Shown here piece after piece: positions 1 to 61,398 of a stretch of 61,398 bases of DNA. The DNA is from Clostridia bacterium (GTDB taxonomy: Bacteria; Bacillota; Clostridia; TANB77; CAG-508): positions 1-61,398 of the forward strand of contig JAAWGB010000005.1 of assembly GCA_022795075.1 (NCBI GenBank), in the 5' to 3' direction. Both the position numbers and the translations under genes were made by a program. Below the pieces are notes generated by a model. That model made no database searches, was not told the DNA's origin, and saw only the letters and a list, made by a program, of their open reading frames with translations. Numbering within the stretch: the first letter of the stretch is position 1; each line of letters begins with the position of its first letter.

Positions 1-4
1 TTAA

Positions 5-121
5 TTAGCAACATCCTCCTCTGTTACCACCGCAACAACAACAGATTAATAATATTAGGATTATAATCCAGCAACAATCATCACCAAATCCGAATCCACC
101 GCATCCTCTATTTTCTGGCAT
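5..121 (-). CDS. 38-aa Cys/Gly-rich small hydrophobic protein, probably sporulation-associated
   Basis: Manual translation MPENRGCGGFGFGDDCCWIIILILLICCCCGGNRGGCC*; GGAAGGGGG RBS upstream; below the ORF-track size cut-off. Confidence 0.7.
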   Translation of the reverse strand: MPENRGCGGFGFGDDCCWIIILILLICCCCGGNRGGCC

Positions 122-364
122 AGTCTAGACCCCCTTCCATAAAGAAATATGTTTTGTTTATTTTTTTTCTTTTGTTGTTTTCCTTTGTATGATATATAAT
201 ATGTAGTTAAGAAAAATGTGTTACAAATTAAAAAAATTATTAAAAATTTTAATTGTAAATAAAATGAAAACATGATAAAATTACAAATAAATCAATATGT
301 ATTTTTTGAAAGGAAGTAATAAAAAGAAGTATATTTGCAATATTAGAAAGGACGGAAACAAGAA

Positions 365-3300
365 ATGGAGCAAAAACCAAAAAAAGTTGGAGAAATATTT
401 AGTGACTATAAAACAAATAGCAATATAAAATATGCAGAAGTAAGAAACCTAAATATCATAAAAAAAACCAATACACTACAAGTTATTTTATACTTAGATG
501 AATATATAGAAATAAAAGAAATATGGTATTTTGAAAACTTTTTAAAAGAAAGATTTCAATTTCATCATATAAATATAGAAATTAACTATCATGAAAAAGT
601 AGAAAAGAAATCCATTACAGACGAATGGAAAAACATCATTGCTTATATGGCACATAAATATCCCTTAGCCAAGCCAATGCTACTATTAAAAAGTAAAGTA
701 GAAGTAAAAGACCATACCATATATATTGAAATGCACATTAAAGGAGCAGAATTTTTAAGAGCCAAAAAAACGGACAAAGAATTGCAAAAAACCATTAAAA
801 ATTTATTTGGGCAAGAATATATCATAGAAATAATCGAAAAACTATCAGCAAATGACATGAAAGAAATTCGTGAAAATATTGAAAATCAAGAAAATAGCAT
901 TAGAACCCAAATGGAAGAAGAAAATAAGCAGCATAAGATAGAAAAAGAAAACAAAATAGAAGAAGTTCCTATATACGAAGATTTAGACTATGCACCACCA
1001 ACAGAATTAGAATGTTACATTCCAAATGAAGAAATCGAAGAAACAGAAGAACAAGAATATATAATGGGAAAACCATCAAGAGCTAAAGAAAAATACATCA
1101 AAATCAAAGACATTACGGCAAATGATGGAAGAGTAACCTTAGAAGGAAGACTAGTAACCATACAAGTAAGAGAAACCAAATCAGGAAAAGGAATGATTAT
1201 CTTTGATTTATATGATGGAACAGGAACCATTACCTGTAAATCATTTGGAAAAGACTATTTGGAAGGAAAAGAAATAGAGGAAAAAATAAGCCAAGCAAAA
1301 GCCATAAAAGCTACAGGAAAAGCACAATTGGACAATTATGCAGGAGATGTTACCGTTATGGTAAATACAATTGTAGAAACCAATCATGATTTACCAGAAT
1401 TACCAACAGAAGAAGAACAAGAAGATACACCATTAATTTTAGGAGCAACCCCTAATATTACAGATCCATTGGTAAAAGTAGAAGACTTAGGAGTAGATGA
1501 TGGAAGAATTGCCCTGCAAGGAGAAGTTATTTTCTCAGAAGATAGAACACTAAAATCAGGAAAAACATTATTTAGTTTTGACTTATATGATGGAAGTAGT
1601 ACCATTACATGTAAAGCCTTTTTAGACAAAGAAAAAGCCAAAAAAACCATGAAAAGGATTCAAAATGCCAAAGCATTAATGGTAGCAGGAACAGCACAAA
1701 TGGATACCTTTTCCAATGAACTAACTGTCATGGCAAATACAATTGTAGAAACAGAAAATGAAATAAAAAAAGAAGTAAGAGAGGATCAAGCACCAGTAAA
1801 AAGAGTAGAATTACATATGCACACCCAAATGAGCCAAATGGATGCCATGACATCTGCCAAAGATTTAATCAAAAGAGCCATGAAATGGGGAATGAAATCA
1901 ATTGCGATTACAGATCATGGGGTAGTTCAAGCCTTTCCAGAAGCTCATAAAATGTTAGGATATGATAATCCAGACATGAAGATATTATATGGAGTAGAAG
2001 CTTATTTAGCCCCAGATAAAAATGCAATTGTAACAAATAGCAAAGGACAAGATATAGATACAACCACCTACTGTGTACTTGACTTAGAAACAACAGGATT
2101 TTCAGCAACAACAGAAAAAATTACAGAAGTAGGAATTATGAAAGTAAAAAATGGAGAAGTAATTGACCAATTTAGTTGTTTTGTAAATCCAGAAAAACAT
2201 ATTCCCCAAAGAGTTACAGAAGTAACTAACATTACAGACGACATGGTAAAAGATGCAAAAACCATTGAGCAAGTATTTCCTAAAATACTAGAATTTATAA
2301 AAGATTCTGTTTTAGTTGCCCATAATGCACCATTTGACATGGGATTTTTAAAACAAAATGCCAAAATTTTAGGTTATGAATTTGATTATACTTATCTAGA
2401 TACCTTGAGTTTAGCCAAAGATTTATTTCCAGATTACAAAAAATATAAATTAGGAAAAATTGCAGAAAACTTAGGCATAAAAGTAGAAGTAGCACATCGA
2501 GCTTTAGATGATGTAGATACAACTGTTAAAGTATTTAATGTGATGTTAGATATGCTAAAAAAGCGTGGAGCCCAAAAGATAGATGATATAGATGAAGTAA
2601 GTAGTACAGAAGAAACCAAAAAAGAAGAATACAAAAAATTAAAAACCTATCATGCGATCATTTTAGCCAAAAACTATGTAGGATTACGAAATCTATATAA
2701 ATTAGTTTCCCTTTCTCACTTACATTATTTTTATAGAAAACCTAGAATTTTAAAAAGCTTATACAAAAAATATTCAGAAGGATTAATGTTAGGAAGTGCC
2801 TGTGAAGCAGGAGAACTTTACCAAGCAATTGAGCTTGGTAAAACAGATGAAGAAATTGAAGCCATAGCCAATGATTATGATTATTTAGAAATTCAACCAA
2901 TTGGCAATAATCAATTTTTAATCCGAAACGAAACCGTAAAAGATGAAGAAGTTCTGCGAGATATTAACCGAAGAATTGTGGACTTAGGAGAAAAATTGAA
3001 CAAACCAGTAGTAGCAACTTGTGATGTTCATTTTATGGATCCACAAGATGAAGTGTATCGACGTATCTTAGAAGCAGGTCAAGGCTATGAAGATGCAGAT
3101 AATCAAGCACCTTTGTATTTGAGAACAACCGAAGAAATGCTAGAAGAATTTAGTTATTTAGGAAAAGAAAAAGCCTATGAAGTAGTAGTAACAAACACCA
3201 ATTTAATAGCCGATAGGTGTGATCGAATTAGTCCCATTTCGCCAGAAAAATGTCCACCACATATACCTGGTTGTGAACAAACAATTAAAGATATTGCCTA

Positions 3301-5137
3301 TGAAAAAGCACACGAATTATATGGAAATCCATTGCCAGAAATTGTACAAGAAAGATTAGACAAAGAACTGGATTCTATTATTCGAAATGGATTTTCAGTT
3401 ATGTATATAATTGCTCAAAAATTAGTATGGAAGTCAAATGAAGACGGCTATATTGTAGGTTCAAGAGGGTCAGTAGGTTCCTCTTTTGCAGCCAACATGA
3501 CAGGTATTACAGAAGTAAATTCCCTGCCAGCACATTACCGATGCCCAAACTGTAAATATTCAGATTTTACAGATTATGGCTATAAAAATGGATTTGACTT
3601 ACCAGATAAACCATGTCCAAAATGTGGGCACGCCTTAGATAAAGATGGTATGGATATTCCATTTGAAACCTTTTTAGGTTTTAATGGAGATAAAGAGCCT
3701 GATATTGACTTAAACTTTTCTGGAGAATACCAAGCCAAAGCTCATAAATACACAGAAGTTATCTTTGGAAAAGGAACGACTTTTAAAGCAGGAACCATTG
3801 GAACCATAGCAGATAAGACAGCCTTTGGATATGTAAAAAAATATTTTGAAGAAAGGCACATTCCAATCAATCGAGCAGAAACACAAAGACTAGCAAGTGG
3901 CTGTACAGGAATTAAAAGAACAACAGGGCAACATCCAGGGGGAATTATTGTTGTACCAAAAGGAAGAGAAATTTATGAATTTTGTCCCGTACAACATCCA
4001 GCAGATGACCCCAATTCAGATATTGTAACAACACATTTTGATTATCACTCTATTGACCAAAACTTATTAAAATTAGATATCTTAGGTCATGATGATCCAA
4101 CCATGATAAGAATGTTGCAAGATATAACAGGAATTGACCCAACGAAAGTTCCGTTAGATGATAAAGAAACCATGTCCATTTTTAGTTCGACCCAAGCACT
4201 TGGTGTAACACCCGAACAGATTCACTCTGAAGTAGGAAGTTTCGGTGTACCAGAATTTGGAACGAAATTTGTAAGAGGGATGTTAGTTGATACAAGACCA
4301 ACGACTTTTGATGAATTAATTAGAATATCAGGGTTATCACATGGAACAGACGTATGGCTGGGTAATGCTCAAAGTTTAATTGAAGCAGGAACGGTTACTT
4401 TGCAAGATGCTATTTGTTGTCGTGATGATATTATGATTTATCTAATCAAACAAGGCTTGCCACCTAATCCAGCTTTTAAAATTATGGAAACGGTGCGTAA
4501 AGGAAAGGCTTTAAAAGATCCAGAAAAATGGGCAGAATATGTAGGGTTAATGAAAGAACATGATGTGCCAGATTGGTATATTAAATCTTGTGAAAAAATA
4601 AAGTATATGTTCCCAAAAGCCCATGCAGCAGCCTATGTAACAAATGCTTTTCGTATTGCATGGTTTAAAGTGCATGAACCATTAGCTTATTATGCCTCTT
4701 ATTTTTCAATTCGAGCAGATGAATTTGATAGTGAGTGTATGATTTTTGGAAAAGAAAAGGTTAAAAACAAAATGAAGGAAATCGATTTAGCTGGAAATTC
4801 TGCAACTGTAAAAGATAAGAATATGTATGCTATTTTGGAATTGGTTTTGGAAATGTATGAAAGAGGATTTCATTTCTTGAAGATGGATTTGTATGAATCA
4901 GATGCTACTAAGTTTTTGGTAGAAGATGATGGTATTCGTCCGCCATTAAATAGTATACCAGGTCTTGGAACGATTGCTGCACAAGGAATTGCAAAAGCAA
5001 GGAAAGATGGAAAGTTTATGTCTATTGATGATTTGAAAATACGTGCAAAAGTAGGTAATTCTGTAACAGATTTATTGAAAAGTTTTGGATGTTTAGAGGG
5101 AATGAGCCAAAGTAATCAAATGAGTTTATTTGGCTAA
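365..5137 (+). CDS. polC: DNA polymerase III PolC-type alpha subunit, with two tandem OB folds
   Basis: PHP motifs ELHMHT and AITDHG, exonuclease DLETTG, GSRGSVGSS, KEPDIDLNFSG, C-terminal QMSLF clamp motif. Confidence 0.98.
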   Translation: MEQKPKKVGEIFSDYKTNSNIKYAEVRNLNIIKKTNTLQVILYLDEYIEIKEIWYFENFLKERFQFHHINIEINYHEKVEKKSITDEWKNIIAYMAHKYPLAKPMLLLKSKVEVKDHTIYIEMHIKGAEFLRAKKTDKELQKTIKNLFGQEYIIEIIEKLSANDMKEIRENIENQENSIRTQMEEENKQHKIEKENKIEEVPIYEDLDYAPPTELECYIPNEEIEETEEQEYIMGKPSRAKEKYIKIKDITANDGRVTLEGRLVTIQVRETKSGKGMIIFDLYDGTGTITCKSFGKDYLEGKEIEEKISQAKAIKATGKAQLDNYAGDVTVMVNTIVETNHDLPELPTEEEQEDTPLILGATPNITDPLVKVEDLGVDDGRIALQGEVIFSEDRTLKSGKTLFSFDLYDGSSTITCKAFLDKEKAKKTMKRIQNAKALMVAGTAQMDTFSNELTVMANTIVETENEIKKEVREDQAPVKRVELHMHTQMSQMDAMTSAKDLIKRAMKWGMKSIAITDHGVVQAFPEAHKMLGYDNPDMKILYGVEAYLAPDKNAIVTNSKGQDIDTTTYCVLDLETTGFSATTEKITEVGIMKVKNGEVIDQFSCFVNPEKHIPQRVTEVTNITDDMVKDAKTIEQVFPKILEFIKDSVLVAHNAPFDMGFLKQNAKILGYEFDYTYLDTLSLAKDLFPDYKKYKLGKIAENLGIKVEVAHRALDDVDTTVKVFNVMLDMLKKRGAQKIDDIDEVSSTEETKKEEYKKLKTYHAIILAKNYVGLRNLYKLVSLSHLHYFYRKPRILKSLYKKYSEGLMLGSACEAGELYQAIELGKTDEEIEAIANDYDYLEIQPIGNNQFLIRNETVKDEEVLRDINRRIVDLGEKLNKPVVATCDVHFMDPQDEVYRRILEAGQGYEDADNQAPLYLRTTEEMLEEFSYLGKEKAYEVVVTNTNLIADRCDRISPISPEKCPPHIPGCEQTIKDIAYEKAHELYGNPLPEIVQERLDKELDSIIRNGFSVMYIIAQKLVWKSNEDGYIVGSRGSVGSSFAANMTGITEVNSLPAHYRCPNCKYSDFTDYGYKNGFDLPDKPCPKCGHALDKDGMDIPFETFLGFNGDKEPDIDLNFSGEYQAKAHKYTEVIFGKGTTFKAGTIGTIADKTAFGYVKKYFEERHIPINRAETQRLASGCTGIKRTTGQHPGGIIVVPKGREIYEFCPVQHPADDPNSDIVTTHFDYHSIDQNLLKLDILGHDDPTMIRMLQDITGIDPTKVPLDDKETMSIFSSTQALGVTPEQIHSEVGSFGVPEFGTKFVRGMLVDTRPTTFDELIRISGLSHGTDVWLGNAQSLIEAGTVTLQDAICCRDDIMIYLIKQGLPPNPAFKIMETVRKGKALKDPEKWAEYVGLMKEHDVPDWYIKSCEKIKYMFPKAHAAAYVTNAFRIAWFKVHEPLAYYASYFSIRADEFDSECMIFGKEKVKNKMKEIDLAGNSATVKDKNMYAILELVLEMYERGFHFLKMDLYESDATKFLVEDDGIRPPLNSIPGLGTIAAQGIAKARKDGKFMSIDDLKIRAKVGNSVTDLLKSFGCLEGMSQSNQMSLFG

Positions 5138-5154
5138 ATATATTATGAATGAGA

Positions 5155-5366
5155 TATTTATTAAAAATACAAATTATTCTAAAATTAAGAATGTTTAATC
5201 TGTCCAAGCTATTTGTAATAGAAAATGTAAGGAAGTATTTTAGGAGAATCTCAAAAAGGGATTTTTGAGATTCTCCTAAAATATTTCCTAACATTTTCTA
5301 ATTACAAATACTTTCCATTTTAAACATTTTTAATTTTAGAATAGTTTGTATTTTTATTAATAAATA
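5155..5366. repeat. ~210-bp imperfect palindrome downstream of polC
   Basis: TTTTAGGAGAATCTCAAAAA / TTTTTGAGATTCTCCTAAAA at the centre, pairing continues out to TATTTATTAA / TTAATAAATA. Confidence 0.85.
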
Positions 5367-5425
5367 GGTTACAGTTCACTAGGAAACATTTGAATTATCT
5401 ATTTTATTCTCAGTGAACTGTAACC
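5367..5425. repeat. 14-bp perfect inverted repeat hairpin
   Basis: GGTTACAGTTCACT ... AGTGAACTGTAACC. Confidence 0.75.
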
Positions 5426-5454
5426 CTAAATGACTTATATTTAGTGTTTACAAG

Positions 5455-5483
5455 TTGACAAAGTGCTAAACATAATATAAAAT
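5455..5483 (+). promoter_or_regulatory. sigma-A type promoter of the HD-domain gene
   Basis: TTGACA-17-TAAAAT. Confidence 0.65.
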
Positions 5484-5518
5484 GTCAATAAAGAAGAATT
5501 AAAAATGAGGTAAAAAAG

Positions 5519-6578
5519 ATGAGAAATTACATAGAAACCTTAAAACCAGAAATACAAGAATACTTTAAAATACTATCACCAGAAGGAGTACCAGAATTTT
5601 TAGAGGAATATATTCAAACCCAACAAATGCAGCAACAATCACAAGTAAGTATGACATGTGGAACATTCTATTCAAAAATGTTTCCAAACAAATTTTGGTA
5701 TTCTAGTTTAGATCATAGCATAGGAGTGGCTTTAATCATTTGGAATTTTACTAAAGATAAAAAGCAAACTTTAGCAGGTTTATTTCATGACATTGCAACA
5801 CCTGTTTTTAAACATGTAGTTGATTATATGAATGGAGATTATGAAACACAAGAGTCAACAGAAGAGTTAACCAGTCAAATTATATTAGAATCAAAGGAAA
5901 TTATGAACTTATTAAATAGAGATGGGATAAAAATTGAAGAAGTAGAAGATTATCATAAATATCCAATTGCAGATAATGATACACCACGGACTTTCAAGTG
6001 ACAGATTAGAATATACACTAATAAATGGTCTAGGAGCGACAGAAGAACTTTGGAATTTAGAACAAGTAAAAGAAATTTATCAAAATATAGAAATACAAAA
6101 AAATGAAGAAGGAATAGAAGAACTTGGATTTAAAGACAAAGAAATGGCAGAAAAATTTGTACAAGTTATGAGTAGATTATCTAATAAATATATAGAAAAC
6201 AAAACCAAATATTCGATGCAGTTTTTAGCAGATGTTATGAAAAAAATGGCAGAAAAAAAACTAATTTGTACAAAAGATTTATATCATTTATCAGAAAAAG
6301 AAGTGATAGAAAGAATTAAAAAATGTGATGAAAATCATATTGCTAGAAATTTTGAAATTTGGCAAAATGCTACTAAAATAAAAGAAAGTGATAAATTAGT
6401 AGCAGGAAAATATTGTGTAAGTGTTACCAACCCAAAGGTTAGATACATTGTACCATTAGTAAAAGTAGAAAAAGATTATATAAGAGTTGATAAACTATCT
6501 AAAAAAGCTAGTCAAGATATAGAAAAAGCTAAAAATTTTAGAACGAAAGAATTTGCTTATTTAGATTTTTCATTTTAG
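5519..6578 (+). CDS. HD-domain phosphohydrolase, ~352 aa, needs +1 shift at CGG 5987-5989
   Basis: DHSIGV and AGLFHD motifs; CCA C GGA CTT joins ADNDTP to GLSSDRLEY, merging two track ORFs. Confidence 0.85.
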
Positions 6579-6609
6579 ATGATAAGTTCAAAAGAAAAGA
6601 GGAAGAAGA

Positions 6610-6921
6610 ATGATTGGACAACCAACAACGATTCATTTAGAACAAATATTTTCGATACAAAATATTTTACTTTATTTATTAGCCATTAATCTTTTTGGTT
6701 TTTTCATTATGTGGTTAGATAAAAGAAAAGCTAGAAAAGGTTCTTGGAGAATTCCAGAGAAGACATTATTTATCATTACTGCTTTAGGTGGTGGAATTGG
6801 TACAATAGCGGGGATGTATACTTTTAGGCATAAGACACAAAAGTTAAATTTTGTAATAGGCTTTCCGTTTATTACAATATTAGAGATAATTGCTATTATT
6901 TATTGGATGTTTTTCGATTAA
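6610..6921 (+). CDS. DUF1294 family membrane protein
   Basis: DKRKA..WRIPEKTL..GGGIG..FRHKT signature. Confidence 0.9.
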   Translation: MIGQPTTIHLEQIFSIQNILLYLLAINLFGFFIMWLDKRKARKGSWRIPEKTLFIITALGGGIGTIAGMYTFRHKTQKLNFVIGFPFITILEIIAIIYWMFFD

Positions 6922-7089
6922 AGAAATCAAATATATTATGTTGTTTAGGAAAAAACAAGAAAACTAGAAAAGCTTGAAAAATAAGCAAAATCTAGTTTTT
7001 TTATTTTTGAAAAAAATCAAAAAATGAGTACACATAAAAAGTGAAAAACATAAAGTTTAAGTCAATATATTATAGCAACTAAATTAAAA

Positions 7090-7398
7090 TGTGAACAACT
7101 TGTGAATGAAACATGAGTAAAGAAAGTTATTCACAAAGTTTTCCACAGTTTCCACAAAAAAATAAAAACTAAAAAATAATAAAAAATAAAAAAAATGGGA
7201 AACATAAAATTAATAAGAATACATAATTGTAACACAATTGAAATATTTTTGTAACAAAAACGGCGAATGTTGTAAAATTTGAAAGAAAAAAGGGAAATTT
7301 AAAAAGAAAAATAAAAAATCAAAATACCAAAATGCAACATAATTGTAATATTATTGTAAAATAGAAAAAGGAAAAATGATACGATAAATTGTGGATAA
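7090..7398. promoter_or_regulatory. Cluster of DnaA-box-like 9-mers
   Basis: TTATTCACA 7127, TTTTCCACA 7139, TGTGGATAA 7390 (consensus), plus near matches at 7090, 7101 and 7148. Confidence 0.55.
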
Positions 7399-7484
7399 TT
7401 AAAAAAATAAAGTGGAAAATAACGAAATTGGTAGAAAATACATATAATAAATAAAGAGAAGGTTAGTAGAAGAGGAGAAAGGAC

Positions 7485-7841
7485 ATGATTCATAAATTAA
7501 GATATTTATTAAATAGAAATCGATGTTGTATGCAAACCGAAATTACGTTGCAACAGTTAAAAAAGTTGGTAGAACAAGGAGCCGTTTTGGTAGATGTTAG
7601 AAGTCCACAGGAATTTGAGGAAGGACATTTAGAAAATGCAATTTTATTGCCAGAGTATGAAATAAAAGAAAATGTTAAGCAAATTTTGCCGAATCAAGAA
7701 CAAATGATTATTGTTTATTGTAGTACAGGTCATAGAGGACAAAAAGCACAACAAATTTTGAATCAATATGGTTATCAAAAAGTTTATAATTTATGTAAGG
7801 GTTTAGAAAATTACGATTCTATTGATATGGTAAAGAGATAA
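7485..7841 (+). CDS. Rhodanese-like domain protein
   Basis: LVDVRSPQEFEEGHL and VYCSTGHRG motifs; AGGAGAAAGG RBS. Confidence 0.9.
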   Translation: MIHKLRYLLNRNRCCMQTEITLQQLKKLVEQGAVLVDVRSPQEFEEGHLENAILLPEYEIKENVKQILPNQEQMIIVYCSTGHRGQKAQQILNQYGYQKVYNLCKGLENYDSIDMVKR

Positions 7842-7869
7842 AAATTTTAACATATCTTAGAAGGATAAG

Positions 7870-7899
7870 GCCCCCACATCTCTTTGCGAGGGTGGGGGC
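7870..7899. terminator. GC-rich hairpin between convergent genes
   Basis: GCCCCCAC ... GTGGGGGC. Confidence 0.7.
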
Positions 7900-7912
7900 T
7901 TGACAAACTGCG

Positions 7913-8179
7913 TTAATTGTTAAACAATTTGTCAATCTTTTTTCGAGGATTACACCAAAAAGGGACTTTGTATCCCACCGCAAGGCAGTAAATTCCATCC
8001 TTGTCAGGCAAAAACATTGAAGTTCCCAAAGGTTTCCATTTCAAAGAAGCCATTAATTCATGAGATCCCCTACATGTAGGGGATGAATTGTCTGCTGCTG
8101 TTCCAATAAATATGGTTTTTTCTCTTTTATAAAACCGAACTACAAAGTTGTTACCATCTTTTTTATAGTGTTTTGTCAT
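7913..8179 (-). CDS. Orphan hypothetical protein, 88 aa, stand-alone cassette
   Basis: GGAGG RBS before ATG at 8179; TTGACT-17-TATAAT promoter with TG at 8240-8268; own hairpin terminator. Confidence 0.7.
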   Translation of the reverse strand: MTKHYKKDGNNFVVRFYKREKTIFIGTAADNSSPTCRGSHELMASLKWKPLGTSMFLPDKDGIYCLAVGYKVPFWCNPRKKIDKLFNN

Positions 8180-8424
8180 ATGGTTTTCCTCCAAAATATG
8201 ATTGATAAGTTACAGTGAGTCGAAACTCATTACACATTCATTATATCATATCTACATAAAAAAGTCAAAAATCGACTCGTACATATCTGGTTACAGACAT
8301 TCATAATTTATTTTCAGTCAACTGCAACCAATTTTTTTATTCCATCTAATTTAACTATTGTAGTTTTTAAGGTTGTATGTTAAAATAACAAATATAAGTT
8401 TAACGCAAAAAAAGGAGAACATAC

Positions 8425-10239
8425 ATGAATAATAGACAAGAACATATTAGAAACTTTAGTATCATTGCCCATATTGATCATGGAAAATCAACTTTGGCAG
8501 ATAGACTAATCGAAATGACAGGAGTACTATCCAAAAGAGAAATGGAAAGTCAAGTCTTAGACAACATGGAAATTGAAAAAGAAAGAGGAATTACTATAAA
8601 ATCACAAGCAGTTAGAATGATTTATAAGGCAAAAGATGGACAAGAATATACCTTAAATTTAATTGACACACCAGGTCATGTAGACTTTAATTATGAAGTA
8701 TCAAGAAGTTTGGCAGCATGTGATGGAGCCATTTTAGTAGTAGATTCTAGCCAAGGCGTAGAAGCACAAACTTTGGCAAATGTCTATTTAGCCATTGACA
8801 ATAATTTAGAGATATTACCAGTACTCAACAAAATTGATTTACCAAATGCAAGAGTAGAAGAAGTGAAACAAGAAATAGAAGATATAATTGGCATACCAGC
8901 AGAAGATGCACCCTGTATTTCGGCTAAATCTGGTTTAAATGTAGAAGAAGTATTAGAAAAAATTGTAACACAATTACCAGCCCCAAAAGGAGACGAAAAC
9001 GAAAAAGTAAAATGTTTGATATTTGACTCATACTATGATAATTACAAAGGAGCAGTAGCTTATGTAAGAGTAGTAGATGGAACCGTAAAAATAGGAGATG
9101 AAATCAAATTAATGGCAACCAATAAAACATTTACGGTAGCAGAAGTAGGTCATTTTATACCAGGATCCTATATGCCAACAAATGAAATAAAAGCAGGAGA
9201 AGTTGGTTATGTAGCAGCAAGCATCAAAAATTTAGCTGATATCCATGTAGGAGACACCATTACCCTTAAAAATAATCCAGCACAAGAGCCATTAAAAGGA
9301 TACAAAAAAGTAACACCAATGGTTTATTGTGGTTTGTATCCAATTGATGGTAGCCAATATGAGGCATTAAAAGAAGCATTAGAAAAACTAAAACTAAATG
9401 ATGCAGCTTTAGAATATGAGGCAGAAACTTCAGCAGCATTAGGATTTGGATTTCGTTGTGGTTTTTTAGGATTATTACATTTAGAAATTATAGAAGAAAG
9501 ATTAGATAGAGAATTTGACTTAGGACTTATCACAACAGCACCTTCTGTTATTTATAAGGTATATAAAACAGATGGGACCATTATTGAATTATACAATCCA
9601 GAAGACTTACCAAAACCGCAAGAAATATCTTATATAGAAGAACCATTTGTAACAGCCAATATCTTAACACCAAAAGACTATGTAGGAAACATTATGGAAC
9701 TATGTCAAAGAAGACGTGGTGTTTATATTGATATGAAATATTTAGACGAAAATCGAGTAACACTTGTCTATGAAATGCCATTAAACGAAATTATATATGA
9801 CTTTTTTGATAACTTAAAATCCAAAACGAAGGGATATGCTTCTTTAGACTATGAATTCAAAGAATATAGAAAATCCAACCTAGTAAAATTAGACATTCAT
9901 ATTAATGGCGAGCCAGTAGATGCCTTAAGTTTTATTGTACATAAAGATAGTAGTTACGAAAGAGGCAAGAAAATGGTAGAAAAATTAAAAACAGTCATAC
10001 CAAGAAAATTATTTAAAATACCAATACAAGCAGCAGTAGGTGGACAAATTATAGCAAGAGAAACCATATCGGCTATGAGAAAAGATGTGCTGGCTAAATG
10101 TTATGGTGGAGATATTACAAGAAAGAAAAAATTATTAGAAAAGCAAAAAAGAGGAAAAAAGAAAATGCGAGAAATTGGTAATGTAGAAATACCACAAGAA
10201 GCATTTTTATCAGTACTAAAATTAGATGATGAATCATAA
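8425..10239 (+). CDS. lepA: Elongation factor 4
   Basis: [43 protein letters not shown]. Confidence 0.99.
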
Positions 10240-10277
10240 TTTTGGAAACGAATCAAAAATCATGGAAAGGAAGAAAA

Positions 10278-11030
10278 ATGGAAATAAAAAAGGCTTATAG
10301 TGACCAAGTAGAAGGCAGAAATGCAGTAATTGAACTATTAGAAAGTGGAAAAGATATTAATAAAATATTTCTTACAAAAGGGGAAAGACATGGTTCTATC
10401 AACAAAATTATTAGTATGGCAAAAGAAAATAAAGTGATTTTAGTAGAAAAGGAAAAAAGACAAATGGAGGAAATGGCACAAACTCCTAATTACCAAGGTG
10501 TAATTGCAATGGTTCCTCCTTACGAATATTGTGAGGTAGAAGATATTTTGCAAGAAGCTAAAAACAAAGGTGAAGAGCCATTTGTATTACTTTTGGATAG
10601 TATTGAAGATCCTCATAATTTGGGGTCAATTATTAGAACGGCTGAAACAGCTGGTGTTCATGGTATTATTATTCCGAAAAGAAGGGCTGCTACAGTCAAT
10701 AGTACAGTTAACAAAGTTTCAGCAGGAGCTGTGCAACATATGAAAATTGCTCGTGTAACAAATTTATCAGATACGATAGAAGACTTAAAAAAGAAAGGTC
10801 TTTGGATTTGTGGAACAGATATTGATACGAAAACTTATTATTATGACCAAGATTTGACAGGTGCAATTGGAATTGTGATTGGAAATGAAGGAAGTGGAAT
10901 TGGACAAAAAATAAAAAGTAATTGTGATTTTTTAGTCAAAATTCCAATGAAGGGAAAGGTAAATTCTCTAAATGCTTCTGTTTCAACAGGAATTATTTTA
11001 TATGAAGCGGTTAAACAAAGAAAAAATTAA
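10278..11030 (+). CDS. rlmB: 23S rRNA Gm2251 methyltransferase (SPOUT)
   Basis: EGRNAVIE, DPHNLGSIIR, GNEGSG, SLNASV; start placed after GGAAAGG RBS. Confidence 0.93.
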   Translation: MEIKKAYSDQVEGRNAVIELLESGKDINKIFLTKGERHGSINKIISMAKENKVILVEKEKRQMEEMAQTPNYQGVIAMVPPYEYCEVEDILQEAKNKGEEPFVLLLDSIEDPHNLGSIIRTAETAGVHGIIIPKRRAATVNSTVNKVSAGAVQHMKIARVTNLSDTIEDLKKKGLWICGTDIDTKTYYYDQDLTGAIGIVIGNEGSGIGQKIKSNCDFLVKIPMKGKVNSLNASVSTGIILYEAVKQRKN

Positions 11031-11060
11031 TTATTTGCATAAATTGTTTAACTAGTCAAA

Positions 11061-11256
11061 ACTGTCAACCTAAGATATTTTCTAAAAAAGGAAGACAGTT
11101 CGTTCAAGTAATTTTCGAAGAAATTCTAAATCCATTTTATGGCACCCTTCCACGCCAAAGGCGTGAACTCTTTCCATAAAATGAATAAAGAATTTCTATT
11201 CTTAATTACTTTCAATTCACTGTCTTCCTTTTTAGAAAATATCTTAGGTTGACAGT
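11061..11256 (+). repeat. Palindromic intergenic element family A, copy 1
   Basis: Shared core CGTTCAAGTAATTTTC..ATGGCACCCTTCCACGCCAAAGGCGTGAACTCTTTCCATAAAAT..TTCAATTCAC inside ~38-bp inverted arms. Confidence 0.9.
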
Positions 11257-11279
11257 ATCGATTAAATAGGAGGTAACAA

Positions 11280-13073
11280 ATGATACCAAGAAAAAAGAAA
11301 AAAGTAATCATCATAGTATCAATTATAATATTATTAATCATTATGACAATAAGCTTAATTTTATTATATATTAACACAGATTTATTTCGCTCCCATGCAA
11401 CTTTATTTGCCAAATACTTTGGGCAAAATGTAGAAAATATAGATACCATTTATCAAAAAATGGGAGAAAGTGAACTAAATCAGATTATACGACAAAATAA
11501 ATATACTACCAAGACCCAAGTGAAAATGAACTACATAGAAGGAAAAGGAACTACTTTAGAAAATACGCAAAATTCTATCAATCAATTAAAATTAAATATA
11601 GAAGGGCAAACTGACAAAAACAATCAATATAATTACCAAGACATCCATTTAATAAGAGATGATGAAAAGTTAGCAGAGGTAGAATATTTACAAGACGGAA
11701 ATATACATGGCATTCGATTTTCAGATTTATTTAATCAGTATGTAGCAGTTAATAACGAAAATTTAAGAAGTTTATTTGAGAAAATGGGTTATGATGAACA
11801 AAGCTTAGCAAACCTACCAAACACAATCGAATTTGATAAAAATATTAAGAGTAACTTTCAACTTACACAAGAAGAAAAACAAAAGATACAAAACGATTAT
11901 ATTAATATAATAAAGGAAAATGTATCAAAAGAAAAATTTTCGAAACAAACAAAACAAATGATTCAAATAGATGAAAAAAATATAAATGCCAATGCCTATA
12001 CTTTGACTGTAACAAAAGAACAAATGAATAACCTTATTATTAAAATGTTAGAACAAATCAAACAAGATGAAATTATTTTAACAAAAGTTGACCAAATTCA
12101 ATCATTGTTACCAATGTATCAAACAAAAAGCTTAAAAGAACAATTTATTAGTAAGATAGATGATACAATCACTAAAATAACAAGAAATAATATAGGACAA
12201 GAAGAATCAAAGATAACCGTTTATGAAAATAATCAAATGACTTTAAAAACGGTTATACAAAATGAGAACTATGAAATTCATATAGATGTATTACCATTAG
12301 AAGAAGAACATTATTTGCAAATATCTTACCAAGATTCAACAGTTGAACAATTTATGACATATAAAAGAACAAAAGAGGAGACTAATATAAGTTTAAAAAA
12401 TATAAAAGATAAGAAAACAGCCCAATATAGTTTATTAATTGGCGAAGAGATCAATAATAATAATGGTACAAAAAGAATAGAAGCTAGCTATGAAGATGAC
12501 TCGAATAGATTAGAAACAACTATTGAACAAGAGATTCGTATCGTAAATGGATTTGACAAACAAGTTAAAATGGACCATGAAAATTCTATTAATTTAAGTG
12601 AATTGGAAAAAGAACCATTGCAATCTATTTTGCAACAAGTAAATGCTCAAGTTTCTCAGAAAGTAACAGAAATAACAACAAATGACATGAAAGTAGAAGA
12701 TTTGTGGAAAATATTAAAAACACTTGGATTGGTAAAAGAAGAACAGATATTTGAAAATATTGGAATTACTGAAACGGAAAAGACTAGGTTTAATTCTAAA
12801 TTTGAAATTTTACAAGGAGAAAATTTAGGAAAAGAAGAAATATTAAATTTAATTGATGCTGTTAAAGGAAATTTAGTAGAAATAGAAGTTATACAAAATA
12901 ATGAACTGAAATTAAAGTTAGAACGTACGAAAAAGACAGAAGAAGTGGCTACTAGTTTGATTTCTTTTGTTGAAAAAAATCAAAACAAAAAATATAATGC
13001 TAAAGTAGAATATGATGAACAAACAGGTTTAGTAAAAGACATTGTACTAACAATGATACAGGAAAGTAGGTAA
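11280..13073 (+). CDS. Hypothetical membrane-anchored extracellular protein, 597 aa
   Basis: GGAGG RBS; basic N-terminus plus one hydrophobic helix; no recognisable motif. Confidence 0.8.
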   Translation: MIPRKKKKVIIIVSIIILLIIMTISLILLYINTDLFRSHATLFAKYFGQNVENIDTIYQKMGESELNQIIRQNKYTTKTQVKMNYIEGKGTTLENTQNSINQLKLNIEGQTDKNNQYNYQDIHLIRDDEKLAEVEYLQDGNIHGIRFSDLFNQYVAVNNENLRSLFEKMGYDEQSLANLPNTIEFDKNIKSNFQLTQEEKQKIQNDYINIIKENVSKEKFSKQTKQMIQIDEKNINANAYTLTVTKEQMNNLIIKMLEQIKQDEIILTKVDQIQSLLPMYQTKSLKEQFISKIDDTITKITRNNIGQEESKITVYENNQMTLKTVIQNENYEIHIDVLPLEEEHYLQISYQDSTVEQFMTYKRTKEETNISLKNIKDKKTAQYSLLIGEEINNNNGTKRIEASYEDDSNRLETTIEQEIRIVNGFDKQVKMDHENSINLSELEKEPLQSILQQVNAQVSQKVTEITTNDMKVEDLWKILKTLGLVKEEQIFENIGITETEKTRFNSKFEILQGENLGKEEILNLIDAVKGNLVEIEVIQNNELKLKLERTKKTEEVATSLISFVEKNQNKKYNAKVEYDEQTGLVKDIVLTMIQESR

Positions 13074-13239
13074 AAATTTTTTATAGAAACGAAAAACATA
13101 GATATAATTCCCAATTACTTATAGGCGAAATTAGAATTTAGGAACTTATGATGCTGGTGTATAGGGGGCTATGCAAATGGATATGATTCTTGATAATCCT
13201 ATAAAATAAAGCTATAATAATAAAAAATGGAGGGATAAG

Positions 13240-14076
13240 ATGGAACAAACCAAAAAGAAAATCATTCGAATAATGATAGTAATAATAGTCTGTATTACAT
13301 TTTTTATAAATGTTAGTTATCAAGAAGTGCAAGCTCTAACAGATGAAAAATTAATACAAGAACAAATAGAAAATTATGCAAGGGAAACCAATATTGATCC
13401 GAATAATATTACCAAAGAAGATATTTTAAAAATATATGATGAAATAAATAAACAATATACCAATGAACAAATAGCCAATATAATAGAAGAAAATACAGAA
13501 AAATTGCAACAACAAGGTATTAGTAAAGAAGTTATAGTAGCTGGTACAGAGTTTATAAGAACCACCGAAAGTCAAGGTATAAGAGATATTATAGAAAATG
13601 ATTTAGATTTAGAAGAAATCAAAGAAAAAATAGAACAAGGCTATACACCCAATCAAATTCTAAAAAGTGTAGTAAAAGAAACGCCAACAGAAAAGAAAAT
13701 AGAAGTAGGAATTAAATTGTTATTAGCTAATAAAATTGTAAAAATAATTTTAATCTTATGTGTCATTTTATTTATTTATGGAACCGTTCTTAGATGGCGA
13801 ATTTATACAAAAGCAGGTAAACCTGGTTGGGCAGCAATCATACCTGTTTATAGACAAATTGTTATGTACCAAGTTTGTGGATTATCTGCTTGGCTCATGT
13901 TACTTTGGTTAATACCAGTGTTTGGTTGGTTAGTTATGTTAGTAATTGCCATTATGAAAAGATTTTGTTTAGCAAAAGAATTTGGAAAAGGTAGTTTATT
14001 TGGATTTGGTTTATTATTTTTACCACTAATTTTTCAGACGATACTAGCCTTTCAACCTAAAGTTGATGAAACTTAA
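13240..14076 (+). CDS. Membrane protein with C-terminal DUF5684-like domain
   Basis: Signal peptide; WRIYTKAGKPGWAAIIPVY and AKEFGKG motifs. Confidence 0.75.
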   Translation: MEQTKKKIIRIMIVIIVCITFFINVSYQEVQALTDEKLIQEQIENYARETNIDPNNITKEDILKIYDEINKQYTNEQIANIIEENTEKLQQQGISKEVIVAGTEFIRTTESQGIRDIIENDLDLEEIKEKIEQGYTPNQILKSVVKETPTEKKIEVGIKLLLANKIVKIILILCVILFIYGTVLRWRIYTKAGKPGWAAIIPVYRQIVMYQVCGLSAWLMLLWLIPVFGWLVMLVIAIMKRFCLAKEFGKGSLFGFGLLFLPLIFQTILAFQPKVDET

Positions 14077-14083
14077 GAAATGA

Positions 14084-14875
14084 GTGAAATACATTATGAA
14101 TAAAAATGGAAAAATAGGAATTTTTGATTCAGGTATTGGTGGCGTAACAGTCATGCGTGAATTGATGAAAGTTCTACCAAAAGAAAATTATTACTATTAT
14201 AGTGATTCGAAAAATAACCCTTATGGAGATAAAACAGAAGAAGAAATTAAGAAATTATGTGATAATATTGTACAATATTTGATACAACAGGATTGTAAAA
14301 TGATTGTCATAGCTTGCAATACAGCAAGTGCTAAAGCTGCAACATTTTTACGACAAAAATATCCAAAGATTAATATAGTTGCAATTGAGCCAGCTTATAA
14401 AATGGTATATGACTATGCCTATGATAAACCAACTTTAGTAATGGCAACAAAAGGCACCATTGAAAGCGAAAAATTTAATTTATTGTTAGAAAAATATGAT
14501 AATCATAAGACTTTTTTAATTCCCTGTGTAGGATTAGCAGATAGAATAGAAAAGGGAGATTTGGAACAAATTAATGAATATTTGAAAGCCATAATTGGGA
14601 ATTATAAAAATAAAGTGGAAAATGTAGTATTGGGTTGTACACATTATCCTTTAATTGAGCAAGAAATTGAAAAGGTATTAGGTAAAGTGAATTTTTTTAA
14701 TGGAGCACCTAATTTAGCTAAACATTTGAAAACAATTTTAGAACAAAAGAATTTATTAAAGGATGGAGAAGGTAAAGTGGAGTTTGAAGATTCACAAGGT
14801 TTGCTAGAAAAAAAGATAAGGTTTTTTGAGATATTAGAAAATATAGGAGGAACTAGAAGTGAAATACAAAAGTGA
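14084..14875 (+). CDS. murI: Glutamate racemase
   Basis: IGIFDSGIGG, IACNTAS, VLGCTHYP. Confidence 0.97.
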   Translation: MKYIMNKNGKIGIFDSGIGGVTVMRELMKVLPKENYYYYSDSKNNPYGDKTEEEIKKLCDNIVQYLIQQDCKMIVIACNTASAKAATFLRQKYPKINIVAIEPAYKMVYDYAYDKPTLVMATKGTIESEKFNLLLEKYDNHKTFLIPCVGLADRIEKGDLEQINEYLKAIIGNYKNKVENVVLGCTHYPLIEQEIEKVLGKVNFFNGAPNLAKHLKTILEQKNLLKDGEGKVEFEDSQGLLEKKIRFFEILENIGGTRSEIQK

Positions 14876-15068
14876 AAAGGGTTCAGTTACTTTATTTGTT
14901 ACATTGTCATGTTTTTTTATTGTTATGATGCTTGCTATTTATGTGATGAATGTAGAAAATAAAAAACAAGCACAAAATAAAGAAATTGAGCAAATTATGC
15001 GAAGTTATGAAATAGATGAACAAGATATGGAGAAAGTATACAGTAAAATAGTTAATGAAAATCAATAA
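14859..15068 (+). CDS. Small protein with prepilin/Tad-like N-terminus
   Basis: GGAGG RBS plus GTG; KSEKG|SVTLFVTL followed by a hydrophobic helix. Confidence 0.6.
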   Translation: MKYKSEKGSVTLFVTLSCFFIVMMLAIYVMNVENKKQAQNKEIEQIMRSYEIDEQDMEKVYSKIVNENQ

Positions 15069-15094
15069 ATAGTTTTTTTAATACATGAGAGAAT

Positions 15095-15281
15095 TGACCA
15101 AAAAGTAAATCAGAATTTAGAAAAAGGTTTCGTTTAAGAAAATTTTCGTAGAAATTCTAAATTCATTTTATGGCACCCTTTCAAAACAAGTTTGAACATT
15201 TTCCATAAAATAATTTAAGAACTTCTACCTCAATTTCTTTCAATTCAACCTTTTTCTAAATTCTGATTTACTTTTTGGTCA
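15095..15281 (+). repeat. Palindromic element family A, copy 2
   Basis: Core with TTCAAAACAAGTTTGAACAT loop variant; ~35-bp inverted arms TGACCAAAAAGTAAATCAG.. Confidence 0.9.
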
Positions 15282-15319
15282 GTTTTTGAGTAATGGCAAT
15301 ATATATAGATGAAAATATT

Positions 15320-15754
15320 TTATAAATATTTTTTTAATTGTTCAACTGTGTTTTCTTGAAATTGAACAAATTCAGTCAAAATATTTTTAACTGGTTCATC
15401 TGTATTTGGATTATGATTTAGAAGTTTCACACCTTTAATAATTCCCATATTGGTTCCTTGTAACATCATTTCAGCAATTTTAGAATTATTTTTATCATCC
15501 ATTGTGTTAAATTCAACACTCATCCAACCCATAGCCTTTTGCATAGGATTTAGTTCTTTTGGAAAATCGTCATAATTTGTTAGTTCATTATTTACCTTAT
15601 TTAAAATCTCATTATATTTGTCATATTGAAATTTTAAATCTTTTTTAAAGTCGTCATCTTGAATTTTTTCGGAAACATTAGAAATGGAATCCATTCCCAT
15701 TTTGATTCCTTTGTTAATTTCATTTAAAATATAACCTGGACTATCCATATTCAT
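15320..15754 (-). CDS. Hypothetical helical protein, possibly ferritin-like and spore-associated
   Basis: AAGGAGG RBS; KGIKMG..KIAEMMLQGTNMG; upstream GCATA..TATATTA resembles a forespore sigma promoter. Confidence 0.7.
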   Translation of the reverse strand: MNMDSPGYILNEINKGIKMGMDSISNVSEKIQDDDFKKDLKFQYDKYNEILNKVNNELTNYDDFPKELNPMQKAMGWMSVEFNTMDDKNNSKIAEMMLQGTNMGIIKGVKLLNHNPNTDEPVKNILTEFVQFQENTVEQLKKYL

Positions 15755-15835
15755 TCCTCCTTAATTTTTTTTAATATAACCAAAAATAAGAAAAATATGC
15801 TATATCTATCATAATGCACTTGCTAAATGTTCGTA

Positions 15836-16016
15836 TATAAAATAATTTGCTACCCAAGAAAAAACGTGAATTGAAAGAAATTGAGGTAGAAATTCTTAAA
15901 TCATTTTATGGAAAATGTTCAAACTTGTTTTGAAAGGGTGCCATAAAATGAACTTAGAATTTCTTCGAAAATTTTTTTGAACGAACGGTTTTTCTTGGGT
16001 AGTAAATTATTTTATA
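15836..16016 (-). repeat. Palindromic element family A, copy 3 (core reversed)
   Basis: Reverse-complement core; arms TATAAAATAATTTGCTACCCAAGAAAAA / TTTTTCTTGGGTAGTAAATTATTTTATA. Confidence 0.9.
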
Positions 16017-16116
16017 GAAAGGACTGATAAGTATTTTTTCATGTTCACAAAGAATTCACAAAAAAATTGTTAGATAGTATTGACAAGAGAGAAAAACGGG
16101 TATAATATATAAGAAG

Positions 16117-16143
16117 TTAGCAATCAAACCAAAAGAGTGCTAA
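16117..16143 (+). promoter_or_regulatory. CIRCE element (HrcA operator)
   Basis: TTAGCAATC-N9-GAGTGCTAA, one mismatch to consensus, just after TTGACA (16080) and TATAAT (16101). Confidence 0.93.
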
Positions 16144-16157
16144 AAGAGGTGAAAAAG

Positions 16158-17168
16158 TTGTTAGATGAAAGAAAAAAGAAAGTCTTACAAGCCATAGTAG
16201 AAGAATATATTAATACAGCAGAGCCAGTAAGTTCAAATGCACTAACACAAAATCATGGATTAGAATGTAGCAGTGCTACTATTCGAAATGAAATGTCAGA
16301 GTTAGAAAAAGGTGGATTTTTAGATAAAACACATACCTCAAGTGGAAGAATTCCATCAGCAAAAGGATATCGCTACTATGTAGATGAGCTATTAAATGAA
16401 GAAGACATCAGTATAGAAGAAATCAAATACATCAGTTCAAAATTAGAAACCAAAGTAAACGAAATTGAAGACCTAACCAAAATAGCGGCAAATACCATAT
16501 CAGAAGTAACCCACTATACAACCGTATCCATTGGCCCAAAAGCAACCACCCAATTAATAGAAGAAATCAAATTTGTTTTACTAGGTACAAGAATGATAAT
16601 GGCAGTTATCTTAACAGACAACGGACTAGTCAAAGAAACCATTATAAAATTTGATGAAGATATCAACGAAAAGCAAGTACAAACCATGAACTATATGTTT
16701 AATAACAAGCTAAAAAATCAACCAATTCAAACGATAGACCGACCATTAGAAGAATACTTATATGATGAAATGACCTATAGCATTCATGTTATAAAGCCAA
16801 TCATTGAACAAATCAAAAAAGTATTAGAAGAAGACAATAAAATCTATTTAGAAGGAGCCAATAAATCCTTTGACTTGCCAGAATTTAACAGTTTAGAAGT
16901 AGCCAAAAATTTTATTAACATTTTAGACACCAAAGAAATTGTAGCAGACATGCTAAATTCAGGATTAGCAGAAGATATCAATGTATATATTGGAGAAGAA
17001 AACGAACAGCAAGAACTAAAAGATTTTAGTGTTGTCACATTTAAACACAAAGTAAATGGTCGTGACGTAGGAACAATCGGAATCATAGGACCAAAAAGAA
17101 TGGACTATTCAAAAGTTATTTCCGTTATGAAATACATCAACAAAAAACTAAAAGAAATAGATGAATAA
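16158..17168 (+). CDS. hrcA: Heat-inducible transcription repressor
   Basis: SSATIRNEM, HTSSGRIPS, GIIGPKRMDY; TTG start after GAGGTG. Confidence 0.97.
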   Translation: MLDERKKKVLQAIVEEYINTAEPVSSNALTQNHGLECSSATIRNEMSELEKGGFLDKTHTSSGRIPSAKGYRYYVDELLNEEDISIEEIKYISSKLETKVNEIEDLTKIAANTISEVTHYTTVSIGPKATTQLIEEIKFVLLGTRMIMAVILTDNGLVKETIIKFDEDINEKQVQTMNYMFNNKLKNQPIQTIDRPLEEYLYDEMTYSIHVIKPIIEQIKKVLEEDNKIYLEGANKSFDLPEFNSLEVAKNFINILDTKEIVADMLNSGLAEDINVYIGEENEQQELKDFSVVTFKHKVNGRDVGTIGIIGPKRMDYSKVISVMKYINKKLKEIDE

Positions 17169-17240
17169 AACGAAGAATACTAAAAAAAATTAGAATCAAT
17201 GTTAAGAATTAACTTAGCAAAATATATAAGGGAGGTAAAA

Positions 17241-17760
17241 ATGGGAGAAAAGGAAAAAGAAAACAAACAAGAAAGCCAAGAAATAGACAAAAACGAAGAA
17301 ATTTTAGAAAAAGAAGGTAACATCAAAGATATGGTACCAAAACAAGATTACGAAGAATTAGACGACAGATATAAAAGAATTTTAGCAGAATTTGAAAACT
17401 TCAAAAAAAGAAGTAGTAAAGAAAGAGAAGGATTGTACAATTCCATTCTTTCAGATGTAGTAGAAGTGATATTGCCAGTTGTAGACAATTTAGAAAATGC
17501 AGCAAAAGTAGAAACACGGAGATGAAGAATACAAAAAAGGAATTGAGCTAGTATTAAAACAATTTAAAGATGTATTAGCATCCAAAGGAGTAGAAGAAAT
17601 AAAGACAGTAGGAGAAACATTTGACCCAGAACTACATGAAGCAGTTAGCAGTATCCAAGACGAAAACTTAGGAGAAAAAGAAATTGCACAAGAATACAGA
17701 AAAGGGTACAAAATTGGTAACAAAGTCATACGTCATTCAATGGTTGTAGTAGCCAACTAA
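17241..17760 (+). CDS. grpE: Nucleotide exchange factor GrpE, 172 aa, needs +1 shift at CGG 17517-17519
   Basis: AEFENFKKR and LPVVDNLE in frame 0; FDPELHEAV and GYKIGNKVIRHSMVVVAN* only in the +1 frame. Confidence 0.93.
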
Positions 17761-17829
17761 AAAATAATAGAAGAGCTAAACAAACTTATCTAAGTTTTAG
17801 CCAATCTTAATAGTTATTAAGTTTAAACA

Positions 17830-19808
<1,979 letters not shown>

Positions 19809-19880
19809 AAGGTAGATTAAGTACGAGGTTGGAATATAATATACAAATCCAACCTCAAACTTTAGTAAAGGGATAATGAT

Positions 19881-20003
19881 ATGGAAGAAGAAGTATGTTT
19901 AATAAATCAAAAGGGAGAAAAAATTTCATCAGACAATATAAGTTCTCACATAGGACTGGCATATCTTGTAATAGAAAAAGAAAGTTTAGAAAGAGGAGAA
20001 TAA
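19881..20003 (+). CDS. Possible 40-aa ORF between dnaK and dnaJ
   Basis: AAAGGGA RBS; [40 protein letters not shown]; ends 4 nt before the dnaJ ATG. Confidence 0.35.
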
Positions 20004-20007
20004 TAAA

Positions 20008-21162
20008 ATGGCAACCAAAAGAGATTATTATGAAGTATTAGGTGTCAATAAAAATGCGACAGATGATGAATTAAAAAAAGCCTATCGTAAATTAGCAAAA
20101 AAATATCATCCAGATGCAAATCCAAATGATAAAGCAGGTGCAGAGGCAAAATTTAAAGAAGTAAATGAGGCCTATGAAAATTTATCAGATCCACAAAAAA
20201 GAAGAATGTATGACCAATTTGGTCATGATGGACCACAAGGATTTGGAGGAGGAGGACCATTTGGTGGGCAAGGTGGCTATTATTCATATAGTAGTTCTGA
20301 TTTTGGCGACTTTGGAGATTTAGGAGATATCTTTTCTTCTTTCTTTGGTGGTGGATTTGGAGGTAGAACTTCAAGTAGAAGACAAAGTGGACCAAAGAAA
20401 GGTGCAGACTTAAACCTAGGAATGGAGATAACTTTTGAACAAGCCTTTTTAGGAGTAGAAAAAGAAGTTATTATTACAAGAGATGAAACTTGTGATTCCT
20501 GCCATGGAACAGGAGCCAAACCAGGAACTTCTAAAATGAAATGTACAACTTGTAATGGAACTGGTCAAGTTACACAAATGCAAAATACCATTTTAGGGCA
20601 AATGCAAACAAGAAGAACCTGTACAACTTGTCATGGAACAGGTGAAATCATTAAAGAACCATGTGAAAGTTGTCGAGGAAAAGGAACCGTAAGGAAACAA
20701 CCAAAAATTAAAGTAAAAATTCCTGCAGGAATTGATGATAATCAAACTGTGGTTTTAAGAGGAGAAGGAGAACCTGGAGAAAAAGGTGGACCAAAAGGAG
20801 ATTTATATATTACAGTTAGAATTAAAAAACACAGTATTTATAGCAGAAAAGGTAATCATGTTTTATGCGAAGTACCAATTACCATTACACAGGCAACTTT
20901 AGGGGCAGAACTAGAAATTCCAATGGTAGATGGTTCAAAAGAAACATACAAAATTCCAGAAGGTACACAAACAGGTACAAAATTTACACTTAAGAATAAA
21001 GGATTTAAATCTGTTAATTCAAGTAATGTAGGAGATTTTGTGTTTACTGTAACAGTACAAACGCCAAAGAGATTAACAAAGGAACAAAGAGATTTATTGA
21101 CACAATTGGCAAAAACAATGAATGAACAACCACCAGTAAAAAAACGTGGATTGTTTGGATAA
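20008..21162 (+). CDS. dnaJ: Chaperone DnaJ
   Basis: HPD motif, G/F-rich linker, four CxxCxGxG repeats. Confidence 0.99.
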
Positions 21163-21175
21163 AGAATTTATTTTT

Positions 21176-21420
21176 AGGTTACCATTCACCAACATCATTT
21201 AAAATTACAAAAGACTAGAATAACAATATTGATAAGGATTTGAATGTGACCGAAATAGCTTTAGAAATATTAAAAATACAGGTGAAAGGCTCCTGTTTTC
21301 GGGTATAGTTCACCTGTATTTTTAATATTTCTTAGTGTCATGTAGGGTAACCGAAAATCTGAATCAATATTGTTATTCTAGTCTTTTGTAATTTTAAATG
21401 ATGTTGGTGAACGGTAACCT
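21176..21420. repeat. 245-bp palindrome downstream of dnaJ (not family A core)
   Basis: ~58-bp outer arms AGGTTACCATTCACCAAC.. plus inner AGAAATATTAAAAATACAGGTGAA / TTCACCTGTATTTTTAATATTTCT. Confidence 0.9.
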
Positions 21421-21507
21421 TTTTAGTGTAGAGTAAATGATTATAAAATTGACAAGTTTATGTAAATATTATATAATATCAAATATAAAAAGTAGGAGGA
21501 AAGGACT

Positions 21508-21753
21508 ATGGATAAAAACAAAAAAATGCCAAAAAAACGGATAGAGGATCAAAGTGAAAAAATTATAGGAATTGCAGTAATAACAGGAATTGTTATTGAA
21601 ATAATGAGCTGGGGTTTACTTTTTTTAGATATTATTTTCAAAAATAGTGAAATATTCATTCTTTGTTCCATAAGTTTTATTGCATTTGTGTTATTTGGAG
21701 CAGTGTTAGGATTAATATTTGGATGTGTTTTAGCAAGTATTTTAGAAAAATAG
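21508..21753 (+). CDS. Small two-TM membrane protein, stand-alone cassette
   Basis: TTGACA-17-TATAAT at 21449-21477, AGGAGG RBS, two hydrophobic helices. Confidence 0.75.
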   Translation: MDKNKKMPKKRIEDQSEKIIGIAVITGIVIEIMSWGLLFLDIIFKNSEIFILCSISFIAFVLFGAVLGLIFGCVLASILEK

Positions 21754-21778
21754 TCCAAAAAGAGAGATATATCTTTCT

Positions 21779-21818
21779 AAAAGAGAGTTGGCAATGAAGA
21801 AATTGCTGACTCTCTTTT
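21779..21818. terminator. Bidirectional intrinsic terminator
   Basis: AAAAGAGAGTTGGCAAT ... ATTGCTGACTCTCTTTT between convergent genes. Confidence 0.8.
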
Positions 21819-21843
21819 GTTGTATTTTTATGTCAAATTTATT

Positions 21844-22062
21844 TTATCTATTTTTATAAGGTGTTATATCATTAGTTAGTTCCAGCAAATAATCTACAGA
21901 AGTATCATAAAACTTGGCTAAATCAATTAATACTCTAGTTGGAATGTCATTTTCACCAGTTTCATACTTAGAATAGCCAGTTTGCGACATATGCAAATGT
22001 TTAGCAACTTGTGATTGCGTTAAATCTTTATCTTCACGCAATTCTCTTAATCTTTTATACAT
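21844..22062 (-). CDS. XRE-family HTH regulator
   Basis: RLRELREDKDLTQSQVA..YSKYETG..SVDYLL. Confidence 0.93.
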   Translation of the reverse strand: MYKRLRELREDKDLTQSQVAKHLHMSQTGYSKYETGENDIPTRVLIDLAKFYDTSVDYLLELTNDITPYKNR

Positions 22063-22103
22063 AATTCCTCCTAAAACTACAACCCCATAAAATAATTTTA
22101 AAA

Positions 22104-22175
22104 TAATCTGTTTTAGGTTATTGACATTTAACCTAAAATAGGTTAAAATTTCATCAGATAACCTAAAACAGGTTA
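22104..22175. promoter_or_regulatory. Three TAACCT-N5-AGGTTA operators overlapping the sortase promoter
   Basis: Sites 22104-22120, 22129-22145 and 22159-22175 around TTGACA(22121)-17-TAAAAT(22144). Confidence 0.8.
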
Positions 22176-22201
22176 AAAAGGAGGTGAATTCTATCAGTTA
22201 A

Positions 22202-22856
22202 GTGAAACAGAAATATTCACGTGGAAAGCATTTAGAACAAAGGAAAAGTAAGAAATCTTATATGAAAAAAGTAGTTTTATATATTTTTCTATGGATAGTA
22301 TGTACCTTTTTAATAGTAATCATTCCAAAAAATATAGAAAATTTGCAAGAACCTTATCAACAAAATAATAGCATGCCTACCAGTAATATAGAAGAAATTA
22401 ATCAAATTTCAACTGTTGCAAAAGTAGATATGCCTGAAAAAATTGAAAATTTCGAAGTAGTGGGAGAACTAGTTATAGAAAAAATTAATTTTAAAAATTA
22501 CATTTTAAATAAAACTACAGAAGATTCATTAAACTTTTCTGTTACCAAATTTTATGGACCAAAAGTAAACCAATTAGGAAACTTTTGCATCACAGGGCAT
22601 AACACAAAAGACTATCTATTTAAAAATTTAAAAGAATTAAATATAGGGGATAGTTTTTACATAATTGATAAAGAAAATCAAGAAAAGGTTACTTATCAAG
22701 TCTATGATAAATATACGGTTATTCCAACTGATTTGAAGTGCTTAAGCCAAAATAATACAAAGGATAAACGAGAGGTAACACTAATAACTTGTAATTCACG
22801 GAGGATTAACAAGGCTTATTATTAAGGCACAAGAGGTAGAAAAATTACCTCAATAA
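22202..22856 (+). CDS. Sortase, ~217 aa, needs +1 shift at CGG 22799-22801
   Basis: N-terminal anchor, ITGHN, TLITC; +1 frame gives NS-GGLTRLIIKAQEV with the catalytic Arg strand. Confidence 0.88.
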
Positions 22857-22909
22857 AAACGGAAATAATTTATTATTTCAAAATATAAAATTTTAAGGAG
22901 GATAAAAAA

Positions 22910-23599
22910 ATGAAAAAAACATTATTAGGAGTCGTAGCAATCACTATGCTATTAGTTGCATTATTAGCAACATCAGTAAATGCAGCATCAGTTACTGCAA
23001 ATAAAGAAGGAGATATTGTAACAGTAACTGTTACAACCAATGAAACAGTCGAATCAATGGAATTCGTAGTAAATTTTGATAGTACAAATTTTGAATTTGT
23101 AGAAGGATCTATTAAATCTGCTTTATCATCAATAGATTCAAACATGATAGGAGAAGGGAAATTAATGGTTTCTGCTTTTGGTGGTGAAGCATCTACTTTA
23201 ACCTTACAATTTAGATGTGATAAAAATATAGGGGGAGCTTTTACATTATCTGATACAGAATTTTCAAATGATGAAACAATGAGTAAACCAACAGCTATTA
23301 TTACAGCTACAGAACCAACCCCAGTAATTCCAACACCAGATGATGATAAAAAACCAGGAGAAGAAGTAGGAAAACCTACTGAAGGAGAAAACAACAATCA
23401 AGGAAATAAAACAGAAGAAAATAATTCAGCTACAGAAGGAAACAACACAGAAGAAACAACAGAAGAATATGTAGATGAAGAAGGTAAAAAAATAACCAAA
23501 ATACCACAAACAGGAACTTATATGCCAACTGTTCTATTGAGTGTAAGTGTACTTGGAATAGCATTTATGGCAGGTTATAAAATGATAAAAAATAAATAG
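22910..23599 (+). CDS. Sortase-anchored protein with cohesin-like domain
   Basis: Signal peptide VNA|A; beta-rich VTVTVT..MEFVVNFDSTNFEFVE; P/T/E linker; IPQTG plus TM plus basic tail. Confidence 0.7.
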   Translation: MKKTLLGVVAITMLLVALLATSVNAASVTANKEGDIVTVTVTTNETVESMEFVVNFDSTNFEFVEGSIKSALSSIDSNMIGEGKLMVSAFGGEASTLTLQFRCDKNIGGAFTLSDTEFSNDETMSKPTAIITATEPTPVIPTPDDDKKPGEEVGKPTEGENNNQGNKTEENNSATEGNNTEETTEEYVDEEGKKITKIPQTGTYMPTVLLSVSVLGIAFMAGYKMIKNK

Positions 23600-23627
23600 A
23601 ATGAAATTATTTAGGGGGCGAAAAATC

Positions 23628-26600
23628 TTGGATAAAAAGAAAATATTATCATCCCTAGCATTAGCAGGAATTTTAACTGCTAATGTTTTTGGGGCAAATG
23701 TAAATGCTGCAGCAGAAGGAGAATACTTAAAACCTGTTGGAGTATACAAAAGATTAGTAGAAGGAAAAACAGTTGTACCATATGTATTAAAAGATAAAAA
23801 TACACCAGTTACGGTAAAAGATGTTCAATCTGAATTTGCAAATTTAGAGTCTGTAAATGGAACAAAAGTAACCGATATGAATGCAACGATGGGAACAGGA
23901 GATACTTTCCGTTTAGAAGGAGAAGAAGAAGATTATACGGTTATTGTTTATGGAGATGTTACTGGAGAAGGTAAGATTTCAACAAAAGATGCTTTATTGA
24001 TACAAAAAATAGCATTGAAAAAAGAAACCAATGTTAGCAAAGAAGTATTAGAAGCAGCAGATGTTAATAATAATGGAAAAATTACAACCAAAGATGCCTT
24101 AGCAGTGCAAAAATATGTATTAGGAAAAGGCGAATACGAAACAGTAATCGATGAATTACCACCAGTAGAAGATACAACAGCACCAGTGTTAAATGGAATT
24201 ATTGACAAGGATACAATTAGAATTAACTTAAATGACCCAAACTTCCAATTACCAATTGTTACAGCAATAGATGATTATGATGGAGAAGTGGAGGTAAGTA
24301 AAACTGGTGAAGTTAATGTAGCAGAAGAAGGAGAATACAAAATCACCTATACTGCAACTGATAAAGCTGGGAATGCAGTGGCAGCAACTATAACAGTAAT
24401 AGTAGATAACCAATCACCAATCATAAATGGTGTTACAGATGGACAAAAAATTTATGTCAAATTAAATAGTGAAGACTTTACTATGCCAGAAGTAACAGCA
24501 AGTGATGCTGTTGATGGAGAACTAGAAGTAACAATAGAAGGAAAAGAAAATATAGATGTAACAACACAAGGAGAATATGAAGTTGTGTATTCTGCTATCG
24601 ATACTTTGCAACATCAAACAAAAGCAACTGTAACAGTAGTAGTTGATGGAACTGCCCCAAAAGCAGATGTAAATTACAGTACAACTGTTTTAACAAAAGA
24701 TGATGTTATCGTTACCATTATTTCAGATGAGTTGATTCAAGAACTAGAAGGTTGGGAATTATCAGAAGATGGAAAATCTATGAAAAAAGTTTATTCAGAA
24801 AATGTTGAAGACGAAAAACTTATGGTAAAAGATTTAGCAGGAAATGAAACAAAAGTACATATCAAAATTTCTAACATTGACAATAAAGTAGTAGCAACAC
24901 CAAGTTATAGTACAACTGAGCCTACGAAAGATACTGTTACAGCAACTATTACATCAGATGAAATATTACAACCAATAGAAGGTTGGACCTTAGCAGGTAA
25001 CAAAAAATCAATGACAAAAGTCTATACAGACAATAAAATTGAAGATGTTGTTGTAAAAGATAGTTTAGGAAATGAAACAACTGTAACAATTGATATTCGA
25101 AATATTGATAAAATAGCACCAACTGCTGAAGTAGAATTTGATATAACAGAATTAACCAATGGAGATGTAAAAGCAACTATCATTGCAAGTGAAGAATTGC
25201 AAAGTGTAGTAGGAGATATCAATACATGGCAATTAGATAGTGAAAATCCAAATAAAGCAACAACAACTTTTACTGTTAATGGAAACGAAAATGTAACCAT
25301 AACAGACTTAGCTGGAAACGAATCTATTATACCAGTTAAAGTAAGCAATATTGATAAAGTGGCACCAACACTTACTGTTGACTACAATATAAAAATTTCA
25401 ACCAATCAAAATGTAATAGCAACCATAACTGCTAATGAACCAATCCAAGAAAAAGAAGGTTGGACTTTAGCACAAGATGGTTTATCTATGACAAAAGAAT
25501 ATGAAGAAAATATTTCAGAACAAGTCGTTGAAATAACAGATTTAGCAGGAAATGTCTCAACTATTACAGTTACTATAACAAATATTGATAAAGTATCACC
25601 AGTTGTAACAGGACTAATTGAAGGAAGAAAATCTTATCAATCCGTAACATTAGAATTTAATGAAGGAATAGCAACTTTGCAAAAAGAAGGAGAATCAGCG
25701 CAAGAATTTACTACTAATACAACCATTACAACAGATGGAAACTATGTATTAGTTGTAACTGATGCTGCTGGTAATACAACAACCAAAAGATTTACAATTG
25801 ATAATGTAGCCCCTGTATTTGAAACAATGGATGCTAAATTATTGAAAAAAGGCGATGAATTTAATACAGCAGTTGTTGCAACAGATGCTGTAGATGGAGA
25901 AATTAATGCAACTTTAGTAATAACATTTAATGGTAGTCCAGTAGATAGCATTGATACAACAGGAGCAAATGATGGAGAATATATTTTAACTTACACAGCA
26001 ACAGACGAAGCTGGAAATACTGCAACAGCAACTAGAATTGTTACAGTAGATGCAACACCAGCAAAACCAACTATACTATATAGTACACCTTCTACTGAAA
26101 GTGCAATTGACATCATTGTTAGAGTTTCTTTTAATGAAAAAATGCAATTACCAAAAGCAAGTGGATGGACAGTAGAAGATGATACTACTAGATTGGCCTT
26201 TACAAAGAAATATACAGCAAATATGAGCGAAACAGTAGAATTTAAAGATTTAGCAGGAAATCCAACCTTAGTTGAAATTGATATTAAAAATATTGATAGT
26301 GAAGAATTATCTGCTACCAAACTTTATACTACAAAAGAGCCAACCAAAGAACCTGTTGAAGTAAAAATTGTTCTAAATAAAGAAATACAACCAGTAGCAG
26401 GTTGGAACTTATCAGCAGATAAAAAATCCATTACAAAAATCTATTCAGAAAATACAATAACACCAGAAATTGTTACTATAAAGGATTTAGTAGGACATGA
26501 AACAACTGTTGAAGTAGAAGTAACTAATATTGATAAAACAGCACCAATAGGAACGGTAACTTATTCAGAAACAGCAGCTACTAAAAATGATATAACCGTA

Positions 26601-28634
26601 ACAATTGAGGCAGAAGAAAAATTACAACCATTAGTAGGATGGACTTTAGCAGAAGATAAAAAATTCATGAAAAAAATATATACTAAAAATACAACCGAAA
26701 CAATAACTATAAAAGATTTAGCAGGAAACGAATCAGATGTTAGTGTAACCATTGCTAATATTGATAGAGAAGCACCAGTTGTAACAGGATTTACAGAAGG
26801 AATATCTTCTTACCAAACAGTTACACCAGTATTTACAGATGCTAATCCAATTCAAGCAACATTGCAAAAAGGAAATCAAGCATCAGCTGACTTTACTTCA
26901 GGAACAACCATTGATGAAGAAGGAAGTTATAAATTATATGTAACAGATAGTTTAGGAAATGCTGTAACAATCTTATTTAATATAGATAAAACCAATCCTA
27001 TTATTAATGGTGTAGTAGAAGGTGGAAGATATCTATCAGTAGTACCAACTTTCACAAAAGGAGTAGGAAAACTAAATAAATTAGATCCAGCTAATGGAGA
27101 TGCCATAATTTCTACAGATATTTATGTATCTGGAAATCCAATTACAGAAGATGGAAAATATCAATTAGTTGTAACAGATGCAGCAGGAAATATAGCCACT
27201 GTAACTTTTGTAGTTGATACAACAGGACCAAGCTTTACAGGGGTACAAAATAATGGGATTTATAACTTAGCAGTAACACCTAATGTAACAACAAATGGAA
27301 CAATTGAGGATGTCAACTTAATAAAAGATGGGGTAAAGGTAGAAGGATATACATTAAATACACCAATTTCTGATGAAGGTATTTATGTATTAACCGTTAC
27401 AGACGATTTAGGAAAAGCCAACACAGTTAAATTTACAATTGATACAACACCTCCAGTAGTAACAGGAGTAGAAGACCAAGGAGAATATAAAACAGTAACA
27501 CCAATCTTTGAAGAAACAGCAACAGCAACTTTGCAAAAGGGAGCAGGAGCAGCAACTGCCTTTACTTCAGGAGAAATTTCAGCAGATGATGAATATGTAT
27601 TAGTAGTAACAGATAAGGCTGGCAATCAAACAATCATAAACTTTACAATTGATAATGTGGCACCAACCATAACAGGAGTTGCAAATGATACTACTTATAA
27701 TGCAACTGTAACACCTGTTAATACAGCAGGAGATGTTGAAACTGTTGTTTTAACAAAAGATGGTAGAGTAGATGCAAGCTATACCACTTTAGGTCAAATA
27801 ACAGATGATGGTATATATCAATTAACAGTAGCAGATAAAGCAGGAAATGAAACAACTATTAAATTTACAATTGATACACAAGTAAAGGATGTAACATATA
27901 GTACCTCTAATGGTAATAAACCTACCAAAAATCCAGTAATGGTAACCATTCGTGCAAAAGAAAAATTACAACCAGTAGCAGGTTGGAGCTTATCTAGTGA
28001 TGCCCTTTCTATGACAAAAGTATATGACAATGATACAACAGAAAGTGTTATCGTAATGGACTTAGTAGGAAATACTCACACCATTAATGTTGTAGTAACA
28101 GGAATTGACCAAGTAGCACCAGAAATAGTAGGAACACCAAATTATAGTGATACTACTCCAGCAACAAAAGGACCTGTAACCGTTACAATCGTAGCAAACG
28201 AACCAATCCAAGAAGTAAATGGTTGGGATTTAGCAGATGACCAAAAAACTCTTACCAAAACATTTTCAGATAATGCAACTGAAAAAGTTACGTTAGTGGA
28301 CTTAGCAGGAAATGAAATAGCAACCCCTGTACAAGTGACAATTAATAATATTTATGCTACAGATCCAGTAATAGTTGGTATGTATGAGAAAGAAGAAATA
28401 ACAATTGATAAAAGCTCTACAGGAAATATAAATTTACCAATCGTTACAGCAACAGATGCAAAAGGAGGAAGTGTAGCAGTTACCACTACCATTCAAAAAC
28501 TTATCAATGAAGTAGACTTAGAAAACGTTACTGAAATTGATGTAACATCAAGAGGAACCTATAAAATTACTTATACTGCAACAGATGCTGCTGGAAATAC
28601 TTCAACAGTAGAAAGAATTATACATGTTGTTTAA
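23628..28634 (+). CDS. Large secreted protein with dockerin and many Ig-like repeats
   Basis: Duplicated GDVTGEGKISTKDAL / ADVNNNGKITTKDAL; many (T)DxAGN Ig-like repeats; TTG start after AGGGGG. Confidence 0.85.
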   Translation: MDKKKILSSLALAGILTANVFGANVNAAAEGEYLKPVGVYKRLVEGKTVVPYVLKDKNTPVTVKDVQSEFANLESVNGTKVTDMNATMGTGDTFRLEGEEEDYTVIVYGDVTGEGKISTKDALLIQKIALKKETNVSKEVLEAADVNNNGKITTKDALAVQKYVLGKGEYETVIDELPPVEDTTAPVLNGIIDKDTIRINLNDPNFQLPIVTAIDDYDGEVEVSKTGEVNVAEEGEYKITYTATDKAGNAVAATITVIVDNQSPIINGVTDGQKIYVKLNSEDFTMPEVTASDAVDGELEVTIEGKENIDVTTQGEYEVVYSAIDTLQHQTKATVTVVVDGTAPKADVNYSTTVLTKDDVIVTIISDELIQELEGWELSEDGKSMKKVYSENVEDEKLMVKDLAGNETKVHIKISNIDNKVVATPSYSTTEPTKDTVTATITSDEILQPIEGWTLAGNKKSMTKVYTDNKIEDVVVKDSLGNETTVTIDIRNIDKIAPTAEVEFDITELTNGDVKATIIASEELQSVVGDINTWQLDSENPNKATTTFTVNGNENVTITDLAGNESIIPVKVSNIDKVAPTLTVDYNIKISTNQNVIATITANEPIQEKEGWTLAQDGLSMTKEYEENISEQVVEITDLAGNVSTITVTITNIDKVSPVVTGLIEGRKSYQSVTLEFNEGIATLQKEGESAQEFTTNTTITTDGNYVLVVTDAAGNTTTKRFTIDNVAPVFETMDAKLLKKGDEFNTAVVATDAVDGEINATLVITFNGSPVDSIDTTGANDGEYILTYTATDEAGNTATATRIVTVDATPAKPTILYSTPSTESAIDIIVRVSFNEKMQLPKASGWTVEDDTTRLAFTKKYTANMSETVEFKDLAGNPTLVEIDIKNIDSEELSATKLYTTKEPTKEPVEVKIVLNKEIQPVAGWNLSADKKSITKIYSENTITPEIVTIKDLVGHETTVEVEVTNIDKTAPIGTVTYSETAATKNDITVTIEAEEKLQPLVGWTLAEDKKFMKKIYTKNTTETITIKDLAGNESDVSVTIANIDREAPVVTGFTEGISSYQTVTPVFTDANPIQATLQKGNQASADFTSGTTIDEEGSYKLYVTDSLGNAVTILFNIDKTNPIINGVVEGGRYLSVVPTFTKGVGKLNKLDPANGDAIISTDIYVSGNPITEDGKYQLVVTDAAGNIATVTFVVDTTGPSFTGVQNNGIYNLAVTPNVTTNGTIEDVNLIKDGVKVEGYTLNTPISDEGIYVLTVTDDLGKANTVKFTIDTTPPVVTGVEDQGEYKTVTPIFEETATATLQKGAGAATAFTSGEISADDEYVLVVTDKAGNQTIINFTIDNVAPTITGVANDTTYNATVTPVNTAGDVETVVLTKDGRVDASYTTLGQITDDGIYQLTVADKAGNETTIKFTIDTQVKDVTYSTSNGNKPTKNPVMVTIRAKEKLQPVAGWSLSSDALSMTKVYDNDTTESVIVMDLVGNTHTINVVVTGIDQVAPEIVGTPNYSDTTPATKGPVTVTIVANEPIQEVNGWDLADDQKTLTKTFSDNATEKVTLVDLAGNEIATPVQVTINNIYATDPVIVGMYEKEEITIDKSSTGNINLPIVTATDAKGGSVAVTTTIQKLINEVDLENVTEIDVTSRGTYKITYTATDAAGNTSTVERIIHVV

Positions 28635-28894
28635 ATAAGTTTATCAAAAATATGTAAATGTCTAATTAAAAAATAATATACCAAAAAGGTAAAAGATTAT
28701 CGCTAAATATTAAAAAATAATTAATATTTAGAAGGTAATCTTTTATTTTTAAAATAACTATGATAGAATAACTATGCTAAAACAAGTATGTTAATAATCA
28801 TTTGATTGCTTAATTGTACTACTAGTATTATTATAGATATGTTAGCATAATAAAAAATAGCCTCAAAACATAATTAAAAGAAGGGAATACAAAA

Positions 28895-29795
28895 ATGAAA
28901 CTAGCAAAAATAATATTACGGTATGTTATTTGTAATGTTAATAATCATATTAAGCATAATGGCTTATTATTGGATAGTAGACATACAAACCCAAGTACCA
29001 CAAGAATTAAAACAAATCTGTGATCTAAAAACAGAAAAATTTATGGGACGAAACATATTTATTGTTACACCAAAAAATAAAGAAAAAACAGACAAAAGAA
29101 TACTATATTTTCATGGTGGATCCTATGTAGCAGAGGCCACTAAACAGCATTGGGACTTCATCGAAAAAATCGTAAATGACACAGGAGCAACCGTCATCTT
29201 ACCAGACTATCCCTTAACACCAAAATATAACTATAAAGACGTATTTAAAATGGTAACACCATTGTATCAAGAAATAATAGAAAGAGTTGACCCCAGCAAT
29301 CTAATCATAATGGGAGACTCAGCAGGAGGAGGATTAGCCTTAGCATTAGAAGAAAAAGTAGGAAAGCAAAACCTGCCAATGCCAGCCAAAACCATATTAA
29401 TCTCACCATGGCTAGACGTCAGACTAACCAATCCACAAATAGATGAAGTACAAAAAAATGATAAGCAACTAAACAAAGAAACCCTAAAATTAGCAGGAAT
29501 TGCCTATTCAGGAGGAAGAGAAGAAGACAATAACACAGAAGAAGGAATCAATAGTTATCTAGTAAATCCCATAGAAGGAGACTTATCAAAACTTAAAAAT
29601 GTAGTCATATTAACAGGAACCTATGACATCTTAAACCCAGACGTACATAGACTAAAACAAAAAGCAGAAGAAGTAGGAGTAACAATAGAAATCAAAGAAT
29701 ACGAACAAGCCACGCACATATGGATAATCGAAAAAAATAGCACACAAGAACTAGAAGAACAAGGCTATCAAGAAATCTTAAAACAACTTCAGTAA
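28895..29795 (+). CDS. HSL-family alpha/beta hydrolase (esterase), N-terminus needs +1 shift at CGG 28919-28921
   Basis: HGGS, GDSAGG, ISPWLD; RBS AAGGGA precedes ATG 28895 (MKLAKIIL-G-MLFVML), no RBS at 28923. Confidence 0.82.
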
Positions 29796-29829
29796 CATAT
29801 ATCATTAAAATTAATATTGAATTAATATT

Positions 29830-30067
29830 GCAGACCTGTCCCCAAAAACACATTTTGGGGGAATTGGGGACAGGCCCTAAACACACAAAAAGGGGATAAA
29901 GTTCTTTTGGTAGGAAGTACCCCAAAAGACTCAAATGCAGTAATAATGCACAAAACACGAAAAAGTAAGAAGGCAGACCTGTCCCAAAAAACACATTTTG
30001 GGGGAATTAGGGTCTGTCCCCAAACACACATCGAGGGGGAAGTGGTGCCTGTCCCCAAACACACACA
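29830..30067. repeat. Cluster of CCTGTCCCCAAA(C/A)ACAC REP-like repeats
   Basis: 36-bp direct copies at 29830 and 29973, shorter copies near 30014 and 30048, inverted GGGGACAGG at 29866. Confidence 0.8.
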
Positions 30068-30079
30068 AGGAGAAAGAAA

Positions 30080-31381
30080 ATGAGAAAGAAAAAAGAAAGT
30101 AAGTTAGATTGGAGAAGGCTGGATAATTCGGCAAAGATTTTTCCAATTTCTACTGGAAAGAAGTATAGTACAGTATTTCGTTTGTCTGCTGTATTAAAAG
30201 AAAAGGTAGAACCGAAAGTGTTAGAGGAGGCTGTTAAACAGGCTTTAGAGAAATACCAGTTTTTTAAGGTTAGGATGAAACAAGGACTTTTTTGGTATTA
30301 TTTGGAGGATAATAATAAACTTCCTAAGGTAGAGGAGGAACAGGATTATCCTTGTCAATATATTGATAGCAGGCGTAATAATAATTATTTGTTTAAGGTT
30401 ACGTATTTTGAAAATAAAGTGAATATTGATATTTTTCACTCTTTGACAGATGGAAATAGTGGAGCAACTTTTTTTAAGGAGATTATTTATACTTATTTGG
30501 AGTTAAGGTATAAAGAGGTATTGAGTGATGACCAAAGAAGAGTAAGAAAGATTGATTATGATTATGATGCTGAAGATAGTTATATGAAAAATTATGATAA
30601 AAAAGCGAAATCAAATGCTTCAGGAAAAAAAGCGTATGTGTTAAAAGGCAACAAAATACCGTTAGGAGCAATTAGTGCTATTCATGAGATTATAGATTTG
30701 GAGGGCTTGAAAAAGGAAAGTAAAAAGCATGGAGCGACAATTACACAGTATTTAACAGCAGTATTGTTAAATTGTATCTATCAAGAAAATTATATAAAAA
30801 ATAAGGGGAAGAAACCAATTAAGATATGTATTCCTGTTAATTTGAAAAAGTATTTTCCTTCTAAGACTATGTCAAATTTCTTTTCTTATATTACGATTGA
30901 AGCTCAAATGAAAAAAGATGGTTTAGATACGTTTGAAAAGATGCTAGATTTTGTAAAAAGGGATTTTAGTAAAAGATTGACAGAGGAAGAAATAATAAAA
31001 ACAATGTCTGCCAATGTAAAAATAGGAAATAATCCCTTTATTAGACCAATTCCTTTATTGATTAAAAAGGCAATTGTTCGTTTGAGTTATATTGAAATTA
31101 GAAAGTATACAACAACAACTTTTTCGAATATAGGAAGAATTGGTATGATAGGAAAATACAAGGATTATATTGATTACTTTTTAATGTTAATTGCACCAGA
31201 ACCAGTGGAAAAAATAAAATGTTCTAGTTGTACCTTTGAAAATAAAGTGGTATTTACTTTTACGTCTATTTTACAAGACAATCGCATTGAAAAGAGATTT
31301 TATGAATTCCTAAAGGATAAAGGAATAAAAATACAAATAGAAAGTAATGGTGTTTTAGATGATATATCCAGAGAAAATTAA
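30080..31381 (+). CDS. Alcohol acetyltransferase / condensation-fold acyltransferase
   Basis: WRRLDNSAKIFP N-terminus, HxxxDG motif (HSLTDG), PVNLKKYFPSKTMSNF. Confidence 0.8.
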   Translation: MRKKKESKLDWRRLDNSAKIFPISTGKKYSTVFRLSAVLKEKVEPKVLEEAVKQALEKYQFFKVRMKQGLFWYYLEDNNKLPKVEEEQDYPCQYIDSRRNNNYLFKVTYFENKVNIDIFHSLTDGNSGATFFKEIIYTYLELRYKEVLSDDQRRVRKIDYDYDAEDSYMKNYDKKAKSNASGKKAYVLKGNKIPLGAISAIHEIIDLEGLKKESKKHGATITQYLTAVLLNCIYQENYIKNKGKKPIKICIPVNLKKYFPSKTMSNFFSYITIEAQMKKDGLDTFEKMLDFVKRDFSKRLTEEEIIKTMSANVKIGNNPFIRPIPLLIKKAIVRLSYIEIRKYTTTTFSNIGRIGMIGKYKDYIDYFLMLIAPEPVEKIKCSSCTFENKVVFTFTSILQDNRIEKRFYEFLKDKGIKIQIESNGVLDDISREN

Positions 31382-31922
31382 AGCTAAAAAGAGTAATAAA
31401 ATTATAAAAATATTAATGTGTGTATCAATTGGAATAGCAATTATTTTACTATTAATTAATAAACTAACAACTCCAACCATTCCATGGGCAGCTCTTGCCA
31501 ATGCTGGAATTTTATATAGTTGGGTAGTGGTGGTTTATTGTGTTAGAAAGAACATTAATCTAGCAGGTCATGTTTTGTTACAGCTAATAGCTCTTTCGAT
31601 TTTGATGATTTATATTGATTATAAAATTGGTAGTAGAGGGTGGTCAATTAGTATAGCTGTTCCAATTATGATTATGATTGCTAATTTAACCATGTTGGTA
31701 TTAACGATTGTTAGTTATAAAAAATATATGAAATATGTTATTTATCAGTTAATGATTGTTCTTTTTAGTATATTACCACTTATTTTTGTAACAAAGCATA
31801 TTGTACAAAATCAAACTTTAAGTGTGATTGCAAGTGGTATTTCTGCTTTTAATTTTGTAATTTGTTTAATTTTATGTGCCAAAGATATCAAAGAGGAAAT
31901 GGTAAGAAAGTTTCATTTTTAA
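31359..31922 (+). CDS. Multi-pass membrane protein (DUF6320-like)
   Basis: About six hydrophobic helices, GWS motif, C-terminal EEMVRKFHF. Confidence 0.7.
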   Translation: MIYPEKIKAKKSNKIIKILMCVSIGIAIILLLINKLTTPTIPWAALANAGILYSWVVVVYCVRKNINLAGHVLLQLIALSILMIYIDYKIGSRGWSISIAVPIMIMIANLTMLVLTIVSYKKYMKYVIYQLMIVLFSILPLIFVTKHIVQNQTLSVIASGISAFNFVICLILCAKDIKEEMVRKFHF

Positions 31923-31997
31923 ACAATCGTATCCAAGAAATTGCAAAAAAGATACCAAAAGCAAGACTCATTTTTGGTATGTTTTTAAGGAGAAAAT

Positions 31998-32213
31998 ATG
32001 GTAAAACAGATAGAAACTAGTTTAGTGATAAGAAGAGAAAGTATATATGCTAAAATTAGAAGAAACTTATATGGTTTGATGTATGGAAAAGACTATAAGA
32101 TGATACAAACATTGGATGTGCTAATAAGACCAAAAAGACCAAATGGTAAAATAATTATTCCAAAAGAAATAGGAAAGGACATTACGAAATATGAAAAATA
32201 TAAAAGATTATAG
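31998..32213 (+). CDS. Hypothetical protein, 71 aa
   Basis: AAGGAG RBS; overlaps the rlmN start. Confidence 0.6.
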   Translation: MVKQIETSLVIRRESIYAKIRRNLYGLMYGKDYKMIQTLDVLIRPKRPNGKIIIPKEIGKDITKYEKYKRL

Positions 32214-33210
32214 TATGGAACAATTAAAAGAAGAATTAAAAGAATTGGGAGAAAAACCTTTTCGAGCTGAGCAAATATTCAAGTGGTTATATGAAGAAAC
32301 CGTGCAATCATTTGATGAAATGACGAATTTATCGTTAGAATTAAGAGAAAAATTGAAAAAGAATTATAGTATCTGTAATTTTAATATTTTAAAAAAACAA
32401 GAGTCAAAAGATGGTACAATAAAATATTTGTTAGATGTTTTAGATGGAAATGCTATTGAGACAGTTTTGATGCGATATCATCATGGTAATAGTATTTGTG
32501 TATCTTCTCAAATTGGCTGTAAAATGGGTTGTAAATTTTGTGCCTCTACAGGAATTAATTTTATTAGAAATTTAACGTGTGGAGAAATTGTAGAACAAAT
32601 TATACGAGTTGAACAAGATGTAGGGCAAAGAGTTTCAAATGTAGTGTTTATGGGGATAGGAGAGCCTTTGGATAATTATGACAATGTTGTAGGTGCTATT
32701 CGATTGATTAATCACCCAAAGGGATTAAATATAGGAGCAAGACACATTAGTATATCAACTAGTGGATTGGTTCCCAAAATCTATCAACTTGCGGACGAAA
32801 ATATTCAGTGTACATTGTCCATTTCTTTGCATGCAACTAATAATGAAAAAAGAAGTAGTATGATGCCAGTTAATAAAACTTATCCAATTGAAGAACTATT
32901 ACAGGCTTGTAAAGATTACATAGCAAAAACGAATCGAAGAATATCTTTTGAATATGCTTTGGCAAAAGATAATAATGATAATTTAGAAGATGCAAAACAA
33001 CTAGTAAAACGATTAAAAGGTATGTTGTGCCATGTGAATCTAATACCAATTAATAAGATTGAAAATGGTCAGTTTGATAAAAGTTCAAATGAAAATATTA
33101 TGAGGTTTCGAGATTACTTGAATGAACATGGAATTGTGGCAACAATTCGAAGGGAACTAGGTTCTGATATTGATGCTGCTTGTGGACAATTGAGAAGAAA
33201 AAATTTGTAA
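32191..33210 (+). CDS. rlmN: Dual-specificity RNA methyltransferase RlmN
   Basis: CVSSQIGCKMGCKFC, MGIGEPL, DIDAACGQL. Confidence 0.97.
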   Translation: MKNIKDYSMEQLKEELKELGEKPFRAEQIFKWLYEETVQSFDEMTNLSLELREKLKKNYSICNFNILKKQESKDGTIKYLLDVLDGNAIETVLMRYHHGNSICVSSQIGCKMGCKFCASTGINFIRNLTCGEIVEQIIRVEQDVGQRVSNVVFMGIGEPLDNYDNVVGAIRLINHPKGLNIGARHISISTSGLVPKIYQLADENIQCTLSISLHATNNEKRSSMMPVNKTYPIEELLQACKDYIAKTNRRISFEYALAKDNNDNLEDAKQLVKRLKGMLCHVNLIPINKIENGQFDKSSNENIMRFRDYLNEHGIVATIRRELGSDIDAACGQLRRKNL

Positions 33211-33212
33211 AT

Positions 33213-33575
33213 TGCAAAGTTGGTAAAACTTAAGCAAGGCATATCTTCTTTTACCTATCCCTCCCTCCTTTTCTTTCGAAAAATTTCTAGCTTGGTATAA
33301 CTAGGATAAGATACTATAATTTTAGAAATAGAATGAATTGAAAGTAATTGAAATAGAAATTCTTAATTTATTTTATGGAAAATGTTCAAACTTGTTTTGA
33401 AAGGGTGCCATAAAATGGATTTAGAATTTCTTTGAAAATTACTTGAACGAATTCTATTTCTAAAATTATAGTATCTTATCCTAGTTATACCAAGCTAGAG
33501 ATTTTTCGAAAGAAAAGGGGGGGAAGGAACAGGTAAAAGGAAGATATGCCTTGCTTAAGTTTTACCAATTTTGCA
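33213..33575 (-). repeat. Palindromic element family A, copy 4 (arms ~120 bp)
   Basis: Reversed core; arms TGCAAAGTTGGTAAAACTTAAGCAAGGC.. / ..GCCTTGCTTAAGTTTTACCAATTTTGCA. Confidence 0.92.
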
Positions 33576-33628
33576 TCTTGCTATTTTTAATTAGATATAG
33601 TAAAATAGACGAGAAAAGGAGAGACAAA

Positions 33629-34501
33629 ATGTTAATAGATGATATAAAAGAAATGTTGCCATTTGCTAACAAAATAAAAGTATATGCTTTTGTGGGACCT
33701 TCTGGGACAGGTAAAAGTTACAGAGCCCAAATGGTAGCAGGAGAAAAGGATACACATTTTATTATAGATGATGGATTGTTAATAAAAGATAATGAAGTAA
33801 TAGCAGGAGAATCTGCCAAAAAAGCTTCAACTAAAGTAGCTACCGTTAAACATGCTCTTTTTTATGAAGATGAGGAAAAAGAAGAAATTATAAAAGCTTT
33901 AAAGAAATATAAACCACAAAGTATTTTAATTTTAGGAACATCAGATGGAATGGTACAAAAAATTGCAGCCAATCTTGGCTTGCCAGAGATTTCAGATACC
34001 ACTTATATAACAGATGTAGCAACAGAAGCAGAGATGCAAACAGCAAGAAAAATTAGAGTAACAGAAGGAAAACATGTTATACCTGTACCAACATTTGAAA
34101 TAAAGAAGGATTTTTCAGGCTATTTATTAGATCCTCTTCAAATATTTAAATCCAAAGGAAAAGGCAAGCAACCTTATATATCAGAAAAATCAATTATAAG
34201 ACCAACTTTTAGTTACATGGGAAGATTTACAATTTCTGATTTGGTATTTAGACAAATTGTAGAATATTTGGCTATACAGACGCCAACCATTTACAAGATT
34301 TTAAAAACAAGAGTAGAAAACTATGGTGATGGTGCTAAAATTTATATGGAAGTTACCATTATGTATGGTTATAATGTAATGGAAGGTTTAAAAGATTTTA
34401 AGGAAAAAGCTAGAAAAGAAATCGAGAAATTAACAGCTATGAATGTTGTAGAATTAGATGTGGTGGCGAAAAATATTTATGTTCCAGAAATAAGCAATTA
34501 G
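33629..34501 (+). CDS. P-loop protein with C-terminal Asp23/Gls24-like domain
   Basis: GPSGTGKS, IIDDGLLI, GKHVIPVP, IEKLTAMNV; start after AAAGGAG. Confidence 0.8.
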   Translation: MLIDDIKEMLPFANKIKVYAFVGPSGTGKSYRAQMVAGEKDTHFIIDDGLLIKDNEVIAGESAKKASTKVATVKHALFYEDEEKEEIIKALKKYKPQSILILGTSDGMVQKIAANLGLPEISDTTYITDVATEAEMQTARKIRVTEGKHVIPVPTFEIKKDFSGYLLDPLQIFKSKGKGKQPYISEKSIIRPTFSYMGRFTISDLVFRQIVEYLAIQTPTIYKILKTRVENYGDGAKIYMEVTIMYGYNVMEGLKDFKEKARKEIEKLTAMNVVELDVVAKNIYVPEISN

Positions 34502-34513
34502 GAGGAAAGTAAA

Positions 34514-35167
34514 ATGATTGTTGCAATTGATGGACCAGCAGGAGCTGGAAAAGGAAGTGTTACCAAACAAGTTGGAGAAAGACTAGGATTAATTAATATT
34601 GATACAGGAGCGATGTTTCGTTGTGTTACATTAAATATATTGCAAAAAGGCATCAATTTGGAAGAAGAAAATAAAATAAAAGAAGTATTAGATAAAATTC
34701 ATATTGATTTAAAAGAAAATGGAAAAGTCTTTTTAAATGGAAAAGATGTTAGTAAACAAATACGAGAAGATGAAGTAAACCATATGGTGTCTCCAGTTTC
34801 TGTTATTCCTATGGTAAGAAAAAAGCTTTTGGAACTTCAAAGACAAATGGCTAAAGGGAAAAATGTTATTATGGAAGGACGAGATATTGGAACTGTTATC
34901 TTTCCAAATGCAGATGTAAAGATTTATTTGGATGCTACAGCACAAGAAAGAGCAAGAAGGAGAGTTAAACAAAATCAAGAAAATGGAATCGATTGTTCTT
35001 ATGAAGAAGTTTTAAAAAGTATTATGGAGCGAGACCAAAAAGATGCAACACGTGAAATAGCACCATTAAAACAAGCAGAGGATGCTATTTATTTGGATTC
35101 AACAAATTTATCAGTTGAAGAAACAGCAGACGAAATTATAAAAATTATTAAAACAAAAGCTTACTAA
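34514..35167 (+). CDS. cmk: Cytidylate kinase
   Basis: IDGPAGAGKGS, DTGAMFR, MEGRDIGTVIFP. Confidence 0.97.
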   Translation: MIVAIDGPAGAGKGSVTKQVGERLGLINIDTGAMFRCVTLNILQKGINLEEENKIKEVLDKIHIDLKENGKVFLNGKDVSKQIREDEVNHMVSPVSVIPMVRKKLLELQRQMAKGKNVIMEGRDIGTVIFPNADVKIYLDATAQERARRRVKQNQENGIDCSYEEVLKSIMERDQKDATREIAPLKQAEDAIYLDSTNLSVEETADEIIKIIKTKAY

Positions 35168-35196
35168 TAATAGAAAAGGTATTCTAACTGTTAAAA

Positions 35197-35391
35197 ACTG
35201 TTCCCCTATCAATTATCCTAAATAAGGAGAACAGTGAATTGAAAGTAATTGAAGTAGAAATTCTTCATTCATTTTATGGAAAATGTTCAAACTTGTTTTG
35301 AAAGGGTGCTATAAAATGGATATAGAATTTCTATGAAAATTACTTGAACGAACGGTTTCCCCTTATTTAGGATAATTGATAGGGGAATAGT
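35197..35391 (-). repeat. Palindromic element family A, copy 5
   Basis: Reversed core; arms ACTGTTCCCCTATCAATTATCCTAAATAAGG / CCTTATTTAGGATAATTGATAGGGGAATAGT. Confidence 0.9.
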
Positions 35392-35436
35392 CTAACAAAA
35401 AGAGTACAATTTTAGATAAATTAAAGGAGTAAAACC

Positions 35437-36033
35437 ATGAAAACAACATTTCAAGCAATTGTAAAATGGATCGTAAGAGGAGCCATCTATTTATGGTGTA
35501 AAATCTATTATAGAGTAGAAATTATAGGATTAGAAAACATTCCCAAAGAAGGACCACTTATCTTTTGCGGAAACCATAGAACCTATTTAGATCCACCATT
35601 AATGGTAGCAACAGCTAAAAGAGATATGCGTTTTTTAGCCAAAGACGAATTAGCCCAAAATCCATTTTTAAATTTTTTAGGTTGGGTATTTGAAGCCATT
35701 CACGTAAAAAGAGATGAAAAAGATGTAACAGCCATAAAAGAATCACTAAAAGCATTAAAAAATGGGCAATGTATAGCCTTATTTCCAGAAGGTACGAGAA
35801 ATGGTTTAGAAAAAGGGAAGAAACTAAAAGATGGAGTAGCCTTTTTTGCAGTAAGAAGTGGTGCAAAAGTGGTACCATGTGGCATAAAAGGAGGAACCAA
35901 AGAAAATAAAAAAGTTACTATTACCTATGGAAAGCCATTAGACTATAGCCAATATAAAGGAAGTAAAGACAAAGAAATTTTAGATACCATAACAGAAGAA
36001 ATTATGGAAAATATCATAGAATTGACAAAATAA
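35437..36033 (+). CDS. plsC: 1-acyl-sn-glycerol-3-phosphate acyltransferase
   Basis: NHRTYLD and FPEGTR motifs. Confidence 0.93.
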   Translation: MKTTFQAIVKWIVRGAIYLWCKIYYRVEIIGLENIPKEGPLIFCGNHRTYLDPPLMVATAKRDMRFLAKDELAQNPFLNFLGWVFEAIHVKRDEKDVTAIKESLKALKNGQCIALFPEGTRNGLEKGKKLKDGVAFFAVRSGAKVVPCGIKGGTKENKKVTITYGKPLDYSQYKGSKDKEILDTITEEIMENIIELTK

Positions 36034-36050
36034 AAGAATAGGTGTATAAT
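36022..36050 (+). promoter_or_regulatory. Consensus sigma-A promoter for typA
   Basis: TTGACA-17-TATAAT. Confidence 0.8.
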
Positions 36051-36155
36051 TTTATAAGTTTTTAAAAGAGAAAAGAGGACTGGAAGACAGTCCTTTCTAT
36101 ATTGAAAGAAGGAGTGTTTTCTAGTTTCTTTAAAAATAAAAAAGGGGTAATAAAA

Positions 36156-37967
36156 ATGAACAATGAAAAAATAAGAAATATTGCAATTATTGCACACGTA
36201 GACCATGGAAAAACTACATTAGTAGATGCCTTGTTAAGACAAAGCCATATATTTAGAGAAAATGAGCAAGTACAAGAAAGAGTCATGGATTCCAATGATC
36301 AAGAAAAAGAAAGAGGAATTACCATACTTTCTAAAAATACATCTGTTATGCATGATGATGTAAAAATAAACATTGTAGATACACCAGGTCATGCCGATTT
36401 TGGGGGAGAAGTAGAAAGAGTTTTAAAAACAGTAGATGGTGTTTTACTATTAGTAGATGCTTTTGAAGGTGCTATGCCTCAAACAAGAGAAGTTTTGAAA
36501 AAATCTTTAGGTTTAGGATTAAAGCCAATTGTTGTTATCAATAAAATTGATAGACCAGGTGCAACACCTGAAAAGGTAGTAGACCAAGTAATTGAATTAT
36601 TTATTGAATTAGATGCTACAGATGAACAACTAGATTTTCCAGTAGTATATGCCTCTGCTAAAAATGGAATTGCTAAAATGGACTTAAAGGATGAAACAGA
36701 GGATTTAAGTTGCTTATTTGAAACCATGATAAATACCATTCAAGCACCAGATTGTGATGAAGAAGGACCTGCTCAAATGCTAGTGTCTAATATTGATTAT
36801 GATGATTATGTAGGAAGAATTGCAGTAGGAAGAATTGAAAGAGGCGTTATTACAACTGGTATGCCTGTATCTATTTGTGGAAAAGAAGATAAAATTACAC
36901 AAGGAAGAATTGCAAAAGTATATACTCATGTTGGATTAAATAAAGTGGAAGTAGAAGAAGGAAAAGCAGGAGATATTATTGAATTAGCAGGACTTGCTGA
37001 TATTAACATAGGAGATACAGTTTGTGATTTTAATCATCCAGAAAAAATTCCATTTGTAGATATTGATGAGCCAACTGTTTCGATGACGTTTAGTGTAAAT
37101 AATGGGCCTTTTGCAGGAAAAGAAGGACAATTTATTACTTCTAGACACATTAGAGACAGATTATTTAAAGAACTAGAAAAAAATGTATCATTAAGAGTAA
37201 AAGAAACTGAATCACCAGATTCTTTTGACGTATCTGGAAGAGGAGAATTACATTTATCTGTTTTAATCGAAACGATGAGAAGAGAAGGATTTGAACTTTT
37301 AGTTTCTAGACCAAAGGTAATTATCAAAGAAATAGATGGAGTAAAATCAGAACCAATTGAAAGACTAGTTGTTAATGTTCCAGATGACTGTGTAGGAAAT
37401 GTTATTGAAAAGTTAGGAAGAAGAAAAGCTGAAATGGTAAATATGGAACCAGCAGAATCTGGTCACACTAAAATTGAGTTTAAAATACCAGCAAGAGGGC
37501 TAATTGGTTATCGAACAGAATTTTTAACAGACACCAAAGGAGAAGGAACCATGAATCATATTTTTGATTCTTATGAACCATTTAAAGGAGATATTCAAGC
37601 TAGGGTTAGAGGAACAATTGTAGCTTTTGAAAATGGAAAATCAGTAACATATGGATTATATAATGCACAAGATAAAGGTGATTTATTTATTGGTCCTGGT
37701 GTAGAAGTTTATGAAGGAATGATTGTAGGATTAAATTCTAGGGGAGAAGATTTGGCTATTAATGTTTGTAAGGAAAAACATTTAACGAATACAAGAGCAT
37801 CTGGCTCAGATGAGGCACTTCGTTTGGTTCCACCAATTCAAATGTCTTTGGAAAAGGCAATTGAATTTATTCAAGATGATGAGTTAGTAGAAGTTACGCC
37901 ACAATCCATTCGTTTGAGAAAAAAGATACTAGATAGCAAAGAAAGAGAAAGAGCCAATAGACGTTAA
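36156..37967 (+). CDS. typA: Translational GTPase TypA/BipA
   Basis: IAHVDHGKTTLVD, GRGELHL, MRREGFE, EVTPQSIRLRK. Confidence 0.98.
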   Translation: MNNEKIRNIAIIAHVDHGKTTLVDALLRQSHIFRENEQVQERVMDSNDQEKERGITILSKNTSVMHDDVKINIVDTPGHADFGGEVERVLKTVDGVLLLVDAFEGAMPQTREVLKKSLGLGLKPIVVINKIDRPGATPEKVVDQVIELFIELDATDEQLDFPVVYASAKNGIAKMDLKDETEDLSCLFETMINTIQAPDCDEEGPAQMLVSNIDYDDYVGRIAVGRIERGVITTGMPVSICGKEDKITQGRIAKVYTHVGLNKVEVEEGKAGDIIELAGLADINIGDTVCDFNHPEKIPFVDIDEPTVSMTFSVNNGPFAGKEGQFITSRHIRDRLFKELEKNVSLRVKETESPDSFDVSGRGELHLSVLIETMRREGFELLVSRPKVIIKEIDGVKSEPIERLVVNVPDDCVGNVIEKLGRRKAEMVNMEPAESGHTKIEFKIPARGLIGYRTEFLTDTKGEGTMNHIFDSYEPFKGDIQARVRGTIVAFENGKSVTYGLYNAQDKGDLFIGPGVEVYEGMIVGLNSRGEDLAINVCKEKHLTNTRASGSDEALRLVPPIQMSLEKAIEFIQDDELVEVTPQSIRLRKKILDSKERERANRR

Positions 37968-38097
37968 TAAAAATTTTAAGATTATAAAGACTAAATTTGA
38001 ATAGTTAATACTTTTGTTAACTTAAATCTTATAAAAAAATAGAAAATAGCTTAGGGTCAAGCTAATTTTCAAAGAAATTCTAATAAAGGGAGGACAA

Positions 38098-38706
38098 ATG
38101 AATCAACAAGAGTTAGAAAAAGTAAAAGAAAAAGCCTTAGAAGAACATATTCCCATTATTATGGACGACACATTAGAAGTTATGGAACAATATTTAACCA
38201 ACATGAAACCAAAAAGGATTTTAGAAATAGGTACAGCAGTTGGTTATTCAGCTATGTGTTTTACAACATTTTTAGCAGAAGACGGAAGAATTGATACGAT
38301 AGAAAGAGAAGAAGAAAGAGTTAAGCAAGCAAAAGAAAATATCAAGAAAGTTGGTGTAGAAGATAAAATTTGTATTTATGAAGGTGATGCAGTTGAGATT
38401 TTACCAACTTTTAATCAAAAATATGATGTTGTTTTTATTGATGCAGCAAAAGGAAAATATCCTTTTTTCTTAAAACAAGCCCTAAGAATGATTGAGCCAA
38501 ATGGCATAATTTTTGCAGACAATATTTTATACAAAGGATATGTGCTAAGTGATTATAATAAACACAAACAACGTACAGCTGTTAGAAATTTAAGAGAATA
38601 TATTAAAGAAGTTAGCCAAAATCCAAATCTTGAAACTGAAATTTTAGAAGTTGGAGATGGATTGGCGATTAGTAAAATAAAAAATAAAGTGGTTCCAGTG
38701 TTATAG
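38098..38706 (+). CDS. O-methyltransferase, TrmR/YrrM-like
   Basis: LEIGTAVGYSA, FIDAAKGKY, ADNIL, VGDGL. Confidence 0.85.
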   Translation: MNQQELEKVKEKALEEHIPIIMDDTLEVMEQYLTNMKPKRILEIGTAVGYSAMCFTTFLAEDGRIDTIEREEERVKQAKENIKKVGVEDKICIYEGDAVEILPTFNQKYDVVFIDAAKGKYPFFLKQALRMIEPNGIIFADNILYKGYVLSDYNKHKQRTAVRNLREYIKEVSQNPNLETEILEVGDGLAISKIKNKVVPVL

Positions 38707-38728
38707 ACATTGGAATCACTTTATTTTT
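38682..38728. terminator. Bidirectional hairpin terminator
   Basis: AAAATAAAGTGGTTCCAGTG ... CATTGGAATCACTTTATTTT. Confidence 0.75.
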
Positions 38729-38825
38729 ATAGAATGTAATTTATTTATAGTATTTTATTTTTATAATCGAAATTTTAAATGTATTTGTAATTGTTAGTAA
38801 TCATATGAAAAATAAATGATAAATT

Positions 38826-40517
38826 TTAAGCACCTCTTGATAGTTCAGAATCTTCTTTCTTATTTTTATCCGTATTTCTAAGTTTTTCAGCAAATGAATA
38901 AATATTTTTGTGAGAAATATCTTTTGGTAACTTATTGGCTACTTCATCATGTTCTTTTACAATTTGTAAACAAGCACGCATATAGTCACTACATTTTTGG
39001 GGAGGATTATCAATAATTTGTTCTAATTTTCGAATAAGTAAATCTCTTAAACAAGTATTAGAGTCTCTTTTTCTTAAAACTTCTGCAAATTCACCAATTA
39101 TTTTTTTATGATGAATACCTGCTGTTGTATAAGAGGTATGACCAGAACCACATACATTCATATAAGGAGATAAAGATAAGGCAGTGGAAAGTAAGTATTC
39201 ATCAGTATTAACACGAAAAGGTATAACTTTTTTATTAGCTATTAATTCTTGTAATTTATCAGAATTAATGGAATGATTAGAATCGTATACTTCATTTGGG
39301 AGGTGGTCGGGTAATATTTGCATTTTTTGTTTTATTTTAATGTGTTTCATCATTTCACGATATTTTTCTGATTCTAAAAAAGCTTTACCAGTAGGTGTTT
39401 TTAAGAAGAGTTGTTTTTCTTCTTCTGTTTTAAAATCAGGAATGGCATAAGGAGAGATTAATTTATCAGCAGAAATATTGTCCAAAATATCTAAGTAGTA
39501 AGAAAGTTCATGTTCGTCATTTGGGTCAACTAATTCAAAGAAATTTTTGATATCTATTTGTTTACCATTTAATCCACTATGATAAGCACTACCTTTTGTG
39601 GCAGCATAGTAAGCTTTATTAGACTGAGCTTGTAATTCAACAGGACCAAAAGGTGTGTCAATATTATAATAGATGGCTTGGAAAGCATTTTGTTTTAAAG
39701 GTTCTTTATCCCATTTAGAATTTGCTTGCATGGCATTTTTTACAAGAGGAGAATTTAAAACCACTGGTAAGGTTTTTCTTAAAATGGCAAAATGTAATTT
39801 ATCATCCAATCTAGAACGAAAGTCGTTTGAAAGGAGAATAAGATCCGATAGTTCTTCTTCTGAAATAATAGTTGGAAAATTATCATTTTCTAAAAAATAG
39901 GTATATTGATAAAGAGTATCTTCATAAAGTTGTATAAAAGGATTTTTAGGTTTTCTTTCATCTGTAAATTCTTCAGGAGTAAGTTCAATAATTTTAGCTA
40001 ATAAATTTATTTTTTTTTCGTAAAATTCTTTTACATTATGAATAGGAGAACGCAAATAAGAATCTACCTCATCAGCAAATTTATGATTTTCACAAGAAAG
40101 TTGATATAATTTTGAAATTTCAGGGTCAGAAAATAATTCTTCAAATTCTTCTGAGCTAGGAAGAGAATGATTAATATCATTTAACACTATTTTTAAGCCA
40201 GAAATATCTTTTATAATTTCAGAAGTATCAAAATCATCTTTTGAATCAATATCTTCCATATAATTGGTAAATTCTTTTTGAATATTTTTGATATAACTAA
40301 TATCACTTTTGGTTCGAAATGGAATGTAAATGCTAAGTCTAGGATATAGTTCTTTATAAGTTAAATAGATAGCAGCAGCTAAATAGCATAAATATTCTCT
40401 ATTTTCAAAAGATTGATTTTTTTCAAATTCATCTAGTAAATCGAACATTTTATTTTCTAAATCAATTTGTTCTGGATTGGTATATTTTAGATTCTTTTTA
40501 AATTTATTTTCAGCCAT
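38826..40517 (-). CDS. Divergent RelA/SpoT-synthetase-like nucleotidyltransferase, 563 aa
   Basis: AGGAGG RBS; RTKSDISYIK, DISGLKIV, FQAIYY, VELQAQS, AYH in SYNTH motif order. Confidence 0.55.
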   Translation of the reverse strand: MAENKFKKNLKYTNPEQIDLENKMFDLLDEFEKNQSFENREYLCYLAAAIYLTYKELYPRLSIYIPFRTKSDISYIKNIQKEFTNYMEDIDSKDDFDTSEIIKDISGLKIVLNDINHSLPSSEEFEELFSDPEISKLYQLSCENHKFADEVDSYLRSPIHNVKEFYEKKINLLAKIIELTPEEFTDERKPKNPFIQLYEDTLYQYTYFLENDNFPTIISEEELSDLILLSNDFRSRLDDKLHFAILRKTLPVVLNSPLVKNAMQANSKWDKEPLKQNAFQAIYYNIDTPFGPVELQAQSNKAYYAATKGSAYHSGLNGKQIDIKNFFELVDPNDEHELSYYLDILDNISADKLISPYAIPDFKTEEEKQLFLKTPTGKAFLESEKYREMMKHIKIKQKMQILPDHLPNEVYDSNHSINSDKLQELIANKKVIPFRVNTDEYLLSTALSLSPYMNVCGSGHTSYTTAGIHHKKIIGEFAEVLRKRDSNTCLRDLLIRKLEQIIDNPPQKCSDYMRACLQIVKEHDEVANKLPKDISHKNIYSFAEKLRNTDKNKKEDSELSRGA

Positions 40518-40660
40518 AAGTCCTCCTAATTTGTAGTTTTATGTAATTATATTTTACCATAATAAAAAATAAAATTCAAATAGGGTCTTGAAATTTTATT
40601 GACAATTCATTAGAATGCTTATATAATTTATCAAAAACAAAGAGAAAATGGGAGAAAAAA

Positions 40661-41891
40661 ATGAAAAAAATAGAATTATTAGCACCAGCAGGATCCTTTG
40701 AAAAAGCAAAAATAGCCTATCTTTATGGAGCTGATGCAGTGTATTGTGGAACTTCTTCTTTATCATTAAGGGCAAGAGCAGATATGAAAGATGATGACTT
40801 AGAAAAAACGATAAAATATGCACACCAGATAGGAAAAAAAGTATATGTAACATTAAATATTTTTGCTTGGGATGAAAAATATGATGAAATAATAAAAATG
40901 GCGAAAAAATTAGAAGAACTAAAACCAGATGGCATCATTGCAGCAGATGTAGGAGTCATTGAAACATTAAAAAAACAAGCACCTTCTGTTCCAATTAATA
41001 TTAGTACACAAGCCAATATTATAAGTTTACAGGATTGTAATTTTTGGTATCAAAATGGAGCTAAAAGGGTCATTATGGCTAGAGAAATGAACAAAAAACA
41101 ATTACAATACATCATGGAAAATAAGCCAAAAGACTTAGAAGTAGAAATTTTTGTACATGGAGCAATTTGTTTTGCTTTTTCAGGAAGATGTTTTTTAAGT
41201 GATTTCTTATCTTGTAGAAGTGCTAATTTAGGAGATTGTGTACAAAGTTGCCGTTGGTCCTATAATTTATATGCAGAAGAAAAAAATAATCCTGGCGAAT
41301 ATATGCCAATTGAAACAGATGAACATGGGACTAGTATTTTTTCTTCTAAAGATTTGTGTTTAATTAAGGAATTGCCAGAGATTATTGAAATGGGAATAGA
41401 TAGTTTAAAAATAGAAGGAAGATTGAAAACAGAATATTATATAGCAAGTGTAATAAATGCTTATCGAAATGCGATTGATGATTATGAAAAAAATCCTCAA
41501 ACTTATGATTATAATAAATATTTAAAAGAGTTAGAAAAAGTAAAAACAAGAGGCTTAACAACTTTTTATTTTAATGATAGAAAAAATAAAGATATTCAAG
41601 AATATAGTGGCAGACAGTATAATGAAAATTATGAATTTGGTGGAAAAGTTGTGACTTATTCAGAAGAAAAATCTATTATAGAAATTAGAAATAAACTACA
41701 AGTAGGAGATGTGTTGGAAATCATTGTTCCAAACAAAATAGAACCTTATGAATTTAAAATTAAGCAATTGTGGAAGGATGAAACTAATGAGGAGATTATG
41801 GCGGTAAGTCCACGGTGTAAAGGGACAAAAGGTTAAGATGAGATTGCCAATTAAGTGTGAACAAGATTGGATTATTAGAAGGAAAAAATAA
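40661..41891 (+). CDS. U32 family peptidase-like protein (TrhP-like), 409 aa with +1 shift at CGG 41813-41815
   Basis: ELLAPAGS, HGAIC..SGRC, CVQSCRW, SLKIEGR; +1 tail GVKGQKVKMRLPIKCEQDWIIRRKK*; TTGACA-17-TATAAT upstream. Confidence 0.88.
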
Positions 41892-41986
41892 AGTTTTGTA
41901 AGTTGATAAATAAGAATGGAAAAAATTTGAATTTTTTTATGAAATATGTTATAATATAAAATATCAAAGCCTAAGGAGGTTGGCAT

Positions 41987-42148
41987 ATGAAAGTTACTGT
42001 TAAGAACAAGACTTACAAAGTAGTGTCAAGAGGATATCGGAGCTGGGAAGAGGCGGAAAAGGATGTTCCTAGAAAATTTCGAAGGAGAGGAAGTACAACG
42101 TACTATGATAAGAAAACTGAAAAATGGTACGTGATAGCTCCAGAATAG
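41987..42148 (+). CDS. Orphan 53-aa basic protein, stand-alone cassette
   Basis: TTGAAT-17-TATAAT with TG (41927-41955), AAGGAGGT RBS, MKVTVKNKTYKVVSRGYRSW..WYVIAPE*. Confidence 0.7.
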   Translation: MKVTVKNKTYKVVSRGYRSWEEAEKDVPRKFRRRGSTTYYDKKTEKWYVIAPE

Positions 42149-42156
42149 CAGTATCC

Positions 42157-42197
42157 GGGAAAAGGGAATGTTTTACGACATTTCCCCTTTCCCTTTT
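42157..42197. terminator. Hairpin terminator between convergent genes
   Basis: GGGAAAAGGGAATG ... CATTTCCCCTTTCCC followed by TTTT. Confidence 0.75.
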
Positions 42198-42240
42198 ATA
42201 TGAAAATTAATACAAATTACAAAAAAAGTCTTTTTGTAAT

Positions 42241-43039
42241 TTAGTGTTGGCTTTCTAGTAAAGAAGCAACAATAAAACCGTAGTATGCAAGATAAAATAC
42301 CAATTATCACGTCAAGAGAAGATGAAAAGGTAGGCAATAAAACAAAAATAGAACCAACCGTAAAACCAATTATACAATAAAAGGTAGGACCATAAAAACG
42401 AGTTAGTAAAAAATTTGTTAATTTTAGAAAGCAAAATCCACCAATAATAACGCCAATAAGAATGGGAATTAAAACAGGAAAATGTAAGGTAGAAACAGAA
42501 GAAAGATAAATAGGGTAAATACCCAATAGCATCAGAATAATGGTACTACTAACACCTGGTACAACAATTCCAATAGACATCAAAAATCCACCTAAAACAA
42601 GATATAGAAAACTGGCATTTTCTAAAGTTTGAATGGCTACAATGTTTTCCCCAAAAATACAGCTAATACCAATTATAAGGGCAAACAAAAAGAAAAACCA
42701 GTAACAGGGCTTAAAGGTTTGCTTTTTATTAATTTCTTTTAATAAGGCAGGGATACTTCCTAAAATTAGTCCAATAAAAATGGATTTTGTTTGGATGGGG
42801 AATTGATAAAGAGAGTAGTTTAAAAGATTGCCAAATAAGACAATTCCAATTCCAGCACCGATAACAAGGGGAAAAAGAAATTTTAAGTTAGTTTTTACAT
42901 CATTAAAAAAGTTTAAAATACTATCAATTAATTTTTCGTATAATCCAAAAATAACACAAAATACACCACTGCTAATTCCTGGAAGAATGGCTCCACTACC
43001 AATGGCAATTCCTTTTAAAGTGTCTAATAAAAATTTCAT
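42241..43039 (-). CDS. DUF368 family membrane protein, needs +1 shift at CGG 42280-42278
   Basis: ILPGISSG and VVPGVSS repeats; CTA C GGT TTT completes the last helix ILSCIL-GFIVASLLESQH*; frame 0 runs into the terminator. Confidence 0.85.
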
Positions 43040-43117
43040 GATATACACCTCATTTAATTGTATGAGTAAAGAAAAATTACATGATAAATTTTTATTTAAT
43101 AGGCTTATTAATTTGAT

Positions 43118-43318
43118 GCTGCCCAAGAAAAAAATAGATTCTAAAAAAAGAAAAACAGTTCGTTCAAGTAATTTTCATAGAAATTCTAACATTATTTTAT
43201 GGCACCCTTCCACGCCAAAGGCGTGAACTCTTTCCATAAAATAATGAATAATTTCTACTTCAATTACTTTCAATTCACTGTTTTTCTTTTTTTAGAATTT
43301 ATTTTTTTCTTGGGCAGC
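43118..43318 (+). repeat. Palindromic element family A, copy 6
   Basis: Core as in copy 1; arms GCTGCCCAAGAAAAAAATAG.. / ..TTTTTTCTTGGGCAGC. Confidence 0.9.
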
Positions 43319-43440
43319 GTGCTAAATAAGAAGAATAAAATTCATTTATATTTGTTTGTACTGAGAGGTCAGTTCAATCGTTTTTTGAGTAAATTTATGA
43401 TATAAATATAAAATAATCCATAACAAACGAGGAGAAATTT

Positions 43441-45162
43441 ATGAGTGAAAGACAATATATAAAAATAACAGACTTAAAAGACATGTTAAAAAAATCTGGT
43501 AAACAATATGCAGATAAAATAGCCTATCAAATCAAAACGAAAGAAGGAAACTATCAATATATAACCCATAAAGAAGTACGCCAAAAAATTGACGCTTTAG
43601 GAACAGCCTTAGTTGAAATGGGGCTAAAAGACAAAAGAATAGCAGTAATAGGAGAAAATCGATGGGAATGGGAAATTGCCTATTTATCTATTGTATGTGG
43701 AACAGGCACAGTTGTTCCATTAGATAAATCTTTACCAGAAAATGAGCTAAAAAATTTAATTGAGCGTTCAGAAGTAGAAGCTATTTTTTATACTAAAAAA
43801 TATGAAACCATATTAGAAAATGCGAAAAACGAAGGAATTGGTCAATTAAAACATCTTATATCAATGGACTTAGAGCAACATACAAAAGGAATTTATGCAC
43901 AAAAAGAATTAATTGAAAAAGGAGAACAATTAATTAAACAAGGAAACCAAGAATTTATAAAGGCAAAAATTGATCATGAAAAAATGAGTATCATGTTATT
44001 TACATCAGGAACTACGTCAGCTTCCAAAATTGTAGCATTATCCCATAAAAATTTATGTTCTAACTTAATGGATATTGCATCTATTTTAGACGTGGATTGT
44101 GAAGATGTATTTTTATCTTTTTTACCATTGCATCATGTATTTGAGTGTACAGTGGGCTTTTTATTTGCTTTATACAAAGGAGCCAAAACCGTTTTTTGTG
44201 ATGGAATTAGGCACATTCCAGAAAATATGAAAGAATACAAAGTTTCTGTTATGGCATCTGTACCAGCAATTTACGAAAGAATTTTTAAAATGATACGAAA
44301 ACACATAGAAAACCAAGGAAAACTAGAGGAAATTTTACAAAAGGAAGAACAATATAAAAATCATTCAATGGAAGAAAAAAGAAAAGTATTTCAAGAAATT
44401 CATGATATGTTAGGTGGCAATATCAAACTTTTAATTAGTGGAGCAGCCAGTTTAGACTCCAAAATTGAAGAAAAGTATCGATTGCTAGGATTAAATATAG
44501 TACAAGGATATGGTTTAACAGAAACCTCACCAGTTATTGCCATTGGAACCAATCAACATTATAAATTAGGATCAATTGGAAAATGTGTGCCAAGTGTAAA
44601 AGCAAAAATAATTAATACTAATCAAGAAGGAATTGGTGAATTAATTGTACAAGGCCCCAATATCATGTTAGAGTATTTTGGAAATCGAATGGATACCAAA
44701 AAAGCATTGGTAGATGGCTGGTTCTATACAGGAGATTTAGCCAAAATTGATGATGAAGGCTATATTTTTATTTGTGGAAGAAAGAAAAGTGTAATTGTTT
44801 TAAAAAATGGTAAAAATATTTTTCCAGAAGAAATGGAAAACTTAATCAATCGAATTGAAGGAATAGAAGAATCTTTTGTCTTTGGTAAACAAATGTCTGA
44901 AGATAAAAATGATATCAAAATTTTTGCTAAATTAGTTTATAATCAAGAAATTATAGAAAATACCTATAAAGTACATGGCGAAGATGAAATTTTTGGAGCA
45001 ATTAATGAAAAAATAAAAGAAATCAATAAAATGATGCCACATTATAAGGCTATAAAGGGAATTGTATTAACACAAGAACCTTTGATAAAAACAACGACCA
45101 ATAAAATAAAAAGACAACAAAATTTAGAACAAATGAGAAAAGAGGAAATGGTATGCAACTAA
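43441..45162 (+). CDS. Long-chain fatty acid-CoA ligase (AMP-binding)
   Basis: FTSGTT, QGYGLTETSP, WFYTGD, GKNIFPEE. Confidence 0.92.
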   Translation: MSERQYIKITDLKDMLKKSGKQYADKIAYQIKTKEGNYQYITHKEVRQKIDALGTALVEMGLKDKRIAVIGENRWEWEIAYLSIVCGTGTVVPLDKSLPENELKNLIERSEVEAIFYTKKYETILENAKNEGIGQLKHLISMDLEQHTKGIYAQKELIEKGEQLIKQGNQEFIKAKIDHEKMSIMLFTSGTTSASKIVALSHKNLCSNLMDIASILDVDCEDVFLSFLPLHHVFECTVGFLFALYKGAKTVFCDGIRHIPENMKEYKVSVMASVPAIYERIFKMIRKHIENQGKLEEILQKEEQYKNHSMEEKRKVFQEIHDMLGGNIKLLISGAASLDSKIEEKYRLLGLNIVQGYGLTETSPVIAIGTNQHYKLGSIGKCVPSVKAKIINTNQEGIGELIVQGPNIMLEYFGNRMDTKKALVDGWFYTGDLAKIDDEGYIFICGRKKSVIVLKNGKNIFPEEMENLINRIEGIEESFVFGKQMSEDKNDIKIFAKLVYNQEIIENTYKVHGEDEIFGAINEKIKEINKMMPHYKAIKGIVLTQEPLIKTTTNKIKRQQNLEQMRKEEMVCN

Positions 45163-45735
45163 GGAATTTGACAACAAAAATAATAGGAAAGAAAGTAATA
45201 TTTTATGAGCAAATTGATTCAACACAATTAGAAGTTTGGAGAAGAATTGAAAAAAATAATATCCAAAATGGAACCATTATTTTAGCAGATAAACAAACAA
45301 ATGGCAAACGGAACACATGGTAGAAAATGGTATACAGATGAAAATAATAATATTGCTTTTTCATTGTTCTTACAAGCTAATTGTCAAATTAGTCAATTAG
45401 AAAACTTAACCCTTATGATTGCCGAAACGATAGTAGAAGTGTTTGAAAATTTGTATGATATAAGCCTTACCATAAAATTTCCAAATGATTTGGTATACCA
45501 AGGAAAAAAATTAGGTGGCATTTTAACACAAACGAAGTTACAAGGTGAGTTGGTAAAATATATTGTAATTGGGATAGGTATGAATACGAATCAAGAGAAT
45601 TTTGAAGAAGAAATAAGAAAAATTGCTACATCTATTAAAAAAGAGTTTAAAATTGAAATAAATAATCAAAAAGTAATAACAAAGTTTTGTAATTTATTTG
45701 AACCTAAAATTAAAAATTATTGTAACCTATTTTAG
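45153..45735 (+). CDS. birA: Biotin protein ligase without HTH, ~193 aa, needs +1 shift at CGG 45309-45311
   Basis: IDSTQ and ADKQTNGK in frame 0 join GTHGRKW, KFPND and KKLGGIL in +1. Confidence 0.9.
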
Positions 45736-45877
45736 AAAAAATAATAGAAACTTTTTATAACAGAATTTAGTAGAAGATAATGATTAATTATAAAGAATGA
45801 TTTAAAAAGAAAAATAGATAGTTTCGTAATTTTTATAGAAATTCTTGTAAACTTAGTTAGGAAAGGAAGAAAGTAAA

Positions 45878-46814
45878 ATGAAATTAGGATTTTTGTTTCC
45901 GGGTCAAGGTTCCCAAAGTATTGGAATGGGTCAAGACTTATATGAAAAATATGAAATTGTAAAAGAAGTATATAAAAAAGTACAAGAATTAACAGGAGTA
46001 GATATTGCCCAAATTACGTTTAAAGGGGAAGAAGAAGTATTAAATGAAACAAAACATACACAGTTAGCCATTTTGACAATGAGTTTGGGAATTTTGGAAA
46101 TTTTAAAACAGCATAATATTTATGCAGAAGTTACTAGTGGACTAAGTTTAGGGGAATATGCTGCTCTTATTTGCAGTCAAGCTATTTCTTTTGAAGAAGG
46201 TGTGAAATTAGTTCAAAAAAGAGGACAATATATGCAAAATTTAGCTCCAAAAGGTGAATGGCTAATGGCTGCTATTATGGGTATGAATGAAGAAGAAGTA
46301 AAAGAGATTTGCCAACAAGTAACAAAAGGATTTGTAGTTCCTGCTAATTTTAATACAACTGGACAAATTGTTATTTCTGGAGAAAAACAAGCAGTTGAAC
46401 AAGCAGAAGAAGTGGCCAAACAAAAGGGTGTAAAAAAAGTAAAGATATTAAAAACAGCAGGACCTTTTCACACTGAAAAATTAATAGAGGCATCTAAGGC
46501 ATTAAGAAAAGAGCTAGAAGGTGTAACAATTCATGACTTTACTATACCAGTTGTTAAAAACTTAGATGGAAGGCTTTATAACAAACTAGAGGATGTGAAA
46601 GATATTTTGGCTAGACATATCATTTCTCCAGTTAGGTTTTCAAATAGTTTAGAAACGATGCTAAATATGGGAGTCGATACTTTTGTTGAAATTGGTCCAC
46701 GGAAAAACATTATCAGGATTTGTAAAACGATTCGATACCAATAAAGAGGTTACTATTCTAAATATTAACAATGTAGAAAGTTTGGAAAAGGTATTGCAAA
46801 TGTTGGCTAAATAG
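45878..46814 (+). CDS. fabD: Malonyl-CoA:ACP transacylase, 311 aa, needs +1 shift at CGG 46700-46702
   Basis: FPGQGSQ, GLSLGEY, AGPFH; FVEIGP-GKTLSGFVKR restored in +1. Confidence 0.93.
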
Positions 46815-46946
46815 AAGTTAAAAATAGATAAATTTTTGGATTAAAATAATAGGGAAGTAGGCGGTAAAAAAATCAGCCAAGTAATCTTAAAGAAGAGGTA
46901 TTTTTAAGTTTATAGATTAAAATCATAAAAGGAGATTGAAAAAATA

Positions 46947-47681
46947 ATGAATAAAGTAGCATTAATTACAGGAGCAACAAGAGGTATTGGAAGACAAATA
47001 GCCATTACTCTTGCCAAAGAAGGTTATGATATTGCTCTAAATTATCGTAAAGAAAATGAAGATTTAGAAAATACGAAAAAAGAAATAGAAGAAAATAAAG
47101 TTAAGTGTTTTGCTGTTAAGGGAGATGTTTCTAATTTTGAAGATTGTGAAAAAATAGTGAAACAAGTAATCGAAAATTTTGGAAAAATAGATGTGTTAGT
47201 TAATAATGCTGGAATAACAAAAGATATGTTATTAATGAGAATGAAAAAAGAGGATTTTGAACAAGTTATTGATATTAATTTGGTGGGGACTTTTAATGTG
47301 ACAAAAAATGTTATTAATCATATGTTAAAAGCTCGTACTGGCAGGATAATTAATATTTCTTCTGTAGTAGGTGTTTCTGGCAATGCAGGACAAACAAATT
47401 ATTCGGCATCAAAGGCAGGCATGATAGGATTTACTAAAAGTTTGGCAAAAGAGGTTGCATCAAGAGGTGTTTTGGTAAATGCAGTGGCACCAGGATTTAT
47501 TGAAACAACTATGACAGAGGTTTTGAAAGATGAGATAAAAGAGGAAATAGCTAAAGGAATTCCCCTAAAACGAATGGGAACGCCACAAGATGTGGCTAAT
47601 GTTGTAAAATTTTTGTGTTCAGAAGATAGTTCGTATATGACAGGGCAAGTCTTACAAGTAGATGGTGGTATGTTAATGTAA
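46947..47681 (+). CDS. fabG: 3-oxoacyl-ACP reductase
   Basis: TGATRGIG, NNAGITKD, YSASKAG. Confidence 0.96.
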   Translation: MNKVALITGATRGIGRQIAITLAKEGYDIALNYRKENEDLENTKKEIEENKVKCFAVKGDVSNFEDCEKIVKQVIENFGKIDVLVNNAGITKDMLLMRMKKEDFEQVIDINLVGTFNVTKNVINHMLKARTGRIINISSVVGVSGNAGQTNYSASKAGMIGFTKSLAKEVASRGVLVNAVAPGFIETTMTEVLKDEIKEEIAKGIPLKRMGTPQDVANVVKFLCSEDSSYMTGQVLQVDGGMLM

Positions 47682-47700
47682 AAACAAATTGAAAGGAAAA

Positions 47701-47729
47701 AGCCCCTACACCTTCAGAGGGTAGGGACT
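47701..47729. terminator. GC hairpin after the orphan gene
   Basis: CCCTAC ... GTAGGG, similar to the 7870 hairpin. Confidence 0.55.
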
Positions 47730-47741
47730 CTTAAACAAGTT

Positions 47742-48035
47742 CTAAGGAATTGGTGGCACCCATATATTAGCAACTGTAATTTGATAGGATGGAGTGAAGG
47801 TTTTATTCATAGTAATTTCTCCTTCAATTCCCAAATCGTTTAAAATTGCAAGGGCAGTTTGTGTTTCATAGGTAGAACCTGTTGACTGAATGATAAAATT
47901 GTTGGGAATGGTTCTGTTGTAGAAAACTTGTCCCACAAGTTGGCTAAGAATATCCAACTTGCTACCTTTTAATGGGTCACTGCTTTGGTCGATGGTGTCC
48001 CGAAGGGCAATTGCCCTTTCAAAAAAATCTTTCAT
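47742..48035 (-). CDS. Orphan hypothetical protein, 97 aa, antisense within the fab cluster
   Basis: AAGGAGGT RBS; TTGTAT-17-TATACT with TG (48067-48095). Confidence 0.7.
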   Translation of the reverse strand: MKDFFERAIALRDTIDQSSDPLKGSKLDILSQLVGQVFYNRTIPNNFIIQSTGSTYETQTALAILNDLGIEGEITMNKTFTPSYQITVANIWVPPIP

Positions 48036-48112
48036 ACTGATACCTCCTTGGTATTTTTATGTAAATAGTATATCATAAATTTGAAACAAATACAATAGAA
48101 AGGAATAGAAAG

Positions 48113-49351
48113 ATGGAAAAAAGAGTTGTTATTACAGGTTTAGGAGCTATTACTCCGATTGGAAAAAATGTAGGAGAAACATGGAAAGGAATTCAAGAAA
48201 AAAAATGTGGAATTGACAAAATTACCTTATTTGATACAACTAATTTTAAAACAAGTTTAGCAGCAGAGGTAAAAGAATATGATGCAACAAAATATTTTGA
48301 AACAAAACAAACGAAACGATTAGATAGAAGTTCACAATTTGCCATTATAGCAGCAAAAGAAGCATTTCAAGATAGCGGTTTAACAGAAGAAAACACCGAT
48401 TTTGAAAGAGTGGGTGTATTTATCAGTTCTGGTATTGGAGGATTAAAAACTCTTCAAGAACAATGTGAAGTTAATTGCATAAAAGGAAATAATCGAGTGT
48501 CACCAATGTTTATTCCTATGACAATTGCCAATATGCCAGCTGGAAATGTTGCCATTGAGTTAGGAGCAAAAGGAGAGTCAATTTCGATTGTTACAGCTTG
48601 TGCCTCTTCTACTCATGCAATTGGGGAGGCTTATAAAACCATTCAATATGGTTCAGAAGATGTGATACTAGCAGGTGGAACAGAGGCATCTATTTGTGAA
48701 GTTGGTATGGCAGGTTTTGAAAATATGAAAGCATTATCAAGTAGCAAAAATAAAAATAGAGCAAGTATTCCATTTGACAAGGAAAGAAGTGGGTTTGTCA
48801 TGGGAGAAGGAGCAGGTGTTTTAGTATTAGAAGAATTAGAACATGCTAAAAAAAGAGGAGCTAACATTTATGCAGAAGTAATTGGTTATGGAGCTACTTC
48901 AGATGCTTATCATATTACTTCACCAGCACCAAATGGAGAAGGTGGAGCAAGAGCCATGAAAAGAGCGATAGAAGACGCCAATATGAAACCTGAAGAAATT
49001 GACTATATTAATGCACATGGTACATCGACTTATTTAAATGATTCTTGTGAAACAATGGCAATTAAATCAGCTTTAGGAGAAGCAAGCAAAAAGGTAATGG
49101 TAAGTTCAACAAAAGGAAATATTGGTCATTTATTAGGAGCAGCAGGAGGGGTAGAGGCAATTTTTTGTGCCAAAGCAATTGAAAATAATATAATTCCTCC
49201 TACTATTCATTATGAGGTAAAGGATGAGGAATGTGATTTAGATATTGTGCCAAATGAAGTAAGAAAGGCAGAAGTTAAAGTTGCTATGTCAAATTCTTTA
49301 GGTTTTGGTGGTCATAATAGTAGCATTATTTTAAAAAAGTTTGAAAAATAG
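48113..49351 (+). CDS. fabF: Beta-ketoacyl-ACP synthase II
   Basis: TACASS, NAHGTST, GHLLGAAG, SNSLGFGGHN. Confidence 0.97.
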   Translation: MEKRVVITGLGAITPIGKNVGETWKGIQEKKCGIDKITLFDTTNFKTSLAAEVKEYDATKYFETKQTKRLDRSSQFAIIAAKEAFQDSGLTEENTDFERVGVFISSGIGGLKTLQEQCEVNCIKGNNRVSPMFIPMTIANMPAGNVAIELGAKGESISIVTACASSTHAIGEAYKTIQYGSEDVILAGGTEASICEVGMAGFENMKALSSSKNKNRASIPFDKERSGFVMGEGAGVLVLEELEHAKKRGANIYAEVIGYGATSDAYHITSPAPNGEGGARAMKRAIEDANMKPEEIDYINAHGTSTYLNDSCETMAIKSALGEASKKVMVSSTKGNIGHLLGAAGGVEAIFCAKAIENNIIPPTIHYEVKDEECDLDIVPNEVRKAEVKVAMSNSLGFGGHNSSIILKKFEK

Positions 49352-49401
49352 TAAGTGTAAAATGATTTTAACAAAACAAGGCTAAGAAGGAAGGTAAGAT
49401 T

Positions 49402-49851
49402 ATGGAATATGAAAAAATAAAACAATTAATGGAAGATATGGGAAATTCAAAATTGACATCTATTGATATTGATTTTCCAGATGGTACTAAGATTCGTATG
49501 AAAAAAGAAATAAACGAAGTGATAGTAGAAAATTTACCAACCAAACAATTGGTAAAAAAGGATGATATAAAAGATATTAAAATTGAAAATGAACAAGAAA
49601 TGAAAGAAGAGGAAAAGGGAAATGTTGTAAAATCTCCTATGGTTGGAACTTTTTATGCCAAGTCTTCTCCTGATAGTGAACCTTATGTGACAATTGGTCA
49701 AAAAGTGAAAAAGGGCGATGTTCTTTGTATTATTGAGGCTATGAAATTAATGAATGAAATAGAGTCTGAGTTTGATGGAGAGATTGTAGAAATTTTAGTA
49801 AAAGATGAAGAAACCGTTGAATATGGTAAGCCATTGTTTGTTATAAAATAG
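49402..49851 (+). CDS. accB: Biotin carboxyl carrier protein
   Basis: SPMVGTFY, EAMKLMN. Confidence 0.96.
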   Translation: MEYEKIKQLMEDMGNSKLTSIDIDFPDGTKIRMKKEINEVIVENLPTKQLVKKDDIKDIKIENEQEMKEEEKGNVVKSPMVGTFYAKSSPDSEPYVTIGQKVKKGDVLCIIEAMKLMNEIESEFDGEIVEILVKDEETVEYGKPLFVIK

Positions 49852-49928
49852 ATTTAGCTGGCGGTAGATATTAAAATTACGTAATTATATCACAAATTAA
49901 ACATAAAATCAAAGAAAGAAGTGAAAAT

Positions 49929-50351
49929 ATGTTAAACAAAAATCAAATTAAAGAAATCATACCACAAAGAGAACCATTTTTAATGATAGACGAAGTAGAA
50001 GAATATAAGCCAGGAGAAAGTGCCATAGCCTATAAACAAGTAAGAGAAGAAGAATGGTATTTTAAAGGGCACTTTCCAGGAAATCCAATCATGCCAGGAG
50101 TACTAATTACAGAAAGTTTGGCACAAACAGGAGCAATAGCCATACTTAGTTTAGCAGAAAATAAAGGAAAAAATGCTCTATTTGGCGGAATTGACAAAAT
50201 GAAATTTAAAAAAATGGTAGTACCAGGAGACACCTTAAAATTAGAAGTAAAAATTATCAAACAAAAAGGACCAATTGGAGTAGGAGAAGCAATTGCAACT
50301 GTGGAGGGAAAAATAGTAGCAAAAGGAGAATTAACTTTTGCAGTTGTATAG
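49929..50351 (+). CDS. fabZ: 3-hydroxyacyl-ACP dehydratase
   Basis: GHFPGNPIMPGVLITESLAQ. Confidence 0.96.
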   Translation: MLNKNQIKEIIPQREPFLMIDEVEEYKPGESAIAYKQVREEEWYFKGHFPGNPIMPGVLITESLAQTGAIAILSLAENKGKNALFGGIDKMKFKKMVVPGDTLKLEVKIIKQKGPIGVGEAIATVEGKIVAKGELTFAVV

Positions 50352-50455
50352 TTAAAAATAAAAGATATGAAAAAGGTTTGCGAAAAAATCATAAACTTTT
50401 GGAGTGAAGTTAGTAGTTGTGAGTTTAAAATGAGATAAAGAAAGGAATTAAGAAA

Positions 50456-51802
50456 ATGAATAAAATTTTAATTGCTAATCGTGGTGAAATTGCTGTGCGA
50501 ATAATCAGAGCTTGTAAAGAAATGAATTTAAAAACAGTAGCTGTTTATTCCGAAATAGATAAAGACGCTATGCACACTCGTTTAGCAGATGAAGCAATCT
50601 GTATTGGACCCAAAGACCCTAGAAAAAGTTATTTAAATTTCAAAAATATTATAGAAGCAGCTAACATAACAGGTGCAGATAGTATTCATCCAGGATTTGG
50701 TTTTTTATCAGAAAATAGTCAATTTGCTAAAATATGTGAAGAATCTAATATTAAATTTATTGGACCAGCTTACAGCGTAATAGAAAAAATGGGGAATAAA
50801 TCCAATGCCAAGGAATTAATGAAATCAGCAGGAATACCTGTTATAGAAGGTTCAGACGGAAGTGTAAAAGGATTAAAAGATGCTATTAAAATAGCTAATA
50901 AAATTGGTTATCCAGTTATGCTAAAAGCAGCAGCAGGTGGTGGAGGAAAAGGAATTCGAATTGTTTATTCAGCCGAAGAATTAGAAACTAATTATAACAT
51001 TGTCAAACAAGAAGCCAAATTATCTTTTAATGATGACGAAATTTATTTAGAAAAATTTATAAAAAATCCTCGTCATGTAGAAATTCAAGTATTAGCAGAT
51101 GAACATGGAAATGTTGTTCATTTAGGGGAAAGAGATTGTTCGATTCAACGTAAAAATCAAAAAATAATAGAAGAAACACCTTCTACAGCAATTGATGATA
51201 AACTAAGAAATAAAATGGGAGAAGCAGCCATTAAAGCAGCAAAAGTAGCAAATTACACTAGTTGTGGTACAGTTGAATTTTTGGTAGATAGTGAAAAGAA
51301 TTTTTATTTTATGGAAATGAATACGAGAATTCAAGTAGAACATCCCATTACAGAAGAAAGGACAGGAATTGATATTGTAAAGGCTCAAATAAAAATAGCA
51401 GCAGGTGAACCTCTAAAAATTAAACAAAAAAATATTACATTTAGGGGTTATAGTATAGAATGTAGAATTAATGCGGAAAATCCAAGTAAAAAGTTTATGC
51501 CATGCCCAGGAATTATTACAGGATTGAATTTACCTGGGGGAAATGGAATAAGGGTAGATACAGCTATTTATGAGGGATATACAATACCTTCTTCTTATGA
51601 TTCGATGATTGCCAAAATTATTACACATGGAGATACAAGAAATGAGGCAATTAGTAAAATGAAAAGAGCTTTAGAGGAAATTGTAATAGAAGGGGTAGAT
51701 ACCAATATTGATTTTTTATTTAAAATTATCAAAAATCCTAATTTTATTAGAGGAACTTTTGATACATCTTTTATTGAAAAAGAAGGATTGGCAAATTTCT
51801 AA
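50456..51802 (+). CDS. accC: Biotin carboxylase
   Basis: IANRGEIA, GGGGKGIR, EMNTRIQVEH. Confidence 0.97.
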   Translation: MNKILIANRGEIAVRIIRACKEMNLKTVAVYSEIDKDAMHTRLADEAICIGPKDPRKSYLNFKNIIEAANITGADSIHPGFGFLSENSQFAKICEESNIKFIGPAYSVIEKMGNKSNAKELMKSAGIPVIEGSDGSVKGLKDAIKIANKIGYPVMLKAAAGGGGKGIRIVYSAEELETNYNIVKQEAKLSFNDDEIYLEKFIKNPRHVEIQVLADEHGNVVHLGERDCSIQRKNQKIIEETPSTAIDDKLRNKMGEAAIKAAKVANYTSCGTVEFLVDSEKNFYFMEMNTRIQVEHPITEERTGIDIVKAQIKIAAGEPLKIKQKNITFRGYSIECRINAENPSKKFMPCPGIITGLNLPGGNGIRVDTAIYEGYTIPSSYDSMIAKIITHGDTRNEAISKMKRALEEIVIEGVDTNIDFLFKIIKNPNFIRGTFDTSFIEKEGLANF

Positions 51803-51841
51803 TTTCTAAAAGTAATGGTATGGTGAATGGATCCAACAAAG

Positions 51842-52036
51842 ACTGTCCCACTAAAATATTTTTTCAAACAATTGGACAGTGCATGGAAAATAATTGAGAT
51901 AGAAATTCTTAATTCATTTTATGGAAAGAGTTCACGCTTGGCGTGGAAGGGTGCCATAAAATGGATTTAGAATTTCTTCGAAAATTAGCTTGACCAAACT
52001 GTCCAATTGTTTGAAAAAATATTTTAGTGGGACAGT
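51842..52036 (-). repeat. Palindromic element family A, copy 7
   Basis: Reversed core; 39-bp perfect arms ACTGTCCCACTAAAATATTTTTTCAAACAATTGGACAGT. Confidence 0.9.
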
Positions 52037-52070
52037 TAGAAAAAATTTACATGAAAAGAAAGGAGAAAGT

Positions 52071-52907
52071 ATGATAGTAGATAAAATAAAAAAAAGAGAA
52101 CCCACAGCCAAAAGAACAGAAAATCAGGTTGATATACAAGTTGGGAAATGGGTAAAATGTGACAAATGTAAAGAAATATTATACAAAGAAACTCTAAGAG
52201 CCAATAGCAGTATTTGTCCAAATTGTGGAGCCTATTTTAGAATGCACATAAACAAAAGATTAGAAAGTATTATTGACAAAGATACCTATCAAAAATTTGA
52301 TTTAAAATTTGATACAACCAATCCATTAGACATAGAAGATTATCCCAAAAAAATAAAAGGATTGAGAGAAAAAACAGGCATTCAAGAAGCGGTAAGTTGT
52401 GGGACAGGTAAAATACAAGGAGAAAAAGTAGTGATTTGTGTAATGGATAGTGGCTTTTTAATGGGTAGTATGGGAGTTGTTGTAGGAGAAAAAATTACCT
52501 ATGCTATTGAAAAAGCAATTGAATTAAAATTGCCACTTATTATATTTTGTGTTTCTGGTGGTGCAAGAATGCAAGAAGGAATTATTTCATTAATGCAAAT
52601 GGCAAAAACAACAGCAGCAATAGCCAAATTAAATCAAGCAGGTTTATTGTACATATCGGTTTTAACAGATCCGACTTATGGTGGCGTTACAGCTTCTTTT
52701 GCAAGTATTGCAGATATTATACTAGCAGAACCAGGAGCTATGATAGGATTTGCAGGACAAAGAGTAATTGAACAAACCATTGGAGAGAAATTACCAGAAG
52801 GTTTTCAAACAGCAGAGTTTTTATTAGAACATGGATTTATTGATAAAATTGTAGAAAGAAAACAATTAAAAGATACATTGTATCAATTAATTCAATATCA
52901 TAAATAG
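52071..52907 (+). CDS. accD: Acetyl-CoA carboxylase carboxyltransferase beta
   Basis: C4 zinc finger, [22 protein letters not shown]; start after AAGGAG. Confidence 0.96.
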
Positions 52908-52967
52908 AAAAATGGAAGGTAGAAATAAAAAAATTGCCTCAATCTTGCTTGGAAAGGAGAAACAAAA

Positions 52968-53769
52968 ATGCAAGAATTAACAGCATGGGAAAAAGTAGAA
53001 ATAGCAAGAAATCCAAAGAGAAAAACAGCCTTGGATTATATAGAAGAAATTTTTGATGATTTTATGGAATTACATGGTGACAGAAATTTTAGAGATGATT
53101 TATCAATTGTGTGTGGTTTAGCAAAAATAGGTAAGCAAAATTACACTGTAATTGCTGAACAAAAAGGAAGGACAACAAAAGAAAATATAGAAAGAAATTT
53201 TGGTATGCCTAATCCTGAGGCATATCGAAAGGCCATACGATTTATGCAGCAAGCAGAAAAATTTAAAAGACCAGTTATTACTTTTATTGATACAAAAGGG
53301 GCTTACCCAGGAATTGGGGCAGAAGAAAGAGGGCAACGGAGAGGCTATTGCAAGTTCTATGTTACAATTAGCAAAATTGAAAGTGCCTGTCATTAGTATT
53401 GTAATTGGGGAAGGCTCAAGTGGTGGTGCTTTGGCTTTAGGGCTTGGTAATCGTGTTCTAATGCTAGAAAATGCCATTTATTCGATTTTATCACCAGAAG
53501 GATATGCTAGTATTTTATGGAAGGATTCTTCAAGAACGAAAGAGGCAGCTCAAAAGATGAAACTGACAGCTAAGGATTTGTATGATTTAAAAGTGATTGA
53601 TAAGGTGATAAAAGAGCCAAAAGGGGACGAACAGGAAAGTTTTTTGAAGGTAGCAAAAGCATTAAAAAAAGAAATTCAAAGTATTGTTGCGGTTAATATG
53701 ACAGAAGAAGAACTAGTAGAGGAAAGATACCAAAAATTTAGAAATATGGGAGAATATAAAGTTTTATAG
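52968..53769 (+). CDS. accA: Acetyl-CoA carboxylase carboxyltransferase alpha, 266 aa, needs +1 shift at CGG 53337-53339
   Basis: [40 protein letters not shown]. Confidence 0.94.
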
Positions 53770-53771
53770 AG

Positions 53772-53903
53772 ATTATTTCAAAAGTATTTTATTTTTATAA
53801 AATAACTCCCAGCTACGAACAGTCTGTAATTTTATAACAGACTGTAGCTTGCTGGTTCCCACGAATTGTTATTTTATAAAAATAGAATACTTTTGAAAAT
53901 AAT
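53772..53903. repeat. 132-bp palindrome between accA and fabI
   Basis: TTCAAAAGTATTTTATTTTTATAAAATAAC ... GTTATTTTATAAAAATAGAATACTTTTGAA with inner ACAGTCTGT / ACAGACTGT. Confidence 0.85.
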
Positions 53904-53926
53904 TTTAAATATAAATTTAGGAGGAA

Positions 53927-54706
53927 ATGAAAATGATTTTAGAAGGAAAGAAAATTTTAATTATGGGAATTAGAAATAAGTGGAGTATAGCTTTTGGAAT
54001 TGCGAAAGCTGCTTATGAAAATGGAGCAAAGCTAATTTTTACTTACATGGGAGAAGAAAACAAAGAAAAAATAGAAGAATTAATTTCTGAATTTAAAGGA
54101 AGTAAAGCATATGTTTTAAATGGAGCATCTGAAGATGAAATTGTAAAGAAAGCTTTTACAAAAATTAAAGAAGAAAATGGAAAGGTAGATGGAATTGTAC
54201 ATGCAATTGCTCATGCCAATACAGAAGAATTACACAATGATTTTATTTTTACAAGTAAAGAAGGATTTGCTCATGCTTGTGATGTTAGTAGTTATTCTTT
54301 TGTGTTAGCAGCAAGAATGGCAAAAGAATTAGATATGCTAAATGAAAAAGCAAGTTTGGTTACTTTAACCTATCATGGTTCTACCAAAGTAATTGATAAT
54401 TACAATGTTATGGGAGTGGCAAAAGCAGCTTTGGAAGCGAGTGTCAGATATTTGGCAGAAAACTTGGGAAAAGAAGATATTCGTGTAAATGCTGTTTCAG
54501 CAGGTCCAATTAAAACATTGTCTGCTAAAGGAATTAAAGATTTTGGGTCAGTTTTGACAGTAATAGAGGAAAAAGCACCATTACATAGAAATGTGACAAC
54601 TACACAAGTGGGAAATGTTGCTACATTTTTACTAAGTTCTATGTCTGATAGTGTTACAGGTCAAGTGGTTTACGCTGATAATGGATATAATATTATGGGA
54701 ATTTAA
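53927..54706 (+). CDS. fabI: Enoyl-ACP reductase FabI
   Basis: NKWSIAFG, YNVMGVAKAALE, SAGPIKTL. Confidence 0.93.
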   Translation: MKMILEGKKILIMGIRNKWSIAFGIAKAAYENGAKLIFTYMGEENKEKIEELISEFKGSKAYVLNGASEDEIVKKAFTKIKEENGKVDGIVHAIAHANTEELHNDFIFTSKEGFAHACDVSSYSFVLAARMAKELDMLNEKASLVTLTYHGSTKVIDNYNVMGVAKAALEASVRYLAENLGKEDIRVNAVSAGPIKTLSAKGIKDFGSVLTVIEEKAPLHRNVTTTQVGNVATFLLSSMSDSVTGQVVYADNGYNIMGI

Positions 54707-54784
54707 AAAGGTCATGCACTTTTCATTTTTGCCAAACATACAATTAAGTTGTAGTAGTAAAATTGCAAAAATGGAGGTGCATTT

Positions 54785-55135
54785 ATGTTGCTATCGCTTT
54801 GTATGACAGGGATAATTGGTTTTTTAGAATTTCTAAAGTCAGCCGTATTTGTTGTCCGGATATATTCAAGGGGGAAATTTATTTCCAGAGCCACTAACTG
54901 CAGAAGAGGAGAGAAATTGTTTAGAACAAATGGCAAAAGGAGATGATGAAGCAAGAAATATTTTAATTGAAAGAAACTTAAGATTGGTTGCACATGTTGC
55001 CAAAAAGTATAGTTCTGCAAAAGTGGAACAAGATGATTTAATATCCATTGGAACAGTTGGTTTAATTAAAGGAATTAATAGTTTTAAAGTAGAAAAAGGA
55101 GCAAGGCTATCTACCTATGTATCTCGTTGTATAGA
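54785..55135 (+). CDS. sigK: 5' segment of pro-sigma-K, with +1 shift at CGG 54857-54859
   Basis: GGAGG RBS; hydrophobic pro-sequence; GYIQGGNLFPEPL, LIERNLRLVAHV, DLISIGTVGLIKG, TYVSRCI; CATACAAT sigma-E-like -10 at 54737. Confidence 0.9.
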
Positions 55136-55320
55136 TAAATCACTTCTAACATCATGGGAAAGTAACATAAAATGGAAAATATGTAAATACAGTATTGACA
55201 TTTTACGTAAAATATTTTATAGTTAATATAGGTGAAGAGTGCACCTGCAAAGCTTTACAACCTGTTTTTTTAGGTTGCAATAACAAAAAATGGTTTAAGT
55301 AGAAAAAAGGAGGAAACAAA

Positions 55321-57294
55321 ATGAACAAAAAATTTCGGCAGACAATAGTAGTAATGGTTGTAATAATTGCAACTATCATGAATGGATTTGGCCAAACAGC
55401 AGTACAGGCATCTACACAACAGACACAAACATTTGCTCAGAAAAGCCAGCCAAAAGCAGCAAAGAAAAAAGTTTCAAAGATAAAAGTGGAATATAACAAG
55501 AAAGCAAAAATTTATAATGGCGAAAAATGTTCTAAAACTTTCTTGAAAAACAAGTTGCATTTGCGGGCTTATGCTGTAGACAAAAGCGGAAAAAAGCTGA
55601 ATATGTCTGTAAAGGTGAAGGAGCAGGGAGAATACCTCCATGCAAGTAATGGAAACATAACATTAACGCTTGTATGTGACAACAAAACAAAAAAAATAAA
55701 ACTCAAAGCGGTACCTGTGAAACAAGTAACTGTTAATAAAAACAACATCAAGCTAACAGAAAATAAAAAGTTGACAAAAGCAATGATAAAGAAGACAACA
55801 TTTAAAGTTAGCTGGAAAGATGGAAAAACAGAGAAAAACTATAAAGGTGCCAAATGTCTTGATTTAGGCAAAAGGGTTAAAGGTAAAACTTTTCGTGTTA
55901 GGTTTAGGATTGGAAATAAGATTGTGACGGTGAAATTTCCTGTCAAAAAGGAAACAACTCCAAAACCAACTCCGAATCCAAGCCCAACTCCAGAACCAAC
56001 TCCAACTCCTTCAGTTCACACACATGTGTGGAAATATGTTTCTAAAAACAAACAGGAACATGAGAGGACATGCTATTGTGGAAAGGTTGAAACGCAAAAG
56101 CATACTTTAGGCGAATGGTCTTATATTAAAGTTGCTTCTGATGTGAGATATTGCTCAGAATGCAACTATCTTGAAATACGCAAGCATGAACATACGAAAG
56201 AAGAACCCAAGGACATACAATATTCATTTAGTAAATCTAATGATGATGGCACACACACTTTAAAGGGCATTTACACTTGCAGTATTTGTAAGCAGGAAGT
56301 AACTGTAAATAAAGTTGAGGATTGCTCATATGATATTTCTTATGAACAGAGTAATGAAGAAGATATTCACAATCTTGTGAAATCTTGTAAAATTTGCCAG
56401 CATCAAATACAAGAAAAAGGTTCATGCGACTATAAAGATGACTGGAAGTATATAAACAATGGCAAGGAAGCGAGGTATTGTACGAAGTGTAATGGTGAGC
56501 AGACGAGAGAGCATGAACATGAAAACGAACCAAACGACCTGCAGTATGTGTGCAAAGAATCAAATAATGATGGCACACACACTTTAGAAGGTGTGTATAC
56601 TTGCAGTATTTGTGAGCAGGAAGTAACTGTAAATAAAGTTGCAGATTGTTCATATGAAGTGTCATATGAACGAACAGGAGTAAACGACATACACAAAATA
56701 GTCAAAATTTGTAGTGTATGTCAGTACAGAATAGAAGAAGAAGGGAGTTGTGAGCCTACAGGAGAATTAAAATGCAAAAAAGTCTATTCACAGATATATG
56801 AGTATTATGATTGTGCACAGTGTGGAGATTGGTGTCAGAGAAGCTATCACACAGAACACAAGTTTGGAGAATGGGAATATAGGGATTCTCGCGAACATAT
56901 GGTGTATTGTATCTGCATAGAAGAACGTGGAACAGAAACACATAATTATGTGTATGATAAAGAAAAACAAATGGTAACATGTGAAGGTTGCCATGACACA
57001 AAGCCTGTAATTAATGATCATAATCATGGAAAAGGAACCTATAGGAACATGGATTTGATGCAGTTAGTCCTTAACAAAGAAGCCTATAATGAATTGCTGG
57101 ATACAGGGCAACAAAAAAATCCAATTCCAAATGCAGAATCGTATTGCTCAAGATATGATTTCCTTTGTAGAGAGTGTGGAAACACATACAGTGTATACTA
57201 TGATCATAGCTTCGAGAATGGGGTATGCACAAGAAAAGGCTACTGTGGAGGAATAGCAGAACCAAATTCAATAAGAAGTATACTGGAAAAATAA
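55321..57294 (+). CDS. Secreted Lys-rich / Cys-His-repeat protein (element cargo)
   Basis: TTGACA-17-TATAGT promoter, signal peptide, PT linker, many CxxC and HxH motifs, internal ~110-aa duplication. Confidence 0.8.
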   Translation: MNKKFRQTIVVMVVIIATIMNGFGQTAVQASTQQTQTFAQKSQPKAAKKKVSKIKVEYNKKAKIYNGEKCSKTFLKNKLHLRAYAVDKSGKKLNMSVKVKEQGEYLHASNGNITLTLVCDNKTKKIKLKAVPVKQVTVNKNNIKLTENKKLTKAMIKKTTFKVSWKDGKTEKNYKGAKCLDLGKRVKGKTFRVRFRIGNKIVTVKFPVKKETTPKPTPNPSPTPEPTPTPSVHTHVWKYVSKNKQEHERTCYCGKVETQKHTLGEWSYIKVASDVRYCSECNYLEIRKHEHTKEEPKDIQYSFSKSNDDGTHTLKGIYTCSICKQEVTVNKVEDCSYDISYEQSNEEDIHNLVKSCKICQHQIQEKGSCDYKDDWKYINNGKEARYCTKCNGEQTREHEHENEPNDLQYVCKESNNDGTHTLEGVYTCSICEQEVTVNKVADCSYEVSYERTGVNDIHKIVKICSVCQYRIEEEGSCEPTGELKCKKVYSQIYEYYDCAQCGDWCQRSYHTEHKFGEWEYRDSREHMVYCICIEERGTETHNYVYDKEKQMVTCEGCHDTKPVINDHNHGKGTYRNMDLMQLVLNKEAYNELLDTGQQKNPIPNAESYCSRYDFLCRECGNTYSVYYDHSFENGVCTRKGYCGGIAEPNSIRSILEK

Positions 57295-57378
57295 TTCCAA
57301 AAAGAACATTGAATGAATATAACATAACAACAAATCAAAAACTTGTAGTCACTCTTAACTACTATAAATCATTTTTTG

Positions 57379-57406
57379 GGAGGGCATTTTAATGCCCTTC
57401 TTTTTT
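57379..57406 (+). terminator. Intrinsic terminator after the cargo gene
   Basis: GGAGGGCATT-TT-AATGCCCTTC followed by TTTTTT. Confidence 0.8.
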
Positions 57407-57509
57407 GTTTTAAAAATTAGAGAGTTTACTAAATAACAAAAAATCTTACATACAATTTTACTTGCATAATTAATTTTTAACAGAATAGCTTTAAATAGAG
57501 GTGAGAATC

Positions 57510-57674
57510 ATGTTGTTAAAAATGAAAGAAGTACAAGATAAGATAGAATTTGAAGATAAAGTAGCCTATTTAAAAGCAGTACTCATGCAAGAATATATCA
57601 ATCAATTACAAGTTAGTCAAAAAACAAAAAATAAAATAAAAAAAGAAGTCATTCAGAAATTGCAAAAAACATAA
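57510..57674 (+). CDS. 54-aa ORF, candidate recombination directionality factor
   Basis: GAGGTG RBS; MLLKMKEVQDKIEFEDKVAYLKAVLMQ..LQKT*; directly upstream of the recombinase. Confidence 0.55.
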   Translation: MLLKMKEVQDKIEFEDKVAYLKAVLMQEYINQLQVSQKTKNKIKKEVIQKLQKT

Positions 57675-57755
57675 ACAATTTTCAAAATTAAAAACGTACA
57701 GTAGTGATATTGTTAATTGGAAAATTGATGGTATCACAAAGTAGGAGGAATTGGG

Positions 57756-59444
57756 ATGTTTATTATAGCAATTTACACAAGAAAATCAAAATCAACAGAC
57801 AAAGGAGAATCCATTGATACACAGATAAAACTTTGTCAAGAATATATAAAAAAACAATATGCTGATAAAGAAACAAAAATAATTTATTATGATGAAGGAG
57901 AAGGAAAATCAGGAGGAGATAATCAAAGAAGAAAATTCCAAGAAGTATTGAAAGATGCCAAGAAGAAAAAATTTCATGCTTTGATGTGTTATAGGTTAGA
58001 TAGAGTAGCAAGAAGTGTAGCAGATTTTTCAGATTTAATTGAAGAATTGACATCTCATAAGATTAGTTTTATATCTGTAAAAGAACAATTTGATACAACC
58101 ACTCCAATGGGACGTGCAATGATGTATATTGCAAGTGTATTTGCCCAATTAGAAAGAGAAATAGGAGCAGAAAGAGTAAAAGATAACCTTACCGAACTTG
58201 CCAAAACAGGAAGATGGTTGGGAGGAACCACACCAACTGGTTATGAATCAAAAGGATTTGAAGTAATATCGATAAAAGAAATTAACGAAAATCAAGAAGT
58301 AGAAAGAAAAAGAAAAAAAGTATATAAATTGGAAAAGAAAGAAGAAGAATGGCAACTATTAGATATATTATTTAAAAAAATAGAAGAATTAGAATCACTA
58401 ACAGCAGTGGAAACCTATTTGTTCAATCATGATATTCATACTAAAAATAATAAAAAATTTACAAGATTTACACTAATGGGAATTTATAGAAATATTGTAT
58501 ATGCCAAAAATGACAGTGATATGTATCATTATCTAAAAGAAAAAAAGATTGATATATTTGCAGAAGAAAAAGATTTTGACGGAAGAAAAGGAATGATTGC
58601 CTATAATAAAACTTTACAAAAAAAACATAAAGCAGCTATTAAAAATGATATGAAAGACTGGATTATTTCGGTAGGAAAACATGAAGGAATATTAGAAGGT
58701 AAAAGGTGGATTGCTATACAAGATATACTAGATAGAAACCAAAATAAAAGATATCGAAGACCACAAAAAAATAAAGCATTATTATCAGGTATGTTAAAAT
58801 GTGAATGTAATGGCTATATGAGACCGAAATTAATTTCTAGAAGAACAGACCAATATGGTAATAATCGATTCTTCTATATGTGCAATACCAAAGAAATAAG
58901 CAGAAAACAAAAATGTAACATTAAAAATATCGATGGCAATGAATTAGATAGGCAGTTAGTTAATCAAATAAAAAATTGGTCAGCACCAAATTTTAAAATT
59001 GCACAACAATTAAAAAAAATTACGAATACGAAACAAGAAGAAACAGAAGAAAATCTCGAGCAAGAGCGATTAAATAAGCTAAAAAAGAAAAATGAAAAAG
59101 ATTTAAAAAGTTTAATGAATAAGATAAAATATATAGATATTGAACTAATAGAAGATATTAGTCAAGAAATAAAAAAAATAAAAAAAGAAAATAAAAAAAT
59201 AGAAAAACAAATGCAAGAATTAAACGAAAATCAATCCAATTATGAGATAGAAATAACCAACCAGCAAATTGAAGAATTGGTATTAGAAGTAATCAATCAT
59301 TTTTTTGATTCATTTAACAATTTAGATATTATGAAACAAAGAAAATTGTTAAAATTATTTATTTCATCAGCTGTATGGAATGGTCAAACAGTTACGATAG
59401 AATTGCTTGATACAAAAAGTGAAGAGTGTGAAGATTTTTTTTAG
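57756..59444 (+). CDS. Large serine recombinase, SpoIVCA-like
   Basis: IYTRKS catalytic Ser, RLDRVARS, FAQLERE, zinc ribbon LLSGMLKCEC..YMC, coiled coil. Confidence 0.93.
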   Translation: MFIIAIYTRKSKSTDKGESIDTQIKLCQEYIKKQYADKETKIIYYDEGEGKSGGDNQRRKFQEVLKDAKKKKFHALMCYRLDRVARSVADFSDLIEELTSHKISFISVKEQFDTTTPMGRAMMYIASVFAQLEREIGAERVKDNLTELAKTGRWLGGTTPTGYESKGFEVISIKEINENQEVERKRKKVYKLEKKEEEWQLLDILFKKIEELESLTAVETYLFNHDIHTKNNKKFTRFTLMGIYRNIVYAKNDSDMYHYLKEKKIDIFAEEKDFDGRKGMIAYNKTLQKKHKAAIKNDMKDWIISVGKHEGILEGKRWIAIQDILDRNQNKRYRRPQKNKALLSGMLKCECNGYMRPKLISRRTDQYGNNRFFYMCNTKEISRKQKCNIKNIDGNELDRQLVNQIKNWSAPNFKIAQQLKKITNTKQEETEENLEQERLNKLKKKNEKDLKSLMNKIKYIDIELIEDISQEIKKIKKENKKIEKQMQELNENQSNYEIEITNQQIEELVLEVINHFFDSFNNLDIMKQRKLLKLFISSAVWNGQTVTIELLDTKSEECEDFF

Positions 59445-59472
59445 CAAACTGTTTCCAAAATGTTTGTATAGA

Positions 59473-59833
59473 CAATGAAATATTAATGCACTTAAGAGCA
59501 ACTAAGAAACTGGGAGCAGAAGTATATTTAAATGAGCCAATTGGAAAAGATAAAGATGATAATGTTGTTACTTTGCAAGAAATTTTAGAAAATAATGAAA
59601 GAAACATAGAAGATGAAGTAGATATTAAAATGAAAATAAAGTTACTTGGTCAAAAGATGAAAGAAATTTTAAAAGATAGAGAAAGAACTATTTTAGAATT
59701 AAGATTTGGTTTAGGTGGTCATAAACCGAAAACACAAAACGAAATTGCGGAAATGATGGGAATTTCACGTTCGTATGTATCGCGTATCGAAACCAAAGCA
59801 ATTGATAAATTGGCACAAGAAATTAAGGAATAA
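59473..59833 (+). CDS. sigK: 3' segment of sigma-K
   Basis: NEILMHLRATKK, EPIGKDKD, TQNEIA..GISRSYVSRIE. Confidence 0.93.
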
Positions 59834-59895
59834 ATACTTGAAAATATTACCATACTATGTTATGATATTGGGAAAACATAGGAGGAATAATAAGA

Positions 59896-60570
59896 ATGCA
59901 AAGAACAAAATTAAAAGATAGAATCTTACCAACCTACACAAAAGGAGAAGAAATATTTAATATGACTTCTCATATTGTAGGGGCAGTTTTGGGAGTTGTA
60001 GCAACTGTACTATGTATTGTATTTGCAGCTGTACATGGGAATGGGTATGGTGTAATTAGTGGAGCCATTTATGGTGTAACCATGATAGTTTTATATACTA
60101 TGTCTAGTATTTATCATGGTTTGAGTCCAAAGTTTAACTCTAAAAAAGTATTTCAAGTATTAGACCATTGTTCCATATTTTTACTAATAGCAGGTTCTTA
60201 TACACCATTTGCCTTATGTGCCATTCGAAGTATAGATAATGTAGCAGGTTGGAGTATATTTGGTGTTATATGGGGATTAGCTATTTTAGGAATTATATTA
60301 AATTCGATTGATATTAAAAAATTTAAAACTTTTTCTATGATTTGTTATTTATTAATGGGTTGGTGTATTATTATAAAAGGTAGCTTATTGCCAAAAGCAT
60401 TAACCTTTAATGGATTGATTCTTTTAGTAGCAGGTGGAATTGCTTATACAATTGGAGCGATAATATATGGATTAGGAAAAAAACATAAGTATTCTCATTC
60501 CATTTTTCATTTGTTTATTTTGCTAGGTAGTTTTTTACAATTTATGTGTATATTATTATATGTTATGTAA
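59896..60570 (+). CDS. Hemolysin III / PAQR family membrane protein
   Basis: EEIFNMTSH, SSIYH, DHCSIFLLIAGSYTP, HSIFHLF. Confidence 0.93.
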   Translation: MQRTKLKDRILPTYTKGEEIFNMTSHIVGAVLGVVATVLCIVFAAVHGNGYGVISGAIYGVTMIVLYTMSSIYHGLSPKFNSKKVFQVLDHCSIFLLIAGSYTPFALCAIRSIDNVAGWSIFGVIWGLAILGIILNSIDIKKFKTFSMICYLLMGWCIIIKGSLLPKALTFNGLILLVAGGIAYTIGAIIYGLGKKHKYSHSIFHLFILLGSFLQFMCILLYVM

Positions 60571-60794
60571 CAAAAAAGAGCCATAAAGACTCTTAGAAAA
60601 TAAAAACTCATTTCATTTTAACATATTGCAATCGGAAAAGCAAATTATAAAAAAACATTATTAAGAGAGATTTATATATAAAAAAGAAAGATAAATTTAT
60701 TTATTAGAAGAAATAAAACATTTTAGATAGATTTTTTCATTTGTAAATAGAATGATACTATGCTAAAATATAAATAATCGAATAAAATTAATTT

Positions 60795-60980
60795 ACCCTG
60801 CGTAGTGCGTATAGGCAGAATTTTTAGAACCAACAGACGATAAGAGGGGCTAATTCTCTAAATATGGCGTGCAAGCTCACCAATAGAAGTGAGAAGCCCA
60901 TGAATATTTAGGTAGGCACCCACCTGTTTTTGGGAACAGGTCCTTAAAAATTCAAGGCAACTGACGGCTAAGGCGGGGCT
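60795..60980 (+). ncRNA. ssrS: 6S RNA
   Basis: ~185 nt, GC-richer than flanks, pairing ends CCCTGC / GCGGGG, Firmicute 6S-like TAAATATGGCGT, GGCACCCACCTG..CAGGTCC and GACGGC segments. Confidence 0.8.
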
Positions 60981-61201
60981 TTTTATATTGTTGTCTTTTG
61001 TGAGCTTGAACTGTATATAGGAAATAAAATCGTATACTATATTGACGTAATTCTAATTTTTTGATAAGATACAAAAGGTAATGAAAAATATTTTTTGGAA
61101 TGAGTTTATAAAAATACTTTTTATGGAGTAATAAATGCAAGATAGATGTATAAGATATCGAAAAAAGAAAATAATAACAAAAGATAAGGAGAGATTGTAG
61201 A

Positions 61202-61398
61202 ATGAAAATGGAAAAATTAGAATCAAAAAAAATGTATCAAAAAGGTATTACTTTAATTGCTTTAGTCATTACAATTATTGTATTATTAATTTTAGCAGGA
61301 ATATCAATAGCTAGTTTAACAGGAGAAAATGGAATTTTAAATCAAGCAAGTCAAGCAGGAGAAGAAACAAAAAGAGCAGAAATAATAGAAAAGGCAAG
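61202..61398 (+). CDS. Type IV pilin-like protein (partial, runs off the window)
   Basis: QKG|ITLIALVITIIVLLILAGISIASLTGENGIL prepilin-type N-terminus; Ala replaces the usual Glu5. Confidence 0.85.
   Translation, partial: MKMEKLESKKMYQKGITLIALVITIIVLLILAGISIASLTGENGILNQASQAGEETKRAEIIEKA

Follow-up and report, generated by a model that had tools for sequence, protein, structure and literature searches.

The 61,398-nucleotide stretch of DNA analysed here (the window) contains seven copies of an abundant, non-coding and apparently undescribed hairpin repeat, which is probably a dispersed element mobile at the DNA level. In its organisation it resembles an inside-out REPIN: the centre would be recognised, and the arms on either side of it would be kept paired by templated copying of one arm from the other. 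A profile search with the core identified 66 core loci in the 1.77-Mb genome of the mouse-gut Clostridia bacterium to which the window belongs. Full copies with both flanks were recovered at 58 of the 66 loci, and all 58 were intergenic, with none inside a real gene.

Anatomy and placement of the hairpin repeat

Copy 1 (11061..11256, + strand; 34-nt arms, core 11095-11222) lies between a SpoU methylase gene and a DUF6583 gene, copy 2 (15095..15281, +; 30-31-nt arms, core 15125-15250) in a convergent spacer, and copy 3 (15836..16016, -; 27-28-nt arms, core 15864-15989) upstream of hrcA, at a site that is empty in genome G050. Copy 4 (33213..33575, -) fills the spacer between rlmN and the next gene, its core (33331-33455) enclosed by layered arms of ~120 nt. 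Copy 5 (35197..35391, -; 35-nt arms, core 35232-35356) is found between cmk and an acyltransferase gene, copy 6 (43118..43318, +; 37-38-nt arms, core 43155-43280) in a divergent spacer, and copy 7 (51842..52036, -; 34-35-nt arms, core 51877-52002) between the biotin carboxylase and carboxyl transferase genes. A composite transposon around the gene at 15320-15754 was considered and rejected, as G050 and G021 have that gene at its position but neither of the two copies.

The cores point one way in three of the seven copies and the other way in four. Each is about 125 bp long and has one of two apical variants, the first in the cores starting at 11095, 43155 and 51877 and the second in those starting at 15125, 15864, 33331 and 35232. 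Every core is enclosed by inverted arms of 27-120 nt with a complementarity of 93-97%, and the 197-nt whole element has a folding energy of -92 to -103 kcal/mol, compared with -28 to -36 kcal/mol for shuffles (z about -18). A first, sequence-only reading of the window had described seven palindromes in both orientations, a ~120-bp core with two loop variants and near-perfect inverted arms of ~30-120 bp, and had proposed the genome-wide count that gave the 66 loci; this anatomy was borne out. Public contigs from three DNA runs and one RNA run were mapped on 32900-52100. Contigs from the three DNA runs, which come from three studies, carry the same flanks and continue through the arms into the cores, and every mapped contig in this interval ends inside cores and so shows neither flips, empty sites nor transcripts, the RNA run giving no usable cover of the repeats.

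Across the genome, 14 of 57 copies were located in divergent spacers, and the distribution across spacer types was consistent with spacer length (p = 0.17), which led us to reject a preference for terminator positions. Many copies lie about 30 nt past a stop codon, and copies were found within likely operons, for example between two acetyl-CoA carboxylase genes. Three copies (C53:9014 and one each on C54 and C82) adjoin repeats of another family, family B. The apical ~35 nt of the copy at C52:18240 are inverted relative to the outer core; this may reflect an exchange between the hairpin's own repeats, and was counted in favour of the preferred reading.

With Rfam 15 at the gathering threshold, the sole match was a 6S RNA at 60792-60983 and the hairpin repeat was unmatched; relaxing the search to E values of up to 10 over 10900-16200 gave chance-level matches only. 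No paper describing the family was found in the literature searched. The first reading had suggested an undescribed repeat element or a structured RNA; the former stands, while the latter is not supported by the strand data given below.

Arms change jointly and the centre is conserved

Arm complementarity within a copy was 0.943, and identity between copies was 0.59 for arms (0.50 when shuffled) and 0.83 for cores. Arm identity and core identity were nearly uncoupled (r = 0.19 over 1431 pairs), such that copy pairs with 95-97% identical cores showed an arm likeness of merely 57-85%. The arms had been called largely unrelated to one another. This holds in that they are only 59% alike between copies, but they have several features in common. 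Their modal length, 31-38 nt (about 34), is that of 41 of the 58 copies, and a weak consensus, drawn from columns low in information, places the motif CTGTCAAC at the end and an A-run with GGAAGA on the inner side. They fall into two classes, the second of ~70 nt. Matches to the arm profile adjoin a core in 45 of 47 cases, the other two being weak. The arms of the copies at 15836 and 43118 share a motif and differ by ~20 nt that are present or absent in both arms together, and related arms are common to C40:27090 and C40:50147. Longer arms are carried by 13 of the 58 copies. Apart from C40:23654, the outer parts of these long arms are unique in the genome, and the outer arm part at 33205-33334 is also without a match in 80 genomes of the genus. 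Conservation of the centre with variation at the ends is, as the first reading remarked, the reverse of a MITE, and the same reversal applies to a REPIN.

The core alignment comprised 31 sequences, in which 97.4% of cells were paired compared with 88.0% in shuffles, a value reached by none of 500 shuffles. Double changes occurred in 11 of 23 pairs, with 61 double-change cells versus three one-sided cells. Within the centre (~80-125 bp), the stems covary and two pyrimidine-rich unpaired stretches are nearly invariant between species. This conservation could instead reflect a host function and not recognition for mobility. The centre is thus strongly conserved and the arms change fast, yet always jointly, which points to the copying of one arm from the other at the DNA level. 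Arm-to-arm conversion, one of the origins first proposed for the arms, is the best fit among the alternatives to their pairing (0.943), their uncoupling from the core (r = 0.19) and the 61 versus three cells.

The mismatch per arm (1.42%) is similar to the private decay of cores (0.73-1.77% per site), so that correction in place is not required, and the data fit equally well with arms that were perfect at birth and have been decaying since. At 35368, a strain difference in the public contigs is a change in a single arm, with no change listed in the partner arm. Templating accounts for long arms staying paired and not for their origin.

In the mechanism we propose, a constrained asymmetric centre of ~80-125 bp would be recognised by a trans-acting factor, probably as folded single-stranded or cruciform DNA, and movement may proceed through a single-stranded hairpin. 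The arms would be part of the element and inherited with the core, with only their pairing being of consequence, and arm changes, including the 20-nt indel, would arise on both sides at once. The likeliest cause of such paired changes would be that one arm serves as template for the other, either in hairpin-templated repair or synthesis during movement of the element, or in place, through template switching or recombination of one arm with the other and with inversion of the core as a by-product.

Insertion, turnover and distribution

One clean pair of filled and empty sites was available. Comparison of 15836-16016 with G050 showed that ~250 nt had been inserted, and the empty site contains neither arm. 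The palindrome at 33213-33575 (about 365 bp) was likewise inserted; the spacer concerned measures 17-60 nt in some relatives. When two orthologous spacers were tested in 10 relatives, the core was present in none of the 10, and none of 21 copies from seven relatives lay at a site filled in this genome. Of 80 other species in the genus, 35 have the core, and it was detected in none of the 16 genomes sampled from four other families. Different hairpin repeats have been inserted in the rlmN spacer of different species; a scan of a genome collection with RlmN gave a core-like match at three among the 80 loci returned, one of these being a copy from another subfamily that entered the same spacer independently. 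A metagenome scan with the protein encoded between two copies returned 80 loci, the best at 93% protein identity, with one weak core match and none from a close strain.

In agreement with the first reading, no target duplication of at least 3 bp was detected in 25 copies anchored on the end motif (at most three matches, compared with a mean of 3.25 for permuted partners). On balance, these data favour a repeat that inserts between genes without target duplication and whose turnover outpaces the divergence of species. The genome, a 96%-complete draft, contains no DDE_Tnp_1, one rve fragment, and nothing above cut-off for IS110 or TnpB; searching it for reverse transcriptase, IS110, TnpB and DDE genes revealed nothing relevant, and the reverse transcriptase association that had been suggested found no support here. 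Neither an enzyme nor an intermediate or excision product of movement was observed. It also has 22 resolvase-domain and eight integrase-domain matches.

Comparison with known systems

ERIC (IRU) sequences of enterobacteria and Correia elements (NEMIS) of Neisseria are intergenic imperfect palindromes of ~100-150 bp that occur in both orientations and are often co-transcribed with their neighbours. They are conserved along their length or at their ends, and Correia elements in addition carry defined repeats at their termini and a duplicated TA. These descriptions set them apart from the hairpin repeat, the ends of which vary and for which no duplication was found. The host here is an uncultured low-GC Clostridia lineage, far from the hosts of ERIC and Correia. 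Integron attC sites are recognised as folded single strands, with structure and a few unpaired bases conserved and the stem sequence free; they sit in cassette arrays beside an integron integrase, whereas each hairpin repeat stands alone between housekeeping genes, with no cassette array observed.

Bertels and Rainey (2011; PMC3116915) describe REPINs as REP doublets that form hairpins. Like the hairpin repeat, the REPINs of that account are short, non-coding and intergenic, occur in dozens of copies and form one whole-element hairpin, with two-sided compensatory changes common and target duplication not seen (PMC3116915). The difference lies in what is conserved: in a REPIN as described there, the two ends are conserved and the spacer varies, whereas here the centre is conserved and the ends vary (PMC3116915). 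REPINs are further described as flanking, and co-occurring with, a RAYT gene, whereas in this genome another repeat borders the RAYT-like genes, and their occurrence does not follow that of the hairpin repeat. That template switching corrects imperfect inverted repeats is well established as a mutational mechanism (PMC7202029), and replication-linked arm-to-arm copying of this kind would yield the paired substitutions and paired indels seen here. It is a general mutation mechanism and no element, and it leaves both mobility and the persisting core mismatches unexplained.

Alternative explanations

It is conceivable, and we take the prospect seriously without expecting it to hold, that the core with ~34-nt arms lands preferentially in the apex of pre-existing palindromes (REP doublets, hairpin repeats or terminators), whose stems would then form the outer arms. 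Such nesting would complement arm-to-arm templating and apply only to the 13 long-arm copies. At C40:23654 the outermost 38 nt on both sides are a GGGGAC-type REP found at many other loci, a copy in G065 is flanked by two inverted REP-like stretches, and the 33213-33575 palindrome is layered, with the separate inverted pairs I17 and I7 around its core. The three copies that adjoin family B repeats (C53:9014, C54 and C82) and the different hairpin repeats of the rlmN spacer are also consistent with it. Set against this, the outer arms of the other long-arm copies are unique in the genome, so no independent copy of the supposed target is known, unique perfect palindromes of 40-55 nt would be unexpected as ordinary targets, and standard arms without a core are nearly absent (two weak matches of 47).

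Two other palindromic families in the genome, unrelated to the hairpin repeat, show the same trend, with arm identities of 0.92 and 0.94 within copies and 0.67 and 0.72 between them, and centre identities of 0.86 and 0.90; this was counted in favour of the preferred reading. The repeat might even be a new kind of bacterial hairpin replicator, though we consider this rather unlikely; the central hairpin alone would be recognised and the arms re-synthesised from each other at each move or flip, with no fixed ends, target duplication or linked transposase gene. As three unrelated families share the pattern, this reading might extend to a general system of the lineage for mobilising or maintaining long DNA hairpins.

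We doubt that the RAYT-type Y1 transposases of this genome mobilise the repeat in the manner of a REPIN. Two Y1_Tnp genes are present, GACAG is common to the arm end motif and to GGGGACAG-type REPs, and the whole-length hairpin, the absence of target duplication and compensatory changes of the kind known in REPINs (PMC3116915) would all fit. Both Y1 genes, however, are flanked by GGGGAC-type REPs and not by the hairpin repeat, the nearest copy of which is kilobases off. Among the 80 genomes of the genus, Y1_Tnp occurred in 29 of the 35 with the core and 36 of the 45 lacking it, and G067 (99% complete) has cores and no Y1 match; the suggested association with a Y1 transposase is not borne out. 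The conserved ends and variable spacer of the REPINs in PMC3116915 are moreover the opposite arrangement.

Very improbable, in our view, is the earlier proposal that the arms are built on the spot at each insertion, with fold-back synthesis copying a flank of either the target or the donor. The unique outer parts of long arms and the near-uncoupling of arm and core identity would be expected of it, as would a copy in G059 whose left arm extends over the stop and final codons of the gene upstream. Against this, neither arm of the 15836-16016 copy is present at the empty site of G050, the 33213-33575 palindrome is an insertion as a whole, and the arms are alike in consensus, modal length and end motif, occur beside cores in 45 of 47 cases and are inherited between copies (C40:27090 and C40:50147; 15836 and 43118). 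Nor was there capture of donor flanks, as none of 116 flanks matched another copy's flank, the matches of 17-25 nt being at chance level or due to other repeat families.

Selection on RNA folding, which the first reading had also raised, carries an equally slight probability, whether the structured RNA were a cis-regulatory element, a terminator or stabiliser, or a small RNA. Covarying stems around invariant unpaired stretches are what such an RNA would show, many copies lie ~30 nt past a stop codon, the inner arm resembles the A-run, stem and T-run of a terminator, and in two relatives a copy lies at the position of a terminator-like hairpin of this genome. The strand-specific signals of an RNA are nevertheless absent. 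Core orientation was random relative to flanking co-directional genes (15 same, 18 opposite), and showed no replication bias relative to GC skew (35 versus 28). The G·U compatibility of arm mismatches on the + strand that had been reported did not hold up: the window has six G·T versus three A·C on that strand, and genome-wide there were 21 G·T versus 26 A·C when arm mismatches were scored by core strand and 17 versus 10 when scored by coding strand. One-sided G·U-type intermediates were rare (three cells versus 61) and without strand bias. The lack of an Rfam match, the 14 of 57 copies in divergent spacers, with a spread across spacer types that fits spacer length (p = 0.17), and the copies inside likely operons, as between both acetyl-CoA carboxylase genes, argue in the same direction.

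An origin as an assembly artefact or as an ordinary MITE derived from a DDE transposon is scarcely credible: the repeat is small, non-coding and multi-copy with terminal inverted repeats, but it lacks a target duplication, its ends are poorly conserved (0.59 between copies versus 0.50 shuffled), no parent insertion sequence with the same ends was found (arm-profile matches lie almost only beside cores, 45 of 47), DDE_Tnp_1 is missing from the genome and rve is represented by a single fragment, contigs from the DNA runs of three separate studies extend from the flanks across the arms and into the cores, and the family recurs in 35 other species.

Implications

Small genomes of gut Clostridia in this genus contain some 150 or more long hairpin repeats in 1.8 Mb; these occupy housekeeping operons and promoter regions, and assemblies break at them. 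Repeat finders tuned to conserved termini would miss or split elements of the kind described here, and the conserved core gives a starting point in the search for its binding protein. Should the arms prove to be self-templated, such elements would provide a natural read-out of hairpin-templated DNA synthesis in bacteria, and would represent a class of mobile DNA that is recognised by its centre and not by its ends.

Copies and anatomy of the hairpin repeat

A repeat scan of the window found seven copies of the hairpin repeat (11061–11256, 15095–15281, 15836–16016, 33213–33575, 35197–35391, 43118–43318 and 51842–52036, with each palindrome extended outward from the core), which match one another both directly and as inverted repeats. 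Aligned in one orientation, all seven share a core of ~125 bp with two apical variants. A profile search of the genome with this core (1.77 Mb, 89 contigs) yielded 122 matches that collapsed to 66 loci, several of them at contig ends. Each locus scored ~100 bits on one strand and ~25 bits on the other, so the core has clear polarity. Arms were measured at the 58 loci having the full core and both flanks, again by outward extension of the palindrome. Arm length had a mode of 31–38 nt and a median of 34, with 41 copies in a standard class, 13 with longer arms reaching 120 nt and 4 with shorter ones. The repeat is real, abundant and apparently undescribed; a literature search returned no description of it.

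Within one copy the two arms were on average 94.3% complementary, while across copies arms were 59% alike (versus 50% for shuffled arms) and cores 83%. Per-column information was near maximal in the core and low in the arms. Core and arm likeness were almost uncoupled (r = 0.19, 1431 pairs), arms being just 57–85% alike in pairs whose cores are 95–97% identical. The central signal, a conserved core between variable arms that match themselves, is therefore real.

The sequence-only reading had the anatomy largely right, including all seven copies, the core and both apical variants, but its description of the arms as largely unrelated between copies needs correction, since they carry a weak consensus consisting of an end motif, CTGTCAAC, and an inner motif in which GGAAGA comes after an A-run. 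Genome-wide, 24 of the 44 occurrences of CTGTCAAC lie at these elements, and 45 of 47 matches to a profile of the standard arm adjoin a core. A second class of arms, of ~70 nt, is also present. Related copies have related arms, as in C40:27090 and C40:50147 (both on contig C40 of this genome) or the window copies at 15836 and 43118; the latter pair differs by ~20 nt present or absent in both arms alike. The arms are thus neither unrelated nor local. Two weak arm-like remnants without a core (C61:29558–29589 and C64:15134–15164, on two other contigs), in each of which a complete arm is followed by no more than the final bases of its partner, may have been left by deletion or excision.

Pairing of the arms

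Among the origins proposed earlier, arm-to-arm conversion is favoured by the substitutions and indels found paired in both arms, which need one arm to have been copied from the other. Such copying could take place in position, by template switching or recombination between the arms, or it could accompany movement of the element, the arms then being perfect at birth and decaying afterwards. Template switching at quasipalindromes is described as an established process (PMC7202029). One copy on contig C52 (C52:18240, spanning 18206–18396) carries its apical ~35 nt in the opposite orientation to the outer core; the breakpoints fall within a 9-bp stem, ATTTTATGG, and its complement. This shows that the inverted repeats of a single hairpin do exchange with each other. 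The per-arm mismatch of 1.42% equals the private decay of the core (0.73–1.77%, from 0.73% singletons per site to 1.77% deviations in columns at least 90% conserved), so correction in place is not required, and arms perfect at birth and decaying later fit as well.

Selection on a structured RNA was another proposed way of keeping the arms paired. In a cross-species alignment of 31 cores from 16 genomes, paired cells made up 97.4%, versus 88.0% when shuffled and 36–55% with slid partners. Double changes occurred in 11 of 23 pairs, with 61 double-change cells against 3 one-sided cells. Templated DNA copying gives just this pattern, in which one Watson-Crick pair is replaced by another with no wobble stage between, equally on both strands; selection on RNA would not. 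Core orientation was random with respect to co-directional neighbouring genes (15 v 18) and GC skew (35 v 28), and Rfam held no match to the element. The 69 substitutions among 2431 aligned arm positions comprised 21 G·T, 26 A·C and 22 other mismatches on the core strand; G·T versus A·C counts were 17 v 10 by coding strand and 6 v 3 on the + strand of the window. Given these splits, the G·U-compatible mismatches noted earlier on the + strand do not exceed chance, and selection at the RNA level is not supported. The unpaired stretch on each side of the apical stem hardly varies between species, an argument for sequence-specific recognition of the element's centre.

Insertion and spread

Fold-back copying of a flank, the remaining proposal for the arms, is not supported. 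The related genome G050 speaks against it, having a clean empty site for 15836–16016: ~250 nt are absent, both arms included, while the flanking gene and hrcA promoter region align at 85–87%. The rlmN spacer measures 17–60 nt in some relatives, so the entire 365-bp palindrome at 33213–33575 is an insertion; in other relatives this spacer is occupied by different inserted hairpin repeats. At the two orthologous spacers tested, none of 10 relatives had the core, and the 21 copies retrieved from 7 relatives all lay at sites without a copy in this genome. No target duplication of at least 3 bp was detectable at the copies, and no flank was found again beside another copy. Every copy is intergenic, with 33 tandem, 10 convergent and 14 divergent spacers, a split consistent with spacer length (p = 0.17).

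Of 80 other species sampled in the genus, 35 carry the core, usually in many copies, and it is absent from all 16 genomes of four other families of the order; conservation across species is limited to the inner ~80 nt. Record titles of the relatives read uncultured Clostridia, Clostridium sp. CAG:343 and CAG:508, and the sequencing runs containing the window's DNA are mouse-gut metagenomes.

The outer arm parts of 13 of the 58 copies are unique in the genome, and the outer part of 33205–33334 had no match in 80 genomes of the genus. In C40:23654 and in one copy of a second relative, G065, the outer layer is an inverted pair of REP-type repeats; at least some long arms therefore arose when the element landed in the middle of a palindrome already present. 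At locus L035 (contig C14 of G065, 1950–4050), two inverted copies, one of them lying between inverted REP-like stretches, enclose ~1.7 kb with a 268-aa phage-like ORF; the orthologous spacer in this genome is 86 nt long and lacks the entire 2.2 kb.

Candidate enzymes and known systems

Two Y1 transposase genes are present in the genome, both flanked by GGGGAC-type REPs and neither by the hairpin element. Across the genus, Y1 occurs in 29 of 35 core-bearing versus 36 of 45 core-free genomes, and one 99%-complete genome has cores with no Y1 match. Searches of this genome for reverse transcriptase, DDE_Tnp_1, IS110 and TnpB gave nothing over cut-offs. Serine recombinases are many and tyrosine recombinases some; a 562-aa ORF in the window (57756–59444) with a resolvase domain, a large serine recombinase, is one of 22 resolvase-domain matches in the genome. 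As REPINs are characterised in PMC3116915, they are the system whose behaviour the element most resembles, in its long hairpin, paired changes and lack of duplication, but its reversed conservation and missing RAYT link fail the tests that define them. It was also rejected as a classical MITE.

Other palindromic families and features of the window

The window also contains a 6S RNA (60792–60983; Rfam RF00013, 76.7 bits) and a 1677-codon ORF (23601–28634) with many diverged repeats of ~230 nt each, probably encoding a repeated-domain surface protein. A REP-like repeat of the GGGGACAG type (~19 loci) occurs three times at 29820–30073; variants of it flank both Y1 (RAYT-like) transposase genes on contig C14 of this genome, the classical REP/RAYT arrangement.

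A palindrome at 21176–21420 (family B, ~69 loci genome-wide) has 66-nt arms, 94% complementary, around a 113-nt centre, the centre being conserved and the arms variable yet self-matching; one copy adjoins a Y1 transposase gene on C14. Another at 5158–5360 (family C, ~23 loci) has outer arms of 41 nt that enclose a 39-nt inner hairpin, with the same arm trend (intra-arm 0.94, inter-arm 0.72). Taken together, these two palindromic families follow the trend of the hairpin repeat (0.92 and 0.94 within arm pairs, 0.67 and 0.72 between arms of different copies, 0.86 and 0.90 for the centre), which hints at a general process rather than a quirk of one element.
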